Assembly (NCBI RefSeq): GCF_000275825.1
Contig: NZ_JH719942.1
Coordinates: 996,988 to 1,060,987 of the forward strand
Direction: 5' to 3'
Source: Saprospira grandis DSM 2844
GTDB lineage: Bacteria; Bacteroidota; Bacteroidia; Chitinophagales; Saprospiraceae
DNA: 64,000 bases
Shown here: piece after piece, positions 1 through 64,000 of the stretch
How positions within the stretch are numbered: the first letter of the stretch is position 1
How the letters are laid out: every line of letters begins with the position of its first letter
Notes under the pieces: model-generated
Database searches by the model: none
Seen by the model: the letters and a program-made list of their open reading frames with translations, nothing else
Told to the model about the DNA's origin: nothing
Made by a program: the position numbers and the translations under genes

Positions 1-293
1 CGCTTCGGCCATTCTTTGATAAAAATTTTATGCTAGTCAAGGTATTTTTTAAAGACATAGCCTTAGCTATAACTGAGAAAAATGACGATGAATAGCAAGA
101 AATTAAAGCAAAGGATAGAAGTGGCAGGGCTTCTATTTGGCCTTTGCCTGCGGCGGCTTCGCCGCCTGTAGTATCCTGAAATTCATATTCAGAATAATTT
201 CAAATCAGAACTAAAAGCTGCAAAGTATAAATTTCAGCTAATAAAATTTTAAATTAGAGGGCAAACCAATTCATCATTACAACCTTATAGTGT

Positions 294-3200
294 ATGCGTA
301 TACTTTATGCTTTTGCAGCTGCACTTTTGCTCTCTAGTTTTGGTCTACAAGCCCAAACGACAGCAGGAGACTGGCTAGCGCTGAAGTCGGGCCGAGAATT
401 TATTGCCGCCGACCTCAGTAGCTTTAGCAGCCCACAGCAACAAGATGCCTATCAAGGCAAACTCTTTCGCTTGGCCAACTTTAAAGAACTGCCCAATGCC
501 AAAAAACGGGCAGCCATGCAAGACCAAGGCATTGTCTTTTTAGAATACTTGCCCAAAAACAGCTACCTGCTTGCTATTCCTAGCCGCCTAACTGTTCAAG
601 ATTTAGAAGGCTTTGGTATTCGTGGGCTCAAACTGCTCGCTCCCAAACATAAAATGGATGCCCGTCTAGAGGAGCGTCCATTTCCTATTTGGGCCATGCA
701 AGGACAGCAACTTAAGCTTTTTGTCCAAATTCATCAAAGCATCAACTGGGAACAAGCCCTTCAAGAACTACAAACAGAAGGCTACCCCCTGCTGTTTGTC
801 AACCCCCTAAGTAGAACGCTAGTAACAGCCCTGCCTCCTAGCCAAATTGAACAACTGGCCCAAAAACCCTTTGTTCGCTACTTAGACTTACCCTCCGATC
901 CTGGACAGCCAGAATCAGACGATGGGCGGAACCTCCACCGAGCCAACCTCATTGATGGCGATTATTATGGCGCCTATGCCTATAATGGTGCAGGGGTGGC
1001 CGTCGCTATTAACGATGACGGTTTCGCTGGTCCACATATCGACTTTAAGGGCCGAGCCAACCAACAAGATGTAGCTGGCGACCTGACCGGTACACATGGC
1101 GATATGACCGTGGGTATTGTTGGCGCAGCAGGTAACCTAGACCCTGTAATGAGAGGAATGGCCCCTCATGCTTATTTGCACGTTCGCCAATATAATGGTA
1201 GCCTGCCCGGCACAGTGGCCCTCCACCAAGATAGCGCCGTTATGGTTTTCTCTAGCTCTTATTCTAACGGCTGTAATGCAGGCTATACCACCCTAGCCAG
1301 AACCGTGGACCAAGAGATTTATAGCAACCCTAGCCTTATTCAGGTCTTTTCGGCCGGAAATAGCAACGGTAGCGACTGTGGCTATGGCGCCGGTAGCCAA
1401 TGGGGAAATATTACAGGAGGTCATAAAGTAGGAAAAAATGTCTTGGCTACCGCCAACCTCTATAATGATGATGCCCTCGCCAACAGTAGTAGCCGTGGCC
1501 CCGCCTCCGACGGAAGAATCAAACCCGATATTTCCGCTCATGGCCAAGGCCAAATGTCTACCGACCCCGATAATACTTATGTACCCGGTGGAGGAACTTC
1601 TGCCGCCGCTCCTGGTATCGCAGGGGTCCTCACCCAATTGCATCAGGCTTATCGAGACCTAAATGCTGGCGCAAATGCCCCCTCGGCTCTACTAAAAGCC
1701 GCATTGCTCAACTCGGCCAACGATCTAGGCAATGATGGCCCCGATTACTCTTTTGGCTGGGGAAAAGTGAACGCCTATCGCACACTCAAAACCCTAGAAG
1801 AAAACCGATACATTAACGGATCGGTCGGACAAGCAGGCAACACTAGCCATACCATCAGTATCCCCGCTAATGTTCGCCGAGCAAAAATTATGGTCTATTG
1901 GCACGATAAGGAGGCCTCTACTTCTGCCGCCCTTGCCCTAGTCAATAACCTAGACCTTACGGTTAGCGATCCTAGCAATACTACGCATTTGCCTTGGATC
2001 CTCGACCCCAGCCCTACTGCAACTACCCTAGCCCTGCCCGCTACTAGAGGGGTGGATACCCTTAATAATGTAGAACAGGTAGCTATTGATAACCCTAGCG
2101 CAGGAACTTATACCATCAATGTAAGTGGTACAGCCGTGCCCTTTGGCCCACAAGACTACTATATCGTCTATGAGTTTCTTACCGACGATATCCTACTCAC
2201 TTATCCAGTGGGGGGCGAAGGCCTTATCCCCGGCAGCCAAGACCGTATCCATTGGGATGCCTATGGCACAAGCGCTAGCTTTAATATTGAGTATAGCGCC
2301 GATAATGGCAATTCTTGGGCTACCGTACAATCTAATGTAGCCGGTAGCGCTCGCTTTATTGACTGGACCGTACCCGCTACAGTAACTGGCCAAGGACTTA
2401 TCCGCATTACCCGAGGAAGTAACTCGGATATGAGCGATGCCAATTTCTCCATCCTAGAGACTCCGCAAAATATTCGGGTAGTTGCGGTCTGTACCTCTGC
2501 CAATACTATCCGCATCAATTGGGATGCCGTAGCTGGTGCCGCCGAATATGATGTCTTTGTTCTTGGAGCCACGCATATGGATTCTGTAGGCTCTACCGCT
2601 AACCTTAGTTTTGATGTCCCCGTCAATAATATCAATGACGACCAGTGGTTCTCGGTTCGAGCCAAAGGCCCCAACGGCCTTAGAGGCCGCCGCGCTATTG
2701 CGGTCCAAATGCAAGGAGGAAATACTGGAAGTTCAGCCTGCCTCATGGATTGTGGACTAAATGACGATGCCGGAATTAGCCAACTCTTTAGCCCCCAAAC
2801 ACAACAGCAAAGTTGTAATGGGAATAGCCTGCCCGTAGAAGTCGAATTGACCAATATTAGCAATCAAGCACAAAGCAATTTTGAGGTCTATTATCAAGTC
2901 GATAACCAAACTATTGTTACCGATACCTTTACCGGCAGCCTAGCCGGAGGCGCTGTTGCTAACTTTAGCTTTAGCCAAGCCCTTACGCTTGCTGGCCCCG
3001 GCCAATATCAGTTTAAGGTCTGGACCAATATCCCCGGAGATGGCGCCCGCTGTAATGATACGATCGCCATGACAATTGATTTTAGCAATACTATTAGTGC
3101 GTTCCCTTATATCGAGGACTTTGAATCTGGCGTTTTTCCTCCCGCCAATAGCTACCTCGAAAATAATGATGCCGACCTCAGCTGGCAGGAAGATAATGTG

Positions 3201-4997
3201 ACGGGTAGCGATGGCAACCCCACTACCGCTATTGTGGTCAATAACTTTTCCTATAATGCCGCTGGTGAAGAGGATGTCCTCGGCTTCTTTAGTATGGACC
3301 TCACTAACGCTCCCGCCGCTCAACTTAGCTTTGATGTAGCCTATGCTCGCTATAGTGCCTCGCTCTATGAGGGCCTAAGAGTAGAGGTCTCTACCGATTG
3401 TGGCCAAAGCTATAGCCAACTCTACTTCAAGGAAGACCTTAATCTCGCTACAGCAGGTACCCAAACTGGGCAGTTTAGCCCCGCCGCCGCTAGCGACTGG
3501 AGAACAGAGGTCATCGATCTCGCTCCTTATATTGGCAATAATGTGGCCTTCCGATTTGTGAATATCTGTGGCTATGGCAACGACCTTTTCCTAGATAATA
3601 TCAATGTAACGACGCTTAATAATGCGCCCAGCGTGGCCTTTAGCGCTGGAAGTACCACTAGCTGTAATGGTGCGGTCTCTTTTATGGACCAATCTACAAA
3701 TACCCCCACTAGCTGGGCCTGGGATTTTGGCGATGGCAATAGCTCTACACAACAAAACCCCAACCATCTGTATACCACCAATGGCAACTATACGGTCCAA
3801 CTAATTGCAAGTAACCAACTCGGTAGCGATACCCTGGTCCAAAGCAATTATGTAACGGTCAATTTCCCTACAGCCCCCACTGCAGCAACTCCCACTACGG
3901 GCTGTGTTGGGCAAACTGTTGCCCTTAGCGCTACAGGCACAGGCAGCATCTGGTGGTCCGATGCAAACGGGAATTTCCTCTTTGAAGGCAATACCTATAA
4001 TGCAACGCCTACAGCTACAAGCACAAGCTATTCGGTCCAAAATGTAGTCACTTCTGCCGCTCAGCAAGTTGGCCCAGCCAACCCCGCTGCCCTAGGTGCA
4101 GGAGGCTATTTTACAGGTACCCAATACCTGAATTTTGACGCCAACAGCCCCATTCGCATCCTCTCCGTTTTGGTAGATGCCGATGGCGCAGGCAACAGAA
4201 CGATTGAGCTTTATGATGCAGCCAATGGCGGCGGTAACCTGATTCAATCCACTACCGTAAATGTCCCTAACGGACAAAGCCGCATTACCCTCAATTTTGA
4301 ATTGCCCGCCGCAGGTACCTACAGTATCGGTGGCGCTGCCCTCGATCTCTACCGCAATAATGCTGGCGCTAGTTATCCCTATAGCATCGCTGGCCTGATG
4401 AGCATCACGGGCTCTTCTTTTAGCCCCGATTACTACTATTTCTTCTACGACTGGGAGGTCCAAGATGCCCCCTGCCGCTCTACCGCCGTTACGGTTAATG
4501 TCTCTGCCGATCAGGCAAACTTTAACCATGATGCCAATGCAAGTACTCTGGCAGTTAACTTCACAGATCAATCCGCTGGAGCCAATAGCTGGAGCTGGGA
4601 TTTTGGCGATGGCAATAGCTCAAATCAACAAAACCCTAGCTATAGCTATGCCGCCCCTGGCGTTTATCTGGTCCAATTGACGATCAATGGCAACTGTAAC
4701 TATACCGATACGGTCACGGTTGGCCCCACCGCTATCCAAAGCTGGAGCAATGGCACCGATGTTCGCATCCTGCCCAATCCTAGCCTCGGCCAAAGCCGCC
4801 TGCAACTCTCTAGCGCCCTCAGCAATACCCTAAAGGTTCAACTGATTGCCCTAGACGGACGTATCCTCCAAAGTTATGAGCTGCCCGCTGGCCAAAATAG
4901 CCTCGACCTTAATGAGGAGCTCGCCCCCGGCGTCTATTTCTTGCGCCTGCAAAATGAACAGGAGCAACTCCTACTCAAATGGATTATTCAAGACTAA
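294..4997 (+). CDS. Secreted subtilisin-like serine protease (S8 family) with PKD/Ig-like domains and a T9SS C-terminal sorting domain
   Basis: Signal peptide MRILYAFAAALLLSSFGLQA. Catalytic Asp, His and Ser motifs AINDDGF, GTHGDMTVG and GTSAAAPGIAGV. Two PKD signatures WDFGDGNSS. C-terminal beta-sandwich ending ...VYFLRLQNEQEQLLLKWIIQD, typical of Por/T9SS CTD. Confidence 0.9.
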   Translation: MRILYAFAAALLLSSFGLQAQTTAGDWLALKSGREFIAADLSSFSSPQQQDAYQGKLFRLANFKELPNAKKRAAMQDQGIVFLEYLPKNSYLLAIPSRLTVQDLEGFGIRGLKLLAPKHKMDARLEERPFPIWAMQGQQLKLFVQIHQSINWEQALQELQTEGYPLLFVNPLSRTLVTALPPSQIEQLAQKPFVRYLDLPSDPGQPESDDGRNLHRANLIDGDYYGAYAYNGAGVAVAINDDGFAGPHIDFKGRANQQDVAGDLTGTHGDMTVGIVGAAGNLDPVMRGMAPHAYLHVRQYNGSLPGTVALHQDSAVMVFSSSYSNGCNAGYTTLARTVDQEIYSNPSLIQVFSAGNSNGSDCGYGAGSQWGNITGGHKVGKNVLATANLYNDDALANSSSRGPASDGRIKPDISAHGQGQMSTDPDNTYVPGGGTSAAAPGIAGVLTQLHQAYRDLNAGANAPSALLKAALLNSANDLGNDGPDYSFGWGKVNAYRTLKTLEENRYINGSVGQAGNTSHTISIPANVRRAKIMVYWHDKEASTSAALALVNNLDLTVSDPSNTTHLPWILDPSPTATTLALPATRGVDTLNNVEQVAIDNPSAGTYTINVSGTAVPFGPQDYYIVYEFLTDDILLTYPVGGEGLIPGSQDRIHWDAYGTSASFNIEYSADNGNSWATVQSNVAGSARFIDWTVPATVTGQGLIRITRGSNSDMSDANFSILETPQNIRVVAVCTSANTIRINWDAVAGAAEYDVFVLGATHMDSVGSTANLSFDVPVNNINDDQWFSVRAKGPNGLRGRRAIAVQMQGGNTGSSACLMDCGLNDDAGISQLFSPQTQQQSCNGNSLPVEVELTNISNQAQSNFEVYYQVDNQTIVTDTFTGSLAGGAVANFSFSQALTLAGPGQYQFKVWTNIPGDGARCNDTIAMTIDFSNTISAFPYIEDFESGVFPPANSYLENNDADLSWQEDNVTGSDGNPTTAIVVNNFSYNAAGEEDVLGFFSMDLTNAPAAQLSFDVAYARYSASLYEGLRVEVSTDCGQSYSQLYFKEDLNLATAGTQTGQFSPAAASDWRTEVIDLAPYIGNNVAFRFVNICGYGNDLFLDNINVTTLNNAPSVAFSAGSTTSCNGAVSFMDQSTNTPTSWAWDFGDGNSSTQQNPNHLYTTNGNYTVQLIASNQLGSDTLVQSNYVTVNFPTAPTAATPTTGCVGQTVALSATGTGSIWWSDANGNFLFEGNTYNATPTATSTSYSVQNVVTSAAQQVGPANPAALGAGGYFTGTQYLNFDANSPIRILSVLVDADGAGNRTIELYDAANGGGNLIQSTTVNVPNGQSRITLNFELPAAGTYSIGGAALDLYRNNAGASYPYSIAGLMSITGSSFSPDYYYFFYDWEVQDAPCRSTAVTVNVSADQANFNHDANASTLAVNFTDQSAGANSWSWDFGDGNSSNQQNPSYSYAAPGVYLVQLTINGNCNYTDTVTVGPTAIQSWSNGTDVRILPNPSLGQSRLQLSSALSNTLKVQLIALDGRILQSYELPAGQNSLDLNEELAPGVYFLRLQNEQEQLLLKWIIQD

Positions 4998-5028
4998 TCT
5001 TTTCCAGTTTTTCTTGATTTCTCATCTA

Positions 5029-5060
5029 GAGGCCTTCCTTTTGGAAGGTCTCTTTTTTTT
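5029..5060 (+). terminator. Rho-independent terminator candidate after the S8 protease gene
   Basis: gaggccttcc-tttt-ggaaggtctc forms a 10-bp stem with one G-U, followed by T8. Confidence 0.5.
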
Positions 5061-5345
5061 GGGGCCTGCCGCCTTCGGCGGCCGGGCCCTTGCCGGGCTC
5101 GCAAGCCTGCTCGGCCCTTCGTTTTTCGCTGCGCTCAAAACTCGGTCTGGCCTGCGGCCACCCTTTCAGGCCCCTAGGCCGATAACACTGCGGCTTTCAG
5201 CCGCAGCAAAATGAGCGTAGCGAATTTTTGCGCAGGGCCGAGCAGACCTGCGAGCCACGACATAGCCCGACCCGACTGAAAGGACAACCAGCCCCAAAGG
5301 GGCGCCAGTTCGACAACCGAAGGGCGTAGCGGCAGCCCCAAAAAA
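5058..5345. repeat. REP/MITE-like GC-rich intergenic element, two inverted copies forming a ~290-bp palindrome
   Basis: Contains the family core gggctcgcaagcctgctcggccc and its reverse complement gggccgagcagacctgcgagcc. The same modules recur at least 18 times in this window. Confidence 0.8.
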
Positions 5346-5358
5346 TTATCATCCAGTA

Positions 5359-6381
5359 TTAAAGCGATAATTCCCAACTCAAGCCCGAAATATCCACTAA
5401 TTTTAGAGTTTTGGCCTTGGCCGCTAAGGCTTTGGAAATCGGCAAACGCAGGCGGGCCTTGGCCCCCAAGGGAACCACTAGGCTATGTGCCCCCGCCTTG
5501 ATTTTAGCGGGATAAGCATTCTCAATTTGTTGATCGGGCAGGCTGGAAAGAGCTTTTTGGTCCCAGTGCTTTAGAACTTGGCCCGCCTCATCTAGCAATT
5601 CAATTTGGATAAGAAAGGAGCCATAGACATCTACGCCCTCTATGCGATAGAGCTCAAAGCTCAGGCTATCGGCCTGAAAAAGCGGAGCCGAAAGGGCCAA
5701 TTTGGGCTTAACCGATTTGTTGTGTAGCTGTCCCCAAAGGCCAGAATGAAAGTATTGATTGGTATAAAGCGCTAGGGCCAAAATGAGCAAACTGCTCCAT
5801 AAAACGGGCTTTTGGAAGCGTTCCCAGCGGATAGGACCCGAGCTCCAGAACGATAGATAGCCGGCCCAGCCCCAACGCTCCAAAGCATAATGGTCTAGAC
5901 TATAGCGGCCGCCGCCTGTCATAAATATACTGGCCCCAGCAGATACCCCCAAAATGCCAATTTGCCATTCATCTAGGCAGGTGGTGCCCAGCCAGCCCGA
6001 ACCCAACAAAATGCCTAGGGCAAGGCCCAAAACGGCCAAGCTCATCAGGCGGCTCAAGAAGCCGAGCATAAAAAAGAGGCCCACAACGCCCTCTATTAGG
6101 GTAAAAAAGAGCATGGCCCACCACAAATAGGCGGGATGTTCGAGCAAAAACTCGATGATTGGGCCAATGCCAAGGGCCTGCGGCAAAAAATGGTTGAACT
6201 TGATGCCGATATAATTGGCGGCATCGGGATCTAGCTTATTGGAGAGGATCAGGCGGCGCCAAAAAGCCGAGAAATAGGTCCAGCCCACCACTAGGCGGAG
6301 GCCCAAATTGAAAACGCCCAATAATTTATACGAAAGGAATTGCTGCCCATCTTGGGGCAAAACTGCTGATTGATTTGACAT
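5359..6381 (-). CDS. DoxX-family integral membrane protein with a C-terminal soluble extension
   Basis: N-terminal half has four hydrophobic helices in a DoxX-like pattern (LGLRLVVGWTYFSAFWRRL ... GLALGILLGSGWLG). Last ~150 aa are hydrophilic. Confidence 0.55.
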   Translation of the reverse strand: MSNQSAVLPQDGQQFLSYKLLGVFNLGLRLVVGWTYFSAFWRRLILSNKLDPDAANYIGIKFNHFLPQALGIGPIIEFLLEHPAYLWWAMLFFTLIEGVVGLFFMLGFLSRLMSLAVLGLALGILLGSGWLGTTCLDEWQIGILGVSAGASIFMTGGGRYSLDHYALERWGWAGYLSFWSSGPIRWERFQKPVLWSSLLILALALYTNQYFHSGLWGQLHNKSVKPKLALSAPLFQADSLSFELYRIEGVDVYGSFLIQIELLDEAGQVLKHWDQKALSSLPDQQIENAYPAKIKAGAHSLVVPLGAKARLRLPISKALAAKAKTLKLVDISGLSWELSL

Positions 6382-6827
6382 ATAAATGAGTTTTTTTAAT
6401 GAATGAATTGCTTAATTGCCAAGCATTCATCAACTCATTTTTCCATTGTTGGTAGAGCAGAAAATAGGGCCGAGGAGGGCCTCTGGGGCCTTCAGCATCG
6501 AGCATCGCTCTATTTTTCCGCTTCATTTGGCTCAAAAAAAATAGCGAAGCCGAAGAAAGAGGCGCTAGGCCTATTTTCTTTAGCTTCACTATCCTTTGGC
6601 TCCATTGCAGCAGCCTGTTTTCGCTTTTTTGTTCTGTTTTCGCACAACTTAGGCCTTTGGCTTTGGCGGCCACAGCCGTGGGCAATTGGTCCAGACTGCT
6701 TTGCAGGGCCCAGCGCATTTTGCAGGGGGCCAGCAAGAGCAAGCTGCCCAAAAAGAGCAGACCAATATATGTGCGGAGCCTATTCATAGGCACAAACATA
6801 AGGCTTTATTCCTTTCCCTTTTCTTAG

Positions 6828-7511
6828 CTATTTACTAAGGCTTTCTAAAAGGCTTTTGGCCCCTTCAAACAAACTGTCTAGGGCTTTTTCCATTTGCCAG
6901 GCGGCTCGGTTGCGGGGCTCTACATAATTGGAGATAGACCGCAGGGCCACAAAAGGCTGTTTGGCTTGCAGGCAGGCAAAGAAAAAGGCGGCCCCCTCCA
7001 TACTCTCCAAATCGGCCTCGGGGTATTTGGCCCGAATCTGCTCGATAGAATGGGCCGAACCATGGGCTTTATTGACCGTTAGGCCCGTAGCCAAGGGCAA
7101 AAACTCGCTTTCATCGGCTTGAGGGTTATAGAGGCGCTTATTGATATAAGGCGGATTGCTCGGTGCTAAGAGGCCCAAATCAAAGAGGTCTAGAAGGCGA
7201 CCATCTTTTTCCTCGGCCCCTAGGTCCCCTAAGATTTCGGCCCGAACGTGATAGAGCTGCCCCAAGACCAAATCGGGATTCAAGGCTCCCGCTACCCCTA
7301 GGTTGATGGCCAAATCGGGGGGATTTAGGAGGAGTTCTTGGCCCAAAGCGTGGGCGGTGTGCATACTGCCCAGCCCAGTAATTAGGCAATGTAATTCTAA
7401 CTGACCTTGCTTAAAGCTGCCCGCTCTTCGCTGAGGCTCCCAGTTTTTATATAGCCATTGCAAAAGGGGCGAAATTTCTAGTTCGGTGGCGGCGACAATT
7501 AGGAGTTTCAT
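6828..7511 (-). CDS. PNP_UDP_1 family nucleosidase (futalosine hydrolase / MTA-SAH nucleosidase-like)
   Basis: N-terminus MKLLIVAATELEISPLL and overall ~225-aa size match MqnB/MtnN-type nucleosidases. Family-level call only. Confidence 0.5.
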   Translation of the reverse strand: MKLLIVAATELEISPLLQWLYKNWEPQRRAGSFKQGQLELHCLITGLGSMHTAHALGQELLLNPPDLAINLGVAGALNPDLVLGQLYHVRAEILGDLGAEEKDGRLLDLFDLGLLAPSNPPYINKRLYNPQADESEFLPLATGLTVNKAHGSAHSIEQIRAKYPEADLESMEGAAFFFACLQAKQPFVALRSISNYVEPRNRAAWQMEKALDSLFEGAKSLLESLSK

Positions 7512-8218
7512 AGTTGAGTGGCTTGTTCGGCGAGATATTCTTCTTGGCTCATGCGGTCATAATAACGCATCTTAAAGCGCTCCTTTTCGAGGACCACTTG
7601 GGTGTGGCTGACCGTCTGCACAATGCCATTATTGCGGTACATCACTAGGCCATTTTCGATATCGCCTTGGCCCCCTTCCTGATGAAACTGCCAAACAGAT
7701 TCTGGGCGGTAAGTTCCTTGCTGGCACTTCCAATCCGTAAACCAATCGGCTCTTTGGGCCTGAATAGGAGCGGGATAAAGGGTAGCTGAAGACCAGATAT
7801 AGGCTTCGGTGGGCATCAATGTTTCTACATGGGCTTTTTGTTCATCCCAGCGCAATTGGTACAAACTGCCTCGCTCATAAATGACCAAAGTAAAGGGTTC
7901 GATGCCTTCAAAATCGTAGTGTTCAAAAAAGCTGGGCGCATCCTCATAATCAAAGAAATCGAGGACCAGCAGGCCACGGCTACGCTTATAAGGCGGTTGG
8001 TGTTTATGTTTCACAAAGGCGCCATTGAGCAAACAAAGCAGGCGGCCATTATCTGAGGCGGCAATCCAAGTTCCCCCTTGGCTCGGCTCTTTGGGATAAA
8101 TTAGTCCCTTTTCTTCATTCTTAAAAATCCCCTCGGGTTGGCGGCGGGCGCTCTCATCTCGGTTAGAGGTCAGTACAAATTGGTCCTTGCCTAGGGGCAA
8201 GTAAGTTACGGTACACAT
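7508..8218 (-). CDS. NRDE-family protein (DUF833, TANGO2-like)
   Basis: Begins MCTVTYLPLGKDQFVLTSNRDE. The N-terminal Cys plus NRDE motif are the hallmark of this family. The track ORF extends to 8386, but the extra 56 codons read through a REP element, so the start is placed at ATG 8216-8218. Confidence 0.6.
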   Translation of the reverse strand: MCTVTYLPLGKDQFVLTSNRDESARRQPEGIFKNEEKGLIYPKEPSQGGTWIAASDNGRLLCLLNGAFVKHKHQPPYKRSRGLLVLDFFDYEDAPSFFEHYDFEGIEPFTLVIYERGSLYQLRWDEQKAHVETLMPTEAYIWSSATLYPAPIQAQRADWFTDWKCQQGTYRPESVWQFHQEGGQGDIENGLVMYRNNGIVQTVSHTQVVLEKERFKMRYYDRMSQEEYLAEQATQL

Positions 8219-8260
8219 AATATTATATAGTTCTTGTTTTTCGGTTGGGGTTGGGGGATA

Positions 8261-8414
8261 TTTTGGGGCTGCCCCGGCCTTTGGCCGGGTCGGGCTGTGT
8301 CGGGGCTCGCAGGTCTGCTCGGCCCTGCGCAAAAATTCGCTACGCTCATTTTGCTGGGTCTGCGGCTTCGCCGCCCCCCTTTCCATCCCTCAGCCTGCGG
8401 CGCTTCGCGCCTGC
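8261..8414. repeat. REP/MITE-like element, variant B (ggggctgcccc...gggtcgggctgtgtcggggctcgcaggtctgctcggccctgcg...atccctcagcc)
   Basis: Near-identical to copies at 15186..15325 (reverse complement), 16857..17015 and 61955..62125. Confidence 0.8.
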
Positions 8415-8424
8415 TTGCTGCAAA

Positions 8425-9057
8425 TTATTGGCCCAATAAAATTTGCTGGGGAAAGAGTTTTTTGAGGCGGGCATCATGGGTCACAATCAGCAGGCTAGCC
8501 TTTAGGGCTTCTGATTGTTCTCGGAGGAGCTGGGCCACTTCTTGGGCATTTTTATCGTCTAGGCTAGCCGTGGGTTCATCGGCGAGGATGAGTTGGGGGC
8601 GGCGCAATAGCACTCTAGCGATAGCGATACGTTGTTGTTCGCCTTGGCTTAGTTGCTGGGGTTTGGCCTTGCGTTTATCGGCTAGATTTAGGCGATCTAG
8701 CAGTTGGATAATCGCATTTTTATCTTCTTTAATTTGGGCAAAATGCTGGGCGGCCAATAGGTTTTCCTCCACATTTAGGGAGCGGATAAGGTGAGCTTGT
8801 TGGAAGACTACGCCTACCTTTTGGCCTCTATATTCATCTAGGCTCCCCTTCATATTTTCTAGGGCCAAATCGCCTAGGCGGATACTGCCTTTTTGCAATT
8901 TCCGGAGGCCTGCGATCAGGTGGAGCAGGGTGGTTTTGCCGCAGCCAGATTGGCCTAAAAGTAGGCGTTGTTCGCCGGCGGGGCAGCTAAAATTGGGAAA
9001 ATCAATCTGTTTTCCATCGGGATATTGGTAACTAATATCTTGAACGTGTAGGTCCAT
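8425..9057 (-). CDS. ABC transporter ATP-binding protein
   Basis: Walker A GQSGCGKTTLL, ABC signature LSQGEQQRIAIARVL, Walker B LILADEPTASLD and H-loop VTHD. No permease gene adjacent. Confidence 0.9.
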   Translation of the reverse strand: MDLHVQDISYQYPDGKQIDFPNFSCPAGEQRLLLGQSGCGKTTLLHLIAGLRKLQKGSIRLGDLALENMKGSLDEYRGQKVGVVFQQAHLIRSLNVEENLLAAQHFAQIKEDKNAIIQLLDRLNLADKRKAKPQQLSQGEQQRIAIARVLLRRPQLILADEPTASLDDKNAQEVAQLLREQSEALKASLLIVTHDARLKKLFPQQILLGQ

Positions 9058-9084
9058 AGGAAAGAAGTTTCTGGTCCAAAAAAA

Positions 9085-9335
9085 TGGCGGCTTTGCCGCC
9101 TTGGCCGCAGGCCAAACGGCCTAGCGATGTGCAGGGGTGGCCGCAGGCCAGACCGAAGCGCGCAGCGCTGAAGGGCCGAGCGAACAGCGAGCCCTGGAAC
9201 GTAGCGCCGCAAGCGGAGCGCAGCGGAGGCCCCAAAAAATCAGCGAGCCCCAGAACGACAACAAGGTCTTTAGACCGCAGTTTGACGACCGAAGGGAGTA
9301 ACCGCCGCCTCATAATATGAGTGGAGGCCCCAAAA
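9085..9335. repeat. REP/MITE-like element
   Basis: Modules ggccacccctgcacatcgctaggcc (reverse complement) and gggccgagcgaacagcgagccc ... ggaggccccaaaa. Confidence 0.75.
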
Positions 9336-9394
9336 GGGCATAAAAAAGGGGAGAACAGCGAACTGTCCTCCCCTCAAAAGTACAATATTTTGGC

Positions 9395-12300
9395 TTATTT
9401 CTGCAAAATAATGCGTTCGGTCAATACTTGCTCACCGATGATGATGCGGGCGAGATAAACGCCAGCGCTATAATCGGCTAGGTTAATTTGGTAATTGAGG
9501 TTTCGGCCCAATTGGCTGGGGAAGCGTTGAACTTCTTGGCCATTGAGGTTATAGATGGTCAATTGTACTTCCTTCTCATTGGCTAGTTCAATTTGAAGCT
9601 GAGCGACATTTTGAGTAGGATTGGGGAAGAGATTCAATTGATTGAGGCCTTCAACGCCATTGATATTAGTGGGTTGAGTATAAGCCACCGTGATTGTTTG
9701 GCTAGTAGAGCAACCTACTTGATCGTAGACAGAAACTTCATATTGGCCAGAAACGAGGTTATTGATACTAGCGGTAGTATCGCCGGTATTCCAAACGATA
9801 TAGTAAGGAGCAACACCGCCAGAGACAGAAACATCGATAGATCCAGCGAAGTCGCTGCTTTCGTTCACGATATTACCCAGATTGATGGTCAAAGCGGGGT
9901 TAGCGCTAATGGTATAGCTTTCGTTGTAGGTACAGCCAGAAGCGTCGGTTACCGTTACGCTATAAGTTTCGCCATCAAGGACATTGCTTAGAGCGGCAGT
10001 AGTTGCGCCATTGCTCCAGTTGTAGGTATAGGGAGCGGTACCGCCTTGAACGTTAAGTTGGAGGGTACCGGTATTGCCACAATCTACGCCATTAGCCATA
10101 AAGCTAAAGTTGATAGGGGCGGGACCATTGACGGGGTAAGTTTCGTTAAACTCACAGCCATTATCGTCGGTAATAGTTACGGTATAAGTTCCAACATCGA
10201 GTCCGGTGATATCTTCAGTGGTAGCGCCGGTGGTCCAATCGAAAGAGAAAGGAGCCGTACCGCCGGCCAAAGTAATATCAACAGCACCGTTGCCATCGCG
10301 TCCGCAGTTTAGCGTACTCAGCTGAGCGCTAACCGTGGGGCCAGTAAAGAAAGAAATCTGGATAGAGTCGGTCAGTGCGCAGCCATTAGCGTCAGTCATT
10401 GTGACGGCATATTGGCCCTCCATATTAGCGACAATACCGGGAGTAGTTTCTCCAGTGCTCCAGAGATAGCCTTGAGCGCCTGGGGCGGCAGCAAGGCCGA
10501 TGGGGTTACTTTCACAGATGGTCGCATCGGGGCCAAGGTCTAGGTTGGCTGTTGCCACCACAGTAGCGGTAACGGGGGTACGAGTTGTACCGCCAGCACA
10601 AGAAGTAATTTCTGCGTAGTAAGTAGTAGATACTTGGAGTGCAGGAGTAGTAAATACGGGATCGGTAGACAAGAGCGTACCGCCAGTAGCTTGGTCGTAC
10701 CAGCTAATTCCGCCAGCGGGCATAGAGGTCAAGCTAGCGCTATTTCCGACACAAGTAGTATCGCCCATGAACGTGGGGTTAGGATTAGCGATGCTCACAC
10801 AAACGTTAGCGGTATCATTGCTTGCGTTGCCATCGGCAGCAAGTTGAGTAATGATTTCGAAGCAGTAATTTCCGCCACCGGTTGTATTAAAGGTACCTAC
10901 AGTGAGGGTATCTTGAGCGGCAGAGGCTAGAGGGCCTGCATAAGTAGCGCTAAAGGTTTGCGTACCGTTGGGGCCGTTCAAGTTTACGGTTACAGGAACA
11001 TTGCTAATGCTATTGCTACCATTATTAGAGAGTGTAATCACCAACACTTCATTGGCATTTTCGCAGGTACCTACGCTAGGTGCGTCAACACCAACAGCTA
11101 CGGCATCATCGGTAAAGATAGTAATCTCATCGGCTCCGATATCGGGTAGTGTAGTACTCGCAGAGGGGCGAGTTTCGCCATCGATATCTGTAGCTACGCC
11201 TACAAGAGCGCCAGCGGCATTGAGTTGGATATTTTGAACGTGTAGGTCCGTGTAGTTAGCTACAAACTGAGGATCGATATCCAAAGAGTTAGCATCATAG
11301 CCATAGGGGCCCGAAGCCTGCCAGGTAGCCAAATCGTAGGTCGTTGTACCATAATCGATATGGTTAGTTCCACTCGCTTTATAGAATACGTTGTTATCCA
11401 TAGCGGTCAAAGGCAAAGCATCGGCAGATTCGAAAGCGTAGGCAGAAGCATTATCGGCCACAAAGATATTATTGCGAATATCTAAATCTGTGGGGTCATT
11501 CATATAGAGACCAGAAGCGGCAGTACTACCAGAGCCGACCAATGTATTGTGCCAGATATCTACAGATTGGATATCATCCATATAGAGAGCATCATCACTC
11601 TTAGAGAACACCATATTGTTAATAATCTGTCCACGGCGAGTAATAGCGCCATCAAAGTTTCCGTCAGAGATATAGATACCGTAATCTTCTGTCACCACAC
11701 GGTTGTAGTTGATTGTAAAGTCCATAATATCGAAGCAATAGATTGCATCACTGAAGCTAGAGCCCACAGTTGTTTCAATCGTATTGTAGTTAATCTCTAG
11801 AGAGTCTTGATCATCGACATAGATACCGTAGTCATCAAAGTCTACAATTGTATTATTGATGATTCGGTTATATTTATTGCGAGCAGCGCTAGCGCCTTCA
11901 AGGTGAATTCCTTTTTCGCCACCGGTGATATAGTTATTTTCGATGAGGGTATAATTAGCATTATTACCTTCAGTCAAGTCGTTTGTATAGCTCCCTGAGA
12001 TGACCACAGGAATCACATCAAATACAGAGGTTTGGAAAGTAGCTGAGATATAGTTATTCCGGATACTATTGTGATCTGCGCCATTGATTAGATGGACGCC
12101 CCAGCCGTCAGCGCCAGAAGCGGCAGTAGTAGCGATATTGAAGTTTTGTACCGTTACATAGTCTGCACCATCCAATAATACCGTAGCATATTGGCTATTA
12201 GAAGCGTCATGAGTAAGGAAAGTGGTTGCAGTGTCGCCACCATCAAAAGTGACAGTATTGCTCATGCTAGCACCAGAGATTTCTCCAACTAGGGCCAGTT

Positions 12301-15052
12301 GTTGTCCAGTATAAACGCCAGGAGCGACTTGGAAAGTAACGGCACCGGCCAGACCACATTGGTAAAGGCGATCTACAGCATCAGTAATGGCGGGGAAATC
12401 AGAAGTGGGTGTACCTACAGTATAAGTGCCCACTAGGCCTTGGCAAAGCTCGGCATAGAGCGTATCATTGCTCATACGGTCATCTGTTTGGCCGTTGGGC
12501 ATGCTGGTCCAGAAAACAAAGTCTACATTTTGGCCAGCGGGGAAGTTAATGCTACTTAGGGTAACATCTACTTCTTGTTGGGGAGCAAGAGGAGCTCCAG
12601 TGTAGCCAATTGTTCCTTGAGGCGTTCCGTTATAGGTCCAATCAATATTAAAAGTCGTTAAATCTTGTACACCAAAGTTACGTACGCGTACGGTTACGGC
12701 TTGGAAGCCAGGAGTTAGTGGAGAAACGGGATTGACCAAAGCGATCACACCGGCATCATTATCTTTGGGGCGGAACTCATCTGCTCCAATATCTACGGTA
12801 GTTGCGCCAGTAAATGGACGGCTTTCGCCATCGATATCTACAGTAACGCCAACAGTATTATCACCAGCATCATTAGCAAAAGCGCCGTCTACGTGTAGGT
12901 CCATAGGGCCAAAGAAAACGGGATCAGCTTCTACAGAGTTAGTACCATGGCCAAAAGTGTTACTATTTTGCCAAGTCACTACATCAACATAGTTAGAGGT
13001 ACCAAACTGGATAAAGTTAGTTCCGGGGTTGAAGCGGAAAAACAGGTTGTGGTCCATATCGGTTAGGGCCAAGGCATCCGCATGGCGGAAAGTATAGCCA
13101 AAGTCTGAGGTAAAGATATTGTTCACTGCAGAAACATCGATCAAGTCATTACCATAGAAAGATGCGCTAGTGGTGCTTGTATTTTTGTTCCAAGTGCTGT
13201 TATGGAAAACATCAGTTTCGTTCACATCATCTAGGTAAATACAATAGAACCCTTCAGCGATAGACATATTGTTGATCAGCTCTCCACGACGGCTAGGGGT
13301 CGCATCAAAGTTTCCATCAGAAATATAGATACCATAATCCTGAGCATGAACATTATTGCTATTGATACGGAAGTTCATCAAGTCAAAGCAATAAATAGCA
13401 TCAGAGAAGGTAGAGCGAAGGTCATTCACGGTGTTTCCGATGATCTCGACAGAATCTTGATCATCCATATAGAAACCATAATCATCTACGCCAGTGATTG
13501 TATTATTGATAAAGCGGTTGCCTACATTGCGGTTAGCGCTAGCGCCCTCAAAGCGGACGGCATAGTCTCCTCCTGTAATATAGTTACCTTGGATCAGGTT
13601 GTAGTTGGCATTGTCGCCTTCGCTAAAGGTGCTAGTATAACTAGCAGAAGCAAGAATAGCTACAGCATCAACGATACCTGACTGATAAGGCATTGTAATT
13701 TGGTTATTGAGGATTTGGTTATTATTGGCCGAGTTAGTCAATAATACTCCCCAAATATCGGTAGTTCCGGTACTTTGAATCCCTAGGTTTTGGATACGCA
13801 CCCATTCTACGCCATCTAGAGCCACAGTAGCATTACCATTGGCCCCAGAGCCATCATGCGTTACCATAGTATTAGCGGCATTTCCACCATCAAAGGTTAC
13901 CGTATTTACTGCAGAAGCCCCTGTAATAGGACCAACTAGGGCAATATTTTCAGTATAAGTACCTGCTTGAATATTAAGCGTAACTGGGCCACTGATTCCG
14001 CAGCTATACAAAGTAGCGACAGCATCTCCAATTGTAGCAAAATCTGCCGTTGCGCCTCCTACAGTATAAGCCCCGTTAAGGCTGGTACAGAAGAAAGCAG
14101 TTATGGTATCATTGCCCGTAAAGTTATCGGCATTACCGTTGGGCAAAGAGGTCCAAGCTTTGATTGTCGTCAAACCATTGACAAAGTTGTAGTTTCCTAG
14201 GTTCACAGTTACGCTAGCCTGAGGAGCCACCAATGTGCTATAATTTACCTGCGTTTGCATCACCCCATTCATTTCCCAGTCAATATTTACTGAGTTGAGG
14301 GCATTGGTGCCAAAGTTAGTTAGGGTCACATCTACGGCTTGGTTACCTGCTGTACCGGGTACAGTGGGCGCCACCAAGGCGCTAATTCCAGCATTATCGG
14401 GAACAGGAGGCGTACCTGTAATGCTAAAATCATCTAGGGTGAATCCATCAGAACCTGTGATACTCGTGGCTTGAAAGTTATCAGACCAGCCAAAACGCAC
14501 CTGAAAAGTACTACTGACCAACTGGCTATTAGCCGCTAGAGTAACATCGATATCGATCCCCGTTTCATTAAAATAAACACCATTGGTTGTGTTTCCAGAC
14601 CAATCTAGAACCTCAATCCAAGCATCGGTATTACTTCCACGGATCCAAACGCGGTCCTCTGGCTGCGACTCATCGCCATGGTCCATCCACCAAAAGCTAA
14701 GCTCTAGGTCATTAGAACCCAAATAAGCGCTAAGGTCTCCAGTAAAGGTCAAATAAGAAATACCCATAGTACCGCTCACTTCTGCATCTAGGGTCATGGC
14801 GCGGTTGCCACCATGATAAAAACCTGCTCCAGCATCAGTACGAAGGCGGCAGTTCGTGGTATTTTCTTCAAAGTCCCATTGGTAGCCTGTGCCGCTAAGT
14901 CCAGGAATAAGGTTGGTAGTGGCTACATAAGTGCCGGCTGTGGCCCCCTCAAAGTCCTCATTATAAGGAAGGGTTAGCTGGGCCTGCGCAGAGGTCCAAC
15001 TTGCCAAAAGCAGCGCTACACAATAGCCTAATTGTGTTAACGTTTTTCGCAT
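9395..15052 (-). CDS. Giant T9SS-secreted adhesin-like protein with three CARDB-like domains, two parallel beta-helix modules, three SprB repeats and a T9SS CTD
   Basis: Signal peptide. A ~545-aa module is tandemly duplicated (…GAYTVGGATADFATIGDAVATLYSCGISGPVTLNIQAGTYT… and …GTYTVGTPTSDFPAITDAVDRLYQCGLAGAVTFQVAPGVYT…) with beta-helix repeats (NNQILNNQIT, IINNTI…). SprB repeats CGRDGNGAVDITLAGGTAPFSFDWTTGATTEDITGLDVGTYTVTITDDNGC. C-terminus …LTIYNLNGQEVQ…ARIIIGEQVLTERIILQK. Confidence 0.85.
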   Translation of the reverse strand: MRKTLTQLGYCVALLLASWTSAQAQLTLPYNEDFEGATAGTYVATTNLIPGLSGTGYQWDFEENTTNCRLRTDAGAGFYHGGNRAMTLDAEVSGTMGISYLTFTGDLSAYLGSNDLELSFWWMDHGDESQPEDRVWIRGSNTDAWIEVLDWSGNTTNGVYFNETGIDIDVTLAANSQLVSSTFQVRFGWSDNFQATSITGSDGFTLDDFSITGTPPVPDNAGISALVAPTVPGTAGNQAVDVTLTNFGTNALNSVNIDWEMNGVMQTQVNYSTLVAPQASVTVNLGNYNFVNGLTTIKAWTSLPNGNADNFTGNDTITAFFCTSLNGAYTVGGATADFATIGDAVATLYSCGISGPVTLNIQAGTYTENIALVGPITGASAVNTVTFDGGNAANTMVTHDGSGANGNATVALDGVEWVRIQNLGIQSTGTTDIWGVLLTNSANNNQILNNQITMPYQSGIVDAVAILASASYTSTFSEGDNANYNLIQGNYITGGDYAVRFEGASANRNVGNRFINNTITGVDDYGFYMDDQDSVEIIGNTVNDLRSTFSDAIYCFDLMNFRINSNNVHAQDYGIYISDGNFDATPSRRGELINNMSIAEGFYCIYLDDVNETDVFHNSTWNKNTSTTSASFYGNDLIDVSAVNNIFTSDFGYTFRHADALALTDMDHNLFFRFNPGTNFIQFGTSNYVDVVTWQNSNTFGHGTNSVEADPVFFGPMDLHVDGAFANDAGDNTVGVTVDIDGESRPFTGATTVDIGADEFRPKDNDAGVIALVNPVSPLTPGFQAVTVRVRNFGVQDLTTFNIDWTYNGTPQGTIGYTGAPLAPQQEVDVTLSSINFPAGQNVDFVFWTSMPNGQTDDRMSNDTLYAELCQGLVGTYTVGTPTSDFPAITDAVDRLYQCGLAGAVTFQVAPGVYTGQQLALVGEISGASMSNTVTFDGGDTATTFLTHDASNSQYATVLLDGADYVTVQNFNIATTAASGADGWGVHLINGADHNSIRNNYISATFQTSVFDVIPVVISGSYTNDLTEGNNANYTLIENNYITGGEKGIHLEGASAARNKYNRIINNTIVDFDDYGIYVDDQDSLEINYNTIETTVGSSFSDAIYCFDIMDFTINYNRVVTEDYGIYISDGNFDGAITRRGQIINNMVFSKSDDALYMDDIQSVDIWHNTLVGSGSTAASGLYMNDPTDLDIRNNIFVADNASAYAFESADALPLTAMDNNVFYKASGTNHIDYGTTTYDLATWQASGPYGYDANSLDIDPQFVANYTDLHVQNIQLNAAGALVGVATDIDGETRPSASTTLPDIGADEITIFTDDAVAVGVDAPSVGTCENANEVLVITLSNNGSNSISNVPVTVNLNGPNGTQTFSATYAGPLASAAQDTLTVGTFNTTGGGNYCFEIITQLAADGNASNDTANVCVSIANPNPTFMGDTTCVGNSASLTSMPAGGISWYDQATGGTLLSTDPVFTTPALQVSTTYYAEITSCAGGTTRTPVTATVVATANLDLGPDATICESNPIGLAAAPGAQGYLWSTGETTPGIVANMEGQYAVTMTDANGCALTDSIQISFFTGPTVSAQLSTLNCGRDGNGAVDITLAGGTAPFSFDWTTGATTEDITGLDVGTYTVTITDDNGCEFNETYPVNGPAPINFSFMANGVDCGNTGTLQLNVQGGTAPYTYNWSNGATTAALSNVLDGETYSVTVTDASGCTYNESYTISANPALTINLGNIVNESSDFAGSIDVSVSGGVAPYYIVWNTGDTTASINNLVSGQYEVSVYDQVGCSTSQTITVAYTQPTNINGVEGLNQLNLFPNPTQNVAQLQIELANEKEVQLTIYNLNGQEVQRFPSQLGRNLNYQINLADYSAGVYLARIIIGEQVLTERIILQK

Positions 15053-15185
15053 CGTTTAAAATTAAATTTGATGAAGAGTTAATAAAATTGTGAAATCTTC
15101 CTAGGTAAAGTTAAGGATTTTTAAATGGAAAACAAACCCTCTTCCCTCCCCTATCTTCTCTCTAAAATTAGATCTGCAATTAGAG

Positions 15186-15325
15186 GAGCGTAGCGACTGG
15201 CTGAGGGATAGATAGCAGGGCCGCCAAAGGCGGCAGACCTAGCGGGCACAGCCCGCGCAGGGCCGAGCAAACCTGCGAGCTGCGACATAGCCCGACCCGA
15301 CCACAAGGGAGGGGCAGCCCCAAAA
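15186..15325. repeat. REP/MITE-like element (variant B, reverse orientation)
   Basis: gggccgagcaaacctgcgagctgcgacatagcccgacccgacc…ggggcagccccaaaaa. Lies in the divergent region between the adhesin and cry-DASH genes. Confidence 0.8.
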
Positions 15326-15435
15326 AACAACCCTAATCTTTCAGAAAAACCGACTTCCCACAAAAAAGCAATAAAAAACAAACCGAAAAGCTTAGATATT
15401 GTTAGCTTAACAACTACAATTTTAAACCTTATTAT

Positions 15436-16818
15436 ATGTCTGCTCTGCCCAAAAAAGCCAAAAGAGTTATTGCTTGGTTTCGCCTAGATTTGCGACTACA
15501 CGATAATGAAATGCTCACCGAAGCGATTAAGGCCAGTGAGGAGGTCTACCCTGTCTATGTCTTTGATGAGCGGACCTTTGGCGGCAAGACGGAGTCTGGC
15601 TTTGCCAAAACTGGCCCCAGAAGATGCCAGTTTATTATTGAGGCGGTGGCCGACCTCAAGCAACAACTACAAACCCTTGGCATCGACCTCATTATCCGAA
15701 GGGGAAAGGCCGAGGAAGAACTCTTTGAGTTGGCCCAAGAACTCAAAACGGGCTGGGTCTTTTGCAACCGAGAAAGAACCTATGAGGAAGAACTTCAGCA
15801 AAACCGCCTAGAAGAAAAGCTCTGGTCTATTGGCCAAGAAATTCGCTTTTTTAGAGGGAAAATGCTCTACTATACCCAAGACCTCCCCTTCCCTATTGCC
15901 CATACACCCGATATTTTTACGCAGTTTCGCAAGGAGGTGGAAAAACTAACGCCAATCCGCGCCCCCCTGCCCAAACCCCAGGCATTTCCCCCCTGGAGCC
16001 ACCGTTTGCCCCTAGGCGATTTGCCGCAATTGAGCGATTTTGGCTGGGAAATGCCCCCCCAAGACCCTCGGACCGTCCTGCAGTTTAAGGGCGGAGAAAC
16101 AGAAGGACTCAAACGCCTACAATATTATCTCTGGGAGTCGGATTGTATTGCCAGTTATAAGGAAACGAGAAATGGCCTGCTGGGCGCCGATTATTCCTCT
16201 AAGTTTTCGCCCTGGCTGGCCCAAGGCTGCCTTTCGCCCAAACAGATTTATGCCGAAATTAAACGCTACGAAAAAGAAAGAACAAAGAATAAATCGACTT
16301 ACTGGCTCTATTTTGAACTGCTCTGGCGCGACTTTTTCCGCCTGATGGGCAAAAAATATGGCTCGCAAATTTTCTTGCCCACTGGCCTGCGGGGCAAAAA
16401 GAAGAAAAAACTCTCTAATAATATGCAAGCCTTTGAAAGTTGGCTGCTGGGCAAAACCGGACAGCCCTTTATCGATGCCAATATGAGAGAACTGGCCCAA
16501 ACGGGCTTTATGTCGAACCGAGGCCGCCAAAATGTAGCCAGCTACCTCATTAACGACCTCAAAGTCAATTGGCAACTGGGCGCCGAATACTTTGAATCGA
16601 CCCTGATCGATTATGATGTAACCAGCAATTGGGTCAATTGGCTCTATATCGCTGGCCTAGGCAATGACCCCCGAGAAGATCGCTATTTTAACCCCATCAA
16701 CCAAAGTAAACGCTATGATCCCGATGGCGAATATATTAAGTTTTGGCTGCCCCAATTGCAGACCCTCAATAACCGAGAAATTCATGAGGTAGATAGCCGA
16801 AAAAAACATCAATCCTAA
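15436..16818 (+). CDS. Cryptochrome-DASH / photolyase family protein
   Basis: IAWFRLDLRLHDNEMLTEA N-terminal photolyase motif. FAD-binding region GFMSNRGRQNVASYLINDL…WLYIAGLGNDPREDRYFNPINQSKRYDPDGEYIKFWLP. Confidence 0.9.
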   Translation: MSALPKKAKRVIAWFRLDLRLHDNEMLTEAIKASEEVYPVYVFDERTFGGKTESGFAKTGPRRCQFIIEAVADLKQQLQTLGIDLIIRRGKAEEELFELAQELKTGWVFCNRERTYEEELQQNRLEEKLWSIGQEIRFFRGKMLYYTQDLPFPIAHTPDIFTQFRKEVEKLTPIRAPLPKPQAFPPWSHRLPLGDLPQLSDFGWEMPPQDPRTVLQFKGGETEGLKRLQYYLWESDCIASYKETRNGLLGADYSSKFSPWLAQGCLSPKQIYAEIKRYEKERTKNKSTYWLYFELLWRDFFRLMGKKYGSQIFLPTGLRGKKKKKLSNNMQAFESWLLGKTGQPFIDANMRELAQTGFMSNRGRQNVASYLINDLKVNWQLGAEYFESTLIDYDVTSNWVNWLYIAGLGNDPREDRYFNPINQSKRYDPDGEYIKFWLPQLQTLNNREIHEVDSRKKHQS

Positions 16819-16825
16819 TGAGTAG

Positions 16826-16856
16826 AGGTCCATTTTTTGGACCTTTTTTCTTTTTT
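16826..16856 (+). terminator. Rho-independent terminator candidate after cry-DASH
   Basis: aggtcc-attttt-tggacct stem followed by a T-rich run ttttttcttttttt. Confidence 0.45.
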
Positions 16857-17015
16857 GGGGCTGCCCCTCCGGCCCTACAGGCCTTCGGGTCGGGCTGTGC
16901 ACTAGCTCGCTATTCGCTCGGCCCTTCACTTTTTTCGCTGCGCTTCAAAAAGCTCGGTCTGGCCTTCGGCCACTAGTTTCCATCCCTCAGCCGAGGCGCT
17001 GCGCGCCTCTCGCCT
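16857..17015. repeat. REP/MITE-like element (variant B)
   Basis: ggggctgcccctccggccctacaggccttcgggtcgggctgtgcactagctcgc … ccatccctcagcc. Confidence 0.75.
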
Positions 17016-17212
17016 AAGCTTAGTCATTAAGAAGAATTTAAAAGCGAAAAATAGGCTTAAACTCCTTTCAAAACAATTTAATTTTAACCCAAGTTAGTAG
17101 AGCCTAAAAAATTGCCTATTTTAGGGCCCTTAAACACTAGAAAAATAAAGGTGGCCCAAACCACCCTATATAATTAACATCCAAACCCTTAAGGGGTCAA
17201 AAAATAATACAG

Positions 17213-18208
17213 ATGCAATCTTCGGCAGATATTCAAGCCCTGAACGAACGCATTTTTGCAGAAAGCCAAGTCATCGAGCGCCTACTGGCCGAAACCTCTA
17301 AGGTGATTATTGGCCAAGAATACATGATTGAACGCCTGCTAATGGGCCTACTCACCAAAGGACATGTGCTCTTGGAAGGCCTGCCCGGTTTGGCCAAAAC
17401 CCTAGCCATCAATACCCTCTCTAAGGCTATTGATGCAGAGTTTAAACGGATTCAATTTACGCCCGATTTGCTGCCCGCAGATATTTTAGGGACCATGATT
17501 TACAATCCCGCCAATAACAGCTTTTCGGTCCGTAAAGGGCCCATTTTTGCCAACTTTATCCTTGCCGATGAGATCAACCGCGCCCCCGCTAAGGTCCAAT
17601 CGGCCCTGCTAGAGGCCATGCAAGAGCGACAGGTCACTATTGGCGAAAAAACCTATAAATTGCAAGAGCCCTTTTTGGTCCTCGCTACCCAAAACCCCAT
17701 CGAGCAAGAAGGAACTTACCCCTTGCCCGAGGCCCAAACCGACCGCTTTATGCTCAAAGCCAAAATTGGCTACCCCAAAAAGAGCGAGGAACGCCAAATT
17801 ATCCGCCTGAATATGAGCGGAGAGTTTAGCCAGGTCCAAAAAGTAGCCAGTATAGAGGATATTTTGCGCGCCCGCAAAACGGTCCGAGAAGTGTATATGG
17901 ATGACCGCATCGAGCAGTATATTTTGGACCTTGTTTTTGCCAGCCGCTTCCCCAAAGAACACGGCCTAGCCCAACTAGAAGACCTCATTACTTATGGGGG
18001 CTCGCCTCGGGCAAGTATCAACTTGGCCCTAGCCGCCAAAGCCCATGCCTATATGCGCCGCAGAGGCTATGTGATTCCAGAAGATGTGCAGGCCATCGCC
18101 CCCGATGTGCTTCGACACCGTATTGGCCTAAGCTATGAGGCCCAAGCCGAAAATATTAGTCAAGAAGATATTATTGAGCAATTGCTCAATAACGTAAAGG
18201 TCCCCTAA
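17213..18208 (+). CDS. MoxR-family AAA+ ATPase
   Basis: GHVLLEGLPGLAKT Walker A. ADEINRAPAKVQSALLEAMQERQVTIG Walker B/sensor region typical of MoxR. First gene of the Bat-type operon. Confidence 0.9.
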   Translation: MQSSADIQALNERIFAESQVIERLLAETSKVIIGQEYMIERLLMGLLTKGHVLLEGLPGLAKTLAINTLSKAIDAEFKRIQFTPDLLPADILGTMIYNPANNSFSVRKGPIFANFILADEINRAPAKVQSALLEAMQERQVTIGEKTYKLQEPFLVLATQNPIEQEGTYPLPEAQTDRFMLKAKIGYPKKSEERQIIRLNMSGEFSQVQKVASIEDILRARKTVREVYMDDRIEQYILDLVFASRFPKEHGLAQLEDLITYGGSPRASINLALAAKAHAYMRRRGYVIPEDVQAIAPDVLRHRIGLSYEAQAENISQEDIIEQLLNNVKVP

Positions 18209-18210
18209 AG

Positions 18211-19089
18211 ATGAGCCAGCAAGTTCGAGATTTAATCAAGAAAGTGCGCAAAATCGACTTAAGGACCAGAGGCCTCTCTGCCATGGCCTTTTCGGGCAGT
18301 TACAAAACCCACTTTAAGGGTAGAGGAATGTCCTTTAGCGAGCTGCGCAGCTACCAATATGGAGATGATATCCGAAACATTGATTGGAATGTGACGGCCC
18401 GCACAGGTACGCCCTATATTAAGGTCTTTGAGGAAGAACGAGAGCAGAATTTTATGCTTTTGGTAGATGTGAGTGCCTCCACCAATTTTGGGAGCCACGA
18501 TATCAATAAACGAGAGTTTATGGCCGAGCTGGGCGCCACTTTGGCCCTAGCCGCTATCCGCAACAACGATAAGGTGGGCGTCATCTTTTTTTCGGATAAA
18601 ATTGAGCAGTATTTGCCGCCCAAAAAGGGGCGAAACCATGGTTTGCGGATTATTAGGGAGCTGCTCCAATGCCAGTCAGAAAGTCCGCATACAGACATAG
18701 ACCAAGCCCTGCGCTACCTCACCGGCCTGATTCGCAAGCGCTGCACCGCTTTTCTTTTATCCGATTTTTTGGACCCCAATTATGGCCGCTATCTCAAGGT
18801 GGCCGCTAGCCGCCACGATTTGGTCGGCCTACAGGTCTATGACCCCCGAGAGGTAGAATTGCCCAATTTGGGCCTTTTGCCTATCCGCGATGCCGAAACC
18901 GGCAGTTGGCGTTGGATAGACAGCGCTTCTGCTAGCGTTCGTCAGGCCTATAAAGCTCGTTTTGAGCAACAAACCGCCAGCTTTAAGGAGCAATTTGGAA
19001 AACTAGGGCTCGACTCCTTGAGTTTGTGCAGCGATCAGCCTTTTGTGGGCGCTTTGCGGCAGTTTTTCCAGGAACGTCCGGCCTTATAA
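18211..19089 (+). CDS. DUF58 domain protein (vWA-like MoxR partner)
   Basis: RGMSFSELRSYQYGDDIRNIDWNVTARTGTPYIKVFEEE is the DUF58 signature. Immediately follows moxR with a 2-bp gap. Confidence 0.85.
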   Translation: MSQQVRDLIKKVRKIDLRTRGLSAMAFSGSYKTHFKGRGMSFSELRSYQYGDDIRNIDWNVTARTGTPYIKVFEEEREQNFMLLVDVSASTNFGSHDINKREFMAELGATLALAAIRNNDKVGVIFFSDKIEQYLPPKKGRNHGLRIIRELLQCQSESPHTDIDQALRYLTGLIRKRCTAFLLSDFLDPNYGRYLKVAASRHDLVGLQVYDPREVELPNLGLLPIRDAETGSWRWIDSASASVRQAYKARFEQQTASFKEQFGKLGLDSLSLCSDQPFVGALRQFFQERPAL

Positions 19090-19105
19090 ATGATTAGAAA
19101 CTACC

Positions 19106-20410
19106 ATGATGCACCGCCTCCTTTTGTGGATTCCTTATATATTTTGTTGTTTTTATTCTATGCTAAATAGGATTTGGGGCCTCCTGCCTTTGGCAGGCGC
19201 TATGTCCGGCAGCTCGCAAGTCTGCTCGGCCCTGCGGCCCTACGGGCCTAGGTCTGCGGCTGCGCCGCACTGCCTACCAGCGCTAGGCCCTGCCCGCCCT
19301 CGGCCCAATAGCGTCCTACAGGCGGCGATAGCCGCCGCAGGCCTAGGGATGGAAAGCGGTGGCCGCAGGCCAGACCGAGGCGGCTTTGCCGCCGAAGGGC
19401 CGAGCGAAGAGCGAGCCGCGACACAGCCCGCCGCCAAGGCCGCAGGCCTGCAGCGGAGGCCCCAACTCCTGCTGATTATTCTTGCCTTTTTGCTGCCGGT
19501 ACTGGCTTCGGCCCAAGCCAATATTCAGTTTTTGGTGGATAGTACAGAGCTGTTGATTGGGGACCAATTGACGGCTAGGATGCGGCTAGAAAGCCAAGAG
19601 GATGTGCTGGTCCGCCTGCCTAATCCTGCGGTATATTGGAGTAATGAGGCGCTAGAAGTGATTCGACTTTCGGATCAGTTGGAAGAAAGTAGCCCTGATG
19701 GGCTGAATAGTTTTGAGAAAAAGGTCACTTTTACCTTTTGGGATACGGGCCATTATCAGTTGCCTGATTTGCCTATTTTGTATCAGAAAGATGGGAAAAT
19801 AGATAGTCTTTGGTTGGAAGTGCCCATAATTCGGGTAAAGTTTCCGCCGGGTATTCGGGGCGATTCTAGTTATGTTGCGCCGATTAAGGACATAATGGAT
19901 GAGCCGCAGAATTTTATAGAAAAGCTGCTAGAATGGTTCTTCTTTTATCTGCCGATCATTGCGGTAGTTTTTCTCATTTTGTTTGCTGCTGTCTTGGGCT
20001 TTTTGGCCTATTTGCTCTATAAAAAAGCGCAGGCTAGAAGAACCTACAAAACGCCTGAAGAGCGGGCGCGTATAGCCCTAAAAAAGCTATTGGCCAAGGG
20101 CTATTTGGAGCGAGAAGAATGGGCGGAATTTCATACGGGCATCAGTTGGATTATCCGGAGTTATTTGCGGCTTCGTTTTAGAGTTCGGGCCTTAGAGGCC
20201 ACAAGCAGTCAGTTATTGGATCGGCTAAACTATGAGCAACTAGAGCAGAGTTTACTCTTAGAATTGAGAGAAGTACTAGAAACTGCGGATTTGGTTAAAT
20301 ATGCCAAGGCTTCGCCTTTGCCTGCGGCCAATGATTTTTCTTTGAAATTTATTCATAAAATGTTGGAATATGTAGAGCGGCAGGAAGCCCTCCGCAATAG
20401 TTCAAATTAA
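19106..20410 (+). CDS. Bat-operon membrane protein (signal peptide, one TM helix, coiled C-terminus); start codon unresolved
   Basis: The ORF as drawn starts at ATG 19106, but codons ~25-115 are REP-element sequence. The convincing protein begins LQRRPQLLLIILAFLLPVLASAQA at ~19451 with no in-frame ATG after the repeat. Alternative starts are ATG 19349 inside the repeat or a non-ATG codon. Position between DUF58 and batA is conserved in Bat operons. Confidence 0.55.
   Translation: MMHRLLLWIPYIFCCFYSMLNRIWGLLPLAGAMSGSSQVCSALRPYGPRSAAAPHCLPALGPARPRPNSVLQAAIAAAGLGMESGGRRPDRGGFAAEGPSEERAATQPAAKAAGLQRRPQLLLIILAFLLPVLASAQANIQFLVDSTELLIGDQLTARMRLESQEDVLVRLPNPAVYWSNEALEVIRLSDQLEESSPDGLNSFEKKVTFTFWDTGHYQLPDLPILYQKDGKIDSLWLEVPIIRVKFPPGIRGDSSYVAPIKDIMDEPQNFIEKLLEWFFFYLPIIAVVFLILFAAVLGFLAYLLYKKAQARRTYKTPEERARIALKKLLAKGYLEREEWAEFHTGISWIIRSYLRLRFRVRALEATSSQLLDRLNYEQLEQSLLLELREVLETADLVKYAKASPLPAANDFSLKFIHKMLEYVERQEALRNSSN
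19172..19465. repeat. REP/MITE-like composite element (left arm plus inverted right arm)
   Basis: ggggcctcctgcctttggcaggcgctatgtccggcagctcgcaagtctgctcggccctgcgg … gggccgagcgaagagcgagccgcgacacagcc … ggaggcccc. Sits inside the 5' end of the next ORF. Confidence 0.8.
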
Positions 20411-20418
20411 GCAAAAGC

Positions 20419-21420
20419 ATGTCCGGTCTTTCATCTATTATATTTGCACAAGCTTGGGTCTTGCTTCTTTTGCCCTTACTGCCTTTGTTTTGGTATTGGC
20501 GGAAGCGGAGTTCCTATTATGCTGACTTAGAGTTATCTTCTACGGCGGGTTTGGGTTCGGCGCAGAGTTGGCGAAGTCGTTTGCGGCCTATATTGCCTTG
20601 GTTGCAGCTTTTGGTTTTGGGGAGTTTGATTTTGGCCTTGGCACGTCCGCAAAAGGTCTTGGTCAAGGAAAACATCAAGGCGGATGGCATTGACATTGTG
20701 GTGGCCTTAGATGTATCGAGTAGTATGTTGGCTCGGGACTTTAAGGAAGACCGTTTGGATGCTTCTAAGCGGGTGGTGCAGAGCTTTGTTGATCAGCGGC
20801 CCTACGATCGTTTGGGCCTAGTGCTTTTTGCGGGCCGCAGCTATACGCAATGTCCGTTAACGACAGATCATAGCATGCTCAAGCAGCTCATTAGCCGGGT
20901 AGAATGTGGCTTAATTGATGAGGGGACCGCCATTGGGATGGGCTTGGCCAATGCGGTTCGGCGTTTACAGAAGAGCCAGGTTAAAAGCAAAGTCATTATC
21001 TTATTGACCGATGGGGTAAATAACTCGGGGCGGATTCCGCCTTTGGTGGCTGTAGAAGCGGCCAAAAAGCTGGGGATAAAGGTCTATACGATTGGTGTAG
21101 GGACCAGAGGGCGGGCCTTGGCGCCCATTTACCGCAAGGCCAATGGCAGCTTTGTGTTTAGCCCCACCGAGGTAGAAATTGACGAAAAGCTTTTGCAGCA
21201 GATTGCCGAAAGCACCAGTGGGCTTTATTTTCGGGCCACAGATGAAAAAAGCCTAGAGAAAATTTATGCTCAGATTGACAAATTGGAGCGCTCAAAAATT
21301 GAGAAAGAAACCTTTGTTCGTCATCGGGAACTGTATCAGTACTTTCTATTTTTAGCCCTGAGTTTACTGCTCCTCCATCTTATTCTTCAACAAACGGTAT
21401 TGCGTAGCATCGTCCAATAG
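20419..21420 (+). CDS. batA: BatA-like vWA-domain membrane protein
   Basis: N-terminal TM helices followed by a vWA MIDAS motif DIVVALDVSSSMLARDF…LLTDGVNN. Confidence 0.8.
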   Translation: MSGLSSIIFAQAWVLLLLPLLPLFWYWRKRSSYYADLELSSTAGLGSAQSWRSRLRPILPWLQLLVLGSLILALARPQKVLVKENIKADGIDIVVALDVSSSMLARDFKEDRLDASKRVVQSFVDQRPYDRLGLVLFAGRSYTQCPLTTDHSMLKQLISRVECGLIDEGTAIGMGLANAVRRLQKSQVKSKVIILLTDGVNNSGRIPPLVAVEAAKKLGIKVYTIGVGTRGRALAPIYRKANGSFVFSPTEVEIDEKLLQQIAESTSGLYFRATDEKSLEKIYAQIDKLERSKIEKETFVRHRELYQYFLFLALSLLLLHLILQQTVLRSIVQ

Positions 21421-21429
21421 TCTTTTATT

Positions 21430-22440
21430 ATGCAGTTTGAATCACCCAGTTTGCTGGCCCTACTAGTCTGCATTCCCCTAATTATTATATTATTTATTAG
21501 GGCGCAGCGGCTCAATGCCCAAATTCGAGCTCGTTTTGGCAGTTGGACAGCCTTTCAGCGGATGATCCCTGCTTTTGCTCCTGGCCGCAACAAGCTCAAG
21601 TTTGTGCTTTCTACCTTGGCTCTTTCGCTAATGATTTTGGCTTGGGCCAATCCGAGGATGGGCAGTCGTAGCCGCAAAGTAGAGCGTGCTGGGGTAGATG
21701 TTTATCTGGCCCTTGATTTATCGAGGAGTATGTGGGCCAAAGATGTGCAGCCTAGGGGTATGGATCGTTTGGAGAAGGCCCGTTTATTTAGTTTAGATTT
21801 GCTTCAGGGTTTGGCCAATAATCGGGTGGGGCTTATCTTCTTTGCGGGAGAGGCTTTTTTGCAAATGCCGCTTACTTTGGACCATAGTTCGGCCCAGGTA
21901 TTTCTTTACAATGGCTTAGAAGAAGTAGAGCTTATTCAAGGGAGTACGCCCGAGAAAGTCTTGGAGCTGGTCCAAAAATCAGAAATACAGCCAGATGGCA
22001 AGCAGCATCAAAAAGCGGTTATTTTTGTTAGTGATGGAGAAGAACACAATCCTAAAACCTTAGAAGCGGCCAAAGCCGCCCGCAAAAATGGCGTATTTAG
22101 TTATACGATTAGTGTGGGCTCTAGCCAAGGGGCCAAAATTCCTCTGCAAAGAGAAAATGAACTGGGTTTTCATAGAGATAAGCGAGGAGAAGAAGTAGTG
22201 ACCGCTACCAACAAAAAGATGTTGGCCGAATTGGCCAAGGTAGGAGGTGGCCGCGCCTTTGATATTGACCAAGGGAAAAATATCTTGCCCGCCTTGCTCA
22301 AAGACTTTAAGAAATTGGAGCAACAAGAGTTTGATGAATTGCAATATGACGATTTTGACAGCTACTATCAGTATTTGTTGGCCCCTGCCCTGTTCCTGCT
22401 CCTCTTTGAGTTTTTTCTGGCCTACCGCAAAAAATCATAA
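21430..22440 (+). CDS. batB: BatB-like vWA-domain membrane protein
   Basis: DVYLALDLSRSMWAKDVQP MIDAS motif, VFVSDGEEH, C-terminal TM. Confidence 0.8.
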   Translation: MQFESPSLLALLVCIPLIIILFIRAQRLNAQIRARFGSWTAFQRMIPAFAPGRNKLKFVLSTLALSLMILAWANPRMGSRSRKVERAGVDVYLALDLSRSMWAKDVQPRGMDRLEKARLFSLDLLQGLANNRVGLIFFAGEAFLQMPLTLDHSSAQVFLYNGLEEVELIQGSTPEKVLELVQKSEIQPDGKQHQKAVIFVSDGEEHNPKTLEAAKAARKNGVFSYTISVGSSQGAKIPLQRENELGFHRDKRGEEVVTATNKKMLAELAKVGGGRAFDIDQGKNILPALLKDFKKLEQQEFDELQYDDFDSYYQYLLAPALFLLLFEFFLAYRKKS

Positions 22441-22443
22441 GCG

Positions 22444-23061
22444 ATGAGAGTAATTATTTTTCTGCTTTTTGCGCTCCCTTTGGGGCTATTGGCCCAAGAA
22501 CCTTCTCGGAAGAACTTGATTGAAGGCAATAAGCACTATCGGTTGGGCGAAAAAGAAAAAGCAGGGCAAAGTTATCAGAAAGCCCTGCAAACCGATGAAA
22601 ACAACAGCAAAGCCTGGTACAATCTGGGCAATGTCTTTTATCAGGCAGAAAATTATGAAGAGGCAGAACAACACTATAAAGAAGCCCTTCAGAAAGCAGA
22701 CAACCCCGAGCTAGAAGCTCGGGCCTACCATAACCTAGGAAACATCTACGCCAAAGAGAAAAAACTCAAAGAGGCTGTAGAAGCCTATAAGAATGCCCTG
22801 CGTATTCGGCCCAAAGATGTAGAAACCAAGCATAACTTGGCCCAGGTTCTCCGAACAATTAAGCAGCAGCAACCGCCGCCCCCTAAACCCAAGAATGACA
22901 ATAAAAAGGAGGAGGAACAACAAGAACCTCCGCCCTCCGATGAAATGTCTAAGGATGAAGTAGAACGCATGATGGACATGATTGAGGAGGAAGATAAAGA
23001 GACTCAAAAGAAAAAGAAGAAGCTTCCTAAAAATCGCCAAAATCCAGAAAAAGACTGGTAA
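22444..23061 (+). CDS. batC: BatC-like TPR-repeat protein with a lysine/glutamate-rich tail
   Basis: TPR repeats AWYNLGNVFYQAENYEEAEQHYKEAL and AYHNLGNIYAKEKKLKEAVEAYKNAL. Low-complexity KKEEEQQEPPP tail. Confidence 0.8.
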   Translation: MRVIIFLLFALPLGLLAQEPSRKNLIEGNKHYRLGEKEKAGQSYQKALQTDENNSKAWYNLGNVFYQAENYEEAEQHYKEALQKADNPELEARAYHNLGNIYAKEKKLKEAVEAYKNALRIRPKDVETKHNLAQVLRTIKQQQPPPPKPKNDNKKEEEQQEPPPSDEMSKDEVERMMDMIEEEDKETQKKKKKLPKNRQNPEKDW

Positions 23062-23083
23062 GCAAATTGTATTTATAATGAGC

Positions 23084-23126
23084 GGAAGGAAGCAGGGCTT
23101 CCTTCCACCTTTTATTCTTCATTTTT
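23084..23126 (+). terminator. Intra-operon hairpin / attenuator candidate between batC and the first batD-like gene
   Basis: ggaaggaagc-agg-gcttccttcc is a perfect 10-bp stem with a 3-nt loop, followed by accttttattcttcattttt. Confidence 0.5.
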
Positions 23127-23141
23127 AAATTCAACTGCATT

Positions 23142-23864
23142 ATGAAAACGCTTTTTAGTACTTTGATGGGACTCTTTTTTGCGCTTGGCCTAGGGGCCCA
23201 GTCGCCCACTATCTCACTAGAGGTTCCTTATGATACCGTAGGAACTCAAGATGTTTTTCAATTGCACTACCATATTGAGCATGCAGAGCAAGTAGAGTTC
23301 AAACAGCCCGATTTTATTGACTTTGAGGTAGTGGGGACCGCTAGCAACAGCCAAACCTCTATTATTAATGGGCAAAAGACTAGCAAAAAAACCTATAGCT
23401 TTAGCCTAAAGCCACGTTATGCGGGTTATTTGGCCCTACCTGCGGCTACGGCCTATATTGATGGGCAGAACTATAGCAGCCCCAATGGGTCTGTCTTTGT
23501 GGTAGAAGGAGCACTAAGAGGCAACAGCAAAGGAAATATTTTTGGCAATTCTCCCTTTTCTAATGACTCGCCTTTTGGCCAAGGCTTTAATATGCAACCC
23601 GATAATTTCAACTTTGATATGGAAGGCTTTGACGATTTGAGCGATGGCCGCATACAAGAACTAATGCAAAAACAAGAGGAACTCATGCAACGTTATTTGC
23701 AAAACCCCGATTCTCTGCTCAAACAACTAGATCCACAACTTAGAAATATGGACCAAGAATTTGAGGAGCTTTTTCGCCAAATGGAAGACCAGTTTCCCGG
23801 TTTGCTTGGACCAGATGCCCCCAAAAAGAAACAACCCAAAGAGCAAAAAACCTATCGGCTTTAA
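23142..23864 (+). CDS. Short BatD-like secreted protein (BatD N-domain paralog)
   Basis: Signal peptide. ISLEVPYDTVGTQDVFQLHYHIEHAE…FSLKPRYAGYLALPAATAYIDGQNYSSPNGSVFVVEG parallels the N-terminal domain of the downstream full-length BatD. Acidic low-complexity C-terminus. Confidence 0.55.
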   Translation: MKTLFSTLMGLFFALGLGAQSPTISLEVPYDTVGTQDVFQLHYHIEHAEQVEFKQPDFIDFEVVGTASNSQTSIINGQKTSKKTYSFSLKPRYAGYLALPAATAYIDGQNYSSPNGSVFVVEGALRGNSKGNIFGNSPFSNDSPFGQGFNMQPDNFNFDMEGFDDLSDGRIQELMQKQEELMQRYLQNPDSLLKQLDPQLRNMDQEFEELFRQMEDQFPGLLGPDAPKKKQPKEQKTYRL

Positions 23865-23879
23865 GGAAAGCAGCCAAGC

Positions 23880-24046
23880 GCAACTTGGCCTAGCGATGTG
23901 GAAGGGTGGCCGAAGGCCAGACCGAGGCAGCAAAGCTGCCGAAGGGCCGAGCAGACCTGCGAGCCCTGAAACGACAACAAGGCCGTTAGGCCGCAGTTCG
24001 ACGACCGAAGGGAGTAACCGCCTGCCGAAGGCAGGAGGCCCCAAAT
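23880..24046. repeat. REP/MITE-like element
   Basis: ggcctagcgatgtggaagggtggccgaaggccagaccgagg … gggccgagcagacctgcgagccc … gcaggaggccccaaa. Confidence 0.8.
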
Positions 24047-24086
24047 AAATAGATAAGTCAACAACTACCAGATTAAAACTACCGTT

Positions 24087-25838
24087 TTGAAAAGCTACCA
24101 GCTAAGTCTACTTCTCCTTAGTTTTTGGGCCATGAGCAGCAGCTTGTTGGCCCAAAAAATCGCTTTTGTAGCCGACTGCAACGCCTCTAAGGTGGTGCTA
24201 GGCAATGCCTTCAGACTCTCTTTTCGTTTAGAAAATGCCGAAATTAAGAAGATTCGATTTCCAGATTTTGAAGCCCAAGGCTTTCAAATTGTGGAGGGGC
24301 CTGTCAATGAGAGCCGATACACCAATATTAACGGCAACCGCTATACCTTTGAGGCCTATACCTTTAGTTTGGCCCCCAATAATGAGGGCAACTATACGAT
24401 TGGTCCCGCAGAAGTGACCACCTATGGCGGTAAGGTCCTGAAGACCATGCCCGTTAAGATTAAGTGCGTGGCCCCAAGTACTAGCAATGTACAAAGCCTA
24501 AATGACCACAACCTGCCCCCAGAATTGGCCGGAAAAGTGCTTTTTCGCCTCGAATGTGAACATAAAGAAGCCGTGGTGGGCGAACAAATTCGGCTCAATT
24601 ATAAGGTCTATACCCAAATTGACATTTCTAATATTGAGCTGGTCAAGGAACCCGAATTTCCTAAAATGTATACCAAAGAATATCGCTTCTTTGACAAAGA
24701 TCCTCGGGTAGAGGTTATCAATGGCCAACAATATGCCACGAAAATCATCTACTCCATGGGCGTTTTTCCGAGCAAAAATGGCGAACTGACCATTCCCCCC
24801 GCCGAAATCTTAATTAGTGTGGGCCGACAAGATCCCCGCAACCCTTTTGCCAGCCGCAGCCTCAAACAATACCCCCTGCTCAGCCTGCCCAAAACAATTC
24901 CCGTTCGCTCGCTTTCTGGCCAAGATAAAGATTATACGGGGGCCGTGGGCGAATACGAGATGGAGCTCTATCTGGAAAAAGATGAAATTACAACCGATGA
25001 AGCCCTAGAACTGGTGATGCGTATTCGGGGCCTAGGCGATATTAAACCCATCACGGCTCCTCCCCTCCATTTTAAGGAGGGCAGCTTCAAGATTTTGGAG
25101 GTTGAGCAAAAAGAAGATATCCGAGAAGGCGGCCAAGGCATTGGCGGCGAAAAAACCTTTAGCTATAAAATTGACCCGCAAGAAGTGGGTAATTTGAGCT
25201 TGCAAGCCAGCTTTGTCTACTTTGATGTACGCGACCGAAAAATGCTCCGCATAGATAGCAGTCTAGCAATTAAGGTAACACAAGGCAAACGCATCCTGAA
25301 CCAAGAGGTAGCCGAAAAAGCCGTAGATAGCAGCCAGGTACTAAGCATGCAAGCCGCCCTAAAATCAGCTAGTTGGCGGCCAATACCCCAGCCATTTTTT
25401 GGTACTTATCGCTTTTATCTGCTCAGTTTATTGCCCCTTTTGGCCTTTGGCGGAGGCTACTTGCTCCTTTTGGGCCAAAAGAAAAGCCAAGCGCTCAAAG
25501 AAAAACAAGCCCTAAAAAATGCCCCTTACCGACATGCGCAGGAGCAACTTCAACTAGCCAAAACAGCCCTAAAAACAGATACTGTAGGCGATTTCTATCG
25601 GGCCATTGAAGAGGCCCTAAAAGGCTATATCGGCCTGCAAATGGATATCCCTTTAGCAGAACGAAGCAAAGAACGCCTGCAAGCGCTTTTGCCCGAAAAA
25701 GAAGCGCAGGAACTAGGCGAAATCCTTGAGCATTGCGAACAAGCCCTCTTTGCTGGCCAATCTCCCCATAAAACCATGGAAGAACAACTCAAACATAGCC
25801 AAAAGCTTATTAAACAACTCGAAAAACGCCTCGCCTAA
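24087..25838 (+). CDS. batD: BatD-like oxygen-tolerance protein (full length, C-terminal TM anchor)
   Basis: Signal peptide. Repeated Ig-like BatD domains (FRLSFRLENAEI…YTFEAYTFSLAPNNEGNYTIGPAEVTTYGGKVLKTMPVKIKCV). Hydrophobic helix YRFYLLSLLPLLAFGGGYLLLL near the C-terminus. Confidence 0.75.
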   Translation: MKSYQLSLLLLSFWAMSSSLLAQKIAFVADCNASKVVLGNAFRLSFRLENAEIKKIRFPDFEAQGFQIVEGPVNESRYTNINGNRYTFEAYTFSLAPNNEGNYTIGPAEVTTYGGKVLKTMPVKIKCVAPSTSNVQSLNDHNLPPELAGKVLFRLECEHKEAVVGEQIRLNYKVYTQIDISNIELVKEPEFPKMYTKEYRFFDKDPRVEVINGQQYATKIIYSMGVFPSKNGELTIPPAEILISVGRQDPRNPFASRSLKQYPLLSLPKTIPVRSLSGQDKDYTGAVGEYEMELYLEKDEITTDEALELVMRIRGLGDIKPITAPPLHFKEGSFKILEVEQKEDIREGGQGIGGEKTFSYKIDPQEVGNLSLQASFVYFDVRDRKMLRIDSSLAIKVTQGKRILNQEVAEKAVDSSQVLSMQAALKSASWRPIPQPFFGTYRFYLLSLLPLLAFGGGYLLLLGQKKSQALKEKQALKNAPYRHAQEQLQLAKTALKTDTVGDFYRAIEEALKGYIGLQMDIPLAERSKERLQALLPEKEAQELGEILEHCEQALFAGQSPHKTMEEQLKHSQKLIKQLEKRLA

Positions 25839-26602
25839 TGCTACGCCTTTTTAGCCTCATTTTGCTCCTCGCCGTAGCAGCCCCAAGCTGGGCCCAACTG
25901 CCCGACAGCTTGGCCAAACAGTTTGCTATTGGCTATGCCCATTATGAAAAAGGAGATTACGAAAAAGCCCTTTCTGCATACCAAAAAGCAGCCTTGACAG
26001 GCTATTGCTCTGCCGAATTGCAAAATAATTTGGGGCTGACCTACGAAAAATTAGGCCAATATGGCCCCGCCGTCCTCGCCTTTGAACGCGCCCTCTTTTG
26101 CCAACCCCAATTTGCCGCCGCTCAAGACAACCTTAAGGCCATTTCCAGCAAATTAAGCCGTCCCAAAGCTCAAGAAAAAGCCGGTTTTATCTTCCAAACC
26201 TGGGACAATATGGCCGCTGGCCTCGGTAGCCATTTCTGGGCCTATAGCTTCCTGTTTTTCCTCTTTTTGGCCGCCGGTAGCCTCGCCTATTTTCTCTTTT
26301 TTTCAAAAAAACAAGGCAAAACTTGGCTGCTCATCCCCCTCAGCCTGCTGCTCGCTTTCTTTAGCTTTATGCTCAGCCGAAGAGCCAATTACCTGCAATT
26401 TAATCGCCAATGGGCCGTCGTCATGAGCCCAGAAGCCGCCATCCTAGACCAACCCTCTATCCAAGGCAAAGAAGTAGAACTGGTCGGCAGCGGAAATAAA
26501 GCCCTAATTCTAGAAGAAAAAGAAGATTGGTATTATGTTCGCTTGCCCAATGCCGTACAAGGCTGGATATCGGCCAAATTACTAGAAAAAGTACGCTCCT
26601 AA
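25838..26602 (+). CDS. batE: BatE-like protein (TPR N-domain, TM segments, C-terminal SH3b domain)
   Basis: TPR YAHYEKGDYEKALSAYQKA. Two TM helices. C-terminal SH3-like DWYYVRLPNAVQGWISAKLLEKV. Start overlaps the batD stop (ATGA-style coupling). Confidence 0.7.
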   Translation: MLRLFSLILLLAVAAPSWAQLPDSLAKQFAIGYAHYEKGDYEKALSAYQKAALTGYCSAELQNNLGLTYEKLGQYGPAVLAFERALFCQPQFAAAQDNLKAISSKLSRPKAQEKAGFIFQTWDNMAAGLGSHFWAYSFLFFLFLAAGSLAYFLFFSKKQGKTWLLIPLSLLLAFFSFMLSRRANYLQFNRQWAVVMSPEAAILDQPSIQGKEVELVGSGNKALILEEKEDWYYVRLPNAVQGWISAKLLEKVRS

Positions 26603-26603
26603 T

Positions 26604-26840
26604 TTGGGGCCTCCGCTGAATATAATGTGGCGGCGGTTACTCCCTTCAGTCGTCGAACTGTGCCCTAAAGGGCTTGTTGTCGTTCTGGGGCTCGCTGATT
26701 TTTTTGGGGCCTCCGCAGCAAAGCTGCGGCGCTACGTTCCGGGGCTCGCTATTCGCTCGGCCCTGCGGCAGCAAAGCTGCCTCGGTCTGGCCTTCGGCCA
26801 CCCCTACACATCGCTAGGCCTGCGGCGCTCCGCGCCTGCA
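26604..26840. repeat. REP/MITE-like element
   Basis: ggggcctccgctg … ggggctcgctgatttttttggggcctccgcagcaaagctgcgg … ggggctcgctattcgctcggccctgcgg … ggccacccctacacatcgctaggcc. Confidence 0.8.
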
Positions 26841-26878
26841 TAACGCAAAATATAAGACCTCTTAAAATACTTATTATC

Positions 26879-27607
26879 ATGAAAAACATCTTTTCTCTAA
26901 GCCTCATGGCTGTCCTCATTCTCTTTAGCTTTAGTAGCTGCGATAGCCTACAATCTGCCATAGATGAGGCCTCAAAACTCAATGGCGGAACCGCCGCCCT
27001 TACCCAAGCCCAAATTGGCGAAGGACTCAAGCAAGCCCTCAAGCAAGGGGTCAGCAAAGGAGCCAGCCAACTGGCCGCCCGAGATGGGTTTTTTAAAAAT
27101 CCTTCGGTCAAAATCCTCTTTCCCGATGAAGCCAAACAAGTAGAAAGCCGCCTCCGTGCCCTTGGCGCTGGCAACCTTGTCGATGATGCCATCGAAAAAC
27201 TAAACCGCTCGGCAGAAGATGCCTCCAAATCAGCTAAAGACATCTTTGTTAAAGCCATTACCCAAATGACTATCCAAGATGCTACCAATATCCTGATGGG
27301 CAACAAAGATGCTTGTACTAGCTACCTCAAAAAAACCACCTCCACCCAATTGTACCAAAGCTTTCAGCCTGTGATCAAAAATTCATTGAATAAAACAGGC
27401 GCCCTAACCGCCTGGAATAATGTGATCACTCGCTACAATAAAATTCCACTGGTCCAAAAAGTAAACCCCGATCTAGATGATCATGTCACCAACAAAGCTA
27501 TGGATGGCCTATTCCAAATGGTCGAAAAAGAAGAGGCAAATATTCGCAGCAATCCAGTATCTCGCGCTACCGACCTTATGAAAAAAGTCTTTGCCAAACA
27601 AGATTAG
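26879..27607 (+). CDS. DUF4197-like lipoprotein
   Basis: Lipoprotein signal MKNIFSLSLMAVLILFSFSSC. ~240-aa all-helical protein, ALKQGVSKGASQLAARDGFFKNPSVKILFPDE, a pattern I recall for the DUF4197 family. Family assignment from memory. Confidence 0.5.
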   Translation: MKNIFSLSLMAVLILFSFSSCDSLQSAIDEASKLNGGTAALTQAQIGEGLKQALKQGVSKGASQLAARDGFFKNPSVKILFPDEAKQVESRLRALGAGNLVDDAIEKLNRSAEDASKSAKDIFVKAITQMTIQDATNILMGNKDACTSYLKKTTSTQLYQSFQPVIKNSLNKTGALTAWNNVITRYNKIPLVQKVNPDLDDHVTNKAMDGLFQMVEKEEANIRSNPVSRATDLMKKVFAKQD

Positions 27608-27643
27608 TAGCCTTTTTAAGTAGTACTTACGTTAGTAAAAAGA

Positions 27644-27677
27644 GAAGTCAGTTGATCCTCAACTGACTTCTTTTTTT
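27644..27677 (+). terminator. Rho-independent terminator
   Basis: gaagtcagtt-gatcctc-aactgacttc is a perfect 10-bp stem followed by T7. Confidence 0.7.
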
Positions 27678-27733
27678 GTTACTTTTGAGCCCCTCAGACC
27701 AAAACAGTCTACCCTAGCCTAAAAATATAATTT

Positions 27734-38900: not shown

Positions 38901-39356
38901 CTGCTCCTGCTTGATGCCTGCCACTCTGGAGAGGTCGATAAGGAGGTAGAAACCGAGAAGAAGTCGGTCAGTAGCTTTGCCCAAAACATCCTCAAAAGAA
39001 GCAAGTCGGGCAGTACCCTGATTCGGCCCAAAACAGGACTCAACAACTCTTTTGCCTATATGAAGGCCCTCTTTTCGGACCTAGAACAGCAGCGGGGAGT
39101 CACGGTTATTTCTGCCGCTGGCGGCTTCGAGCTGGCCTATGAATCCGATGAATGGGGCAACGGCCTCTTTACCTACGCCCTTTTAGAGGGCATCAAAAGC
39201 AAGAAAGCCGACCTCAATAATGATGGCCAAATCCCCATCCTAGAACTGCGGGATTTCCTTAGCCAAAGGGTGCTAGAGCTCAGCCAGGGCCAACAGCAAC
39301 CCACCGCCCGTCAATCCAATGTTTTCAATAATTTTATCCTCTACCGTTATGATTAG
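35925..39356 (+). CDS. Secreted WD40-repeat protein with a C-terminal caspase-like (peptidase C14 / CHAT-type) domain
   Basis: Signal peptide MMRYFLLLLLLWSSGALLAQ. WD40 repeats (GHHSNVRCLAFSEDGRFLATAGDDRSLRIWSM; GHKAAITDVGFSKDGQFLVS; GHNGGINDLAFDPLGKKAYSCSEDGLIKAWD). C-terminal His/Cys dyad context IVFYISSHG … NRLLLLDACHSG, typical of caspase-fold proteases. The track ORF starts at 35742, but those first 61 codons are REP sequence. Confidence 0.8.
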   Translation: MMRYFLLLLLLWSSGALLAQKEDIELVVSQGHHSNVRCLAFSEDGRFLATAGDDRSLRIWSMRLQQEYKVLWGHKAAITDVGFSKDGQFLVSIGSRLLCIWSMPEGKLLHQIEVDAQSKRLQFSETKPGHVMVRLPEGIAWVDLKTGAIDYSPKPFMRNWSNWILGQKTARVIIPERLDSIWAYSLAGQREQLFVGKGSYYKLLLSPNENYLAAYSGSRMAIDVWAYSSGKFIGSIEGLNPVQDFCFDISGERLWIMDLHAECKVYSCPQLQEELVVNKKSWGKEGLGQGDLVQVNIGQQIRPSPNGQFMGLAITRTEVNRKTGKMNDLRGLQLVDAQTGKERGLFKGHFKWITQLGLSPKGDKLLSVNMGKTRGLRSWSIKKGEIERYIHSSQSLSQSQDKKQLALLEFHEKSNPELTVYQLPSFRKLAKKKVDNCSAFALSGDGKKIVALQVDVNLKNPLNNRFYYSIWKLPNYKLEQEIEIESKESALPIFKSLLLDSAGDYLLAAAQNQAYSLELSSQKRTRFALPSSATYWRMLCLHPQQPALLFAVSEVVYNQEKKRVEELSKLLLYNYKTGELIEEVSSPKEGIIQSAAFSPDGQYLLTGQTAYQEVINFDVLLWDWPQKQLLCQFEGHNGGINDLAFDPLGKKAYSCSEDGLIKAWDIEKCALAASFIGYNELDYLIISPENYYKTSRSNTAGLGFRYAGDLYTYDQFDLRFNRPDKVLAPFTKAQRKLNIYTKAWKKRVRRLGFTEEQLERKLQLPELQIVNQLQLPIYVEDSLIQFQILAFDEQEELKKLRIFVNGVPYPQAEGIELSSRAGDSLRQELSIPLGQGPNKIQLSVVNAAGLESAKQSFQLAYQPKEKQASQLYFLGLGVSEFRDSSRNLKYPQKDAQDLGKALAHARKEEGVHQLLLDPNAPLEQLQKSARAFMLQAKINDQIVFYISSHGLLDDSLNYYLALPNSQFEQPQNGSWAYDDMEQLLDGLPCRNRLLLLDACHSGEVDKEVETEKKSVSSFAQNILKRSKSGSTLIRPKTGLNNSFAYMKALFSDLEQQRGVTVISAAGGFELAYESDEWGNGLFTYALLEGIKSKKADLNNDGQIPILELRDFLSQRVLELSQGQQQPTARQSNVFNNFILYRYD

Positions 39357-40512
39357 TTTCTTTTCTTTTGGGGCCTCCGCTGCGGCCAAAGGCCTTGCGG
39401 CGCTACGTTCCGGGGCTCGCAAGTCTGCTCGGCCCTTCGGCGGCATAGCCGCCTCGGTCTGCGGCTGCGCCGCCCCCCTCCACATCGCTAGGCCAAAACC
39501 AAAAACTGCCCTAGGGGCAGCCAAAAAGGGCCTTTCGGCCCTAGTACTAAATGCGCCGAATACCGCCCAACAGGCTGGCAAGTCGCCCTTTCTTTTGGGC
39601 CTTTTGCTGCTGTTGTTCTTGGGCCTACTGCCCGCCTGCCAGCCTGCTCAATCGGCAGAGGCAGAGCCCGCCCCCCTCCTTGCCAATAGTAACCCAATAG
39701 ATAGTTTGCCCCCAAGCCAACTCCCCCCCGCTATTCGCCAAGAGCCACAGCCTCGGCTAGCCCTATTTAGCGACAGTCTGACGACCCTAAGGATTGGGGG
39801 GCATCAGGTGGATATACAACTGCCCAAGACCCCCTTTAAGGGCAGTGTGATTATTTTGCCTGGCTATAATTTCCCGAAGGAGGATGCCTGCCAAAAAGCC
39901 CCTCTCTTTTGCCAGACCTTTTTGGAGGCGGGTTATCTACTCATTATGCCCGAGATGGGACGCTCCTTATATAGTAGTCAGTATTTTCCAGAAACCCAGG
40001 CTCGTTACAAGCGCTATCCCGACCAAAACTGGGTATTAGATAGTCTGCTCCCATATTTGCAGCTAGAATATGGGCTATTAGTAGATGGGCAAGACAATTT
40101 CTTAGTGGGCATTTCTACGGGGGGCCGAGGAGCGGCTCTTTTGGCCTTGGCTGCGCCCGAGTGTTGGACCGCAGTGGCCTGCCTGTCTGGAGATTTTGAC
40201 CAAAGCCAGATGCCCAATGATGGACTGATGCGCAACTTTTATGGACCTTATATACAATTTAGTCAGCGCTGGAAAACGGTGGATAATGTTATTGCTCGCA
40301 TAGACGACTGGCAAACCCCTATTTTTATTGGGCATGGCGGAGCCGATAAGGTGGTCCCGCCTGCCCAGTCTAAACAACTTTTTGATAGCTTGCAAAGCCG
40401 TTTAGATCAGGAGCTACTCTATTACTCTGCTCCCCCCAAGGCCGAGCACAACTATGCTTATTGGGGCGCTGAGGCCAAAAACATACTGGCCTTTTTTCAA
40501 TCATTGCCTTAG
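39319..40512 (+). CDS. Alpha/beta-hydrolase esterase (lipoprotein); start codon unresolved
   Basis: GxSxG nucleophile VGISTGGRGAALLA. IGHGGADKVVP and the C-terminal region are esterase-like. Lipobox …LLLLFLGLLPAC. The ATG at 39319 overlaps the upstream gene and reads through a REP copy. Probable true start is a TTG near 39595, just before the signal peptide. Confidence 0.6.
   Translation: MFSIILSSTVMISFFSFGASAAAKGLAALRSGARKSARPFGGIAASVCGCAAPLHIARPKPKTALGAAKKGLSALVLNAPNTAQQAGKSPFLLGLLLLLFLGLLPACQPAQSAEAEPAPLLANSNPIDSLPPSQLPPAIRQEPQPRLALFSDSLTTLRIGGHQVDIQLPKTPFKGSVIILPGYNFPKEDACQKAPLFCQTFLEAGYLLIMPEMGRSLYSSQYFPETQARYKRYPDQNWVLDSLLPYLQLEYGLLVDGQDNFLVGISTGGRGAALLALAAPECWTAVACLSGDFDQSQMPNDGLMRNFYGPYIQFSQRWKTVDNVIARIDDWQTPIFIGHGGADKVVPPAQSKQLFDSLQSRLDQELLYYSAPPKAEHNYAYWGAEAKNILAFFQSLP
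39366..39495. repeat. REP/MITE-like element
   Basis: ttttggggcctccgctgcggccaaaggccttgcggcgctacgttccggggctcgcaagtctgctcggcccttcgg … ccacatcgctaggcc. Confidence 0.8.
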
Positions 40513-40542
40513 CGGGCTGTTTTTTGTCTTGCTTTCTGCTTT

Positions 40543-40583
40543 GCCCCCTAGTTGCTTGCCGCAGCTAGGGGGCTTTGTTGTTT
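40543..40583 (+). terminator. Terminator candidate after the esterase gene
   Basis: gccccctag-ttgcttgccgcag-ctagggggc is a 9-bp stem followed by tttgttgttt. Confidence 0.4.
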
Positions 40584-40724
40584 GGGCTATGCGCTAGCTG
40601 AGACTATTTAAAATATGCTGCATTTATTTTTTATCGCCTAGGGACAAGCCCCTAGGCTAGCTTTTCGGACAGCCCTCTGCGAGGGCCTTTATTTTATTCC
40701 AACATACAAAATATTGAGGTTTCT

Positions 40725-40997
40725 CCTCGGAAGGGGTTACCCTACCCCTCAAGAGGGGTTACCCTACCCCTCAAGAGGGGTTACCCTACCCCTCAAGAGG
40801 GGTCACTCTACCCATCGGAAGGGGTTTCCCTACCCCTCAAGAGGGGTCACTCTACCCCTCGGGAGGGGTCACTCTATCCCTCGGGAGGGGTTACTCTACC
40901 CATCGGGAGGGGCTGCCCTACCCCTCAAGAGGGGTTTCCCTACCCATCGGGAGGGGTTACTCTACCCCTCAGGAGGGGTTACTCTACCCCTCGGGAG
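40725..40997. repeat. Tandem array of ~12 copies of a 22-bp hairpin-forming unit (consensus tacccctcaagaggggttaccc)
   Basis: Direct reading: …gaggggttaccctacccctcaagaggggttaccctacccctcaagaggggttaccctacccctc… with point variants (ggtcactctacccatcgg etc.). Each unit carries gaggggt/acccctc complementary arms. Confidence 0.9.
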
Positions 40998-41341
40998 GAA
41001 AATACTAGCAATAAAGAGGGGGAGATGGATTTAAAGACAATATAAAAACAGTCATTTACTCCTTTACATCACTACAGCTGAGCAACTTTTACAACCTTCT
41101 GACTGATAGCAATGCGCAGGCCCTCAGCTAGAAATAGTCCTTAAAACAACTGCTAACAAGAGCCAAAACTCTATAAAACACAAAAAAATAGCCTATTAAA
41201 GTATTTTTTATTAGTTATAACTTGCATTATAAAATTATTTACCCTATGTTTATAACGCAAATAACGCAAGAGCACATTGCTTTTACTAAAGAGCTCTAGT
41301 TGTTAGACATCTAATTCTTAATCAAATAAATACCTAGTACT

Positions 41342-41851
41342 ATGTCTAGAAGAAACATGATTAGCATTGAATTGCTTGCGGCTACGGTCCAGCAGATTCA
41401 GAGCGCATTCGAGACTATTGAGCAGTTGCTTGATGGTCATGTTGTAAACATCAGCCCGGAGGATCGTCAGCGTTATGGGAGTATAGATGAGCAGGCCAAA
41501 CTATTTATCTTTAAGGCGCATGATTTTTATCGGGCCAAGGGGCAGTTGCTTCCGAGCTACTTTGATACTGTGGAGTATGAAAAAGACTTTGAGGGGCGTA
41601 AACTATTTGAGCGTTTTGAACAAAAGGCGGTAGAATTACAGGAAAAAATTCGCGACACTCGGACGCTTTTGGATTATGATACCCTTCAGTATTCTTATAG
41701 TCTGTATCGACATCTAAAGAACATGAGCCAGGAAGACATTCCGGGCATTGATTTTTGGTTAGAGGAGATATCTCAGTTTTTCAAGCGTAGCGTTAACAAT
41801 GGTTTGGAAGAGCAGAGCAATGATGAGGTGGAGCCGCCTATTGTTGAGTAG
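41342..41851 (+). CDS. Hypothetical protein (169 aa, helical, acidic C-terminus)
   Basis: Clean ORF with ATG start. No recognisable motif. Lies in an AT-rich segment between the 22-bp array and a REP copy. Confidence 0.45.
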   Translation: MSRRNMISIELLAATVQQIQSAFETIEQLLDGHVVNISPEDRQRYGSIDEQAKLFIFKAHDFYRAKGQLLPSYFDTVEYEKDFEGRKLFERFEQKAVELQEKIRDTRTLLDYDTLQYSYSLYRHLKNMSQEDIPGIDFWLEEISQFFKRSVNNGLEEQSNDEVEPPIVE

Positions 41852-41934
41852 TTAGTTATTGTTTTAGATTTTGTGTTTATATATTGGTTACAGGCAAGCT
41901 CTACTTTTGTGGGGCTTGTTTTTTTTGTGGGTTT

Positions 41935-42168
41935 GGGTGGCGGCAGCAATGGCCCGCAGGGCCAAACGGCCACAACAAAGCCTTTAGGCTGCAGTTCGAC
42001 GACTGAAAGGAGTAACCGATGCGGCAGCAATGGCCCGCAGGGCCAAACGGCCTAGCGATGCGGCGGGGTGGCCGTCAGGCCAGACCGAGGAGCGAAGCGA
42101 CGAAGGGCCGAGCAGACCTGCGAGCCCCAAAGCGTAGCGCCGCAGCGAAGCTGCGGAGGCCCCAAATA
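41935..42168. repeat. REP/MITE-like element with an internal ~32-bp duplication
   Basis: cggcagcaatggcccgcagggccaaacggcc occurs twice. Followed by ggcctagcgatgcggcggggtggccgtcaggccagaccgagg … gggccgagcagacctgcgagccccaaagc … ggaggccccaaa. Confidence 0.8.
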
Positions 42169-42283
42169 AAAAGGCTGAAGTAAATTCTTGTTATCTTGCT
42201 GAAGCTTTGTTAAATTTGGGGCTTGTTTTTGGGGCTTAGGGTCCTGAGCAGATATTAACAAACCGTATTACGAATAATATATC

Positions 42284-42997
42284 ATGGGAAGAGCATTTGA
42301 ATATCGTAAGGAGCGCAAGATGAAGCGTTGGAGCCAGATGGCCAAGGTATTTACAAAAATTGGAAGAGAGATCGCATTGGCGGTAAAAGAGGGGGGCCCT
42401 GATCCGGAGAACAACCCGAAATTGCGTTTGGCGGTACAGAATTCCAAGGTGGCGAACATGCCTAAAAAGAACGTAGAGGCGGCCATTCAGCGGGCGACCT
42501 CTAAGGATGCGGAGGACTTGCAGGAGGTGGTATATGAGGGTTATGGGCCTCATGGTGTAGCTTTTATTATTGAGACCTTGACGGACAATCCGACTCGGAC
42601 GGTGGCCAATATGCGTTTTTATTTTAGTCGTTCTAATGGTTCATTGGGGACCTCGGGTTCGGTATCTTTTATGTTTGATCGTCAGGGTGAGTTTATCATT
42701 GATGCCGAGGGGTTGGATATGGAAGAGTTGGAGTTGGAATTGATTGATGGAGGAGCCGAAGAGATTGAGGTGAATGAGGATCAGATTTGTATTTATACGG
42801 CCTTTGAGGACTTTGGGAACATGCAAGCCAAGTTGGAAGAGTTGGGATTGGAGGTAAAAGAGGCTAGTTTGCAGCGTTTTGCCAATGCGAGTAAAAAGTT
42901 GGAAGATGCGGATCAAATTGCTGAGATAGAGAACCTTATTGATAAGTTTGAGGATGATGACGATGTGCAGAAGGTTTTCCACTCTATGGAAATTTAA
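42284..42997 (+). CDS. yebC: YebC/PmpR family DNA-binding transcriptional regulator
   Basis: MGRAFEYRKERKMKRWSQMAKVFTKIGREIALAVKEGGPDPENNPKLRLAVQNSKVANMPKKNVEAAIQRA is the classic YebC N-terminus. 237 aa. Confidence 0.9.
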   Translation: MGRAFEYRKERKMKRWSQMAKVFTKIGREIALAVKEGGPDPENNPKLRLAVQNSKVANMPKKNVEAAIQRATSKDAEDLQEVVYEGYGPHGVAFIIETLTDNPTRTVANMRFYFSRSNGSLGTSGSVSFMFDRQGEFIIDAEGLDMEELELELIDGGAEEIEVNEDQICIYTAFEDFGNMQAKLEELGLEVKEASLQRFANASKKLEDADQIAEIENLIDKFEDDDDVQKVFHSMEI

Positions 42998-43094
42998 AAT
43001 TTAGGCAAAAAAGTAGGCGCTTTATTTGGACAAAACAATTGGAGCGCCTATATTTGCATCGCACTTGAGGAAACGATAGTGCATAATTACTCTT

Positions 43095-43183
43095 GCCCAG
43101 GTGGTGGAATTGGTAGACACGCTACTTTGAGGGGGTAGTGCCTAATTACAGGCGTGCAAGTTCGACTCTTGTTCTGGGCACCA
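43095..43183 (+). tRNA. tRNA-Leu (anticodon GAG), type II with long variable arm, encoded CCA
   Basis: Acceptor GCCCAGG/TCTGGGC. D-loop with GG. Anticodon stem CTACT/GGTAG with loop TTGAGGG (U33, GAG, G37). Variable arm GCCT-AATTAC-AGGC. T-arm GCAAG-TTCGACT-CTTGT. Discriminator A plus CCA. Confidence 0.85.
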
Positions 43184-43187
43184 AAAA

Positions 43188-43221
43188 ATCTCGATATCGG
43201 AAGATGTCGGGATTTTTTTTT
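43188..43221 (+). terminator. Rho-independent terminator immediately after tRNA-Leu
   Basis: atctcgatatc-ggaa-gatgtcgggat forms an 11-bp stem with two G-U pairs, followed by T8-9. Confidence 0.6.
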
Positions 43222-43260
43222 GTAGCTTATAGTCATTCCTAAACCAAAGACTTCTAGTCA

Positions 43261-44478
43261 ATGACTAAAAACTACCAATCACTGCTACGGGCAGTAGAAC
43301 GAGAGCGAGAATTTCATAATAAGACAGCTAGGATTACAGGGGCGAACTACAATGTCTTTAGTCTATTGCAATTAGATCGAAAAGAAGATAAACTACATAG
43401 TCCCTTTATAGCGGATTTACTCCATCCTCAGGGCAGTCATCAGCAGGGGACAGTATTCTTAAAGGCCTTTATAAACATGCTCACTCAGAAATTTGAGGAT
43501 CTATCTAAACTAAGCAACTTAAAAGCAGAGCGGACTCGAGTCAATACTGAGGAATTTATAGGCAAAGTGAGAGCAAATGAAGGTGGTCGCATAGATATCT
43601 ATATTACAGATGGGCTACACACTATTGCAATCGAGAATAAAATTGATGCGGACGATCAAGAGAATCAACTATTGCGTTATGCTAATCATTTGAAAGGGAA
43701 AGAGAATACGGCTTTGCTCTACTTAAATCTAAAAGGGAGAGCTCCTTCAGAAAAGAGTACTAAGAGAAAATTAGTAGAAGGTACAGACTACTATGGGCTT
43801 TCTTATCAGAAAGATATTTTAACTTGGTTAGAGGACTGCAAGCGTATTGCAGTAGATCTACCTATTCTTAGAGAATGTTTGAAGCAGTATATTAACACTA
43901 TAAAAGAACTTTGCGGAATGAGCCTAAACGAAGACAAAAAGAAAGAAATAGAAAAGCTTATTAAGCATCATTTTGGGGCCGCATTAGATATTGCCACTCA
44001 TTTTGAAGCAGTTCGGCTTCAAATTATAAATGATTTTAGGATAGACCTTATTGACTACTTAACAGAAAACCTAGATAGTGCCATTTATCGGGTAGAGCCT
44101 TGCTTCGAGATTAACGCTAAGTACTCTAAAATTGTAATTCTGCCGCATAAAGAAAAGCACCCTTATAAACTTTACTTTAACATTGAATCCTTTAGTGCTG
44201 AGGGGTATTGGGGAGGCGACCTATATGTTGGTCTTCTCGCTAACCCTGGTCGTGGAGGCCTCAGTGACCAAGAAAAAAAAATTCTATCGGGAGAAGGCTT
44301 AAAGGGCTGGCTTCCTAAAAAGGAAAACTTAAATGTAAACACCAAAGAAGAAGCAACACTCAAACAGCTTAGTCAAGAAAAAAGTCGTAAGCAGCTAGTA
44401 GAACAACTAGGGCTACAGTGCGTACAGTTTATCCAAGAGCATGAGGACTTGCTAAAAAATTTATACAGGAAGTTTTAG
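43261..44478 (+). CDS. PD-(D/E)xK nuclease-family protein (PDDEXK_4-like N-domain plus uncharacterised C-domain)
   Basis: N-domain …EDKLHSPFIADLLHPQGSHQQGTVFLKAFINML… then GGRIDIYITDGLHTIAIENKIDADDQENQLLRYANHL (D…E-N-K catalytic-core pattern). AT-rich codon usage unlike the flanking genome. Confidence 0.55.
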   Translation: MTKNYQSLLRAVEREREFHNKTARITGANYNVFSLLQLDRKEDKLHSPFIADLLHPQGSHQQGTVFLKAFINMLTQKFEDLSKLSNLKAERTRVNTEEFIGKVRANEGGRIDIYITDGLHTIAIENKIDADDQENQLLRYANHLKGKENTALLYLNLKGRAPSEKSTKRKLVEGTDYYGLSYQKDILTWLEDCKRIAVDLPILRECLKQYINTIKELCGMSLNEDKKKEIEKLIKHHFGAALDIATHFEAVRLQIINDFRIDLIDYLTENLDSAIYRVEPCFEINAKYSKIVILPHKEKHPYKLYFNIESFSAEGYWGGDLYVGLLANPGRGGLSDQEKKILSGEGLKGWLPKKENLNVNTKEEATLKQLSQEKSRKQLVEQLGLQCVQFIQEHEDLLKNLYRKF

Positions 44479-44588
44479 GCTGCGAGGCAGAGGAAGTAAG
44501 CTAGGAAATAAAAAAGCATTATGGATTAGTACTTAAGCTCTAATTAAACGTATCTTACTTCTAATTAAAACACCTAATATAGAAACAA

Positions 44589-46046
44589 ATGATTCGCATA
44601 AATCATATACATATAGATGGGTTTAAAGACTCTGAAGACCAAAAAGATATCCAACTAGCCCGTGGTCCTATTACAGTTATTTATGGAGAGAATGGCTCTG
44701 GTAAAACCACTTTACTTCAACTGCTTTTTGCCTTTCTTAACAAAGATGAACTTACACTCAACCGTCAACAAGTACAAAAAATAGAAATTAACTACACAAT
44801 TGACGGCCTAGAGAAAGTAGCCTCTGCTAAAAACATAAGTACCTGGACAGTAGGTTTTGAATGGAATAACTGGGAAGAGCTCACACAAATCAAGAGTATC
44901 TTTCTAAGCGTTATGAGAAGTTCTAATGAAAGCAAAACAAGAGCAACACACGATAACCAACACTTTATTTTAGGTGATTTTTCGGATGAACGAGACTTAA
45001 GAGAAACGCTCAAAAAACTAGAACAACTACTTTTTGAGGCTAATAAAGAGCAATATCTTGGTGTACTTCATAGCTCTATACGGAAAATAAGATTAGCTAT
45101 AGATGATTTTTATCATAATTACAAAATGGATTTCAAGGGAGCCTCTCCTAAAAAATTACTAGAGATTCTAAATCAATTAGATTTACTGATTAGTATTGCT
45201 TCTAAAAAGGGAAGCCAAGAATTCAGTTCAAAATTGCAAGAATTAAGTAGTAAGCTTCAGCATTTTTGTACCATGAGCGGCTATTCAGATCTTGAACCAA
45301 TTAAGTTTGAGGATGATATGAGCCATATTCCTCACTATAATGTTCATCAACTATCTGCTAACGAAATCAGTAAAATTCTGACTAACTATTATAAAGCAGG
45401 GCAAGAACAAATTAGAGAAAATATCAACTTAGCCTTTTTTGACACTATTGAAAAAGCAATAGAAATAGAGACTGAAAAAAATAGCTTTGATCTTCCTAAG
45501 GATTTTAATACCCGTATTGCTAGACATGCTGACTATATTCTTCAAGCAGTACAAATTCACACATCAAGTCTAGCTGATAAAGTTCGTATGTTCTTAAAGG
45601 AAGGGGAAAATGCTCCTATCCCAGATAGTAAAATATTTAGAGCTCTTCTTCTTGAAGTGCTAAAAAGTGCTGAGCAAAAAAATCTAAAGCTTGAGGCTAT
45701 AGAAAAACTTCAAGAAGTTTTCAATTCCCATTTGTACAAAGGCAAAAAACTAATTATAACAAAAGAACAAGCCTATATCTCTATAAAAGAAAATAGAGGG
45801 CATACACTCCAAGAGTTATCAAGTGGTGAAAAGCAACTACTAAATATATTGACTTTCATTCTTTTATTGAGTAGAGAACGAAAACTCATCCTAATTGATG
45901 AGCCCGAAATCTCTCTTAACATAAAATGGCAGCGCAACTTCATTCCACTCTTGCAAGAGCTTAATCAAGATGCACAAATCATTGTTGCTTCTCATAGCCC
46001 TTCTATTGCGTACAAAAAAACAGAAACACTAGTAGAGTTGCTCTAA
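44589..46046 (+). CDS. ABC/SMC-like (AAA_15/21-type) ATPase, AriA-like
   Basis: Walker A IYGENGSGKTTLLQLLFAF near the N-terminus. Long helical insert. Signature LSSGEKQLLNILTFILL. Walker B KLILIDEPEISLN. H-loop IVASHSPS. Confidence 0.6.
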   Translation: MIRINHIHIDGFKDSEDQKDIQLARGPITVIYGENGSGKTTLLQLLFAFLNKDELTLNRQQVQKIEINYTIDGLEKVASAKNISTWTVGFEWNNWEELTQIKSIFLSVMRSSNESKTRATHDNQHFILGDFSDERDLRETLKKLEQLLFEANKEQYLGVLHSSIRKIRLAIDDFYHNYKMDFKGASPKKLLEILNQLDLLISIASKKGSQEFSSKLQELSSKLQHFCTMSGYSDLEPIKFEDDMSHIPHYNVHQLSANEISKILTNYYKAGQEQIRENINLAFFDTIEKAIEIETEKNSFDLPKDFNTRIARHADYILQAVQIHTSSLADKVRMFLKEGENAPIPDSKIFRALLLEVLKSAEQKNLKLEAIEKLQEVFNSHLYKGKKLIITKEQAYISIKENRGHTLQELSSGEKQLLNILTFILLLSRERKLILIDEPEISLNIKWQRNFIPLLQELNQDAQIIVASHSPSIAYKKTETLVELL

Positions 46047-46058
46047 ACCCTTAGTTTG

Positions 46059-47003
46059 ATGATCTCAAATGATATTCACGAATGTTTAGCTGCTGCAATT
46101 ATGGCTGGCAGTCCCACCATCCTCATAGAAGGAAAAGACGATGAAGAAGTCTATACCAATATTAGCAATGAACTAGGGCTAACATTAGAGTTTCTCCCCA
46201 TAGATTTTGTAGACACAACTGGCTATGGGGTTTTGGGTAATTGTGATCAGCTTGTAGCTAGCCTAAGGGACTTAGACAACAGCTGTAAAGACCCTAAATG
46301 GATCAAATTTATTGGTGGAGTTATAGACCTAGATAGTCGCAGCTTTGCCAATCAAATTAGTAGGCCGCCTAGGAATCTATACATATTAAAGATGTATTCT
46401 ATTGAGTCCTACTTTGTTAATCAGGAGAGCTTTATTGCCGTATTCAATAGTCTCAACTCTGCACCTATTTCCAATGCGCTTAAAGACAGTTACTACAATG
46501 ATTTTAATAGCTTCTTTGCCCCTGTAGAAGAGGAGCTTTTTTGGGTGGCTACAGAGGCGCTACAAAATGTTTGTGGGGCTAATCCTAGTCCTGAAATTAC
46601 ATACGGTGTTGACTTTAGTTTTAAAGGCTATATGCAAGCGCCTTCAGTCAACCCTAAGCGGCAGATAGTTGATCGGATTCAAGCTAAAAAGGAAGCTTTA
46701 AGAAGTTGGTTAAACAATGCTTTTAGTACTGCCGTTATACAAAAACAGCTCATCATTAAGGGGAAATGGTGGCTATCCGTTTTTTTAGATATTATTGTTG
46801 AATATGCTAAAAAGCTAGAAGCAGACTGCAGTTTCGCCCCTTCTGGTCCTTGTCGCTATTGTGCTATAGAAGATAAAGGTAACTGTCAATTCAAACTCAA
46901 AGTTAAAAGTCCAACGCCAGCGGCACTTAAGGCAATGGCCTATCAGACCTCCGTATCTGATCAAGATCCTGGGCTCTGCAATTTTCTGGAGTTGTTTAAT
47001 TAA
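46059..47003 (+). CDS. Small TOPRIM-like protein (DUF4435/AriB-like) coupled to the upstream ATPase
   Basis: PTILIEGKDDEEVY (TOPRIM Glu in an hEG motif) and, ~65 aa later, IGGVIDLDS (DxD). 12-bp gap from the upstream ATPase. The track ORF begins at TTG 46056; ATG 46059 preferred. Confidence 0.5.
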   Translation: MISNDIHECLAAAIMAGSPTILIEGKDDEEVYTNISNELGLTLEFLPIDFVDTTGYGVLGNCDQLVASLRDLDNSCKDPKWIKFIGGVIDLDSRSFANQISRPPRNLYILKMYSIESYFVNQESFIAVFNSLNSAPISNALKDSYYNDFNSFFAPVEEELFWVATEALQNVCGANPSPEITYGVDFSFKGYMQAPSVNPKRQIVDRIQAKKEALRSWLNNAFSTAVIQKQLIIKGKWWLSVFLDIIVEYAKKLEADCSFAPSGPCRYCAIEDKGNCQFKLKVKSPTPAALKAMAYQTSVSDQDPGLCNFLELFN

Positions 47004-47049
47004 AAAGCAAAGCCGCCAGCTTATTTATATAAGCTAACGACTTTATACC

Positions 47050-47562
47050 CTACTCCAAATTCCACCAAAGCTTCCCCCCTACTCCCCCATCCGCTCCAAT
47101 TTCTAGCTCCCAAATACTACCCAAAGGCGTATGGCAACCATAGGGACAAGTATAGGGGTAGTCGAGTAGCTCTTTCTTGGGGTCCAAATACTCCAAAATC
47201 ATATTGATGGGCCCACAATGGCTAAAGATGACCGCGGGCCGAGCCCACAACTGCTCCTCCTCCCCCCGATACCAATCCTGCACTCTTTGTTCTAATGACT
47301 CATGCGGCTCTATTTCTTTCTCTCTTTCTCTTAATGCCTGCACTATCTTCGGCTGCAAAGCTGGCACAAGCTGGGCATAGGGCGCATAGGTTTGCCCTAC
47401 CCGCAAATAATCGCTACAATATACGGCCTGAATATCTTTCTTTGCCAAATATTGGGCTATGGCTAGGGCTTGCTTTTGTCCTTTTCTGCCCAAGGCTGGC
47501 CCCGGAAAACCCCGATATTCTTTGGGAGCAGGCTGGGCGTGACGCACTAAATAAAGCTTCAT
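47050..47562 (-). CDS. Histidine phosphatase superfamily protein (phosphoglycerate-mutase-like / SixA-type)
   Basis: MKLYLVRHAQPAP… with the RHA/RHG catalytic His motif at the N-terminus. 170 aa. Last gene of a five-gene minus-strand operon. Confidence 0.65.
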   Translation of the reverse strand: MKLYLVRHAQPAPKEYRGFPGPALGRKGQKQALAIAQYLAKKDIQAVYCSDYLRVGQTYAPYAQLVPALQPKIVQALREREKEIEPHESLEQRVQDWYRGEEEQLWARPAVIFSHCGPINMILEYLDPKKELLDYPYTCPYGCHTPLGSIWELEIGADGGVGGKLWWNLE

Positions 47563-48254
47563 ATTTTATGTTGGCAGTCTCCTTTTTCGTTAATAATTTC
47601 ATGCTCCCCCGCTTGGTTCTGCACCAATGCAAAGCCATTGTAAAAGGGCTCTAGCTGCAAAAACCGACGATTATATACGGGCCGCCCCGCCAAATCGATA
47701 TGCAACCAACCCGCCTCATCTTTGGCCCGAGCAAATCCTTTGTGAAAAACATCTAACTCTAGATAGCGATAAGGATGTAAGGCCCTGCCCTGAGAATCAA
47801 TATGCAAACAATAACCATCGGCCTGACGAACACAGGCGTAGCCATCTCTAAAGTCGCCCGCATAGCAATAACGCGCCCCATAAAGCGGATCTCCCTGCAG
47901 ATCAATATGGAAGTATTCGCCGCCTTTTCGGACCGTGCAAATGTCTTGCTGATAGTTGCCACACCAGTCATAACGCTCCCCATAAATGGCATGTCCTTTT
48001 GTGTCTATATGAAACTGCCCTTGCTCAGAACAGACCGCCGCCCGATCACAATAATAACCAAAGGTCCGCAAATACCGCTGAGGGTATATAGCCACTCCAG
48101 TTGTATCAATATGATAACTACCACTATGATCTTCTACAGGCGCCAAACCCGGCGCATGAAACTTTAATACCGACTTAAAAGGGCCAAAAATAGCCCGCTC
48201 TTCCAAGCAAAATCCATTGCCCTCCGCATTGACTTTTATGTTTTTCCAATTCAT
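47559..48254 (-). CDS. WG-repeat-containing protein
   Basis: Five ~38-aa repeats of the form W/F/Y-x-HID-x-x-G-x-x-(V/I/L)Y-x-x-RY…F-x-x-G-(F/Y)A-x-V (e.g. WLHIDLAGRPVYNRRFLQLEPFYNGFALVQNQAG). 4-bp overlaps with both neighbours. Confidence 0.5.
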   Translation of the reverse strand: MNWKNIKVNAEGNGFCLEERAIFGPFKSVLKFHAPGLAPVEDHSGSYHIDTTGVAIYPQRYLRTFGYYCDRAAVCSEQGQFHIDTKGHAIYGERYDWCGNYQQDICTVRKGGEYFHIDLQGDPLYGARYCYAGDFRDGYACVRQADGYCLHIDSQGRALHPYRYLELDVFHKGFARAKDEAGWLHIDLAGRPVYNRRFLQLEPFYNGFALVQNQAGEHEIINEKGDCQHKI

Positions 48255-49222
48255 CTTTTCTCAAATATCAATATAGATTGTAAATCATTTAAGGGGCGCT
48301 TTTCTAAATAAATAAAGCCTGTTTGCTCCGCCAATTTCCGATAGGCCGCTAAGGTCCGCTCTTGGCTCTTACAAATGGCCAACATGTTCAAACTAAGCAG
48401 CTCGGCCCCATCGGCTAGCTGCTCTTTTAGGATTTCTAAGATATACAAGCGCCCTCCTTTTGGCAAGGCGGCATAAACGTTTTCCAATATTTTCAAGGCC
48501 GCTTCATCTGGCCAATCATGTAGTACTCTAGCCAGAAAAATATGCTCGGCGACTTGGGGAATAGGCGCAAAAAAATCTACAGGAATAGGCCGAAAAGGCA
48601 AGTCTCCCGCTGGCAATAAAGCCAATACCTTGGGCTTGTCTAATAAATAAAATGTAGGCCCAGGATAAACTCTCGCCAAGTCCTTGAGCAAAGCCCCCAA
48701 ACCGCCGCCAAGGTCCATTACAGCTTTGGCTTCCGACAAATCTAATTGCTCAGCCAAATTTGCATAATCATCCCGCGCATACTCATTCATGGCCAAATGA
48801 TACACCCGATTGCTCTCGGGATGCTCATCCAAATAATCAAAAAAAGGCTGCCCGTAAATATGGTCAAAGGCAGGTTTGTCTTCTAAAACACTATAGGCCA
48901 AATGCTGCCAAGCCCGCAAATGCTCCTCCCCCCAAAGCAAACAAGCATACTTCAAACTTTTAGGATGTTCCTCCGCCAGCTGCGCCCCTTTTTTAGCCAA
49001 AATATACTGCCCATTTTCTTCTGTTAAGGCCTCCAATTGCTCCAATGCCGCCAATAATAACTGCAAACTTGCCCGCTTGGCCCCTAGCTTTTCGGCCAAA
49101 TTGGCCAAACTAAGCGGCCCCTCCCAAAGCAGATCAAATACCCCCAACTGACAGGCGGTCCGCAAGGGCAAATAATGCCAATAACTGCTAAAACTATTCT
49201 TCAACTCCTGACTAATACTCAT
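48251..49222 (-). CDS. Class I SAM-dependent O-methyltransferase (dimerisation domain plus MTase domain)
   Basis: VMDLGGGLGALLKDLARVYPGPTFYLLDKPKV (motif I) and overall plant-type OMT architecture. The track ORF runs to 49294 through a REP copy; start placed at ATG 49220-49222 (MSISQELKN…). Confidence 0.75.
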   Translation of the reverse strand: MSISQELKNSFSSYWHYLPLRTACQLGVFDLLWEGPLSLANLAEKLGAKRASLQLLLAALEQLEALTEENGQYILAKKGAQLAEEHPKSLKYACLLWGEEHLRAWQHLAYSVLEDKPAFDHIYGQPFFDYLDEHPESNRVYHLAMNEYARDDYANLAEQLDLSEAKAVMDLGGGLGALLKDLARVYPGPTFYLLDKPKVLALLPAGDLPFRPIPVDFFAPIPQVAEHIFLARVLHDWPDEAALKILENVYAALPKGGRLYILEILKEQLADGAELLSLNMLAICKSQERTLAAYRKLAEQTGFIYLEKRPLNDLQSILIFEKR

Positions 49223-49246
49223 CTTTTTCTGTTCTACATGATTTGA

Positions 49247-49372
49247 TTTTGGGGCCTCCTGCCTACGGCAGGCGCTACGCTTTGGGGCTCGCAAGTCTGC
49301 TCGGCCCTTCGGCGGCTTTGCCGCCTCGGTCTGGCCTAACGGCCACCCCGCCGCATCGCTAGGCCAAAAAAG
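49247..49372. repeat. REP/MITE-like element inserted inside the operon between the radical SAM and OMT genes
   Basis: ttttggggcctcctgcctacggcaggcgctacgctttggggctcgcaagtctgctcggcccttcggcgg … ggccaccccgccgcatcgctaggcc. Confidence 0.8.
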
Positions 49373-49403
49373 GCCTGCGGCTGAGCTAGAGAGCTAAAAC
49401 CGC

Positions 49404-50429
49404 CTACTTCCGCATCGTACAGCCTTGGCAAAGGGGCTTTTCCTTATAATTTTCAACCAACTCTAAGTAGGCTTTGCTTTGCAGGACCTCCACAAGGCTG
49501 CGGTCCTGAATATTACCAAAGTCGCCTAAGGCTTGCCGCTGCTCATCAGGGGCGCAGCAAGGCGATATTTTCCCCGTGGCCGAGACCCAAAGTTCTTTAT
49601 TTAGAAACGGACAGTCGTAGTCTTCCGGGACCGCCTCTGCTGCGCCTGCAGTTAGCGGGACAATATTTTCTAGTAAAACAGCTTTGCCATTGGGCAGTAA
49701 ATATTGGTCTCTAGCCGCATAGGCCTCTTCTACATATTGGTTCCATTGGGCCATGCTTTGGGCATCCTTACGGAAAGATAAGTCCTTGATTTCATCAAAA
49801 TGATCCCACAACTGATGCCCTTTTACCCGATCTACGCCAAGACTAGCCGCTAGCTTAATAATATCGGCCAGTTCCTGCATATTGTTTTGCATAAAGGTCA
49901 ATTGGAAACTTACTCGGCAATAATAGCCCGTTTCTGCAAAATGCTGGTCTCGTACAGCCACAAAGCGACGGACATGATCTACACACTGCTCAAAGTTAAT
50001 CCCTGGCATGACTTCCTCGGCTGTTTTGGCGGTGGCCGCATTCCAAGAGATTTTAATGTCTGTCGTTTGTGGTACAATCAGTTTGGCCCAAACTTCTACG
50101 GGCTTTTTAGGAAAGGTCCCATTGGTGGTGAGGTTAATTTTGATTCCATACTGCTCACTCAAATCAAAGATTTGCTCAAAGCCTTTATACAGCAAGGGTT
50201 CCCCCATCGTAGAGGGGATAATCTCTTTGACGCCCAAGGCTTGGGCCTGCTCAAAAATCTGGACCACCCACTCAAAAGGCATACGGCGACGCTTGACGCC
50301 CGTGTTTTTATAGAGGTCCGCGATAAATGTACTATAAGGACTATGCTCCTCGCACATAATACAATGCAAGTTGCAATCTTCAGGGTTGGTGTCTATGGTA
50401 ATTCGCCAAAAGTCTTTAGGCTTGGACAT
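49404..50429 (-). CDS. Radical SAM enzyme with C-terminal SPASM/twitch-like auxiliary cluster domain
   Basis: CNLHCIMC (Cx3Cx2C) near the N-terminus. Cys-rich C-terminus CPFLN…GKISPCCAP…CQGCTMRK. Confidence 0.85.
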   Translation of the reverse strand: MSKPKDFWRITIDTNPEDCNLHCIMCEEHSPYSTFIADLYKNTGVKRRRMPFEWVVQIFEQAQALGVKEIIPSTMGEPLLYKGFEQIFDLSEQYGIKINLTTNGTFPKKPVEVWAKLIVPQTTDIKISWNAATAKTAEEVMPGINFEQCVDHVRRFVAVRDQHFAETGYYCRVSFQLTFMQNNMQELADIIKLAASLGVDRVKGHQLWDHFDEIKDLSFRKDAQSMAQWNQYVEEAYAARDQYLLPNGKAVLLENIVPLTAGAAEAVPEDYDCPFLNKELWVSATGKISPCCAPDEQRQALGDFGNIQDRSLVEVLQSKAYLELVENYKEKPLCQGCTMRK

Positions 50430-51705
50430 GCAAAATAGCTTTATACTGTTCTAAAATGGTTGCTGTATGTGTTTTAATGTCAGGGACCTCTCCAGCGGCA
50501 TCATAGAGATAGCCTCTTTGGCCCAATTGCTTCATTTCTTCAGGATGTTGGATGGCCCAGGCCATTTGCTCTTGTAGCGATGGACCATCTCGGTGCTTGA
50601 AGAGCAGGCCATTGACCCCATGCGCTACATATTCCGCCATGCCCCCATAATCTGCCGTGATGACCGGCAAACGGGCCGCCTGCGCCTCATGAATCACCAA
50701 AGGAGAGTTTTCGCCCCAAATAGAAGGGACCACAATGGCATCTACCTGAGCAAAAACCTCTTGGACCAAATCTTCATTGGCATAGCCCCCACAAAATGAA
50801 ATCCGCTGACTTTGCGCTGCGCTCATAGCGCTTAAGGCTTTTTGGCTTTGGCTGTCTTTCCAGCCCCAGATTTTTAACTCTGCCCCTTGCGCTAAGCCCT
50901 TAAAGGCCTCTATGAGTAAGTTGACCCCCTTGGCGGGAATATGCGTGCCGATATACCCAAAGCGAAAAGGTCCAGCTTTACGAGCTGTTTTGGGCGGACT
51001 TAAATAATGCGTCGGAAAGCCATAATCTAGATAACTTACTTTTTCCGCAGGCAAGTTAAAATCATGAATAAAGCGATTCATCAGATAGCGAGAGGGCGCA
51101 ATAAAATGATCGACTAGCCCAATAATTTCTCTTGTTTTCTGCATCCGTCGGCCTATCCATCGGCTCCAATAGGCCAGATCTTCGGCTTCTTCTTCTGGAT
51201 GGCCAGAAAAGAGCATTTTGTAGCAAGACTGTGCACATTTTTGGTCCTCTTGGCCCGTACAGAGCTGATAGCAGTTTTGGCCATCAAAGTTGCGCTGTAG
51301 AAACTGACCTCGGGGACACATCAGCCAGAAATCGTGCAAGGTAAAGAGAATGGGCACCCCCGCTTTTTTAAGCGCTTGGACCAAGCCCAAAGACAGATGA
51401 TTAAGATGGCCAATATGAGCCACATCTGGACGGTCTTGGGCCAAAATAGCCGCCAGCTTTTGGTCCACCTGCGGCTGCCAATAGCCATCTTTGTCTCTGG
51501 GCATATTGACCAAATGAAACTCTAGGCCCTGCTCATCTTTAAAAGAACGCAGCTCAAAATCTGGCCGATAAGGTTCCTCCTCTCGGCTGAAAATGGTGAG
51601 CCGATGCCCCTGCCGATGCAGTTCTTGGCAGAGGCTCTGGCTATAGACTTCGGAGCCTGCACTGTAGCCCGGCGGATAGCCATGGATAATTTTTAAAATG
51701 TGCAT
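50416..51705 (-). CDS. GT-B fold glycosyltransferase (family 4-like)
   Basis: C-terminal GT4 donor-binding region …VVPSIWGENSPLVIHEAQAARLPVITADYGGMAEYVAHGVNGLLF… (E-x7-E-like). First gene of the operon, 14-bp overlap with the rSAM gene. Confidence 0.8.
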   Translation of the reverse strand: MHILKIIHGYPPGYSAGSEVYSQSLCQELHRQGHRLTIFSREEEPYRPDFELRSFKDEQGLEFHLVNMPRDKDGYWQPQVDQKLAAILAQDRPDVAHIGHLNHLSLGLVQALKKAGVPILFTLHDFWLMCPRGQFLQRNFDGQNCYQLCTGQEDQKCAQSCYKMLFSGHPEEEAEDLAYWSRWIGRRMQKTREIIGLVDHFIAPSRYLMNRFIHDFNLPAEKVSYLDYGFPTHYLSPPKTARKAGPFRFGYIGTHIPAKGVNLLIEAFKGLAQGAELKIWGWKDSQSQKALSAMSAAQSQRISFCGGYANEDLVQEVFAQVDAIVVPSIWGENSPLVIHEAQAARLPVITADYGGMAEYVAHGVNGLLFKHRDGPSLQEQMAWAIQHPEEMKQLGQRGYLYDAAGEVPDIKTHTATILEQYKAILHVQA

Positions 51706-51743
51706 TTTTTCAATTTATGGTTTAGGGAAGGCTGTTGGGAACT

Positions 51744-51784
51744 AGCTCAAAAGGAGGGTTTTGTCTTTGTGCTCCTTTTGAGCT
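51744..51784. promoter_or_regulatory. Perfect 13-bp inverted repeat agctcaaaaggag-N15-ctccttttgagct in the divergent control region
   Basis: Seen directly. Lies 40-80 bp upstream of the GT4 start codon on the minus strand. Could be an operator or a 5'-UTR hairpin. Confidence 0.4.
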
Positions 51785-51943
51785 CCACTTATTGCAGATA
51801 ATCAAAAGGATGTGCCAAAAAAGAAAAACAACCCAAACAGCTAACAATCAATAATTTACAAAAACAAGCTAATTTAAAGCTGCTGTAAAATTTTGGAATC
51901 TATGTATTTTTTTACAGTTTCAGGATAACTTTAGGGCAATACT

Positions 51944-52103
51944 TAGGCGGCGAAGCCGCCGCAAAGGAGCGAAGCGACTGGCCTAGCGATGTGCAGCAGT
52001 GCGGCGCAGCCGCAGACCCAGCAAAAAACTTGTTTTTTTGTGCAGGGCCGAGCGAACAGCGAGCTGCGAAACGTAGCGCCTGCCGAAGGCAGGAGGCCCC
52101 CAA
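51944..52103. repeat. REP/MITE-like element in the divergent promoter region
   Basis: ggcggcgaagccgccgcaaaggagcgaagcgactggcctagcgatgtgcag … gggccgagcgaacagcgagctgcgaaacgtagcgcctgccgaaggcaggaggccccc. Confidence 0.8.
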
Positions 52104-52122
52104 AAAAACCCTTACTTAATTT

Positions 52123-53955
52123 ATGACCATGGCAAAAGAAAACATTTACATCAGTTGGCATTATACGACCCATGGCACTGCATTTTTGCAGCATCAGTTG
52201 GCGGCATTTTGGCGGGGCGAGCTGCAATTATCGGAAAAGCCCTTGTATAAGGAGGGGCTTTGTCAGTTGGAATTGAGCGAGGCTTTTTCGGCAAGTCGGC
52301 AGCCTGGTTTTTTGTTTGACAGGGTCTATTATTTATGTGCCGAGCAGGCTGTTTTGGACCGTTTATCTCTTCGGCGTTTAAGCTATCGAAAGAACATGTA
52401 TGAGGTAGACAAAGCGGTTGCGGAGACGCAGATGCAGGAGGTTTGGAGAGAGGTGATTGCGCAGGATCTTCCGTCTTGGGTAGATGAGATGGCTTATGTA
52501 AAGGCCCATTATTCCAGTCGTTTGGGCGACTTTGAGGGGCAGATTTGGCGAGATATGCAGCATTACCCTATTGACAGCCAGCTAGCATGGTTTAGGCGAA
52601 AATCGCCTGCTGCGCCTTATTATCGTGCTCGTTTTGAGGCCGTTCATTTTAGTCAGGAAGAGCTGCCGAACTTGCGAGATGAGCAGAGCATTTTGGCTGT
52701 TTTGCAAGGCTTTTTCAAAAATATTTTGGCCCATCATGGAGCCGAGGCCAACTACATCATCAATGTCAGTTTGGGCAGTAATGAAACGCAGGTGGCTTGG
52801 TTTGTTCTGGCCGAGGCGGGGCTTTTGCCCCCCAACTGTCGATTTATCAAGGTCTATGATGTTAAGACCAAAGGCAAAGACCCTCGTTTCAAGAATTTCC
52901 AAATTCAGGAGATTCCCAGCCGCCTAATTTCTAGTTTATCGGCCAACTTATATGAGCATGACAACCTACAATCGCCCTTGCGGCGTTTGGCCGACCTTAA
53001 GATGAAGACCTATATAGAGCAAGGTTTTGCCATATTGATTTTGGGCGAAAGAGGAACGGGAAAGTCCAGAATGATTTCGAGATTGGAGCGAGAAAACCGC
53101 AAGGTATTAGCCATTAATTGTGCTTCTTTTGATGATGACAACAAGGCTGAATCGGAGTTTTTTGGACATGCCAAGGGGGCCTATACGGGGGCAGAGCAAG
53201 CCAAAAAGGGCTTATTTGAAGAAGCTCGGGACGGGATTCTCTTCTTTGATGAAGTGCATCATTTGAGTAAGCGGGTACAGGGCAAACTCATGAAAGCCCT
53301 ACAAACCGATGAGAACAACAATTATCGGTTTCGGCCTATGGGAGACAGTCAGGAACAACAAAGTCAGTTTACTGCTGTTTTTGCTAGCAACAAAAGTATT
53401 GAGGAGCTGCGAGAGCTTTTATTGGCCGACTTCTTTGACCGTATCTCTCAGCTCCTCATTGAGCTGCCCCCACTGCGAGAAAGTCGAGATGAAATTGAAA
53501 AAGACTGGGAAACTGTTTGGACGCAACTGCGCTTTGCGCCTAGCTACCCCTGTCCCAAATCTCCAGAGCTCTTCCGATGGCTCAAAAAGCAGCCCTTATG
53601 GGGCAACTTTAGAGATTTGCAAAAGATAGCCATCTACTATAAGGCCTTTTTAGATTTGCCCAAAGAGGCCCAACAACTAGAGGGGGTAGAGCAGCCCCTA
53701 GACTTTGCAAAAAAGGAATTTAAGGCCTATCATGGGCATTTCCCTAAGCAAACTAAGTTGCCCCGAGCCTTTCAAGAACTCTTTGATCTAGAGCTCATTG
53801 CCTCAGAGACAAAAGAAAAGACCTATAAAATTCTGGAGAAGCGCTATAAAAAGGCCTTAATTGCTTGGGTGGAAGAAAACTTTCCCGCTCAACAGGTTTG
53901 GGAGATTTTGGACATGAGCGAAAGTAGCTACTATAAGATGAAAAAAGAGGGCTAA
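52123..53955 (+). CDS. rtcR: RtcR-family sigma-54-dependent transcriptional regulator (CARF-like N-domain, AAA+ sigma54-interaction domain, Fis-type HTH)
   Basis: N-domain NETQVAWFVLAEAGLLPPNCRFIKVY cf. E. coli RtcR THVAQICWFLLAEARYLPARLIQ. AAA+ ILILGERGTGKSRM…VLAINCASF…FFGHAKGAYTGA (GAFTGA-type) …GILFFDEVHHL. C-terminal HTH VWEILDMSESSYYKMKKEG. No REC domain. Confidence 0.8.
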   Translation: MTMAKENIYISWHYTTHGTAFLQHQLAAFWRGELQLSEKPLYKEGLCQLELSEAFSASRQPGFLFDRVYYLCAEQAVLDRLSLRRLSYRKNMYEVDKAVAETQMQEVWREVIAQDLPSWVDEMAYVKAHYSSRLGDFEGQIWRDMQHYPIDSQLAWFRRKSPAAPYYRARFEAVHFSQEELPNLRDEQSILAVLQGFFKNILAHHGAEANYIINVSLGSNETQVAWFVLAEAGLLPPNCRFIKVYDVKTKGKDPRFKNFQIQEIPSRLISSLSANLYEHDNLQSPLRRLADLKMKTYIEQGFAILILGERGTGKSRMISRLERENRKVLAINCASFDDDNKAESEFFGHAKGAYTGAEQAKKGLFEEARDGILFFDEVHHLSKRVQGKLMKALQTDENNNYRFRPMGDSQEQQSQFTAVFASNKSIEELRELLLADFFDRISQLLIELPPLRESRDEIEKDWETVWTQLRFAPSYPCPKSPELFRWLKKQPLWGNFRDLQKIAIYYKAFLDLPKEAQQLEGVEQPLDFAKKEFKAYHGHFPKQTKLPRAFQELFDLELIASETKEKTYKILEKRYKKALIAWVEENFPAQQVWEILDMSESSYYKMKKEG

Positions 53956-54140
53956 ATAGGATGATTTAGGCCTCCCTTCTCAAGAGCGCTCATGCCTCTA
54001 GCCACTTCTGGATAATCGGCAGCCTGCTGTAAGGCCGCTGTATATTCGGGCCGAAAAAGGCGCAGGGAGTAGGCCGCTCCATTTAGTTCAAATTCTATCT
54101 CTTTCATTTTTTATCTTTGAGTTCACTCAGAATAATTGAC

Positions 54141-55337
54141 ATGATTAAGATAGATAAAATAAAACAACTGGCCCAAGAACAGCTGGAGCAATGGATCAGC
54201 ATTCGCCGACATCTCCACCAATATCCCGAACTCTCTTTTGAAGAATGGGAAACCGCTAATTATATCGCCTCTTGCCTAGATCGCTGGGGCATTAGCTACC
54301 AAAGAGGAATGGTCAAAACAGGGATTTTTGCCCAAATTGAAGGCAAAAATCCCGATGCGGCCTGCATTACGCTCCGTGCCGATATAGACGCGCTCCCTAT
54401 CCAAGAGCAAACAGGCCTGCCCTTTAGCTCTAAAAATGAGGGCCGTATGCATGCCTGCGGCCATGATGTACATACCACTTCCCTACTCGCTACCGCCTTT
54501 ATTCTGCATGAACTTAGGGAGGAGTTTGAGGGCCGCATTCAACTGATCTTCCAACCTGGCGAAGAACTGCTGCCCGGTGGCGCTAGCCAAGTCTTGGCCG
54601 AGGGTTGGCTGGACCAAAGCCTAGATTTTCCGATTTTGGGCCAGCATGTAGAACCTAGCCTGCCTGCGGGGCAGGTTGGCTTTCATCCCGGCCCCTTTAT
54701 GGCCTCCGCCGATGAGCTTTATCTCTCTGTTTATGGTAAGGGCGGACATGCCGCCCGCCCCCAAGATTGTAATGATGTAATCCTGATTGCCTCGCATCTA
54801 GTAGTAGCCCTACAGCAGTTAATTAGCCGATTTAGAGACCCGCTGCAGCCTTCGGTCCTTAGTTTTGGCAAAATGAATACGGCTGGTGGCGCCACCAATG
54901 TATTGCCCGAACGCATTGATCTTGAAGGCACATTCAGAGCCTTCAATGAAGAATGGCGAGCCGAAGCCCATCAAAAAATGCAGCAGCTCTGTCAGCAAAT
55001 GGCCCAAAGTATGGGTGGCCGTGCCGAGCTAGAAATTAGAAAGGGCTATCCCTACCTACACAATGAAGAAAGCCTAACGCATAGCCTGATGCAGGCCGCC
55101 CGTGACTATGTCGGCAAGGATAATTTGGTCCTCCTCCCCCAACGCATGGGGGCTGAAGATTTTGGCTTTTATGCCCAACAAATGCCCGCCTGCTTCTATC
55201 GCTTGGGCACGGGCATTGGTCCAGGTTTGCACCACCCCAAGTTTTCTCCCGATGAGAAAACTAGCCTACCTTTAGGCGCTGGACTCATGGCCTATCTGGC
55301 CCTTTTTCAGCTAAATCAACAGATCAAAAAGGCCTAG
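54141..55337 (+). CDS. M20D family amidohydrolase (N-acyl-L-amino acid amidohydrolase / hippurate hydrolase type)
   Basis: MHACGHDVHT metal-binding motif, GKGGHAARPQD, overall ~400-aa M20D layout. The track ORF begins at TTG 54117; ATG 54141 preferred. Confidence 0.9.
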   Translation: MIKIDKIKQLAQEQLEQWISIRRHLHQYPELSFEEWETANYIASCLDRWGISYQRGMVKTGIFAQIEGKNPDAACITLRADIDALPIQEQTGLPFSSKNEGRMHACGHDVHTTSLLATAFILHELREEFEGRIQLIFQPGEELLPGGASQVLAEGWLDQSLDFPILGQHVEPSLPAGQVGFHPGPFMASADELYLSVYGKGGHAARPQDCNDVILIASHLVVALQQLISRFRDPLQPSVLSFGKMNTAGGATNVLPERIDLEGTFRAFNEEWRAEAHQKMQQLCQQMAQSMGGRAELEIRKGYPYLHNEESLTHSLMQAARDYVGKDNLVLLPQRMGAEDFGFYAQQMPACFYRLGTGIGPGLHHPKFSPDEKTSLPLGAGLMAYLALFQLNQQIKKA

Positions 55338-55423
55338 TTGTTTGCTTGCTGGCTTTTGCTTAACTTGCAGCCAATTCGCATTTTAAACATAGAGGCTCGA
55401 CCTCTTCAAAGCTTTTTATTTCT

Positions 55424-56080
55424 ATGAATTTTTTTGTGGATACGGCCAATCTGGCCCAAATTAAAGAAGCCGCCGACCTTGGCGTTTTGGATGGTGTAAC
55501 CACCAACCCCTCTCTAATGGCCAAAGAAGGCATCAAAGGCGAGGAGGCCGTCCGCCAACACTATCTAAATATCTGCAAGCTTGTAGATGGCCCCGTAAGT
55601 GCCGAAGTAATTGCCACCGACTTTGAGGGCATGATTAAGGAAGGGGAAGCCCTAGCCGCCCTACATCCCAATATCGTCGTGAAGATCCCTATGATTGAGG
55701 ATGGCCTGAAAGCCCTTCGCTATTTTAGCGATAAAGGCATCAAGACCAATTGTACGCTCATCTTTTCTGCTGGACAGGCAATTTTGGCCGCCAAAGCAGG
55801 CGCTACCTATGTTTCTCCCTTTATTGGCCGCATTGACGACATTAACTGGAGTGGCGTGGAATTGATCGAGCAGATTGTACATATCTACCAAAACTTTGCT
55901 TTCCGCACTCAGGTTTTGGCCGCCTCTATCCGCAATCCCTTGCATATTGTGCAGTGCGCAGAACTTGGCGCCGATGTGGTCACTTGCCCCCTTTCTGCCA
56001 TGAAAGGCATGCTCAAACATCCACTTACCGATATTGGCTTGCAAAAGTTTTTGGCCGATCACGCTAAAAATAATGGCTAG
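55424..56080 (+). CDS. tal: Transaldolase / fructose-6-phosphate aldolase (type 3B Tal/FSA)
   Basis: MNFFVDTANLAQIKEAADLGVLDGVTTNPSL… and the Schiff-base lysine region VVKIP. 218 aa. Confidence 0.9.
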   Translation: MNFFVDTANLAQIKEAADLGVLDGVTTNPSLMAKEGIKGEEAVRQHYLNICKLVDGPVSAEVIATDFEGMIKEGEALAALHPNIVVKIPMIEDGLKALRYFSDKGIKTNCTLIFSAGQAILAAKAGATYVSPFIGRIDDINWSGVELIEQIVHIYQNFAFRTQVLAASIRNPLHIVQCAELGADVVTCPLSAMKGMLKHPLTDIGLQKFLADHAKNNG

Positions 56081-56098
56081 TTAAAGCCCAAGAAGATA

Positions 56099-56127
56099 AA
56101 GGCTGCTGAAAAGTAGCCTTTTTTTTT
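56099..56127 (+). terminator. Terminator candidate after tal
   Basis: aaggct-gctgaaaagt-agcctt followed by T9. Confidence 0.45.
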
Positions 56128-56256
56128 GGGGCCTCCCGCCTGTGGCGGGCGGTTACTCCCTTTGGTCGTCGAACTTCGCCCTAAAGGGCTTGTTGTCGCT
56201 TTGGGGCTCGCAGGTCTGCTCGGCCCTGCGCGGCTTTCAGCCGCTAGGTTGTTTTG
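56127..56256. repeat. REP/MITE-like element
   Basis: ttttggggcctcccgcctgtggcgggcggttactccctttggtcgtcgaacttcgccctaaagggcttgttgtcgctttggggctcgcaggtctgctcggccctgcg. Confidence 0.8.
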
Positions 56257-56287
56257 GGCCGATGGGCTAAAGCCCATTTGCGCTGAG

Positions 56288-56500
56288 CTATTCTGCAGCT
56301 GCAAAACGGCATCTTACAGTTGCGCTAAGCTATTCTGCAACTGCAAAACCGCATATTCCATTTGGAGGAAGCTATTCTGCAACTGCAAAACGGCATCTTA
56401 CAGTTGCGGCAAGCTATTCTGCAGCTGCAAAACGGCATCTTACAGTTGCGGCAAGCTATTCTGAATTTGTGAAACGGCAGTTGTAAACTCGGGGATACTA
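56288..56500. repeat. Tandem array: four near-identical 42-bp units (ctattctgcagctgcaaaacggcatcttacagttgcggcaag) plus a degenerate fifth
   Basis: Units begin at 56288, 56330, 56372 and 56414. Each contains complementary arms gcaactg/cagttgc around a 15-nt loop. The second unit is divergent in its distal half. Confidence 0.9.
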
Positions 56501-56856
56501 TTCGCAATTTGGGGGGACTGTTCATAATTTTGTGTATCCGAATAAAATTTTGGTATTTGGCCAACAGTCGCCTAGGAGCAGAAAGGGCGTAAACAGTCTC
56601 CAAAATGTTAGATAATATCTCATAGCCATGGACTAAAGTCCATGGTTGTGGGGCTATGCAAAGAGCGGGCTAAAGCCCTTGTTTGCTGATAGGGCCTAGG
56701 GAAAGAGAAAATCCCCTCGAATGAGGGGATGGCAATTTTTTAGTTAGCCTAGGGCCTTGGCCCTAGGGTTTCTATAAATTTTATGAGAGGAATATATAGT
56801 AGGCAGCAAAAAGGGCATACACAAAATTTCAAACAGTCTTGCAAAAATTCGTCCTA

Positions 56857-56992
56857 CAGGCCCGAAGGGCCGCAGGCCTAGCGATGCGAAAGGGGGCGGC
56901 GCAGCCGCAGACCAAGGCCGTCAGGCCGCAGGGCCGAGCAGACCTGCGAGCCCTGAAGCGTAGCGCCTGCAGCTTTGCTGCAGGAGGCCCCA
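56857..56992. repeat. REP/MITE-like element
   Basis: ggcccgaagggccgcaggcctagcgatgcgaaagggggcggcgcagccgcagacc … gggccgagcagacctgcgagccctgaagc … gcaggaggccccaaaa. Confidence 0.8.
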
Positions 56993-57031
56993 AAACAACA
57001 ACAGCAAGAGCATAAAAAACAGCAAACTAAA

Positions 57032-58207
57032 ATGGGAAGAGCAGAAGATTGGGCATTCATTGCAGAGCATCAGGCGGGGGATTTGGTACAATTGGCCTTG
57101 CAATTGGCCAAGCGACCAGAGCTAGACCGCAGTTTTATTTTGGCGCAGGTCAATGGGCGACAAAAGGCCAAGGAAAAGTTGCCAGATTGGGCGGGTAGAG
57201 CGGGCTTAATTTTTCCTTCTCGTTTGTCGATGCAGCAGTCTTCTAGCCAGATGACGGCCCAAAAAAAGGCCGAATATTTGGCGGGGGGCACCCTAGTAGA
57301 TTTGACGGGAGGTTTTGGGGTAGATAGTTATTATTTGGGCCAAAAATTTGAGCGAGTATATCATGTGGAGCCACAAGAGGAGTTGCAAGAAATTGTGCGG
57401 GCCAACTTTGCGCTTTTGGGTTTTGATCGGGCGGAGTTTTTTTTGGGCAAGGCCGAAGAATTTCTGGAACAGGCCAATTTGCCTACGATTGATTGCTTTT
57501 ACATTGATCCGAGCAGAAGGTCGGAGGGCCAAAAAGTCTTTCGTTTAGATGATTGCCAGCCGCAATTACTAGAGATCTTGCCTCGATTATTGGAGCTTGC
57601 GCCTAGGGTTTGGGTCAAGGCGGCCAGTATGTTGGACATACAGCAGGCCTTGCAGCAATTGGGGGCTAAAGTTCGGCAGGTTTATATTTTGGCTTGGCGC
57701 AATGAGTGCAAAGAACTGCTCTTTGAAATTGGGCGGGAGCCACAGCCCTCTCCGCAGATACAGATAGAAGAAATTTACCCCAAGCGGGCTTTTTCTTTTC
57801 CGTTTGCCTTAGTGGAAGAAGAGCGGGCTCAGGTGAATTATGGGCCCTTGGGCAGTTATATTTATTTGCCGCATACGGGTCTACTCAAGGCGGGAGCCTT
57901 TAAATTATTGGCGGAGCGTTATGGGCTGAGCAAATTGGCCATCAACAGCCATATATATAGTAGTGAAAAAGAAATATTGGATTTTCCGGGCCGGGCATTT
58001 CGGTTAATTCGGGCCATTCCCTACCCGAGCAAGGCGGCCAAAAAGCTAGGCCTAAAAAAAGCGCAAATTATTAGTAAGAACTTTGGAATGAGCGTAGAAC
58101 AGCTACGGAAAAAGCTAAAAATAAAGCAATCTGGGGGGGGCTACCTCCTAGCGAGCAGAGATCAAGACAACAAAACTTGGCTCTATGAAATGGCGCCCTT
58201 GTTCTAA
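57032..58207 (+). CDS. Class I SAM-dependent methyltransferase
   Basis: TLVDLTGGFGVDSYYLGQKFERVYHVE (motif I, GxGxG-like) and downstream acidic motif II. The track ORF begins at TTG 56975 inside a REP copy; ATG 57032 (MGRAEDW…) preferred. Confidence 0.6.
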   Translation: MGRAEDWAFIAEHQAGDLVQLALQLAKRPELDRSFILAQVNGRQKAKEKLPDWAGRAGLIFPSRLSMQQSSSQMTAQKKAEYLAGGTLVDLTGGFGVDSYYLGQKFERVYHVEPQEELQEIVRANFALLGFDRAEFFLGKAEEFLEQANLPTIDCFYIDPSRRSEGQKVFRLDDCQPQLLEILPRLLELAPRVWVKAASMLDIQQALQQLGAKVRQVYILAWRNECKELLFEIGREPQPSPQIQIEEIYPKRAFSFPFALVEEERAQVNYGPLGSYIYLPHTGLLKAGAFKLLAERYGLSKLAINSHIYSSEKEILDFPGRAFRLIRAIPYPSKAAKKLGLKKAQIISKNFGMSVEQLRKKLKIKQSGGGYLLASRDQDNKTWLYEMAPLF

Positions 58208-58335
58208 ATAGAGTTTTTCCTCCCTAATTTTTTTATTAAATTGTACACGTTTTAGCGACTCATTTAAAAAAAGTGTGGATTTATTTCCTTTTAGATGAAA
58301 AAGTCAACCTAAGGATTTTTTGGCTGTTAGAAGCC

Positions 58336-60435
58336 ATGACATCCTTTTTTTATCTCCAATTCCCCATAGCCTTAGGGCTAGAGACCGAGAACTCAACTAT
58401 GCCGACTCCCCGTTTCCTACATTTTTTTCCGGAGACCAAGTACAAAGCAAAATTAGAAGAAACGCTTTTGTGTTTAGGTAGCTTTTGGACCATGCTCATC
58501 TGTTTGACGTATTGGGTCCTTAGCTTCTTCTATAACTATCAGGAAGCGACGTCTCTTGGGGCATTATTGGGTGGTTTGGCTTATTTGGGCCTCTTTTTAT
58601 GGATAAAGTTTAGGGCCTTTTCGCCTTGGTTATCCTTTATCTATATTCTCATTTCGCTCTGTTTATTGGATGGGCTTTGGATGATGGTGGGGGGAATTTA
58701 CAGTGATTTGCCCATCTTGCTCTTGCTGGCCTTTTTTACCTCTATGATGATCTCAGCCAAGGGTTGGTTGTGGCTGGCCATGCTGCTCAACTTTAGTAAC
58801 TTTGCCTTTCTGTTAGTCCTGCATCTTTATTTCCCGGAGAGCATCAACTATCATCCGCCTGCGGCGGAGGTAGCCTTTACGAGTTTTACCAGCTTGGGGG
58901 TAGCTTTATTTTCGATTTGGGTCTTGATGGGCATTTTAAAGGAGCGCTATCAGTTGAGTCAGGAGCAATTGGAGCAAAAAAACATGGCTTTAATAGATGC
59001 CAGCCAGGCCAAGTCGCAGTTTTTGGCCCAAATGAGCCATGAGATTCGGACCCCCATGAATGGGATGTTGGGCATGGCCCAGCTCCTGCTAGACAGCCCC
59101 CTAAGTGAAGAGCAACAAGAGTATGCGCAGACCCTCAAACAAAGCGGTGAGCAACTCTTGCAGATTGTAAACGAGATTTTAGATTACTCTAAGTTAGAGG
59201 CGGGAGGCTGGCATTTGCAGGAGCAAGAGTTTGAGCTAGAGCGTTCGGTAGAGGAGGCCATGAACATTGCCGTTTCTAGGGCCTTGGCCAAGGGGCTGAG
59301 TTTGCGTTATTTTCCAGATGCCCATTTGCCAGACCAACTCATTGGAGATGCAACAAAGATTCGGCAGATGTTGCTCAATTTATTGGACAATGCCATTAAG
59401 TTTAGCCATCAGGGCTGCATCTCTATTTATATGTCTAAGCTCCGAGAAGAAGAAGATCGAGTTTGGGTAGAATTTCGCTTAACAGATCAGGGCGTGGGGA
59501 TCCCCCAAGCCAAGCAAAGCGATTTATTTAAGGAGTTTTCTCAACTCTCCAATCAGCAGGCGCATAGCAATTCGGGTACGGGTTTGGGCCTAGCCATTGT
59601 TCGGCAATTGGCCGAGCAGATGGGCGGCCAGGTAGGTGTAGATAGTGAGGAGGGCCAAGGCGCTAGCTTCTACTTCCGTTTGCCCTTACAAAAAGTAGCC
59701 TCCAAGTCGGCCAGTTTGTTCAAGGGCAAACGACTCTTTTTATTGAGCAAGAACAAAGATGCCGCTCGTTTTTTCGAGGCCATCTGCCAACGTTGGGAGA
59801 TGGAGTACTTTCAGTTTTGGGAGCCCGATGCGAGCCATGAAGCGGTTGAGTTAGGCATTATTCCCGCTCCTGATTTTGTCTTTTTTGATAGCCAGTTGCA
59901 AGATCCTACAGAGATCTTGAGTTGGCCTTGTCCACAGTTTTTACTTTTGGCCTTGGGCGAAGAACGAAAACTCAGCCGCAACTTTCAGGCACAGTTATCT
60001 GCCCCCTTGCGCCCCCTCCGAATCAAGCAGTTGTTGCTCAAGCAAATGTCGGTGGTCCAAGAGGAGAAGGAAGAAGGTCCTAGCCTCCCCTGGACCAATA
60101 AAAGGGTACTTTTAGCCGAAGATAATAAGATCAATCAGCGCCTGATGCAGCAGGTATTAGAGCGGATGGGGCTGAAGCTGCATATTGTACAAAATGGGCA
60201 GGAAGCCCTAGACTTTTTGGCCCAAGAAGAGGTAGATCTTATTTTGATGGACCTACAAATGCCCATTTTAGATGGCCGAAAAGCCAGCCAAGCAATTCGA
60301 GCACAACAAATCAATACCCCCATCATCGCCCTAAGCGGAGAGGAGGAAAAAGCCATTGAGGGCATCAATGGCTTTTTGCAAAAGCCCATTGAGCTAGAAC
60401 AACTAGAGGCTTGTTTGCGCCAGTTTTTTTGCTAG
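58336..60435 (+). CDS. Hybrid sensor histidine kinase / response regulator with N-terminal multi-TM sensor
   Basis: About 6 TM helices. H-box MSHEIRTPMNGMLGMAQLL. HATPase N/G boxes LLDNAIKFS…GTGLGLAIV. C-terminal REC VLLAEDNKINQ…DLILMDLQMPILDG…K. The track ORF begins at GTG 58273. ATG 58336 chosen, uncertain. Confidence 0.8.
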   Translation: MTSFFYLQFPIALGLETENSTMPTPRFLHFFPETKYKAKLEETLLCLGSFWTMLICLTYWVLSFFYNYQEATSLGALLGGLAYLGLFLWIKFRAFSPWLSFIYILISLCLLDGLWMMVGGIYSDLPILLLLAFFTSMMISAKGWLWLAMLLNFSNFAFLLVLHLYFPESINYHPPAAEVAFTSFTSLGVALFSIWVLMGILKERYQLSQEQLEQKNMALIDASQAKSQFLAQMSHEIRTPMNGMLGMAQLLLDSPLSEEQQEYAQTLKQSGEQLLQIVNEILDYSKLEAGGWHLQEQEFELERSVEEAMNIAVSRALAKGLSLRYFPDAHLPDQLIGDATKIRQMLLNLLDNAIKFSHQGCISIYMSKLREEEDRVWVEFRLTDQGVGIPQAKQSDLFKEFSQLSNQQAHSNSGTGLGLAIVRQLAEQMGGQVGVDSEEGQGASFYFRLPLQKVASKSASLFKGKRLFLLSKNKDAARFFEAICQRWEMEYFQFWEPDASHEAVELGIIPAPDFVFFDSQLQDPTEILSWPCPQFLLLALGEERKLSRNFQAQLSAPLRPLRIKQLLLKQMSVVQEEKEEGPSLPWTNKRVLLAEDNKINQRLMQQVLERMGLKLHIVQNGQEALDFLAQEEVDLILMDLQMPILDGRKASQAIRAQQINTPIIALSGEEEKAIEGINGFLQKPIELEQLEACLRQFFC

Positions 60436-60474
60436 CTTTGCGCTATTGTTTTCACGCCTCCTCTCCTCTTGATC

Positions 60475-61950
60475 ATGAAATTTACTGCCGAAAAAATAGC
60501 ATTTTATAGCCTTGGTTTTCTTTTTTGTATCCTGCTGATTTATAAAGCAATCAGGATGAGCATGACCCATGATGAAGCGGCTACTTTTTTGGTCTATACC
60601 AAATGGTCTATTTATGATATCTGGACCAATTCGGGCCCCAATCCTACCGCCAACAACCACTTACTCAACACCTTATTGATTAAGTTTTGGGTGCAGCTCT
60701 TTGGCGATCATCAGCTGATGGTCCGCTTAGCCAATATTTTGGCGGGATGCAGTTTTTTCTATTTCTCTTGGCGCCTGATGCAGCAGGTTTTTGGCCCAAA
60801 AAATAAGCTTTTGGCCCTCTTGGGCTTCAGCCTCCTGCTGATGAATAATTATCAGTTTGATTTTTTTGCGGTGGCCCGCGGCTATGGCTTGTCTATGGGC
60901 TTTTTTATGCCCGCGATCTATTTTTCGCTGCAGGCGGTCTCCAATTCTTCTATCCGAAGCTGGAGCGGGGCTGTCGGCCTTTGCCTACTGGCAGTTTTGG
61001 CCAATTTTAGTAGTCTCGTTTTTTGTATCGCCTTGCTGGGCAGCACGCTGCTGCTGGCACTCAAGAAAGAGCGAAACTGGCGGTTTTTGGGGCAAAGTCT
61101 AGGCATTGCAAGCCTGGCAGCTCTCTTACTCGCCCTCGCTATTTATCCAGCAGTCATTACCTTAATTGAGCATGACCAACTCTATTTTGGAGGCGAAAAT
61201 GGCTTTTTCCAAGATACTATGGGCAGCCTCGCCCAATCTTATACACACAATATTTCCTTTTTGCATTCGCCCGAATATATCCACGGGGGCTTTGGACTCC
61301 TGCTTATTTTTGCCGCCTCCCGTCTGCTTTTTTCGCTCTTCAAAGAAAAAAGTCAAGGCCCTGCGCTTTTCCTTCAATTGGGCCTCTCTTGCCTTCTAGC
61401 TAGCTGCATCGGCCATATTCTACTCTACCTCCTTTTCGATGTCAAGTTCCTGATTCAACGAACAGCCCTGATTTATTTCCCCCTACTGCAGTTTTCACTC
61501 ATTAGCCTGCTCTATAGCCTTTATCAAGTTTTTCCCTTGGCCAAAAAATGGAAAAATACGGCTTTGGTCTTCACTAGCGTTCTGGGCCTAAGCCTTTTTG
61601 GCCTCAACTACCGCCCAAATACCATGACCGAATGGTACTATAATGTAGAGGATAGAAAAATTTTGAGCGAATTGGAGACCAGCATTCCCAAAAATGAAAC
61701 CCATACCCTAGGCATCTGGTGGCTCTTTTTCCCCACTTTCGAGTTCTATCTAGAAACAGGGGTCTATCAAAATATTCAGCTCAATCCACACAATATGCAG
61801 CTCGACCTAGAGCAGGATTATGACTATTATTTTATTGACCACAATGCAGAACGAGTGGCCGCTTTAAGCAAAAAATACGAGCGCTTCAAAAATTACCAAC
61901 AAGGCATTCTCTTTCGCCACAAGAACTTTCCCATTCAGAAAAATAAGTAG
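60475..61950 (+). CDS. Polytopic membrane protein, GT-C-like (family 39/83-type glycosyltransferase candidate)
   Basis: At least 10 predicted TM helices. Early loop motif RMSMTHDEAATF resembles the DE-containing first periplasmic loop of ArnT/PMT-type GT-C enzymes. Family call tentative. Confidence 0.45.
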   Translation: MKFTAEKIAFYSLGFLFCILLIYKAIRMSMTHDEAATFLVYTKWSIYDIWTNSGPNPTANNHLLNTLLIKFWVQLFGDHQLMVRLANILAGCSFFYFSWRLMQQVFGPKNKLLALLGFSLLLMNNYQFDFFAVARGYGLSMGFFMPAIYFSLQAVSNSSIRSWSGAVGLCLLAVLANFSSLVFCIALLGSTLLLALKKERNWRFLGQSLGIASLAALLLALAIYPAVITLIEHDQLYFGGENGFFQDTMGSLAQSYTHNISFLHSPEYIHGGFGLLLIFAASRLLFSLFKEKSQGPALFLQLGLSCLLASCIGHILLYLLFDVKFLIQRTALIYFPLLQFSLISLLYSLYQVFPLAKKWKNTALVFTSVLGLSLFGLNYRPNTMTEWYYNVEDRKILSELETSIPKNETHTLGIWWLFFPTFEFYLETGVYQNIQLNPHNMQLDLEQDYDYYFIDHNAERVAALSKKYERFKNYQQGILFRHKNFPIQKNK

Positions 61951-61954
61951 TTTT

Positions 61955-62125
61955 TTTGGGGGCTGCCCCGCCCTCTGGGCGGGTCGGGCTATGTCGCAGC
62001 TCGCAGGTCTGCTCGGCCCTGCGGGCTTTTCGCTCCGCTTCAAAAGCCCTAGGTCTGGCCTTCGGCCACTGCTTTCTATCCCTCAGCCGCGTCGCTGCGC
62101 TCCTATGCGGGCGCTGCGCGCCCTG
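61955..62125. repeat. REP/MITE-like element (variant B)
   Basis: ttttgggggctgccccgccctctgggcgggtcgggctatgtcgcagctcgcaggtctgctcggccctgcgg … ctatccctcagcc. Confidence 0.8.
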
Positions 62126-62149
62126 CAAAACCGCAATTGGACCAAAAGG

Positions 62150-63931
62150 CTAGCGCTTTTTGGGCGGAAAAAGCTCAAAGCGCTTCTGAAAATCTTTCAA
62201 TAAGCCATTTTGCTTTAAAAAATGGACATATTTCTCTCGCTCTGTCGTTGGCCGCTGTTTAGGCTTGGGGATGTCTTCTTCTTTAGGCTCCTCTATCGTA
62301 AATTTATACTGCAATTTTGGCAAGCCAAATTCTTCTCTCAACTGATTGAGCAACGCCTGTTCATCGCCAATAGCATCCTTTACTCTTTGGCTACTCACAA
62401 CCAACCCTAAGGCCTGTTCTTCTTTGGGCAAAACCGTCAATTTAGCCGAGCGCAAAAGGGCCTTCATAGAAGGCGACTCCATTTTTTGGGCATAGACTTC
62501 CCAAAGGGCCAAAACAGCCTTTTCTTCCCAACTTTTATGTACAATTTGCTTTTTACGCTCTTCTTCCGCCTGAATTTCGGCCTTAAGAGCATCTATGGCG
62601 GTTTCTTTTTTCTTTTTGAGGCGCTCCTTTAAACTCTTTTTAGGCTTTTTTTCCAGCTTTGGCGCTGCCCCCTTAGGATCTTCTTTTGTTGCAACTACTT
62701 TAGGGCTAGTTGTTTCTTTGGGCTCTTCTTGTTTTTTGGTGGGGGCAGCGCCTTCTTTGACCACTTCCTTCGGCCCGCTTTCTATGGTTTGTACATACTG
62801 TACAACTTGCTGCGGGGCCAAAGTTTGGGGCTGTATGGCCCTGCGGATATGGGCCATTTTAATTAGGGCCATTTCGACATGTAGGCGCTTATTTCTAGCC
62901 ATTTTATAATTCACATCGCAGGCGGCGCTCAGGCTCAGGGCCGAAACCAAAATATCTTTAGGCGCCAATTGGGCCTGCTGCTGATAGCGTTGGCGCAGCT
63001 TTTCACTAAGGTCCAAAAGGCTAAGTGTAGTAGGATCTTGGGCCATCAACAAATTGCGCAAATGCAAAGAAAGGCCATCTAAGAAAATATCGCCATCAAA
63101 TCCCTTCCGCTGAATTTGGTCAAAGATGAGGAGCAATTGCTGCATATCCTCGCCTAAGATGGCATCAATGATCTGGAAATAATAATCGTAATCTAAAATA
63201 TTCAGGTTTTCGATGACATCCTCATAGCGGATATGGCTGCCTGAAAAACTGACCATACGGTCAAAAATAGAAAGGGCATCTCGCAAAGCGCCATCGGCCT
63301 TTTGGGCAATCATATTGAGGGCCTCTTCTTCGGCCTCAATGCCCTCTTCTTGGCAAATTTTGGCCAAATGCGCCCGCATATCGGCTACCTGAATCCGATT
63401 AAAGTCAAAAATTTGACAGCGAGAGAGAATAGTGGGAATAATTTTATGCTTCTCGGTGGTGGCCAAAATAAAAATGGCATAAGAAGGCGGTTCCTCCAAG
63501 GTTTTTAGAAAAGCATTAAAGGCCGCCTGAGAGAGCATATGCACCTCATCAATAATATAGATTTTATAGCGGCCCCTTTGAGGAGCAAAACGCACTTGTT
63601 CAATCAAAGAGCGGATATGCTCTACCGAGTTATTGGAGGCGGCATCTAGCTCATGAATATTGAGCGAGGCATTTTCTCTAAAGGCCGTACAAGAGGGACA
63701 TTCATCGCAGGGCTCGGTATCTGAGGTGGGGTTTTCACAATTGAGTAATTTGGCCAAAATACGGGCGCAGGTCGTTTTGCCCACCCCTCTAGGGCCACAA
63801 AACAAAAAAGCCTGGGCCAAATGCTCTGAGCGGATGGCATTTTTGAGGGTATTAGAAACATGTTGTTGGCCCACCACCGAATCAAAGCGGATGGGACGAT
63901 ATTTGCGGGCGGAAACGACGAAATTACTCAT
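62150..63931 (-). CDS. dnaX: DNA polymerase III subunits gamma/tau
   Basis: MSNFVVSARKYRP…FCGPRGVGKTTCARILAKLLNCE…CDECPSC zinc module. AAA+ clamp-loader motifs IYIIDEVHML and SRC-type. Confidence 0.9.
   Translation of the reverse strand: MSNFVVSARKYRPIRFDSVVGQQHVSNTLKNAIRSEHLAQAFLFCGPRGVGKTTCARILAKLLNCENPTSDTEPCDECPSCTAFRENASLNIHELDAASNNSVEHIRSLIEQVRFAPQRGRYKIYIIDEVHMLSQAAFNAFLKTLEEPPSYAIFILATTEKHKIIPTILSRCQIFDFNRIQVADMRAHLAKICQEEGIEAEEEALNMIAQKADGALRDALSIFDRMVSFSGSHIRYEDVIENLNILDYDYYFQIIDAILGEDMQQLLLIFDQIQRKGFDGDIFLDGLSLHLRNLLMAQDPTTLSLLDLSEKLRQRYQQQAQLAPKDILVSALSLSAACDVNYKMARNKRLHVEMALIKMAHIRRAIQPQTLAPQQVVQYVQTIESGPKEVVKEGAAPTKKQEEPKETTSPKVVATKEDPKGAAPKLEKKPKKSLKERLKKKKETAIDALKAEIQAEEERKKQIVHKSWEEKAVLALWEVYAQKMESPSMKALLRSAKLTVLPKEEQALGLVVSSQRVKDAIGDEQALLNQLREEFGLPKLQYKFTIEEPKEEDIPKPKQRPTTEREKYVHFLKQNGLLKDFQKRFELFPPKKR

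Positions 63932-64000: not shown

Follow-up and report, generated by a model that had tools for sequence, protein, structure and literature searches.

A dense family of intergenic repeats

In the window, a 64,000-nt stretch of Saprospira grandis DSM 2844, 18 intergenic gaps between positions 5057 and 62088 host 20 copies of a repeat, one per 3.2 kb and ten on each strand (Table 1). An element is present in 17 of the ~20 gaps of at least 165 bp. A single repeat unit is 113-140 nt long, and the copies with their optional modules make up ~2.9 kb, or ~4.6% of the window. The sequence-only reading had counted at least 18 copies, about one every 3.5 kb in both orientations, and had put their share at 5%, close to these values. 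It had given the element a size of 130 to 290 bp, which needs correction: the 290-bp units are doublets, not single elements. The inverted pairs that it placed at 5058-5345 and 19172-19465 are real.

A 27-nt core matched 15 times in the window at three or fewer mismatches and never in 100 shuffles. The pattern GCTCGC-N4-7-GCTCGGCCC retrieved 20 copies. A covariance model (R1) of the kind suggested by the earlier reading was trained on 25 copies; an unfiltered scan of the window recovered precisely those 20 copies (E-values between 3e-29 and 6e-4) and added no further convincing match. The density is ~1 per 3 kb in the Saprospira genome, and a chromid-like plasmid carries the repeat at the same density as the chromosome. 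Copies were evenly split between the strands on the plasmid (11+/10-) and overall (155/153). Rfam held no matching family even at E up to 10, the repeat was not found in the viral contigs searched, and the literature searched contained no description of it. These results support a single genuine, very dense, modular and extragenic family in both orientations.

Some copies seemed to lie inside ORFs (19106.., 35742.., 39319.., 7508..8386 and 48251..49294). These cases are artefacts: the ORFs were judged to be over-extended through the repeat because the gene calls of a syntenic genome show so. The remark that the repeat gives rise to spurious ORFs was justified.

Table 1. Copies and modules of the repeat in the window (R1, score under the covariance model in bits; L numbers, contigs used for comparison).
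Position	Strand	Type	R1 or other evidence	Context
5057..5180	+	Full copy; head GGCCT; P3 class GGGCCCT/AGGCCCC	79.3	Left member of tail-to-tail doublet; directly after terminator hairpin and T-run of subtilase/PKD gene (294-4997)
5177..5345	-	Type II head (GGGGCTG), B-box-like insert; core 5235-5255; 3′ half truncated, fused to tail of 5057..5180	25.7 (over 5177-5299)	Head towards stop of gene 5359-6381 (-)
8261..8395	+	Type II; head GGCTG, tail CAGCC	60.4	Between TANGO2-like and ABC ATPase genes, antisense to both; core and HP2 (53 nt) as in 5177..5345, different from L015 and L064 orthologs
9118..9237	-	Type I; short core TGTTC	92	Downstream of SprB-like gene 9395-15052 (-); tail followed by extra hairpins, then hairpin and T-run at 9086-9117
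9238..9331	-	B-module	102-bp indel against L015 and L125	Inserted before head of 9118..9237; missing at this site in both relatives
15199..15325	-	Type II	63.2	Divergent gap between SprB-like and cryptochrome-photolyase genes; L015 ortholog has extra modules
16853..16992	+	Type II; short core TATTC; P2 CTAG/CTAG	51-59	Immediately 3′ of terminator hairpin and T-run of photolyase gene
19172..19289	+	Type I; P2 GGCAG/CTGCC	104.2	Left doublet member (tail-to-tail), gap after DUF58 gene; ortholog in L015
19340..19467	-	Hybrid: type I head, type II-like P3; P2 GCGG/CCGC	79	Right doublet member; head ~25 nt before next gene's start (~19490, inferred from L015 gene call)
23887..24046	-	Type I; B-box between HP1 and P3	89.7	Between two BatD genes, antisense; L015 ortholog has plain A-type head
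26603..26701	+	B-module	Sequence; B-box match 26649-26659	Starts directly past TAA stop of gene 25838-26602; ends in TGA and T-run
26702..26820	+	Type I; short core TATTC	123.4	With 26603..26701, same B+A composite as 9118-9331
29689..29826	-	GGCCC/GGGCC class; long HP1	76.4; class statistics	Head 33 nt upstream of PIG-L gene start (29859)
33267..33383	+	Type I	129.1	Begins 1-2 nt past stop of major-vault-protein-like gene, convergent gap; then extra hairpins (33384-33440) and separate canonical terminator (33460-33495); copy and gene both missing from L062
35768..35890	-	Type II	84	Divergent gap; head ~35 nt before WD40-caspase gene start; tail interrupted by and abutting unrelated 162-bp MITE
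39366..39494	+	Type I	103.6	T-run starts ~10 nt past WD40-caspase gene stop (39356)
41938..42048	-	Extra modules: duplicated GGCC hairpins and B-box fragment		Tail side of 42049..42167; partly missing from L062
42049..42167	-	Type I	107.8	Upstream of YebC/TACO1 gene, antisense to it
49247..49365	+	Type I	136.9	Fills 165-bp gap between co-directional radical-SAM/SPASM and O-methyltransferase genes (both -; Pfam); antisense to both; head at most 10 nt from downstream gene's start
51980..52104	-	Type I; short core TGTTC; A/T-stem HP2	102.3	Divergent gap; head 19 nt before sigma-54 activator gene start (52123)
56124..56289	+	B-box insert; degenerate 3′ half	39.4	Directly 3′ of terminator hairpin and T-run of transaldolase gene; left member of wide pair split by 42-bp tandem array
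56875..56995	-	Type I	96.4	Head abuts start region of THUMP-like gene
61955..62088	+	Type II	70	T-run right after TAG stop of gene 60469-61950; convergent gap with dnaX; extra hairpins to ~62130; kept in L048 though upstream gene missing there

Covarying helices around an invariant core

The element is read in the order T-run and GG, P1 (a closing helix of 5 bp), HP1 (a variable branch hairpin), P3, P2, core, HP2 and HP3. P3 is an irregular helix of seven positions with conserved internal mismatches, followed in the scaffold by a 3x3 loop and then by P2 (4 bp). The core is an invariant, unpaired stretch of 21 nt, CTCGC-N5/6-GCTCGGCCC, extended by -TKC. It carries a direct repeat, GCTCG-N6/7-GCTCGG, with a spacing of 11-12 bp or about one helical turn. 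HP2 and HP3 are variable hairpins that share a junction with the core, HP3 stacking on P2. The left and right arms form imperfect inverted repeats of ~20 nt that flank the central region. The module series described earlier (head and first hairpin, core, then GGTCTGGCC..GGCCACCCC..CATCGCTAGGCC or ..ATCCCTCAGCC) was confirmed, with two head/tail variants among the window copies; the base after the core, given earlier as T or C, is T or G (CCCTTCG or CCCTGCG). An optional B-module, as present at 9238..9331 (-), consists of a head GGGGCCTCC, a hairpin, GGCGGTTACTCCCTTCGGTCGTCAAACT, a second hairpin, and TTGTTGTCGTTCTGGGGCTCGCTGA with a T-run; its B-box matched 33 times across all loci.

All helices covary, nearly exclusively through Watson-Crick pairs. 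P1 comprises five different sequence classes, with complementarity kept in 90-100% of copies, and 168 of 186 copies formed P2 with 4 bp or more in exact register, across nine sequence types. P3 formed a mean of 4.9 of its 7 pairs (4.0 for permuted partners), one position showing three Watson-Crick types. The P2-P1 spacing was exactly 11 nt in 141 of 156 copies. In the model-based alignment, 92.9% of cells were paired against 68.1% in shuffles (none of 500 as high) and 37-52% in slid controls, and 24 of 26 pairs varied on both sides; such covariation figures are inflated by the relatedness of subfamilies, and this alignment (A3) had been fitted to the model. Among its 2,960 cells, double changes numbered 725 and G·U-type cells only ~20; the 38 single mismatches included two G·T and two A·C. 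The arm sequences diverge between subfamilies yet stay complementary, while the centre is invariant. Folding was predicted for both strands, with modest thermodynamic z-scores for single copies (+0.3 to -3.3).

Polarity towards genes

The T-run end, or head, faces the nearest gene, be it at that gene's stop or its start. The head side was nearer to the flanking ORF in 83 isolated copies versus 40, and on the annotated plasmid in 18 of 20. All 35 doublets are tail-to-tail. The claim that most copies follow a stop codon holds for only about half of them; the rest precede a start codon by 10-50 nt. Relative to the head-side gene, the element is in sense at 3′ ends and antisense at 5′ ends. Orientation with respect to transcription is mixed: the window has ~10 sense and 7 antisense copies, and both orientations are also found within the pur and paa operons. 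Many copies start 0-4 nt past a stop codon with no intervening terminator, and several lie just downstream of a canonical hairpin and T-run terminator. The mixed orientation, the copies beyond complete terminators and stems without tolerance of G·U argue against the earlier proposal that termination or stabilisation of transcripts is the defining role.

Persistence in relatives and search for a mobility partner

For Saprospira sp. CCB-QB6, all six compared gaps hold the element at the same place and in the same orientation, while HP2, the core variant or the 100-bp B-module is swapped between the two genomes. Metagenomic relatives show the same persistence with module exchange. In relatives with 79-88% nucleotide identity, none of the ~14 syntenic sites lacks the element, and no insertion polymorphism of a whole element was seen in ~45 kb of synteny. 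The repeat is found throughout Saprospiraceae with 36-47% GC, with full-length model matches in contigs L009, L011, L102, L130 and L096 (36-41% GC), and Lewinellaceae (56-64% GC) have a divergent form that keeps the core, the head, P1 and a P3-like helix. The best reading of this distribution is a vertically inherited, non-autonomous family specific to the Saprospirales lineage. Its spread across a whole bacterial family, the long-range helices and the strict polarity rule had escaped the sequence-only reading.

A 53-nt tract of core and HP2 is identical between the copies at 8305 (+) and 5235 (-). Because the former differs here from its own orthologs, the identity points to a gene-conversion tract.

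The search for a RAYT, called for earlier, found no homologue in 985 kb of element-rich sequence. No multicopy transposase or ORF family was detected in ~870 kb, no target-site duplication at the elements, no TnpA or TnpB near them, and no integron integrase or cassette array, the neighbours being syntenic housekeeping genes. A genuine MITE lies in the same genome at 35606-35768. Because no gain or loss of a whole element was caught, we can only infer mobility, the exact ends and whether the T-run is a target or part of the element.

Possible nature of the element

The almost exclusively Watson-Crick changes, folding of both strands and even strand split are a DNA-like signature. We give about an even chance to a REPIN/BIME-like element that acts as folded single-stranded DNA (or an extruded cruciform), not as a duplex motif and probably not as RNA, and is recognised by a putative trans-acting protein. 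The invariant core would be the sequence-specific site of this conserved, chromosomally encoded protein, and the stems would need only to pair. By analogy with RAYT, candidates would be an HUH/Y1-type or other structure-specific nuclease or recombinase. New copies would be very rare and would be inserted at gene borders, beside a T-run and with no duplication of the target, a placement that would fix the head-towards-gene polarity. Gene conversion or template switching among ~1,300 or more copies might keep reshuffling the existing ones, so that whole hairpins or modules would be replaced with the arms kept perfectly Watson-Crick. Effects on transcripts, as structured 3′ or 5′ UTR ends, would probably be secondary.

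The same fold could act as RNA, either as a cis-acting UTR module (exonuclease protection, processing or termination), as a small structured RNA or as a repeat-borne self-cleaving ribozyme. A conserved unpaired core in a multi-helix junction is also a hallmark of ribozymes and riboswitches, and the repeat has such a junction, in which 21-27 nt of invariant sequence stay unpaired amid variable, covarying stems. Copies just past stops or within the pur and paa operons must be transcribed, because no terminator intervenes or because they lie within operons, and their arrangement relative to the head-side gene is regular. However, real RNA families tolerate wobble pairs, on the transcribed strand only, whereas here G·U is virtually missing and G·T is no commoner than A·C among single mismatches. 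Given the mixed orientation, transcripts would carry now one strand of the conserved core, now the other. The repeat shows no evident promoter-like element of its own, and its T-run is unlike the Bacteroidota TAnnTTTG box; the copies behind complete terminators and the lack of an Rfam match also speak against RNA. We consider this explanation rather unlikely.

The direct repeat in the core could alternatively be a duplex-DNA site, in an array bound by a nucleoid-associated or topological protein, much as IHF, gyrase and Pol I bind BIMEs, or at transcription-unit boundaries. Its helical phasing, the occupancy of nearly all large gaps and a polarity that tracks gene borders instead of transcription direction would fit, but the strict covariation of four to six helices and the exact P2-P1 spacing are left unexplained. 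As the whole account this is improbable, although duplex binding could be a host-level function compatible with folded single-stranded DNA. The MITE-like character proposed earlier would make the element a cut-and-paste deletion derivative of a DDE-type IS, with P1/P3/P2 as terminal inverted repeats. The inverted arms, the high intergenic copy number in both orientations and the presence of a genuine MITE in this genome agree with it. A transposase binding terminal repeats predicts conserved ends, the reverse of variable, complementary arms around an invariant centre; target-site duplications and empty syntenic sites are missing, ~870 kb yielded no multicopy transposase ORF, the core is conserved in two bacterial families, and the 5′ T-run is asymmetric. 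A classical MITE is improbable.

Comparison with known systems

Self-cleaving ribozymes borne on repeats (hammerhead, twister and others) share high-copy interspersion and an invariant single-stranded core at the meeting point of their helices. The Saprospira repeat differs in that it has no Rfam match, does not tolerate G·U and is mixed in orientation to transcription. Its junction strands do not match the hammerhead in length or motifs.

Modular intergenic repeats include pneumococcal BOX (boxA-boxB(n)-boxC), rhizobial RIME and neisserial NIME and Correia elements; Correia elements end in inverted repeats of 26 bp and duplicate TA. Like these, the Saprospira repeat joins conserved boxes to modules that are optional or variable (the B-module, the forms of HP2 and the added tail hairpins), lies between genes and inside operons, has secondary-structure potential and is a target for other mobile DNA (here the MITE in a tail). 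Their sequences are conserved within a species or genus, and we know of none with a covarying long-range fold and an invariant unpaired core throughout a bacterial family.

attC sites, IS200/IS605 ends and PATE derivatives are likewise recognised by structure rather than stem sequence and have short conserved boxes with variable stems. Insertion of the IS200/IS605 kind, beside a short specific sequence and without duplication, would fit the constant T-run and the missing target-site duplications. Unlike integrons, the Saprospira repeat is not linked to an integrase or cassette array, and unlike IS200/IS605 elements, with their separate left- and right-end hairpins, it is one closed multi-helix unit with neither TnpA/TnpB nearby nor strand bias. 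The even split between strands speaks against an IS608-like mechanism with strict lagging-strand specificity.

The likeness to REP/BIME elements seen earlier stands in several respects, and membership in the REP or the MITE class is not established. To our knowledge, a strict head-to-gene polarity with a 5′ T-run has not been described for REPINs. The Saprospira unit is not a REP, a REP doublet or a palindrome of 20-40 nt; it folds into a branched structure that three helices close and from which three hairpins project, and its conserved part is the unpaired centre, not the palindrome. The host belongs to the Bacteroidota, and the GTAG tag (as CTAC beside HP1) is present in only ~40% of copies, although the complementary strand of type I copies reads GTAG-CG-(palindrome), as in GTAG-tagged REPs. 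REPIN/REP elements are inherited vertically and persist long at their loci with very low duplication rates (bioRxiv 10.1101/2021.07.10.451892; PMC2817692), and the Saprospira repeat is also inherited vertically at the same loci. As in the REPIN-RAYT/REP/BIME systems of Proteobacteria, it is extragenic, GC-rich, ~100-130 nt long and present in hundreds to thousands of copies, with an overall imperfect-hairpin shape, doublets that are always inverted and a mosaic composition. The best reading is a REPIN/BIME-like element of new design, neither a simple palindrome nor a classical MITE.

An intergenic repeat family in the window

The repeat family described in the sequence-only reading is real. 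A 27-nt core was found 15 times in the window at no more than three mismatches but in none of 100 dinucleotide shuffles, and a looser pattern, GCTCGC-N4-7-GCTCGGCCC, had 20 matches, 10 on each strand. The covariance-model scan proposed in that reading was carried out with a model (R1) built from 25 copies and run unfiltered over the whole window. R1 returned exactly the same 20 copies, with E values from 3e-29 to 6e-4; its remaining output consisted only of noise and head fragments of insert-bearing copies, the head being the end of the repeat with a T-run and GG and the tail the opposite end.

Between 5057 and 62088, 18 intergenic gaps hold the 20 copies. Counting the optional modules, the family takes up 4.6% of the window (about 2.9 kb). 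The modules, the two variants of head and tail, and the inverted pairs of copies (doublets) reported at first sight were all present. The GC content of the repeat islands was 62–76%, compared with a background of about 47%. All copies lay between genes, both the 20 in the 64-kb window and 21 in 50 kb of a plasmid, and a single copy overlapped a stop codon, by 2 nt.

Mechanical ORFs traverse the repeats and encode peptides such as ..RGGRRPDRG.., so the suspicion that the family generates spurious ORFs was borne out. ORFs that seemed to hold copies were over-extended, as gene calls in Saprospira sp. CCB-QB6 put the true starts downstream of the elements. Separate spurious ORFs overlapped many copies. 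Examples are listed in the table with other features of the window and of compared loci.

Coordinates of ORFs, genes and other features near the repeats (window unless another locus is named; L015, syntenic region of CCB-QB6; L062, L064 and L125, metagenomic relatives; L011, a compared locus)
Position	Feature	Remarks
7508-8386	5'-over-extended ORF	runs through repeats
19106-20410	5'-over-extended ORF	runs through repeats
35742-39356	5'-over-extended ORF	runs through repeats
39319-40512	5'-over-extended ORF	runs through repeats
48251-49294	5'-over-extended ORF	runs through repeats
L015 14042-15103	5'-over-extended ORF	runs through repeats
4876-5214	separate spurious ORF	100–190 aa
23727-24044	separate spurious ORF	100–190 aa
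33153-33473	separate spurious ORF	100–190 aa
56126-56464	separate spurious ORF	100–190 aa
6381-6828	447-bp gap without a repeat copy	no called gene in the syntenic genome; overlapping ORFs 6326-6799 (-) and 6403-6789 (+) without a Pfam match; R1 matches at chance level only
9217-9318	102-bp B-module (optional insert)	in the window only, versus compared relatives
30737-33265	842-aa protein	Major Vault Protein shoulder domain (PF11978, E 6e-30) and vault repeat; gene and adjacent repeat copy both missing from syntenic L062
35606-35768	162-bp MITE, genuine, unrelated to the family	15-bp terminal inverted repeats GCCAGATTTAAWCGC; exactly in the tail of a type II (GGCTG-head) element, break point CCCTCA/GCC
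L125 21-178 (also L064)	same MITE	at the tail of another element, the ortholog of 8305+
35925-39356	large protein	N-terminal WD40 propellers, C-terminal caspase (Peptidase_C14); repeat copies on both sides
40725-40998	tandem array	12.5 copies of a 22-bp unit, or read as a 44-bp unit; in a long gap
56286-56507	tandem array	42-bp period, 4.2 copies, also 84 bp; between two elements of the 56.1–57.0 kb gap
L011	comparable short tandem array	after its element
43261-47003	defence island, probably recently acquired	35–44% GC; PD-(D/E)XK protein matching PADLOC candidate PDC-S26 (E 7e-117), then a PARIS-like pair of AriA-like AAA_15/AAA_21 ATPase and AriB-like DUF4435 protein
L062 6050-6090	ortholog of window 35826-35846, one of few copies with a disrupted core	core split by a 34-bp insertion ACCCGACCAACGGGAGCCGACGCAGCAAAGCAAGT between GAGCG and AACAGCGAGC

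A branched fold around an invariant unpaired core

The unit is 113–140 nt long, with three helices (P1, P3 and P2) and three variable hairpins (HP1–3). Its 5' half consists of the T-run (3–8 T) with GG, P1-5' (5 nt), CC-(HP1)-GG, P3-5' (7 nt), 3 nt and P2-5' (4 nt), the last nucleotide of which is the G of GCTCGC. The unpaired core, CTCGC-N5/6-GCTCGGCCC-T(T/G)C, follows, and then HP2 and (C)TNGGTC. The 3' half is made of HP3, closed by a T-A pair, P2-3', 3 nt, P3-3', 1 nt and P1-3'. Of 156 parsed copies, 141 had exactly 11 nt between P2-3' and P1-3'.

The helices were found in the raw sequences by position-specific tests. For each of five head classes (GGCCT, GGCTG, GGCCC, GCGTG and GGCTT), the exact reverse complement of P1 was present at the tail in 90–100% of copies, compared with 0–38% for non-cognate 5-mers at the same position. 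P2 had at least four consecutive pairs in exact register in 168 of 186 copies, with a mean of 4.02 pairs against 2.43 with permuted partners; these figures come from a position-specific parse, which took the place of a simple zone test with an excessive background. Its sequence types include GCAG/CTGC, GGGG/CCCC, AGGG/CCCT, GTGG/CCAC, GCCG/CGGC, GCGG/CCGC, ATGG/CCAT, CTGG/CCAG and CTAG/CTAG. P3 had 5–6 of 7 pairs, with internal mismatches conserved in every class (for example, GCTACGT/ACATCGC, GGGCTGT/CCATCCC, GCTATGC/GCAGCGC, GGGCCCT/AGGCCCC and GCTCCCT/AGGCAGC), and one of its positions varies as T-A, C-G and G-C.

The same helices were recovered de novo by a scan of all column pairs without prior assumptions. 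In a model-based alignment of 122 copies (A3), which are related to each other and whose alignment was fitted to the model, 92.9% of cells were paired, compared with 68.1% in shuffles, none of 500 being as high. Both sides changed in 24 of 26 pairs, double-change cells numbered 725 against 234 expected, and pairing fell to 37–52% with slid partners. A3 replaced a MAFFT alignment of all subfamilies (A1), which misaligned the heads; the raw-sequence tests of P1, P2 and P3 are independent of it. Folding with DNA parameters reproduced most helices, with modest z-scores (+0.3 to -3.3).

Polarity towards genes

All 35 pairs of cores lying within 450 bp of each other were in the '+ -' order, with tails inward and T-run heads outward, a label unaffected by reverse-complementing a locus. 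No '- +', '+ +' or '- -' pairs were found among these doublets, whose two members belong to different subfamilies. Of the isolated copies, 83 had the head nearer to the adjoining long ORF and 40 had the tail nearer (p ~1e-4), with median distances of 41 nt for the head and 106 nt for the tail. On the RefSeq-annotated plasmid, the head was the nearer end in 18 of 20 copies: six heads were at -2 to +4 nt from a stop codon, and seven were 10–53 nt upstream of a start codon. The polarity holds whatever the orientation of the neighbouring gene. Insertion beside T-runs would account for it; such runs are frequent immediately beyond genes, on the strand that reads outward. Selection would account for it too, with the T/A-run kept as an unstructured spacer that separates the stable fold from the coding or initiation region.

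Persistence at fixed sites and exchange of modules

In the syntenic region of CCB-QB6 (86% nucleotide identity), all six compared gaps were occupied, with place and orientation unchanged. In syntenic metagenomic contigs (79–88% identity), every site was occupied except one, which was lost with its neighbouring gene. Whole elements are thus old and stable. About 45 kb of synteny at 79–88% identity showed no whole-copy presence/absence polymorphism; the modules alone differed. The unrelated MITE in the window was polymorphic, being absent from the orthologous site in L062, and served as a positive control for such polymorphism. Its presence at two element tails suggests that the element tail is its insertion target.

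At site 8305, the core variant (AGGTCT versus TGTTC) and HP2 were exchanged between otherwise identical flanks. The window version is identical over 53 nt to 5235- (core position and strand of another copy), which indicates conversion from that other copy. At site 23944, the B-box, which is optional, was found in place of a plain linker, and the reverse situation was seen at other sites.

Distribution across chromosomes, a plasmid and metagenomes

Exact matches to the core were found in metagenome-assembled genomes (MAGs) of Saprospiraceae and Lewinellaceae, in DNA of 36–64% GC. One metagenome dominated by a Saprospira relative had 272 cores in 808 kb. A cryptochrome/photolyase gene flanking the repeats had 88% identity to its CCB-QB6 counterpart. 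A more distant relative (74% amino acid identity, 40% GC) had no copy in a 21-kb region. The core was absent from the viral contigs searched, so there was no sign of a phage origin. Matches in two metagenomic loci (L087 and L088; DNA of 69–74% GC) were dismissed as chance, as they lay in coding sequence and lacked the architecture. The forms in Lewinellaceae and in another compared locus (L096) retain the head, HP1, the core and P1, together with a P3-like helix; there are compensatory changes, and the central C·C mismatch is the same. The GGTCTG-HP3-P2 part is missing from these forms.

A plasmid of about 54–55 kb in all three sequenced Saprospira strains carries the family at 17–18 unannotated places each. 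In that of S. grandis Lewin (NC_016936.1, L138), R1 found 21 copies in 50 kb, equal to the chromosomal density. The gene content of this plasmid includes genes of de novo purine biosynthesis (purF, D, N, H, B, Q and L-like), guaA, guaB, pyrD and a paa operon. Conserved in three strains, the plasmid behaves like a chromid. From one copy per 2.4–3.2 kb over about 4.2 Mb, we infer a genome total of about 1,300–1,700 copies. The low-GC defence island in the window was without any copy, which would fit a slow spread of the family into newly acquired DNA.

About 4–5% of these genomes, chromid included, consists of an unannotated element. The family also fragments short-read assemblies, with contig ends falling inside copies. 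In Logan assemblies of the same organism (L012–L014), 1.7-kb contigs were single genes bounded by two repeats, and many of the contigs L017–L136 start or end inside an element. Repeat-driven false ORFs are an annotation hazard for this clade. Because of these spurious ORFs and over-extended gene starts, masking the family would improve the annotation of Saprospirales genomes and MAGs.

DNA-level or RNA-level element

Wobble pairs are a common intermediate step in RNA families, where only the transcribed strand tolerates them. In our alignment, one-sided (G·U-type) changes were seen in about 20 of 2,960 cells, against the 725 double changes. A separate count of 38 single-mismatch stems included two G·T and two A·C. 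The near-absence of G·U despite dozens of hairpin sequences suggests that the two arms change together, and a need for both strands to fold is suggested. Such joint change would result from template switching or from gene conversion acting on DNA. A strand-specific wobble test gave no information because the stems hardly contain mismatches. The minimum free energy of the whole element slightly favours the complementary strand and G·U counts favour the sense strand; neither was counted as evidence.

A functional structured RNA would tolerate G·U on one strand and keep a consistent orientation, and the family does neither. In the window, about 10 copies were sense to transcription, seven were antisense and three were in divergent gaps; in the plasmid, copies in both orientations were found inside the pur and paa operons. 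Several copies lie just after a complete hairpin and T-run terminator (5030, 16815 and 56075). Rfam had no match at gathering score across the whole window, and a permissive search with one clean copy gave only chance-level matches (all E ≥0.39). Stems with almost nothing but Watson-Crick pairs, mixed orientation, copies after terminators and the lack of an Rfam match together favour a DNA-level element, which may also have an RNA role. The idea that the repeats terminate transcripts was not upheld: within the element, no hairpin with a U-run after it occurs on either strand, and canonical terminators exist separately. A hammerhead-like junction was rejected by inspection, as motif order and junction lengths did not fit. 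A Bacteroidota -7 promoter box (TAnnTTTG) in the T-run was also rejected for its composition, with A at -8 in only 6% of copies.

Search for a partner and a possible processing system

With E. coli RayT as a phmmer query, there was no match at E ≤10 among six-frame ORFs of 985 kb. Clustering in about 870 kb of element-rich sequence gave no multicopy ORF family. Pfam searches of the window and plasmid genes found no transposase; these genes were ordinary housekeeping genes. A single-copy partner gene elsewhere in the genome is possible. The proposed mechanism is that a trans-acting protein recognises the folded DNA strand.

A further, improbable reading is that the element is the substrate of an unrecognised replicative or processing system of Bacteroidota. 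An enzyme unrelated to RAYT may cut, copy or bind the core displayed at the junction, or the core may have catalytic activity of its own, in RNA or DNA form. Templated fold-back or gene conversion would then renew the hairpin modules, giving perfect Watson-Crick arms only. If such a system existed, the family would be a vertically inherited 'genomic symbiont' of a new class, with polarity to gene borders built in.

Watson-Crick-only covariation, wholesale module replacement and strict polarity lie outside the predictions of existing REP/MITE models, and these regularities point to a partner protein that can be searched for directly. To our knowledge, the REPIN-RAYT systems of Proteobacteria are the main documented case to date of repeat populations that persist by vertical inheritance. 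Whether such populations are a general phenomenon would be tested by an independent system in Bacteroidota with a more elaborate structure.

Comparison with known repeat families

We found no description of this family in the literature searched, and the REP surveys found there were silent on the lineage. It is an undescribed repeat family spanning Saprospirales. The branched fold around an invariant unpaired core, Watson-Crick-only covariation, module exchange at fixed loci and strict polarity are its new features.

Integron attC sites are found at the 3' ends of promoterless cassettes, in one orientation and adjoining intI. An attC array was rejected because the copies adjoin syntenic housekeeping genes and operons and occur in both orientations, and because the window and plasmid genes include no integrase. 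The ends of IS200/IS605 elements and their derivatives (PATEs) insert 3' of a short sequence without duplication, with a strong strand bias and a TnpA/TnpB partner. The constant 3–8-nt T-run 5' of the head and the lack of a target-site duplication resemble them, but there was no strand bias and no partner was found in the 870–985 kb searched. MITEs have target-site duplications, conserved terminal inverted repeats in common with an autonomous IS, and copy polymorphism. In our family, the longest k-mer common to both flanks averaged 2.35 nt, compared with 2.42 nt for permuted flanks, and the ends are complementary but differ in sequence among at least five classes. With no target-site duplication, no conserved terminal inverted repeats, no insertion polymorphism in about 45 kb of synteny and no autonomous partner in about 870 kb of element-rich sequence, MITE identity was rejected.

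A REP is a single imperfect palindrome of 20–40 nt with a constant GTAG/CGTC tag at one end. High copy number and extragenic restriction are shared, but the branched unit of 113–140 nt is not a single short palindrome and only its HP1 part is REP-like. In about 40% of parsed copies, those of the GCTACG classes, the foot of HP1 is 2 nt away from CTAC, which reads GTAG on the opposite strand. The remaining copies have ATAG or ACAG, and CGTC occurs in the optional B-box only. The label REP/MITE-like given in the sequence-only reading is reasonable as a general category, while the palindrome definition of REP and the hallmarks of MITEs do not apply.

REP/REPIN-RAYT systems include a cognate single-copy RAYT (HUH/Y1) gene, often flanked by REPs, and a REPIN consists of two inverted REPs forming one long hairpin. 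The arms of one Saprospira element instead pair through P1, P3 and P2 at about 16 of 23 positions, and are not two copies of one REP. BIMEs are mosaic clusters of alternating orientation with conserved linker motifs; our doublets are always inverted (35 of 35) with mosaic modules, but are spaced at 139–447 bp without fixed linker motifs. The family has the vertical inheritance and persistence at orthologous sites of REPINs. REPINs and BIMEs are extragenic and hairpin-forming, about 100–130 nt long, with inverted doublets and mosaic structure, and are inherited vertically and evolve slowly (bioRxiv 10.1101/2021.07.10.451892, PMC2817692, PMC3733652). These systems are the closest in behaviour to the Saprospira family, which is classed here among REPIN/BIME-like intergenic repeats.

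Follow-up and report, generated by a model that had tools for sequence, protein, structure and literature searches.

In Saprospira grandis DSM 2844, a tandem array of 22-bp palindromic units lies in front of the gene for a 169-aa acidic protein, and arrays of the same kind accompany this gene family across distant lineages. The 169-aa gene is the key to understanding the array, which is very probably a conserved functional partner of the gene family, whatever the mechanism may be. We propose that array and gene belong together as one instance of a conserved chromosomal module of two parts, in which about 12-15 units are set 21-22 bp apart. Literature searches found no description of such a module, and the pairing of gene and phased array is apparently widespread in Bacteroidota and their relatives, and apparently undescribed. 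The first-pass annotation, which offered a choice between a string of 7-bp hairpins and a set of phased binding sites, is partly supported as a whole, phased binding sites being the better of its two readings. Throughout, the window refers to the whole stretch of 64,000 nucleotides (64 kb) of contig NZ_JH719942.1 that was analysed.

Tandem Repeats Finder placed the array at 40725-40998, with a period of 22, 12.5 copies, 83% matches and 0% indels (score 331), in agreement with the roughly 12 tandem palindromic units first described. A period of 44 (6.2 copies) scores higher over the same span (390). Cut in register, the array comprises 11 full units from 40744, preceded by a degenerate unit (from 40722) and followed by a truncated one (from 40986). 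Each unit consists of a 16-bp palindrome (ACCCCTC-nn-GAGGGGT, or 7-2-7) and a 6-bp spacer (TACCCT, CACTCT and variants). The arms, at positions 1-7 and 10-16, are near-invariant across the array, and variation is mostly confined to the central dinucleotide (AA, GG, AG or GA) and to spacer positions 17, 18 and 20. The intergenic gap that holds the array, estimated earlier at about 830 bp, measures 829 bp (40513-41341) and separates an esterase-like gene (39319-40512) from the 169-aa gene (Table 1).

The unit is private to this locus within the window. A search of both strands of the 64 kb for the 16-mer ACCCCTCAAGAGGGGT, at a tolerance of up to 3 mismatches, returned 18 matches against 0.56 expected by chance, all of them within the array and none elsewhere in the window. 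In representative genomes, GAGGGGTNNCNCTACCCNTC was matched in isolation, once or twice per stretch, in 103 stretches, none of which held an array. As the first-pass annotation had supposed, the unit is unrelated to the REP family, being distinct from the dispersed REP-like elements of this genome. Another intergenic tandem array is present in the window at 56286-56507, without a link to the protein family; no second copy of the family gene was found near it.

Table 1. Features of the intergenic region and the adjacent gene, in window coordinates.
Feature	Coordinates	Strand	Basis
Three GC-rich hairpins 5' of the array	40543..40686	+	Terminator scan; dispersed-element comparison
Terminator-like hairpin of the esterase gene	40543-40573	+	Terminator scan
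Two REP-like hairpins	40636-40657, 40672-40686	+	Segment 40600-40690 is found at three places in locus L111, as a dispersed element
106-aa 'shadow' ORF, TTG start, by-product of a stop-free unit	40714..41034	+	Frame analysis, Pfam
Tandem array, 12.5 x 22-bp units, weak 44-bp super-period	40722..40998	.	Tandem Repeats Finder, in-register alignment, palindrome list; motif unique in the window
AT-rich spacer, array to gene; GC 0.31-0.36 (41000-41400)	40999..41341	+	Composition
Promoter-like element, 46 bp: TTG (41222-41224), 20 nt, TAtgTTTa (41245-41252)	41211..41256	+	Conservation
Partner gene, 169-aa acidic protein, predicted all-helical, 'RYGS' subfamily	41342..41851	+	ORF, profile search, AF2, pI

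The repeat sequence is not an artefact of assembly, since the right-hand part of the array was reproduced base for base in three independent read-set assemblies (SRR3923855, SRR071399 and SRR345599). All three end inside the array, and the copy number is that of the present assembly alone. Short-read assemblies break at module loci, and consequently many family members are found on contigs of about 1 kb.

Three GC-rich hairpins set the array apart from upstream transcription. On the other side, the AT-rich stretch reported to follow the array is present and extends to the partner gene. It contains a 46-bp promoter-like element that is 85% identical to positions 9846-9891 of locus L111, where the surrounding DNA is unalignable; the element also occurs in S. 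grandis Lewin, and is conserved in all three Saprospira genomes (window, Lewin and CP110854). Bacteroidota promoters have a -33/-7 consensus of TTG / TAnnTTTG, to which the element is close. Because this conserved element lies inside the AT-rich tract, the tract is most simply read as the promoter and leader of the gene, and the spacer most likely holds its promoter and 5' UTR. The array's neighbours are the esterase gene, the family gene, a YebC gene and a defence islet with an AAA ATPase that is AriA-like and not ParA. A Pfam scan of the eight neighbouring proteins (35742-47003) revealed no Cas, Rep, ParA or ParB domain.

The downstream gene had been described as an orphan hypothetical gene. 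That label is wrong: among 1.84 billion cluster representatives, a profile search identified 743 family members at E ≤ 1e-3, of which 128 at E ≤ 1e-10, and the family is consistently linked to arrays of this kind. The nearest relatives of the 169-aa protein are annotated as Saprospira grandis, and named sources of the family include Cyclobacteriaceae, Flammeovirgaceae, Reichenbachiella, Aquiflexum, Algoriphagus, Flavobacterium, Ignavibacteria, Melioribacteraceae and Treponema. Nearly all members are 150-175 aa long (around 160 aa), the Saprospira proteins align over their full length, and the median pI is 5.2 (4.75 for the window protein). An AF2 model built from a 115-sequence alignment predicted five helices (pLDDT 87.8); this alignment was used instead of one of 4 sequences, which gave an unusable model (pLDDT 47). 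The predicted structure had no fold match, ParB-like and winged-helix folds included, and no recognisable DNA-binding fold is apparent in the model. Likewise, the family matched no model in Pfam, NCBIfam, PHROG or PADLOC and no PDB sequence. It was absent from the viral contigs of IMG/VR and, except for one weak partial match, from the 72,556 plasmids of PLSDB.

Three other Saprospira loci carry a 22- or 43-44-bp array upstream of a copy of the family gene; the genomic context of one of them is different. In every Saprospira copy the array precedes the gene, at a distance of 300-560 bp in Lewin and CP110854. The Lewin homologue is syntenic and 83% identical to the window protein. There, the flanking genes are 94-96% identical to those of the window, compared with just 84% for the 169-aa gene and its promoter region, and window positions 40590-41175, which include the array, are unalignable save for repeat-to-repeat matches, with the alignment resuming from 41176. 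In the same place, Lewin has an array of about 15 units in the same 22-bp phase (L109 9421-9750; period 22/44) but with a different repeat sequence. Its main units begin with ATCCTCGGGAGGAC and ATCCTCTTGACCAT in alternation, which gives the 44-bp period, and a few ACCCCTC-type units persist at one edge. In CP110854, where the homologue (61-65% identity) follows a GmrSD gene and precedes a Y1 transposase gene, the array upstream of the gene has a period of 43 (5.3 copies) and yet another repeat sequence. A 96%-identical copy of the gene, recovered from a read set, has an array that keeps the window's arms. Palindromy is strong in the window array, weak in Lewin and nearly absent in CP110854.

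Linkage beyond Saprospira was measured in 80 metagenome loci of the main subfamily (II), retrieved with an alignment restricted to that subfamily. Periodicity was scored as a 21/42/63-bp autocorrelation z-score in 252-bp windows, with control windows from the same loci; this score replaced a strict lag-21 segment scoring, which called 69 of 85 'none' and missed degenerate arrays. In 55 of 67 testable loci (82%), an array with 21-bp periodicity scored above the 99th percentile of controls in the 350 nt that follow the gene; upstream of the gene, none of 66 loci had one. Only 4 of 340 control blocks (~1%) exceeded the threshold (Mann-Whitney p = 2e-31), and periods of 17, 19, 20, 22, 23 and 25 gave nothing in the same test on these subfamily-II loci. 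The subfamily-II arrays have a median length of about 300 bp (~14 units) and start at a median of 82 nt past the stop codon. A 42-bp super-period is common among them, the counterpart of the 44-bp one in the window. Their units vary by locus; a typical one joins an A-run (AAAAAG) to a short core of dyad symmetry, for instance TGAATTAATTCA, GGTAATTAATTACC, GCAACGTTGC or GAACnnGTTC. The neighbours of the gene in the 80 loci are unrelated chromosomal genes, the sole recurrence being a T9SS-cargo gene upstream in 13 loci.

Degenerate repeats also lie downstream of the family gene in named genomes, with spacings of 84 (4 x 21) in Aquiflexum, of 21, 42, 63 and 84 in Reichenbachiella, and of 63 in a Melioribacteraceae genome. 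Members of subfamily I, the window's own, behave likewise: locus L200 has about nine 22-bp units downstream of the gene (ACGGCCT-GC-AGGCCGT plus a 6-bp spacer), which is the 7-2-7+6 design of the window in an unrelated sequence, and locus L205 gives a 22-bp signal, again from an array downstream of the gene. Locus L199, of this subfamily too, ends in a 21-bp array, and a Flavobacterium locus has just an ambiguous AT-rich periodic signal, upstream. The window holds what would define the proposed module, a family gene and about 10-20 units of exact 21/22-bp period within about 0.5 kb, and differs from the majority in having its array upstream.

The sequence of the arrays is not conserved in step with their spacing. 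The share of repeated 8-mers in common was 0.63 between loci whose proteins are more than 90% identical, 0.21 at 80-90% identity and 0.03 below 70%. Judged by these comparisons, array sequences turn over faster than the protein, and the period, the rough length and the tendency to dyad symmetry persist. That an exact 21 bp is kept while the 8-mers diverge is evidence that the period, rather than the sequence, would be under selection. One 752-kb contig holds two paralogous modules, L122 and L131, whose arrays differ; together with the fall of array similarity as the proteins diverge, this would fit the behaviour of cognate pairs.

We infer from these observations that the array acts at the DNA level and is bound by protein. 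Our favoured model, held with slightly less than even confidence, is that it would be a helically phased series of dyad-symmetric binding sites and the cis partner of the adjacent gene. The array would work as double-stranded DNA, each unit being a dyad-symmetric site for a dimeric protein. A spacing of exactly two helical turns would put all sites on one face of the helix, which would in turn allow a cooperative higher-order nucleoprotein complex, as on the sopC and parC centromeres or on iterons. Such a complex might serve for positioning or anchoring, for titration or for insulation. The most economical candidate for the binder would be the product of the linked 169-aa gene. The evenly spaced sites suggested at first pass are favoured here, as relatives keep an exact 21/22-bp period while the sequence changes. 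Several features count for the DNA-site model: the arms are conserved, with a varying centre and spacer and no indels; the geometry would recall that of sopC, with its 12 direct repeats each containing a 16-bp inverted repeat; and there is the apparent cognate-pair behaviour.

Other features count against it. The acidity of the 169-aa protein and its lack of a recognisable DNA-binding fold argue against it as the binder, and so does the lack of array motifs in the upstream region of its own gene; no enrichment was detected there, and hence there is no sign of autoregulation. Dyad symmetry is moderate in many arrays and almost missing in CP110854. Within units, complementarity over 7 pairs is 40-60% in many arrays and reaches at least 60% in 6 of 66, and a comparison of G:T with A:C wobbles in the palindrome arms found few clean palindromes. 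A-runs are 2.2-fold strand-biased, with 404 AAAA and 184 TTTT on the gene strand, which hints at a strand-specific constraint. The position of the array, upstream in Saprospira and downstream in most relatives, is a further difficulty. Finally, arrays change even between proteins that are 80-85% identical, so that either specificity would have to switch rapidly or the exact sequence would be immaterial.

The alternative that fares best, although we think it unlikely, is that the array is transcribed and works as RNA, with a string of hairpins that binds or titrates a protein (as a sponge or in the manner of a type III antitoxin) or stabilises the mRNA. Such an RNA would be a 5' leader or a separate transcript in Saprospira and a 3' UTR produced by read-through in the relatives. 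The window array does fold better than shuffled sequences (z -4.4 on the + strand and -3.6 on the - strand), the Reichenbachiella array (L117) sits between the stop codon and the sole terminator, many arrays end in a conserved long G/C hairpin with a TTCG-type loop sequence, and the 404:184 bias of the A-runs would suit a transcript. In contrast, over 36 arrays self-complementarity exceeds that of shuffles equally on both strands (median z -2.65 and -3.05), without strand asymmetry. About half of the loci have a terminator or a long GC hairpin between gene and array (a strict intrinsic terminator in 20 of 66, a long GC hairpin in 30 of 66), and Bacteroidota-type promoter motifs are not enriched before the arrays on either strand. 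Many of the relatives' cores are AT-rich palindromes with a 2-bp centre and would make poor RNA hairpins. Neither the window nor the arrays at 12 related loci matched an Rfam model at the gathering score, and hits at E ≤ 1 were sub-threshold noise only. For the same reasons (poor AT-rich cores and equal foldability on both strands), and given how weak the palindromy is in Lewin and how little of it is left in CP110854, the hairpin string put forward at first pass is not what has been conserved.

Type III toxin-antitoxin systems are a precedent for the RNA reading. In these systems, ToxI RNA repeats of about 36-45 nt lie immediately upstream of the gene for ToxN, a protein of about 170 aa, within the same transcription unit and with just a terminator in between. 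The Saprospira locus resembles them in having an array upstream of a gene for a protein of about 170 aa, in a super-period of 43-44 nt, and in that repeat and protein diverge together. However, in the window 344 nt of spacer, including a promoter-like element proper to it, lie between array and gene, and the usual order in the family, gene then array (55 of 67 relatives), is the reverse of the type III arrangement. In addition, the acidic protein, all-helical in its predicted structure, falls outside all toxin families and has no match to ToxN, AbiQ, CptN or TenpN in Pfam or PADLOC.

A second alternative, which we consider improbable, dispenses with a dedicated binder: a terminator or REP-like hairpin at the 3' or 5' end of the gene would have been amplified by slippage and retained, like a BIME, as an insulator or transcript stabiliser. 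The Saprospira unit ACCCCTCGGGAGGGGT does look like the conserved terminal hairpin of the relatives (for example GGGGTACCTCGGAGGTACCCC in L117), array sequences turn over with the speed of a satellite, and the genome has other intergenic tandem arrays unlinked to the family (56286-56507). This explanation, however, leaves unaccounted for the presence of arrays at 82% of the loci of one family across phyla, compared with about 1% of control windows, and the exact 21-bp period in unrelated sequences. Nor is the unit dispersed in the window. REP elements and BIMEs share with the array a tandem arrangement of extragenic palindromic units, but the window unit is locus-specific, confined to one place in the window and tied to one gene family. 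REP elements and BIMEs are associated with a RAYT (a Y1 transposase); a Y1_Tnp gene adjoins the module in CP110854, and none is found at the window or Lewin locus.

It is more improbable still that the locus is a relic or active replication origin (iterons, an AT-rich unwinding element and a Rep gene) or the partition centromere of an integrated plasmid-like element. Iterons are 17-22 bp long, with 22 bp in R6K and pPS10 and up to seven copies in R6K (PMC4980987). The window array resembles those of the R6K gamma origin and pPS10 in its tandem 22-bp direct repeats adjoining an AT-rich stretch and a gene, its 12 palindromes of 7-2-7 design resemble sopC, and the CP110854 module is found in another context, beside a transposase. 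In contrast to iteron origins, however, the window has at least 12 units and no Rep-type protein, and its AT-rich tract carries a conserved promoter-like element. No DnaA box (TTATCCACA-like, up to 1 mismatch) was found in 40513-41341, and there is no GC-skew switch. The Pfam scan of the eight neighbours, with no Rep, ParA or ParB domain, the near-complete absence of the family from plasmid and viral collections, and the unrelated chromosomal genes around the 80 loci, save the T9SS-cargo gene in 13, all argue against this origin.

In geometry, sopC of the F plasmid (type Ia partition) is the closest analogue, with iterons also close. Twelve direct repeats make up the sopC centromere, and SopB binds the 16-bp inverted repeat that each of them contains (PMC3177203). 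The window units have a palindrome of the same 16-bp size, with 7-bp arms and a 2-bp centre, in an array that likewise adjoins a gene, and the 42-44-bp super-period of many arrays is close to the 43 bp of sopC. Since sopC is located downstream of sopB, its placement is also that of the array relative to the gene in most relatives. The differences are that the window unit is 22 bp and not 43, that no ParA or ParB homologue is adjacent, the partner being a small acidic protein, helical and without a ParB-like fold in the AF2 model, and that the module is chromosomal, its family absent from PLSDB and IMG/VR save one weak partial plasmid match. Moreover, SopB binds sopC, whereas protein binding would be a property that we infer for the window array.

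Type II partition systems offer a related comparison. Their parC centromeres contain short tandem repeats (10 x 11 bp in R1, 20 bp in pSK41), which the small dimeric protein ParR coats cooperatively to form a superhelical complex. Contiguous, short and helix-phased repeats are common to parC and the window array, which a protein would likewise coat cooperatively. The module differs in its chromosomal setting and in lacking a ParM-type NTPase, and no ribbon-helix-helix fold is predicted for its protein. As for CRISPR, which had been set aside at first pass, the units are contiguous with 0% indels, there are no unique spacers, the 6-bp 'spacer' is itself repeated, and none of the eight neighbouring proteins is encoded by a cas gene. 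Membership in the partition, iteron, type III toxin-antitoxin, REP and CRISPR classes fails in each case.

A reading of the repeat as the coding sequence of a 106-aa protein built on a 22-aa repeat can be dismissed with near certainty. The open frame does exist at 40714..41034, but it starts with TTG and has no Pfam match. The unit is free of stops in every + phase, which leaves all three + frames open along the array, and stops are abundant in each - frame. The relatives' arrays, with their differing sequences and periods, are inconsistently open: on either strand, just 11-13 of 62 are open for 90% or more of their length. The Saprospira periods are, moreover, not multiples of 3. A coding function of the arrays is rejected, and on frame analysis the 106-aa ORF is, as had been suspected, an artefact and no gene.

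Returning to the model of phased DNA sites, we consider it possible, if rather doubtful, that the module represents an undescribed, widespread two-part chromosomal system of Bacteroidota, Ignavibacteria and some spirochaetes, in which a small acidic helical protein, its predicted fold without a match among solved structures, would be paired with a private, fast-evolving, satellite-like array. Only the helical phase (21-22 bp) and the rough length (about 250-300 bp) of such an array would be conserved. If so, it would correspond, in bacteria, to fast-evolving satellites of the centromere type, and would form a specific nucleoprotein body without a partition NTPase or a replication initiator, with orthogonal copies able to coexist in one genome.

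We advise annotators against calling the 106-aa ORF a gene and against labelling the 169-aa gene as an orphan. The exact two-turn phasing that is maintained through replacement of the sequence argues strongly for selection on DNA geometry. Provided that the linkage holds, thousands of loci that now read as a hypothetical protein plus an odd tandem repeat would become one definable system, and would supply natural orthogonal pairs of protein and array, possibly useful as chromosomal tags or synthetic scaffolds.

A long G/C-rich hairpin (GGGGTAC-TTCnGAA-GTACCCC) was found at one end of many of the arrays adjacent to the family gene, often in a longer form (GTGGAGGGGGG...CCCCCTCCCAC). It was present in 11 of 83 loci, compared with a background of 0.004 per kb, and its sequence is near-constant although the arrays it borders differ from each other. 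The Saprospira repeat unit itself resembles this array-end hairpin of its relatives.

We also observed a recurrent neighbor. In 13 of the 80 metagenome loci of the main subfamily, a T9SS-secreted protein is encoded upstream of the family gene and on the same strand, while such a gene was found downstream only once. The upstream proteins have a Por_Secre_tail-type C-terminus in common, and their N-terminal domains are unrelated.

Within the window, GC-rich REP-like elements flank the module, and these are multicopy in two other Saprospira genomes. They give rise to spurious ORFs and N-terminal extensions, such as the first ~90 residues of 39319-40512. At the second tandem array, every unit has inverted repeats (CTGCAACTG...CAGTTGCGG), and the array is on the downstream side of a transaldolase-like gene; no member of the 160-aa family was found near it. 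The window also carries a defence islet, whose position in S. grandis Lewin is occupied by other genes.

Features of the window and of loci related to the module (L numbers denote loci of the family)
Feature	Position or loci	Description
Second intergenic tandem array	56286-56507	Period 42 x ~5; unrelated to the 22-bp array
REP-like elements	39360-39498, 40600-40690, 42024-42170	Dispersed, GC-rich; on both sides of the module
Defence islet	43261-47003	Low GC (0.39); flanked by yebC and a histidine-phosphatase gene
PDC-S26 candidate	within 43261-47003	PD-(D/E)XK, E = 7e-117
AriA	44589-46046	PARIS-like pair
AriB	46056-47003	PARIS-like pair; DUF4435
Array-end G/C hairpin	L131 3820-3865; L124 2714-2765; L117 (Reichenbachiella) 6736-6766; also L123, L165, L141	
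Upstream T9SS-secreted protein gene	L144, L151, L155, L156, L160-L163, L167, L169, L170, L188, L190; also L118	

Across the whole protein family, contigs of ~1 kb are the sole source of many members, which fits with the array next to the gene interrupting short-read assemblies; such breaks were seen at L104-L106, L113 and L199, the last from the window's own subfamily. The 752-kb contig Ga0208243_1000003 carries two paralogous gene-plus-array modules, L122 and L131, which lie ~246 kb apart and have different repeat units.

In Saprospira CP110854, the module (L111 10678-11085) is flanked by a GmrSD gene and a 135-aa Y1 transposase gene. The GmrSD gene is preceded by DUF4007 and PAPS-reductase-type genes, and the three likely form a defence cluster. 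The location of this copy between the GmrSD and transposase genes suggests that the module is able to relocate.

Follow-up and report, generated by a model that had tools for sequence, protein, structure and literature searches.

A low-GC cassette lies between two terminators

The window analyzed here is a 64,000-nucleotide stretch of the Saprospira grandis DSM 2844 chromosome, in which three co-oriented ORFs stand between a tRNA-Leu(GAG) gene and a convergent His_Phos gene. Its relevant features, with coordinates counted from the first letter of the window, are the following:

42284..42997, plus strand, yebC/pmpR-family gene, conserved left flank (Pfam annotations, source names)
43095..43183, plus strand, tRNA-Leu(GAG), intact with CCA (ARAGORN; Rfam RF00005, 44.1 bits)
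43188..43223, plus strand, terminator hairpin and T-run of the tRNA, left boundary (hairpin and T-run at 43188-43221, from the sequence)
43224..47003, no strand assigned, strain-variable cargo cassette, ~3.78 kb, ~36.7% GC
43261..44478, plus strand, ORF1, 405 aa, PDDEXK_4 / PADLOC candidate PDC-S26 (Pfam, PADLOC)
44589..46046, plus strand, ORF2, 485 aa, AriA-like ABC ATPase (Pfam, PADLOC, PDB sequence matches)
44589..46121, plus strand, allele-swap segment, ariA and the first ~22 ariB codons (60-column identity scan against L104)
46056..47003, plus strand, ORF3, 315 aa, AriB-like DUF4435/TOPRIM nuclease (Pfam, PADLOC, PDB, Foldseek)
47008..47045, no strand assigned, hairpin between the convergent ariB-like and His_Phos genes, right boundary (terminator scan, three-allele alignment, blastn)
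47050..47562, minus strand, His_Phos_1 gene, conserved right flank (Pfam)

Positions 43184-47003 have a GC content of 36.7%, compared with 48.0% in the rest of the window, and form the lowest-GC 3.8-kb stretch of the 64 kb (z = -7.3 against windows of the same size outside it). The genes themselves follow suit: GC3 is 0.26-0.36 in the islet and 0.44-0.52 in flanking genes, a drop of 0.16-0.26 relative to the neighbors. ORF1 and ORF2 are separated by 110 nt and ORF2 and ORF3 by 9 nt, and the terminator scan predicts none between the three ORFs. Domain scans of the islet genes and of ten flanking ORFs (33.5-54 kb) brought up no integrase, transposase, or recombinase. The tRNA 3' end does not recur on either strand of 43261-50000 at a stringency of 14 or more matches in 16.

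Both flanks are conserved. The pairing of yebC with tRNA-Leu(GAG) is kept in five relatives (L008, L009, L102, L104, and L105), and His_Phos_1 closes an operon (radical-SAM/SPASM, O-methyltransferase, WG-repeat, His_Phos) that L102 and L104, and the distant L095 as well, retain. The terminator at the right edge of the cassette is common to the ariB-like gene and the convergent His_Phos gene.

Much of this had been anticipated in an original prediction made from the sequence alone. ARAGORN and Rfam agree with it on one tRNA-Leu(GAG), at 43095-43183 on the plus strand, with the hairpin and T-run of its terminator directly 5' of the islet; the sharp shift to AT-rich DNA is as described, and the three genes at 43261..47003 lie where they had been placed. 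Its domain calls were right (PDDEXK_4, an ABC/SMC-like ATPase matching AAA_21/AAA_15/SMC_N, and a weak DUF4435, or TOPRIM, match), as were the absence of an integrase and of a convincing tRNA 3'-end repeat. The defense-type gene content also holds up, with PADLOC returning PDC-S26 plus AriA/AriB and no mobility genes present.

Strains carry different cargo at the same site

Three different cargoes are found at this one site. In S. grandis str. Lewin the identical position is taken by 2.5 kb with genes for an alcohol dehydrogenase (ADH_zinc) and an AraC regulator, and two independent metagenomic Saprospira contigs, L104 and L105, have an ariA'/ariB cassette only, without ORF1; no integrase occurs in either alternative allele. 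The DSM 2844 trio recurs in a second lineage, L005, at the same site and with the same low GC. The three cargoes have common terminator-to-terminator breakpoints, resolved to the base by alignment. On the left, homology common to all alleles stops at 43223, directly after the tRNA terminator, the three-allele alignment being invariant through ...TTTTTTTTTGT and unrelated beyond it, in agreement with the blastn breakpoints; on the right, homology with str. Lewin picks up again at about 46999-47007 (alignment, blastn), around position 47003, where the terminator in common with His_Phos begins. In clusters at 90% identity, the flank proteins take in three named S. grandis strains, and DSM 2844 is the sole named genome in the clusters of islet proteins. 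A clean empty tRNA-Leu site was not found among the relatives compared, nor was a donor, the closest relatives of the islet proteins outside Saprospira being at most 40% identical.

The strain comparison decides the question of acquisition: the islet is horizontally exchanged, as originally predicted. Presence of the trio in all related strains had been named as the result that would speak against transfer; Lewin, L104, and L105 differ, and one relative keeps the trio. The Lewin cargo is not defense related, and the hotspot is therefore not specific to defense.

Two other histories of the islet have to be weighed against exchange. If the genes were native and long resident, with low GC a property of their families and not of transfer, one would look to L005, where the same genes at the same GC stand between flanks that are ~5% diverged and hence give no sign of amelioration. 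This account is scarcely credible, as it is largely refuted by the different cargo of the Lewin and L104 alleles, by the sharp loss of homology at both cassette ends, and by the GC3 deficit relative to neighboring genes. The islet might instead be what is left, after decay, of an island that carried an integrase and had inserted into the tRNA-Leu gene, which would fit its place directly 3' of the tRNA, its foreign composition, and its strain variability, a trait it has in common with tRNA-integrated genomic islands. Two further traits of such islands, the integrase and a distal repeat of the tRNA 3' end, are both absent, however; neither an integrase nor a pseudogene-sized gap is present because coding fills the cassette; and three cargoes with the same breakpoints all lack an integrase, making decay of an island distinctly improbable. 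The original prediction took tRNA adjacency together with composition as marks of acquisition: acquisition stands, and adjacency through integrase-mediated insertion probably does not.

ORF1 is a candidate PD-(D/E)xK nuclease

ORF1 matches PF14281 (137.7 bits) and, over its full length, the PDC-S26 profile PDLC04974 (389.1 bits; residues 1-400 on profile positions 1-396 of 401). Residues D112 and E125-x-K127 are invariant across 46 homologues, and the D...ExK motif of a PD-(D/E)xK catalytic core is present. After the nuclease domain (residues ~30-212) come a helical linker and, at the C terminus, an alpha/beta domain with no assigned function, and the AF2 model (pLDDT 87.5) gives weak matches only, to restriction-endonuclease-like folds. 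PDC-S26 is one of 145 PADLOC candidates (PDCs) described as untested (bioRxiv 10.1101/2024.01.29.577857), and our literature search returned no later report of PDC-S26 defense and no PDDEXK_4 member with demonstrated function.

Of three ORF1 homologues examined, two lie inside hsdM-hsdS-X-hsdR operons and one is alone; none adjoins a PARIS-type pair. PDCs were proposed on the basis of being embedded in type I R-M, BREX, or DISARM systems, whereas ORF1 itself is outside any R-M, BREX, or DISARM system, with no R-M genes among the adjacent genes, and adjoins a PARIS-type pair. The hsdS-X-hsdR position of its relatives is also that of PrrC in the EcoprrI type I R-M locus, although the two have no sequence or fold kinship, ORF1 being a PD-(D/E)xK protein and PrrC an ABC-ATPase/HEPN protein. 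PrrC and PARIS are alike second-line systems triggered by an anti-restriction factor (bioRxiv 10.1101/2024.01.29.577857, PMC9122126); a functional parallel between ORF1 and PrrC is speculation.

ORF2 and ORF3 resemble the two subunits of PARIS

ORF2 has the Pfam profile of an ABC ATPase (AAA_21 83.6 bits, AAA_15 67.1 bits, SMC_N 59.5 bits) and the corresponding motifs: Walker A GENGSGKT (K39), signature LSSGE410, Walker B LILIDE (D437, E438), and H-loop SHS468-470, with a long insertion at about residues 76-355. In E. coli AriA, the counterparts of K39 and E438 are K39 and E393 (PMC11464382). Its best PDB sequence matches are AriA structures (8v45, 8ux9_B, 8v46_A), and phrog_7507 matches it over its full length. 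PADLOC calls it AriA and also matches it to models for mad3 (71.5 bits), AbiLi, NsnB, PtuA, and GajA. The published PARIS detection rule asks for AAA_15 of at least 32 bits or AAA_21 of at least 27, and DUF4435 of at least 27 (Rousset et al. 2022, PMC9122126), and ORF2 passes its ATPase part on both profiles.

ORF3, which starts with TTG at 46056 followed by ATG at 46059, is more divergent. It matches DUF4435 in the TOPRIM half only (21.2 bits, E = 2.8e-4), 6 bits under the rule's 27, which is also the Pfam cut-off, a value that serves for detection and does not define a biological trait. The NCBI name of the protein is DUF4435 domain-containing protein, and 43 of the 62 members of its family match that domain (best E = 7e-13). 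PADLOC AriB is matched at 32.8 bits (E = 1.8e-8), and PADLOC gives no model besides AriB/AriAB. Pfam returns DUF4435 and DUF3226 only, with no match to RloB (PF13707) or DUF4276 (PF14103); in AbiL and MADS3-4 the ATPase partner carries one of these two domains, which sets ORF3 apart from them. Solved AriB is the top PDB match of the family profile (8ux9_A, E = 6e-5), and in a Foldseek search of the PDB with the ORF3 AF2 model (pLDDT 92.9), 8ux9_A and 8v46_D, both AriB, were the only matches with E <= 0.001 (E = 4.5e-6, probability 1.00, global TM-score 0.53, 12% identity). The model predicts a full-length DUF4435/TOPRIM fold, as in PARIS. Acidic residues E25, D29, D91, D93, and E117 are invariant in the 62 family members and align with E26, D30, D88, E90, and E122 of E. 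coli AriB, the metal-binding residues of its TOPRIM domain (PMC11464382), and with Pseudoalteromonas residues. In its C-terminal domain, the ORF3 subfamily has a specific CX7CX2CX7C motif (C258, C266, C269, C277), possibly zinc binding, that is absent from the one canonical AriB homologue compared.

Judged by sequence and fold, ORF2 and ORF3 are a divergent PARIS-type system, in OLD-family class 4, with intact catalytic residues. PARIS of E. coli B185, located on P4-like satellites, belongs to that class (PMC9122126, PMC11464382, PMC12409363) and has the same order of ATPase, then nuclease; the same AAA_15/AAA_21 type of ABC ATPase with a long insertion; and the acidic TOPRIM and Walker A/B residues, all kept here. 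The Saprospira pair differs in the low identity and subthreshold DUF4435 score of its nuclease, in the Cys4 motif, and in its location, which is neither a satellite nor a prophage but the chromosome of a Bacteroidota host, with core genes on either side.

That subthreshold score, the Cys4 motif, and the additional PADLOC matches of ORF2 could also indicate another ABC-ATPase/TOPRIM family (AbiL, MADS3-4, HEC-01, or split OLD/Gabija), acting for example by DNA degradation. We consider this unlikely, since among solved structures each protein is matched best by its PARIS counterpart, the ORF3 family is mostly DUF4435, and ORF3 itself points in PADLOC to AriB/AriAB alone and has neither RloB nor DUF4276. 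It is very unlikely that all three islet genes form one three-gene unit, as their common orientation, short gaps, lack of predicted internal terminators, and joint occurrence in L005 might suggest: at this site, L104 and L105 have the ATPase/DUF4435 pair but lack ORF1, three distant relatives of ORF3 have an ATPase neighbor and no PDDEXK_4 neighbor, and the three ORF1 relatives have no ATPase/DUF4435 neighbor. An ABC ATPase lies directly upstream of the ORF3 homologue, in the same orientation, in L086, L099, L100, and also L104. The prediction of a single islet of three nuclease/ATPase genes is therefore right as to the genes, which fall into two independent modules instead of one unit.

The ATPase gene is exchanged over a retained nuclease gene

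The alleles of the pair in DSM 2844 and L104 are mosaic. Over ariA and the first ~22 codons of ariB (44589..46121), nucleotide identity is 40-65% along most of the length, with 75-82% at 45892-46011; from 46122 onward it is 88-100%, mostly at least 92%, and ariB beyond codon ~22 is about 96% identical. The AriA alleles have 34% amino-acid identity overall and 17% in the insertion, and the AriB alleles 87%. The swapped ariA' allele is found on two independent metagenome contigs (L104 and L105). Replacement of ariA and the AriB N terminus over a kept ariB body fits an exchange of the sensor with retention of the effector. In published trees, ariA and ariB co-evolve and are rarely swapped (PMC11464382), whereas here ariA has been replaced over a retained ariB within one species.

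Discussion

We conclude, with a probability of roughly three in four, that 43224-47003 is cargo in an S. grandis recombination hotspot and holds two independent anti-phage modules, ORF1 and the PARIS-type ORF2 and ORF3. The hotspot would be limited by the tRNA-Leu(GAG) terminator on the left and by the ariB-like/His_Phos terminator on the right. Most likely, cargo would change when DNA that has been taken up recombines with the chromosome through homology in the conserved flanks, which is the better reading given that an integrase and att repeat are missing and all alleles break at the two terminators. Integrase-free defense hotspots between core genes are known from pan-genome studies of E. 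coli and Vibrio. The Saprospira site, too, has fixed borders, alternative low-GC cargo, and no mobility genes; it differs in that the cassette is small (two to three genes) and one allele is metabolic/regulatory and not defensive.

The sequence of ORF1 suggests a stand-alone candidate nuclease that probably cuts nucleic acid once activated. By analogy with PARIS of E. coli, the AriA-like ATPase would form a complex with the AriB-like nuclease and hold it inactive at rest; binding of a phage protein to AriA may trigger ATP-dependent release of AriB, and the freed AriB could cleave host tRNA, stopping translation and aborting the infection.

More tentatively, the locus may represent a natural sensor swap in a PARIS-type system, in which the AriB body is kept and the PDC-S26 nuclease could serve as a second module sensing anti-restriction factors. 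If that were true, AriA with the AriB N terminus would be a portable recognition-and-docking unit that could be re-paired with a fixed effector, at odds with published work, in which swaps between ariA and ariB are rare.

The islet is a real, horizontally exchanged defense islet built from known kinds of system; all its parts being of known kinds, it overturns no current understanding. It also illustrates cleanly, with breakpoints known to the base, how a cargo hotspot without an integrase can lie between two terminators. The two natural alleles differ in AriA and have almost the same AriB, and they could be used to map the parts of AriA that determine trigger specificity and the parts of AriB that dock on AriA, and to ask if the Cys4 motif has a role. 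ORF2 and ORF3 would also extend PARIS-type immunity, in a sequence-divergent subfamily, to a marine predator among the Bacteroidota.

Composition and Gene Content of the Islet

The tRNA-Leu(GAG) gene, the sole tRNA gene in the window, and the terminator that follows it are succeeded by three genes on the same strand.

Features of the islet and its left border
43095-43183, +: tRNA-Leu(GAG)
43188-43221: hairpin and run of T, 3' of tRNA-Leu(GAG)
43261-44478, +: ORF1, 405 aa
44589-46046, +: ORF2 (ariA), 485 aa
46056-47003, +: ORF3 (ariB), 315 aa

The segment is AT-rich, as the original prediction had it: GC content is 36.7% at 43184-47003 and 48.0% in the remaining window, the lowest of any 3.8-kb stretch in the 64 kb (z = -7.3 against same-size windows outside the segment), and GC3 is 0.26-0.36 in the islet genes compared with 0.44-0.52 in neighboring genes. 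Also borne out is a content of three genes and no integrase, as a scan of ORF1-ORF3 and ten flanking ORFs revealed no integrase, transposase, or recombinase domain. A direct repeat of the tRNA 3' end had been sought by eye with no convincing result; a search for a degenerate repeat of the tRNA 3' end and terminator, direct or inverted, gave no match of at least 14/16 within 43261-50000 on either strand. A scan for sigma-70 promoters returned matches not above chance, and an Rfam scan matched the tRNA alone. Window proteins are 100% identical to DSM 2844 SapgrDRAFT_0849 (yebC), _0851, EJF52587, _0853, and EJF52589. PADLOC, proposed earlier as a check for defense genes, assigned ORF1 to PDC-S26 (389 bits over its full length) and returned AriA as the best family for ORF2 and AriB for ORF3 (32.8 bits).

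A Predicted PARIS-Type Pair

ORF2 is an ABC ATPase (AAA_21, 83.6 bits; AAA_15, 67.1 bits; SMC_N, 59.5 bits) with Walker A (K39), signature (LSSGE), Walker B (D437-E438), and H-loop motifs. It matches phrog_7507 over its full length, and its closest solved structures are AriA chains (8v45, 8ux9_B, and 8v46_A) of the AriA/AriB anti-phage system PARIS. ORF3 has a sub-threshold DUF4435 match (21.2 bits; cut-off 27). An exhaustive HMMER search identified 168 cluster representatives related to it, the closest beyond its own cluster being ~30% identical over the full length among the matches listed, and DUF4435 is matched by 43 of 62 family members taken from these representatives. The only matches with E <= 0.001 were AriB (8ux9_A and 8v46_D), both for the family profile against the PDB and for a Foldseek search with the predicted model (pLDDT 92.9), which aligns with AriB over its whole length (E = 4.5e-6, TM 0.53, 12% identity). 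The invariant ORF3 residues E25, D29, D91, D93, and E117 align with E26, D30, D88, E90, and E122 of E. coli AriB, which bind metal (PMC11464382). Together, the family matches, the solved-structure matches, and the aligned metal-binding residues indicate that ORF2 and ORF3 constitute a divergent PARIS-type pair, as judged from sequence and predicted structure. A tblastn search of phage genomes with ORF3 gave no match. The original PARIS detection rule (AAA_15 >= 32 bits or AAA_21 >= 27, plus DUF4435 >= 27; PMC9122126) would miss the pair because its DUF4435 score is too low.

The pair resembles PARIS in that both halves are homologous to its subunits, the catalytic sites are intact, and the arrangement is operon-like. 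It differs in its location, which is the chromosome of a Bacteroidota host and not a satellite or prophage, and in a conserved CX7CX2CX7C motif in the ORF3 subfamily (invariant at C266 and C277, at least 90% conserved at C258 and C269). The motif is absent from a canonical AriB homologue of Pseudoalteromonas, identified with the N-terminal 160 residues of E. coli AriB as the query (46% identity), and neither zinc nor cysteine is mentioned in the two PARIS papers that we checked for these terms. A zinc site at the motif is plausible but unproven. By analogy with E. coli PARIS, the AriA-like ATPase would sequester the AriB-like nuclease, a phage protein would trigger its ATP-dependent release, and AriB would then cleave tRNA, leading to translation arrest.

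ORF1 Is an Independent Module

ORF1 matches Pfam PDDEXK_4 (137.7 bits), and its D112 and E125-x-K127, invariant in an alignment of 46 homologues, form the PD-(D/E)xK signature. A structure search with the predicted model (pLDDT 87.5) matched restriction-endonuclease-like nuclease domains only weakly and returned nothing for the C-terminal half. The PDCs are 145 candidates proposed from their embedding in BREX, DISARM, or type I R-M (bioRxiv 10.1101/2024.01.29.577857). Two of three ORF1 relatives are part of type I R-M operons, where they lie between hsdS and hsdR and one of the two adjoins McrBC, and the third stands alone; PrrC holds a comparable place in such operons. We commit only to ORF1 being a candidate nuclease effector with a putative C-terminal sensing or regulatory domain; that it may back up restriction is speculation from the PrrC-like position of its relatives.

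The islet consists of two independent modules, ORF1 and the ORF2/ORF3 pair. The most direct evidence comes from two metagenomic Saprospira contigs (L104 and L105) that carry the ATPase/nuclease pair at this same site without ORF1. In addition, a 424-433-aa ABC ATPase gene directly precedes each of three distant ORF3 relatives, none of which has a PDDEXK_4 gene in its vicinity, showing that ATPase and nuclease travel together; the ATPase beside the closest relative shares 39-44% identity with ORF2 in the N- and C-terminal parts.

A Cargo Hotspot between Two Terminators

Decisive evidence on horizontal exchange came from 90%-identity protein clusters: the flanking YebC and His_Phos share them with two other named S. 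grandis strains, and ORF1-ORF3 do not. The site occurs in the following states.

Cargo at the site in Saprospira
(i) DSM 2844 and metagenomic contig L005: ORF1-ORF3; L005 is 94-98% nucleotide-identical and equally low in GC
(ii) L104 and L105: 410-aa ATPase and 317-aa AriB-like gene
(iii) strain Lewin (L102): ADH_zinc gene and AraC-family gene on the opposite strand
(iv) third named S. grandis strain: single gene (WBM75552), inferred solely from accession numbering

The yebC-tRNA-Leu(GAG) block is kept at the left in the fetched loci spanning that end (L102, L104, and L105), and the operon ending in His_Phos is kept at the right in all fetched alternative loci (L005, L102, L104, and L105). The borders are exact: allele homology stops at 43223, two bases past the T-run of the terminator, and homology with Lewin restarts at ~46999-47007, where ORF3 ends in its stop codon and the hairpin that it shares with the convergent His_Phos gene begins. 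More distant relatives retain each flank block without the two being adjacent. Conservation at the right junction is lowest in the shared hairpin (47008-47045; 89% identity to L005 over 46 nt); the right arm of the hairpin reads TAACGAC in DSM 2844 versus TGGCGGC in Lewin and L104, giving a weaker stem.

A clean empty tRNA-Leu site, a possibility raised at the outset, was not found among the fetched relatives. Genome contigs searched with YebC gave relatives of 73-81% identity as best matches, with no S. grandis genome and no empty site; two of these relatives retain yebC-tRNA-Leu, followed by genes unrelated to the islet. Metagenome contigs searched with His_Phos yielded only relatives of <= 50% identity with no tRNA nearby, and exact matches to the window YebC and His_Phos were only re-assemblies of DSM 2844. 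The site is a cargo hotspot delimited on either side by a terminator, not a tRNA-integrating element, and bears no trace of site-specific recombination; exchange of cargo via the conserved flanks would be the simplest reading. The original prediction of a horizontally acquired defense islet holds, and each of its observations was confirmed, with two modifications: the islet comprises two modules, and a recombination hotspot takes the place of a tRNA-integrating element.

Repeats and Neighboring Genes

Copies of a ~125-nt repeat in the window
33267-33384, -
39360-39498, -
42049-42166, +
49247-49369, -
51977-52104, +

This GC-rich, interspersed repeat is intergenic in every copy, with at least five copies in the window and at least four in the Lewin locus. 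Between its conserved blocks (GGCCTAGCGATG, GGGCCGAGCAGAC, TGCGAGCCCC, and CGTAGCGCC) lie short hairpins, the stems of which vary between copies by paired changes. The repeat lacks an Rfam match, its folding z-score is weak (-1.66), short-read assemblies break at it, and it is reminiscent of a REP/MITE element or a family of structured RNAs. A 95-98% inverted repeat (42049-42141 / 49271-49365) bracketing 7.1 kb was considered as island ends and rejected as a border because it belongs to this repeat, which is also present in Lewin.

The conserved operon at 47050-50429 (-) encodes a radical-SAM/SPASM protein, an O-methyltransferase, a WG-repeat protein, and a histidine phosphatase. A distant Saprospiraceae contig has the operon too, enlarged by one gene (L095 4463-8427), and the operon may serve as a tailoring cluster for a peptide or natural product. 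The probable start of the methyltransferase is ATG 49222, not TTG 49294, which falls within a repeat copy. A second strain-specific indel, adjoining a repeat copy, is a 300-aa Sigma54_activ_2 gene between the O-methyltransferase and radical-SAM genes of Lewin (L102 15853-16755; window ~49393-49401), absent from DSM 2844 and L104.

On the other side of the islet, in a low-GC patch (0.36-0.41), a 22-nt tandem array (40725-40998, 12.5 copies) precedes a 169-aa ORF (41342-41851). The ORF is conserved in Lewin and L104 and has no Pfam or PADLOC match; 41176-41971 is only ~84% nucleotide-identical to Lewin, versus 92-96% in the flanks. A 1204-aa protein (35742-39356, +), likewise conserved in Lewin and L104, consists of WD40 beta-propellers and, at the C terminus, a caspase (Peptidase_C14) domain; it has a weak PADLOC "caspase" match and may be of a conflict or programmed-cell-death type.

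Mosaic Alleles of the Pair

DSM 2844 and L104 are 91-93% identical in the flanks. Within the cassette, identity is 40-65% from the ariA start over most of the gene, 75-82% in the region coding for Walker B to the H-loop, 53-57% over the ariA stop codon and the initial ~22 codons of ariB, and 88-100% (mostly >= 92%) from 46122 to the ariB end. The encoded AriA alleles are 34% identical overall, and the AriB alleles 87%, with differences concentrated before residue 23.

AriA identity between DSM 2844 and L104
Residues 1-75: 56%
Residues 76-355 (insertion, 75 aa shorter in L104): 17%
Residues 356-432: 38%
Residues 433-485: 83%

The mosaic allele occurs in two independent contigs, each from a different sample, and so is not an assembly chimera. 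In E. coli PARIS, the AriA insertion forms pores thought to recognize triggers, and AriA is contacted by the AriB region adjoining E26 (PMC11464382). Replacement of ariA and the 5' end of ariB over a retained effector would fit an exchange of sensors. The parts of the islet belong to known kinds of system, and its most useful lead is provided by the natural AriA-swap alleles.

Follow-up and report, generated by a model that had tools for sequence, protein, structure and literature searches.

Genomic context of the gene pair

The analysed window is a 64,000-nt stretch of the genome of Saprospira grandis DSM 2844 (contig NZ_JH719942.1, positions 996,988 to 1,060,987), a predatory, gliding member of the Bacteroidota for which we know of almost no characterised phage-defence biology. 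Two co-oriented genes encoding an ATPase and a smaller protein lie here in a small acquired island, a defence islet adjoining a tRNA-Leu gene. In window coordinates, the locus comprises:

43095-43183, tRNA-Leu(GAG), bordering the islet on one side
43184..47049, no strand, low-GC islet of 3.9 kb (36.7% GC versus 47-49% in the flanks); context of the gene pair, not a component
43261-44478, PDC-S26/PDDEXK_4 gene within the islet
44589..46046, plus strand, ariA-like gene (485 aa, ATG start) for a predicted ABC/SMC-type sensor ATPase
46056..47003, plus strand, ariB-like gene (315 aa from TTG 46056, or 314 aa from ATG 46059) for a predicted TOPRIM (DUF4435-type) nuclease effector

A convergent histidine-phosphatase gene forms the other border of the islet. 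For the ariB-like gene, ATG 46059 is the more likely start, and the gene call in a related strain begins at the equivalent ATG. The intergenic gap measures 9 nt from the TTG or 12 nt from the ATG, the latter being the value quoted in the preliminary description, which belongs to the protein of 314 residues. That description had reported two tightly coupled reading frames with a series of ATPase and TOPRIM motifs, and both frames and all of the motifs were found in place; the proposed sizes of about 55 and 35 kDa agree with computed masses of 56.0 kDa for the ATPase and 35.2 kDa for the small protein.

The gene upstream of the pair matches PDDEXK_4 (5.5e-40) and PDC-S26 (6.9e-117) and, judged by these domains, is a candidate defence nuclease unrelated to and independent of the AriA/AriB pair. 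Its consideration as a third component was rejected, as a homologue is present in none of the other loci. A search of the far islet border for an att-like direct repeat matching the 3' end of tRNA-Leu returned only short chance repeats, and between 39.3 and 51.7 kb no integrase-like ORF was present among those inspected. On these grounds the islet does not qualify as a recognisable integrative element.

The ATPase affiliates with AriA

The following features were located in the ATPase:

44685..44708, plus strand, Walker A (P-loop) GENGSGKT, residues 33-40
44919..44984, plus strand, predicted disordered loop, residues 111-132 (pLDDT <50; aligned to AriA)
45816..45836, plus strand, ABC signature LSSGEKQ, residues 410-416 (aligned to AriA LSSGERQ)
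45888..45908, plus strand, Walker B ILIDEPE, residues 434-440 (aligned to AriA LIDEPEISL)
45987..46004, plus strand, H-loop ASHSPS, residues 467-472

The four motifs, all of them listed in the preliminary description, begin at residues 33, 410, 434 and 467. In the clade alignment of 62 relatives, the invariant positions are G33, N35, G36, G38, K39 and T40 of Walker A, L410, S411, S412, G413 and E414 of the signature, I436, D437, E438, P439 and E440 of Walker B, and A467, H469 and S470 of the H-loop. The Walker A lysine K39 carries the same number as K39 of AriA, whose exchange in the E. coli protein (K39A) prevents both the binding of Ocr and the release of AriB (PMC11464382). E438 is the counterpart of AriA E393, and the E393Q variant has lost both hydrolysis and defence (PMC10802264). 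The N- and C-terminal ATPase lobes are separated by about 270 aa of helical insert, whose helices occupy residues 134-379 in the structural model.

The proposed AAA_15/AAA_21 layout was recovered by Pfam, with AAA_21 at 3.4e-23 (83.6 bits) and AAA_15 at 2.8e-18 (67.1 bits). These scores lie above the limits set for AriA in the PARIS detection rule of Rousset 2022, AAA_15 at 32 bits or more or AAA_21 at 27 bits or more (PMC9122126). AriA was also the best match of the ATPase in PADLOC (3.1e-31) and, by single sequence, in the PDB (4.3e-13). A profile of 62 ATPase sequences aligned with AriA over nearly its full length (chain residues 19-439, 2.8e-27), and the next PDB family was PtuA at 4.8e-11. 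The 14 best Foldseek matches of the ATPase model were all AriA chains, followed by PtuA (7.4e-9) and SMC/Rad50 proteins, with no transporter among the top 50. A grouping with transport-type ABC proteins, named earlier as the outcome that would speak against an AriA-like ATPase, was thus not found.

The disordered loop at residues 111-132 is equivalent in position to the segment of E. coli AriA that bears the central-pore residues R116 and R119, and lies in a stretch of the clade alignment that shows no conservation. This equivalence makes it a candidate for contact with the trigger; Burman et al. (PMC11464382) report little conservation among homologues of those AriA pore residues that are implicated in trigger binding.

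The small protein resembles a divergent AriB

Three active-site motifs were aligned with AriB:

46128..46142, plus strand, TOPRIM Glu motif E25-G26-K-D-D29 (aligned to AriB VEGRHD; equivalent to AriB E26 and D30)
46326..46334, plus strand, TOPRIM D91-L-D93 (aligned to AriB CDRE; equivalent to AriB D88-R-E90)
46395..46406, plus strand, Y114-S-I-E117 (aligned to AriB HSLENYF; equivalent to the acidic residue of AriB S-L-E122)

The TOPRIM-like glutamate motif and the DxD noted in the preliminary description are present, as TILIEGKDDEEVY at residue 21 and VIDLDS at residue 89, and their acidic columns are invariant. E25, G26 and D29, as well as D91 and D93, are identical in 92/92 aligned relatives; Y114 and E117 are likewise invariant, and S115 is kept in 91/92. 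The five acidic residues E25, D29, D91, D93 and E117 thus correspond to E26, D30, D88, E90 and E122 of AriB. Defence is abolished by the AriB exchanges E26A (PMC11464382) and E90A (PMC10802264), the latter mutation being present in the chain of PDB 8v46 at the position aligned to D93. An aspartate at the E90-equivalent position is a conservative change.

Pfam detected DUF4435 in the small protein below the gathering score of 27 bits (21.2 bits, E 2.8e-4), and the only other matches at E <=1 were DUF3226 and OrgC. The PADLOC AriB model matched at 1.8e-8. A single-sequence search of the PDB returned nothing relevant, and with the clade profile AriB was the sole match (4.9e-4). The AF2 model (pLDDT 93.7, pTM 0.91) shows the AriB-type two-domain fold, an N-terminal TOPRIM followed by a C-terminal helical domain. 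In Foldseek AriB ranked first (3e-6, probability 1.0) and the next match stood at 0.05; global TM-scores versus the solved chains were only about 0.5-0.6. Only the first 120-170 residues resemble canonical AriB in sequence, BLASTP covering about 138 of them and the profile about 160. The expectation of a DUF4435 match and a TOPRIM fold was accordingly borne out, the former at a sub-threshold score and the latter with AriB on top in both the PDB profile and Foldseek searches. By sequence profile and predicted structure, the small protein is a divergent AriB.

Distribution and linkage of the clade

An exhaustive HMMER search of 1.8 billion proteins recovered 168 full-length relatives of the small protein at E <=1e-3, which, with the Pfam matches of the ATPase and the invariant acidic columns, speaks against a chance finding; a word-indexed homologue search gave only 3 near-identical matches, and tblastn against INPHARED phages gave none. 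Related loci were collected with the AriA alignment as seed, and AriB was detected in them with a clade-specific HMM. In all 16 complete loci with a strong AriA-clade match (16/16), a strong AriB-clade gene lies directly downstream, and the order of ATPase gene and ariB is also kept in the related strain L133. The linked loci stem from Bacteroidota, Bacillota and Proteobacteria and from 8 IMG/VR contigs; the adjacency of ariA and ariB holds across distant phyla and prophage or viral contigs.

PARIS has been reported in 5.2% of genomes, with a detection rule that requires Pfam DUF4435 at 27 bits or more for the AriB part (PMC9122126). With 21.2 bits for its small protein, the Saprospira locus would be missed by rule-based annotation. 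The widely transferred AriB clade as a whole, about 170 representatives at 50% clustering, straddles this threshold: of 92 sampled members, 82 match PADLOC AriB and 58 match Pfam DUF4435, and about 37 (some 40%) reach 27 bits. The prevalence of PARIS derived from cut-off-based scans is therefore probably underestimated. The cut-off of 27 bits serves detection and does not reflect any biological property.

Identity and proposed mechanism

The PARIS (AriA/AriB) reading advanced at the outset is upheld by AriA as the best relative of the ATPase in PADLOC, PDB and fold searches, by AriB as that of the small protein in profile and fold searches, and by the invariable linkage of the two. We are highly confident that the two genes are a homologous AriA/AriB pair. 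The wider reading, a PARIS-family anti-phage module of a divergent, horizontally mobile clade in a defence islet of S. grandis, is in our judgement likely.

In PARIS of E. coli, an AriA hexamer sequesters AriB, and Ocr- or Ptr-dependent release is followed by AriB dimerisation (PMC11464382, PMC10802264), tRNA cleavage, translation arrest and abortive infection (PMC11464382, PMC12409363). By homology to the E. coli B185 system (PMC11464382, PMC10802264, PMC12409363), monomers of the S. grandis AriB would be bound and silenced by an AriA oligomer, and ATP-dependent binding of a phage protein to AriA would release them. The freed AriB would dimerise and, with Mg2+, cut host RNA, most likely specific tRNAs, upon which translation would stop and the infection would be aborted. 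It is reasonably probable, by analogy, that the pair works by this full E. coli-type mechanism. Triggering by phage anti-restriction proteins and an abortive phenotype, both suggested in the preliminary description, are extrapolated from E. coli PARIS and may apply here.

Divergence from canonical PARIS and selection between strains

One further feature sets the clade apart:

46827..46886, plus strand, C258-x7-C266-x2-C269-x7-C277 in the C-terminal domain of the small protein, a putative zinc knuckle

The complete motif is present in 88/92 clade members, with C266 and C277 invariant, C258 in 91/92 and C269 in 88/92. In contrast to this clade-wide occurrence, it is absent from the one canonical-clade AriB compared at full length (L052), and neither of the two AriA/AriB structural papers mentions zinc or cysteine. 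More speculatively, this clade-specific motif probably binds zinc in a structural or substrate-recognition role.

The canonical clade was represented by a Pseudoalteromonas pair, whose AriB shares 47% identity with the fragment of E. coli AriB. Compared with this pair, the small protein is 24% identical to AriB over 138 aa and the ATPase 35% identical to AriA over the C-terminal 141 aa. The second TOPRIM motif reads D-x-D here and D-x-E in E. coli AriB. Residues K60 and K64, through which E. coli AriB touches the anticodon loop of the tRNA, have no counterparts here in an alignment of low confidence; the equivalent region of the clade is a conserved G..C segment lacking lysines. Among the arginines that contact AriA, R31 of AriB, the partner in a salt bridge, aligns with hydrophobic residues in the clade and with E30 in S. 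grandis, and the R28 equivalent is K27 here and variable across the clade. Since R31 and K60/K64 are not conserved in this alignment, both the AriA-AriB interface and the substrate may differ from those in E. coli. With its four-cysteine motif and altered substrate-contact region, the clade is suited to the study of variation in AriB target specificity.

Between two Saprospira strains, ariA is under purifying selection (omega 0.19, p = 4.5e-5 versus neutrality), and the neighbouring His_Phos gene is clearly constrained in the same comparison. For ariB, in a codon-aware alignment, omega is about 0.72 and indistinguishable from neutral (p = 0.35), an estimate drawn from small counts (32 differences) in a single strain pair and one with which relaxed constraint would likewise agree. 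In each strain the two reading frames are intact, with all catalytic and cysteine residues kept.

Among the readings other than an ordinary PARIS module, we consider it unlikely, though the least so, that the Cys4 AriB clade with its D-x-D motif and its lack of K60/K64 equivalents is a mechanistically distinct PARIS subtype. A C-terminal zinc element could in that case redirect the nuclease from the tRNA-Lys/Thr/Asn set of E. coli AriB or add a layer of regulation, and the unusually fast protein evolution of ariB compared with ariA would reflect an arms race on the effector side rather than the sensor side, e.g. with inhibitors of AriB or decoy tRNAs encoded by phages.

Quite improbable in our view is a PARIS-derived cassette in decay, or a selfish, toxin-antitoxin-like addiction module, with no current anti-phage function in Saprospira. 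Such a state would be consistent with the near-neutral omega of ariB next to a clearly constrained ariA and His_Phos gene, with the score of the Saprospira AriB versus its own clade HMM (223 bits, other members >300) and with the description by Deep et al. (PMC10802264), in which PARIS is the functional equivalent of a type II TA system. Against it stand the intact reading frames and fully retained catalytic and cysteine residues in two strains and the strong purifying selection on ariA; the ariB estimate comes from few differences in one strain pair, and an arms race would equally result in fast effector evolution.

Comparison with known systems

Other ABC-ATPase systems with a TOPRIM or OLD-like partner (split OLD, AbiL, RloAB, or a Septu-like PtuA with another nuclease) might merely resemble PARIS, which we regard as very unlikely for this locus. 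The alternative of another OLD-like split system, raised in the preliminary description, has far weaker support than PARIS. OLD nucleases of class 1 and 2 (6p74, 6nk8) and GajA of Gabija carry the ATPase and TOPRIM in one polypeptide, whereas two proteins are encoded here; their match to the small protein covers the TOPRIM core alone (121-132 residues), and no Pfam match to TOPRIM_OLD (PF20469) was found in it. PtuA proteins, Septu- or retron-associated, belong to the same AAA_15/21 superfamily and are the second-best relatives of the ATPase by profile and by fold. They are paired with PtuB, an HNH nuclease, or with a retron, in contrast to the DUF4435/TOPRIM protein of S. grandis, and no HNH gene lies adjacent to the ATPase gene. 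AbiL, RloAB and Septu were rejected as assignments, the partner having neither an RloB-type (PF13707) nor an HNH match in Pfam (E <=1).

Assignment of the ATPase to an ABC transporter as its nucleotide-binding subunit, with the small gene unrelated, as the public annotation of the ATPase ('ABC-type cobalamin/Fe3+-siderophore transport system, ATPase component'), a Pfam ABC_tran match (2.6e-12) and weak NCBIfam matches to many transporter NBD models (1e-8 to 1e-15) might imply, is effectively refuted: all NCBIfam matches stay far under their cut-offs (e.g. 55 versus 255 bits) and cover two short nucleotide-binding segments alone, the long helical insert lies between Walker A and the signature, no gene for a permease or binding protein was found nearby, the fold matches are AriA, PtuA and SMC, and the partner gene is invariably AriB-like. 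The public mis-annotation as a siderophore/cobalamin transporter subunit is herewith corrected, and S. grandis gains a correctly identified PARIS-type module.

As a PARIS module, the locus compares closely with that of E. coli B185 (PDB 8ux9, 8v45-8v49). In each, two closely coupled genes run in the same direction within a mobile defence context and encode proteins of matching size (56/35 kDa). Both modules have an AriA-type ABC ATPase with a helical or coiled-coil insert, K39 and the Walker B glutamate, and an AriB with an N-terminal TOPRIM, a C-terminal helical domain and the five acidic metal-binding positions. The host replicon differs, being a Bacteroidota chromosome here and a P4 satellite for E. 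coli PARIS. The findings at the Saprospira locus leave the current picture of PARIS unchallenged, and within this well-studied family the cassette is ordinary, if divergent.

The gene pair and its products

The DNA between positions 44589 and 47003 encodes a PARIS-family AriA/AriB module, as judged from sequence, fold and gene linkage. The PARIS reading offered in the preliminary description is thereby borne out, and its two co-oriented reading frames as well as all of its motifs in the ATPase and the small protein were recovered exactly where it had placed them.

Reading frames of the pair and motifs of the encoded proteins
44589-46046, + strand: ariA-like ATPase ORF, 485 aa
46056-47003, + strand: ariB-like small-protein ORF, 315 aa from TTG
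ATPase residue 33: Walker A, GENGSGKT
ATPase residue 410: signature, LSSGEKQ
ATPase residue 434: Walker B, ILIDEPE
ATPase residue 467: H-loop, ASHSPS
Small-protein residue 21: TILIEGKDDEEVY
Small-protein residue 89: VIDLDS

An alternative ATG start at 46059, one codon past the TTG, yields a small protein of 314 aa and the 12-nt spacer described previously; the gene call in a related strain begins at the equivalent ATG. The predicted masses are 56.0 kDa for the ATPase and 35.2 kDa for the small protein.

The ATPase affiliates with AriA

The ATPase matches the Pfam families AAA_21 (83.6 bits) and AAA_15 (67.1 bits), both well over the cut-offs, and also SMC_N. Its best PADLOC model is AriA (PDLC04164, 3.1e-31), followed by PtuA, mad3, NsnB, AbiLi and GajA, and its top match among all PDB chain sequences is AriA of the PARIS complex (8v45/8ux9, 4.3e-13). 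A profile built from an alignment of 62 relatives matched residues 19-439 of the AriA chain (2.8e-27), with retron/Septu PtuA as the next family (4.8e-11). The AlphaFold2 model (pLDDT 84.4, pTM 0.71) places a helical region, approximately residues 134-379, between N- and C-terminal ATPase lobes. In a Foldseek search of the PDB with this model, the top 14 matches were all AriA chains (2.4e-12 to 1.6e-10), followed by PtuA and the heads of SMC, cohesin and condensin; no transporter appeared among the top 50. Residues K39 (Walker A), D437/E438 (Walker B) and H469 are invariant across the aligned clade; K39 carries the same number as its AriA counterpart, and E438 corresponds to AriA E393. By PADLOC, PDB and Foldseek alike, the protein thus groups with AriA and not with transport-type ATPases, the placement that would have spoken against the preliminary description. 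Public sources call it 'ABC-type cobalamin/Fe3+-siderophore transport system, ATPase component'; this is rejected as a mis-annotation, since AriA ranks first in these searches and NCBIfam transporter models match only weakly, far under their cut-offs. The error seems to have been propagated, as several homologs bear the same label. Inside the helical insert, a short internal duplication (45225-45260, residues 213-224; SSKLQELSSKLQ) repeats SSKLQ at residues 213 and 220 and is probably a trivial heptad duplication.

The small protein is a divergent AriB homolog

The small protein scores 21.2 bits against Pfam DUF4435, under the gathering score of 27 bits, and matches the PADLOC AriB model at 1.8e-8. 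A single-sequence search of the PDB gave no relevant match, and a word-indexed homolog search returned three near-identical proteins only, one of them named by NCBI 'DUF4435 domain-containing protein [Saprospira grandis]'. When 1.8 billion representatives were scanned exhaustively with HMMER, 168 full-length relatives emerged, some 300 aa long; the closest outside the small protein's own cluster is only 29% identical. In an alignment of 92 clade members, E25, G26, D29, D91, D93, Y114, E117, C266 and C277 are invariant; 82 of these sequences match PADLOC AriB and 58 match DUF4435 at E <= 1e-3. The profile of this alignment retrieved only AriB from the PDB (8ux9_A, 4.9e-4; 8v46_D, 1.1e-3), and it aligns E25, D29, D91, D93 and E117 with the published AriB metal-binding residues E26, D30, D88, E90 and E122 (PMC11464382). 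Foldseek, given the high-confidence AlphaFold2 model (pLDDT 93.7, pTM 0.91), ranked the two AriB chains at the top, in full-length alignments with probability 1.0 and E-values of 3e-6 and 5.8e-6; the next match had E = 0.05. The DUF4435 score and the AriB-first fold match tie the small protein to the TOPRIM/DUF4435 proteins, as had been anticipated; together with the placement of the ATPase outside the transporters, this supports the PARIS reading.

Linkage and distribution

HMMs from both alignments were scanned over all ORFs of the fetched related loci. In each complete locus where the AriA-clade match is strong, a strong AriB-clade gene follows directly downstream; AriA-clade scores are at least 344 bits (at least 415 in all but one locus, L060) and AriB-clade scores at least 220 bits (L060 is again the only one not above 300). 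Eight distinct genomic loci originate from a Bacteroidales MAG, an assembly contig (L002), Virgibacillus, Fredinandcohnia, Pseudoalteromonas, Duganella, Massilia and Rhodoferax, and eight further complete loci are IMG/VR viral or prophage contigs; one additional locus is truncated at a contig edge. The flanking genes vary between loci. Given this constant adjacency and the differing flanks, the AriA/AriB unit is a self-contained, horizontally mobile two-gene module. Among the IMG/VR loci L061-L131, another 45 viral or prophage loci pair a more distant AriA-like ATPase (79-134 bits) with an immediately downstream gene that weakly resembles AriB; these presumably belong to other PARIS clades. 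In 27 additional loci no AriB-like partner of the AriA-like ATPase could be detected, pointing to other effectors or to AriB clades of greater divergence.

The genomic islet

The pair lies inside a 3.9-kb islet (43184-47049) of 36.7% GC, compared with 47-49% in the flanks, whose far border is a convergent histidine-phosphatase gene.

Features at the upstream end of the islet
43095-43183, + strand: tRNA-Leu(GAG), directly upstream of the islet
43261-44478, + strand: PDDEXK_4 nuclease-family gene, 405 aa PD-(D/E)XK protein (Pfam PDDEXK_4, 5.5e-40)

In PADLOC, the nuclease-family gene, the first of the islet and directly upstream of ariA, hits PDC-S26 (6.9e-117), a candidate single-gene defence system. 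It was considered as a third component of the module and rejected: no other AriA/AriB locus examined has a homolog, so it is an independent neighbor. No att-like repeats were found at the islet and no integrase-like product among the neighboring ORFs inspected; the region is hence a tRNA-adjacent defence islet without recognizable mobility genes. The same arrangement occurs in L133, a metagenome contig of a related Saprospira strain.

Two further features lie nearby. At 40725-40998, a region without a convincing gene, a 22-nt unit (CCTCAGGAGGGGTTACCCTACC) is tandemly repeated in 12.5 copies (83% match), also readable as a 44-nt period. Just downstream of the islet (48251-51705, - strand), clustered genes, possibly for modification or a natural product, encode a GT4 glycosyltransferase alongside an O-methyltransferase and a radical SAM/SPASM enzyme. 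The glycosyltransferase has an additional weak match to 'GT4-conflict', a family known from conflict systems.

Selection between two strains

The pair was compared with positions 573-2990 of L133, a single strain pair. The gene ariA is under purifying selection (98.4% protein identity, omega 0.19, p = 4.5e-5 against neutrality). The ariB products are 92% identical; one residue is inserted in the Cys loop, and all catalytic and Cys residues are retained. The 8.5 synonymous and 23.5 non-synonymous differences give an omega of about 0.72, which for these 32 differences in one pair is indistinguishable from neutrality (p = 0.35). In this one comparison with small counts, the effector ariB evolves much faster than the sensor ariA, a contrast of borderline significance (Fisher p 0.015-0.059, depending on rounding). 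Either relaxed constraint or an effector-level arms race could account for the ariB pattern.

Comparison with canonical PARIS

Both proteins are homologous to AriA and AriB, their catalytic motifs are intact and their genes are obligately adjacent. By analogy with the system of E. coli B185, an AriA hexamer would keep up to three AriB monomers inactive until a phage protein such as Ocr bound AriA in an ATP-dependent manner and freed AriB, whereupon translation would stop and infection abort. Residues 111-132, equivalent to the central-pore loop of AriA, are predicted to be disordered and are unconserved among the 62 relatives, which fits the remark of Burman et al. that AriA pore residues vary among homologs (PMC11464382). 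In low-confidence alignments, no lysines stand in the region matching E. coli AriB K60/K64, and the clade has a hydrophobic residue where that protein has R31.

Identity to the canonical-clade pair of a Pseudoalteromonas plasmid is very low, at 35% for AriA over the C-terminal 141 aa and 24% for AriB over 138 aa. The second TOPRIM motif reads D-x-D in the Saprospira clade, whereas canonical AriB has D-x-E. Moreover, 88 of the 92 clade members share a C-x7-C-x2-C-x7-C motif (C258, C266, C269 and C277; 46827-46886, AriB residues 258-277), possibly a zinc knuckle, which one canonical-clade AriB (Pseudoalteromonas) lacks; zinc and cysteine go unmentioned in two structural papers on AriA/AriB. The original detection rule of Rousset et al. 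required at least 27 bits for DUF4435 (PMC9122126), a level that the small protein fails and only about 37 of the 92 clade members attain, so that this AriB clade was probably under-counted. The Cys4 motif, the straddling of the DUF4435 threshold and the fast-evolving effector are points of modest interest. Since PARIS is already well characterized in structure and mechanism (PMC11464382, PMC10802264) and has a reported prevalence of 5.2% of genomes (PMC9122126), the Saprospira module is a divergent addition to a known family, and its clade may fall within the 11 PARIS clades already described.
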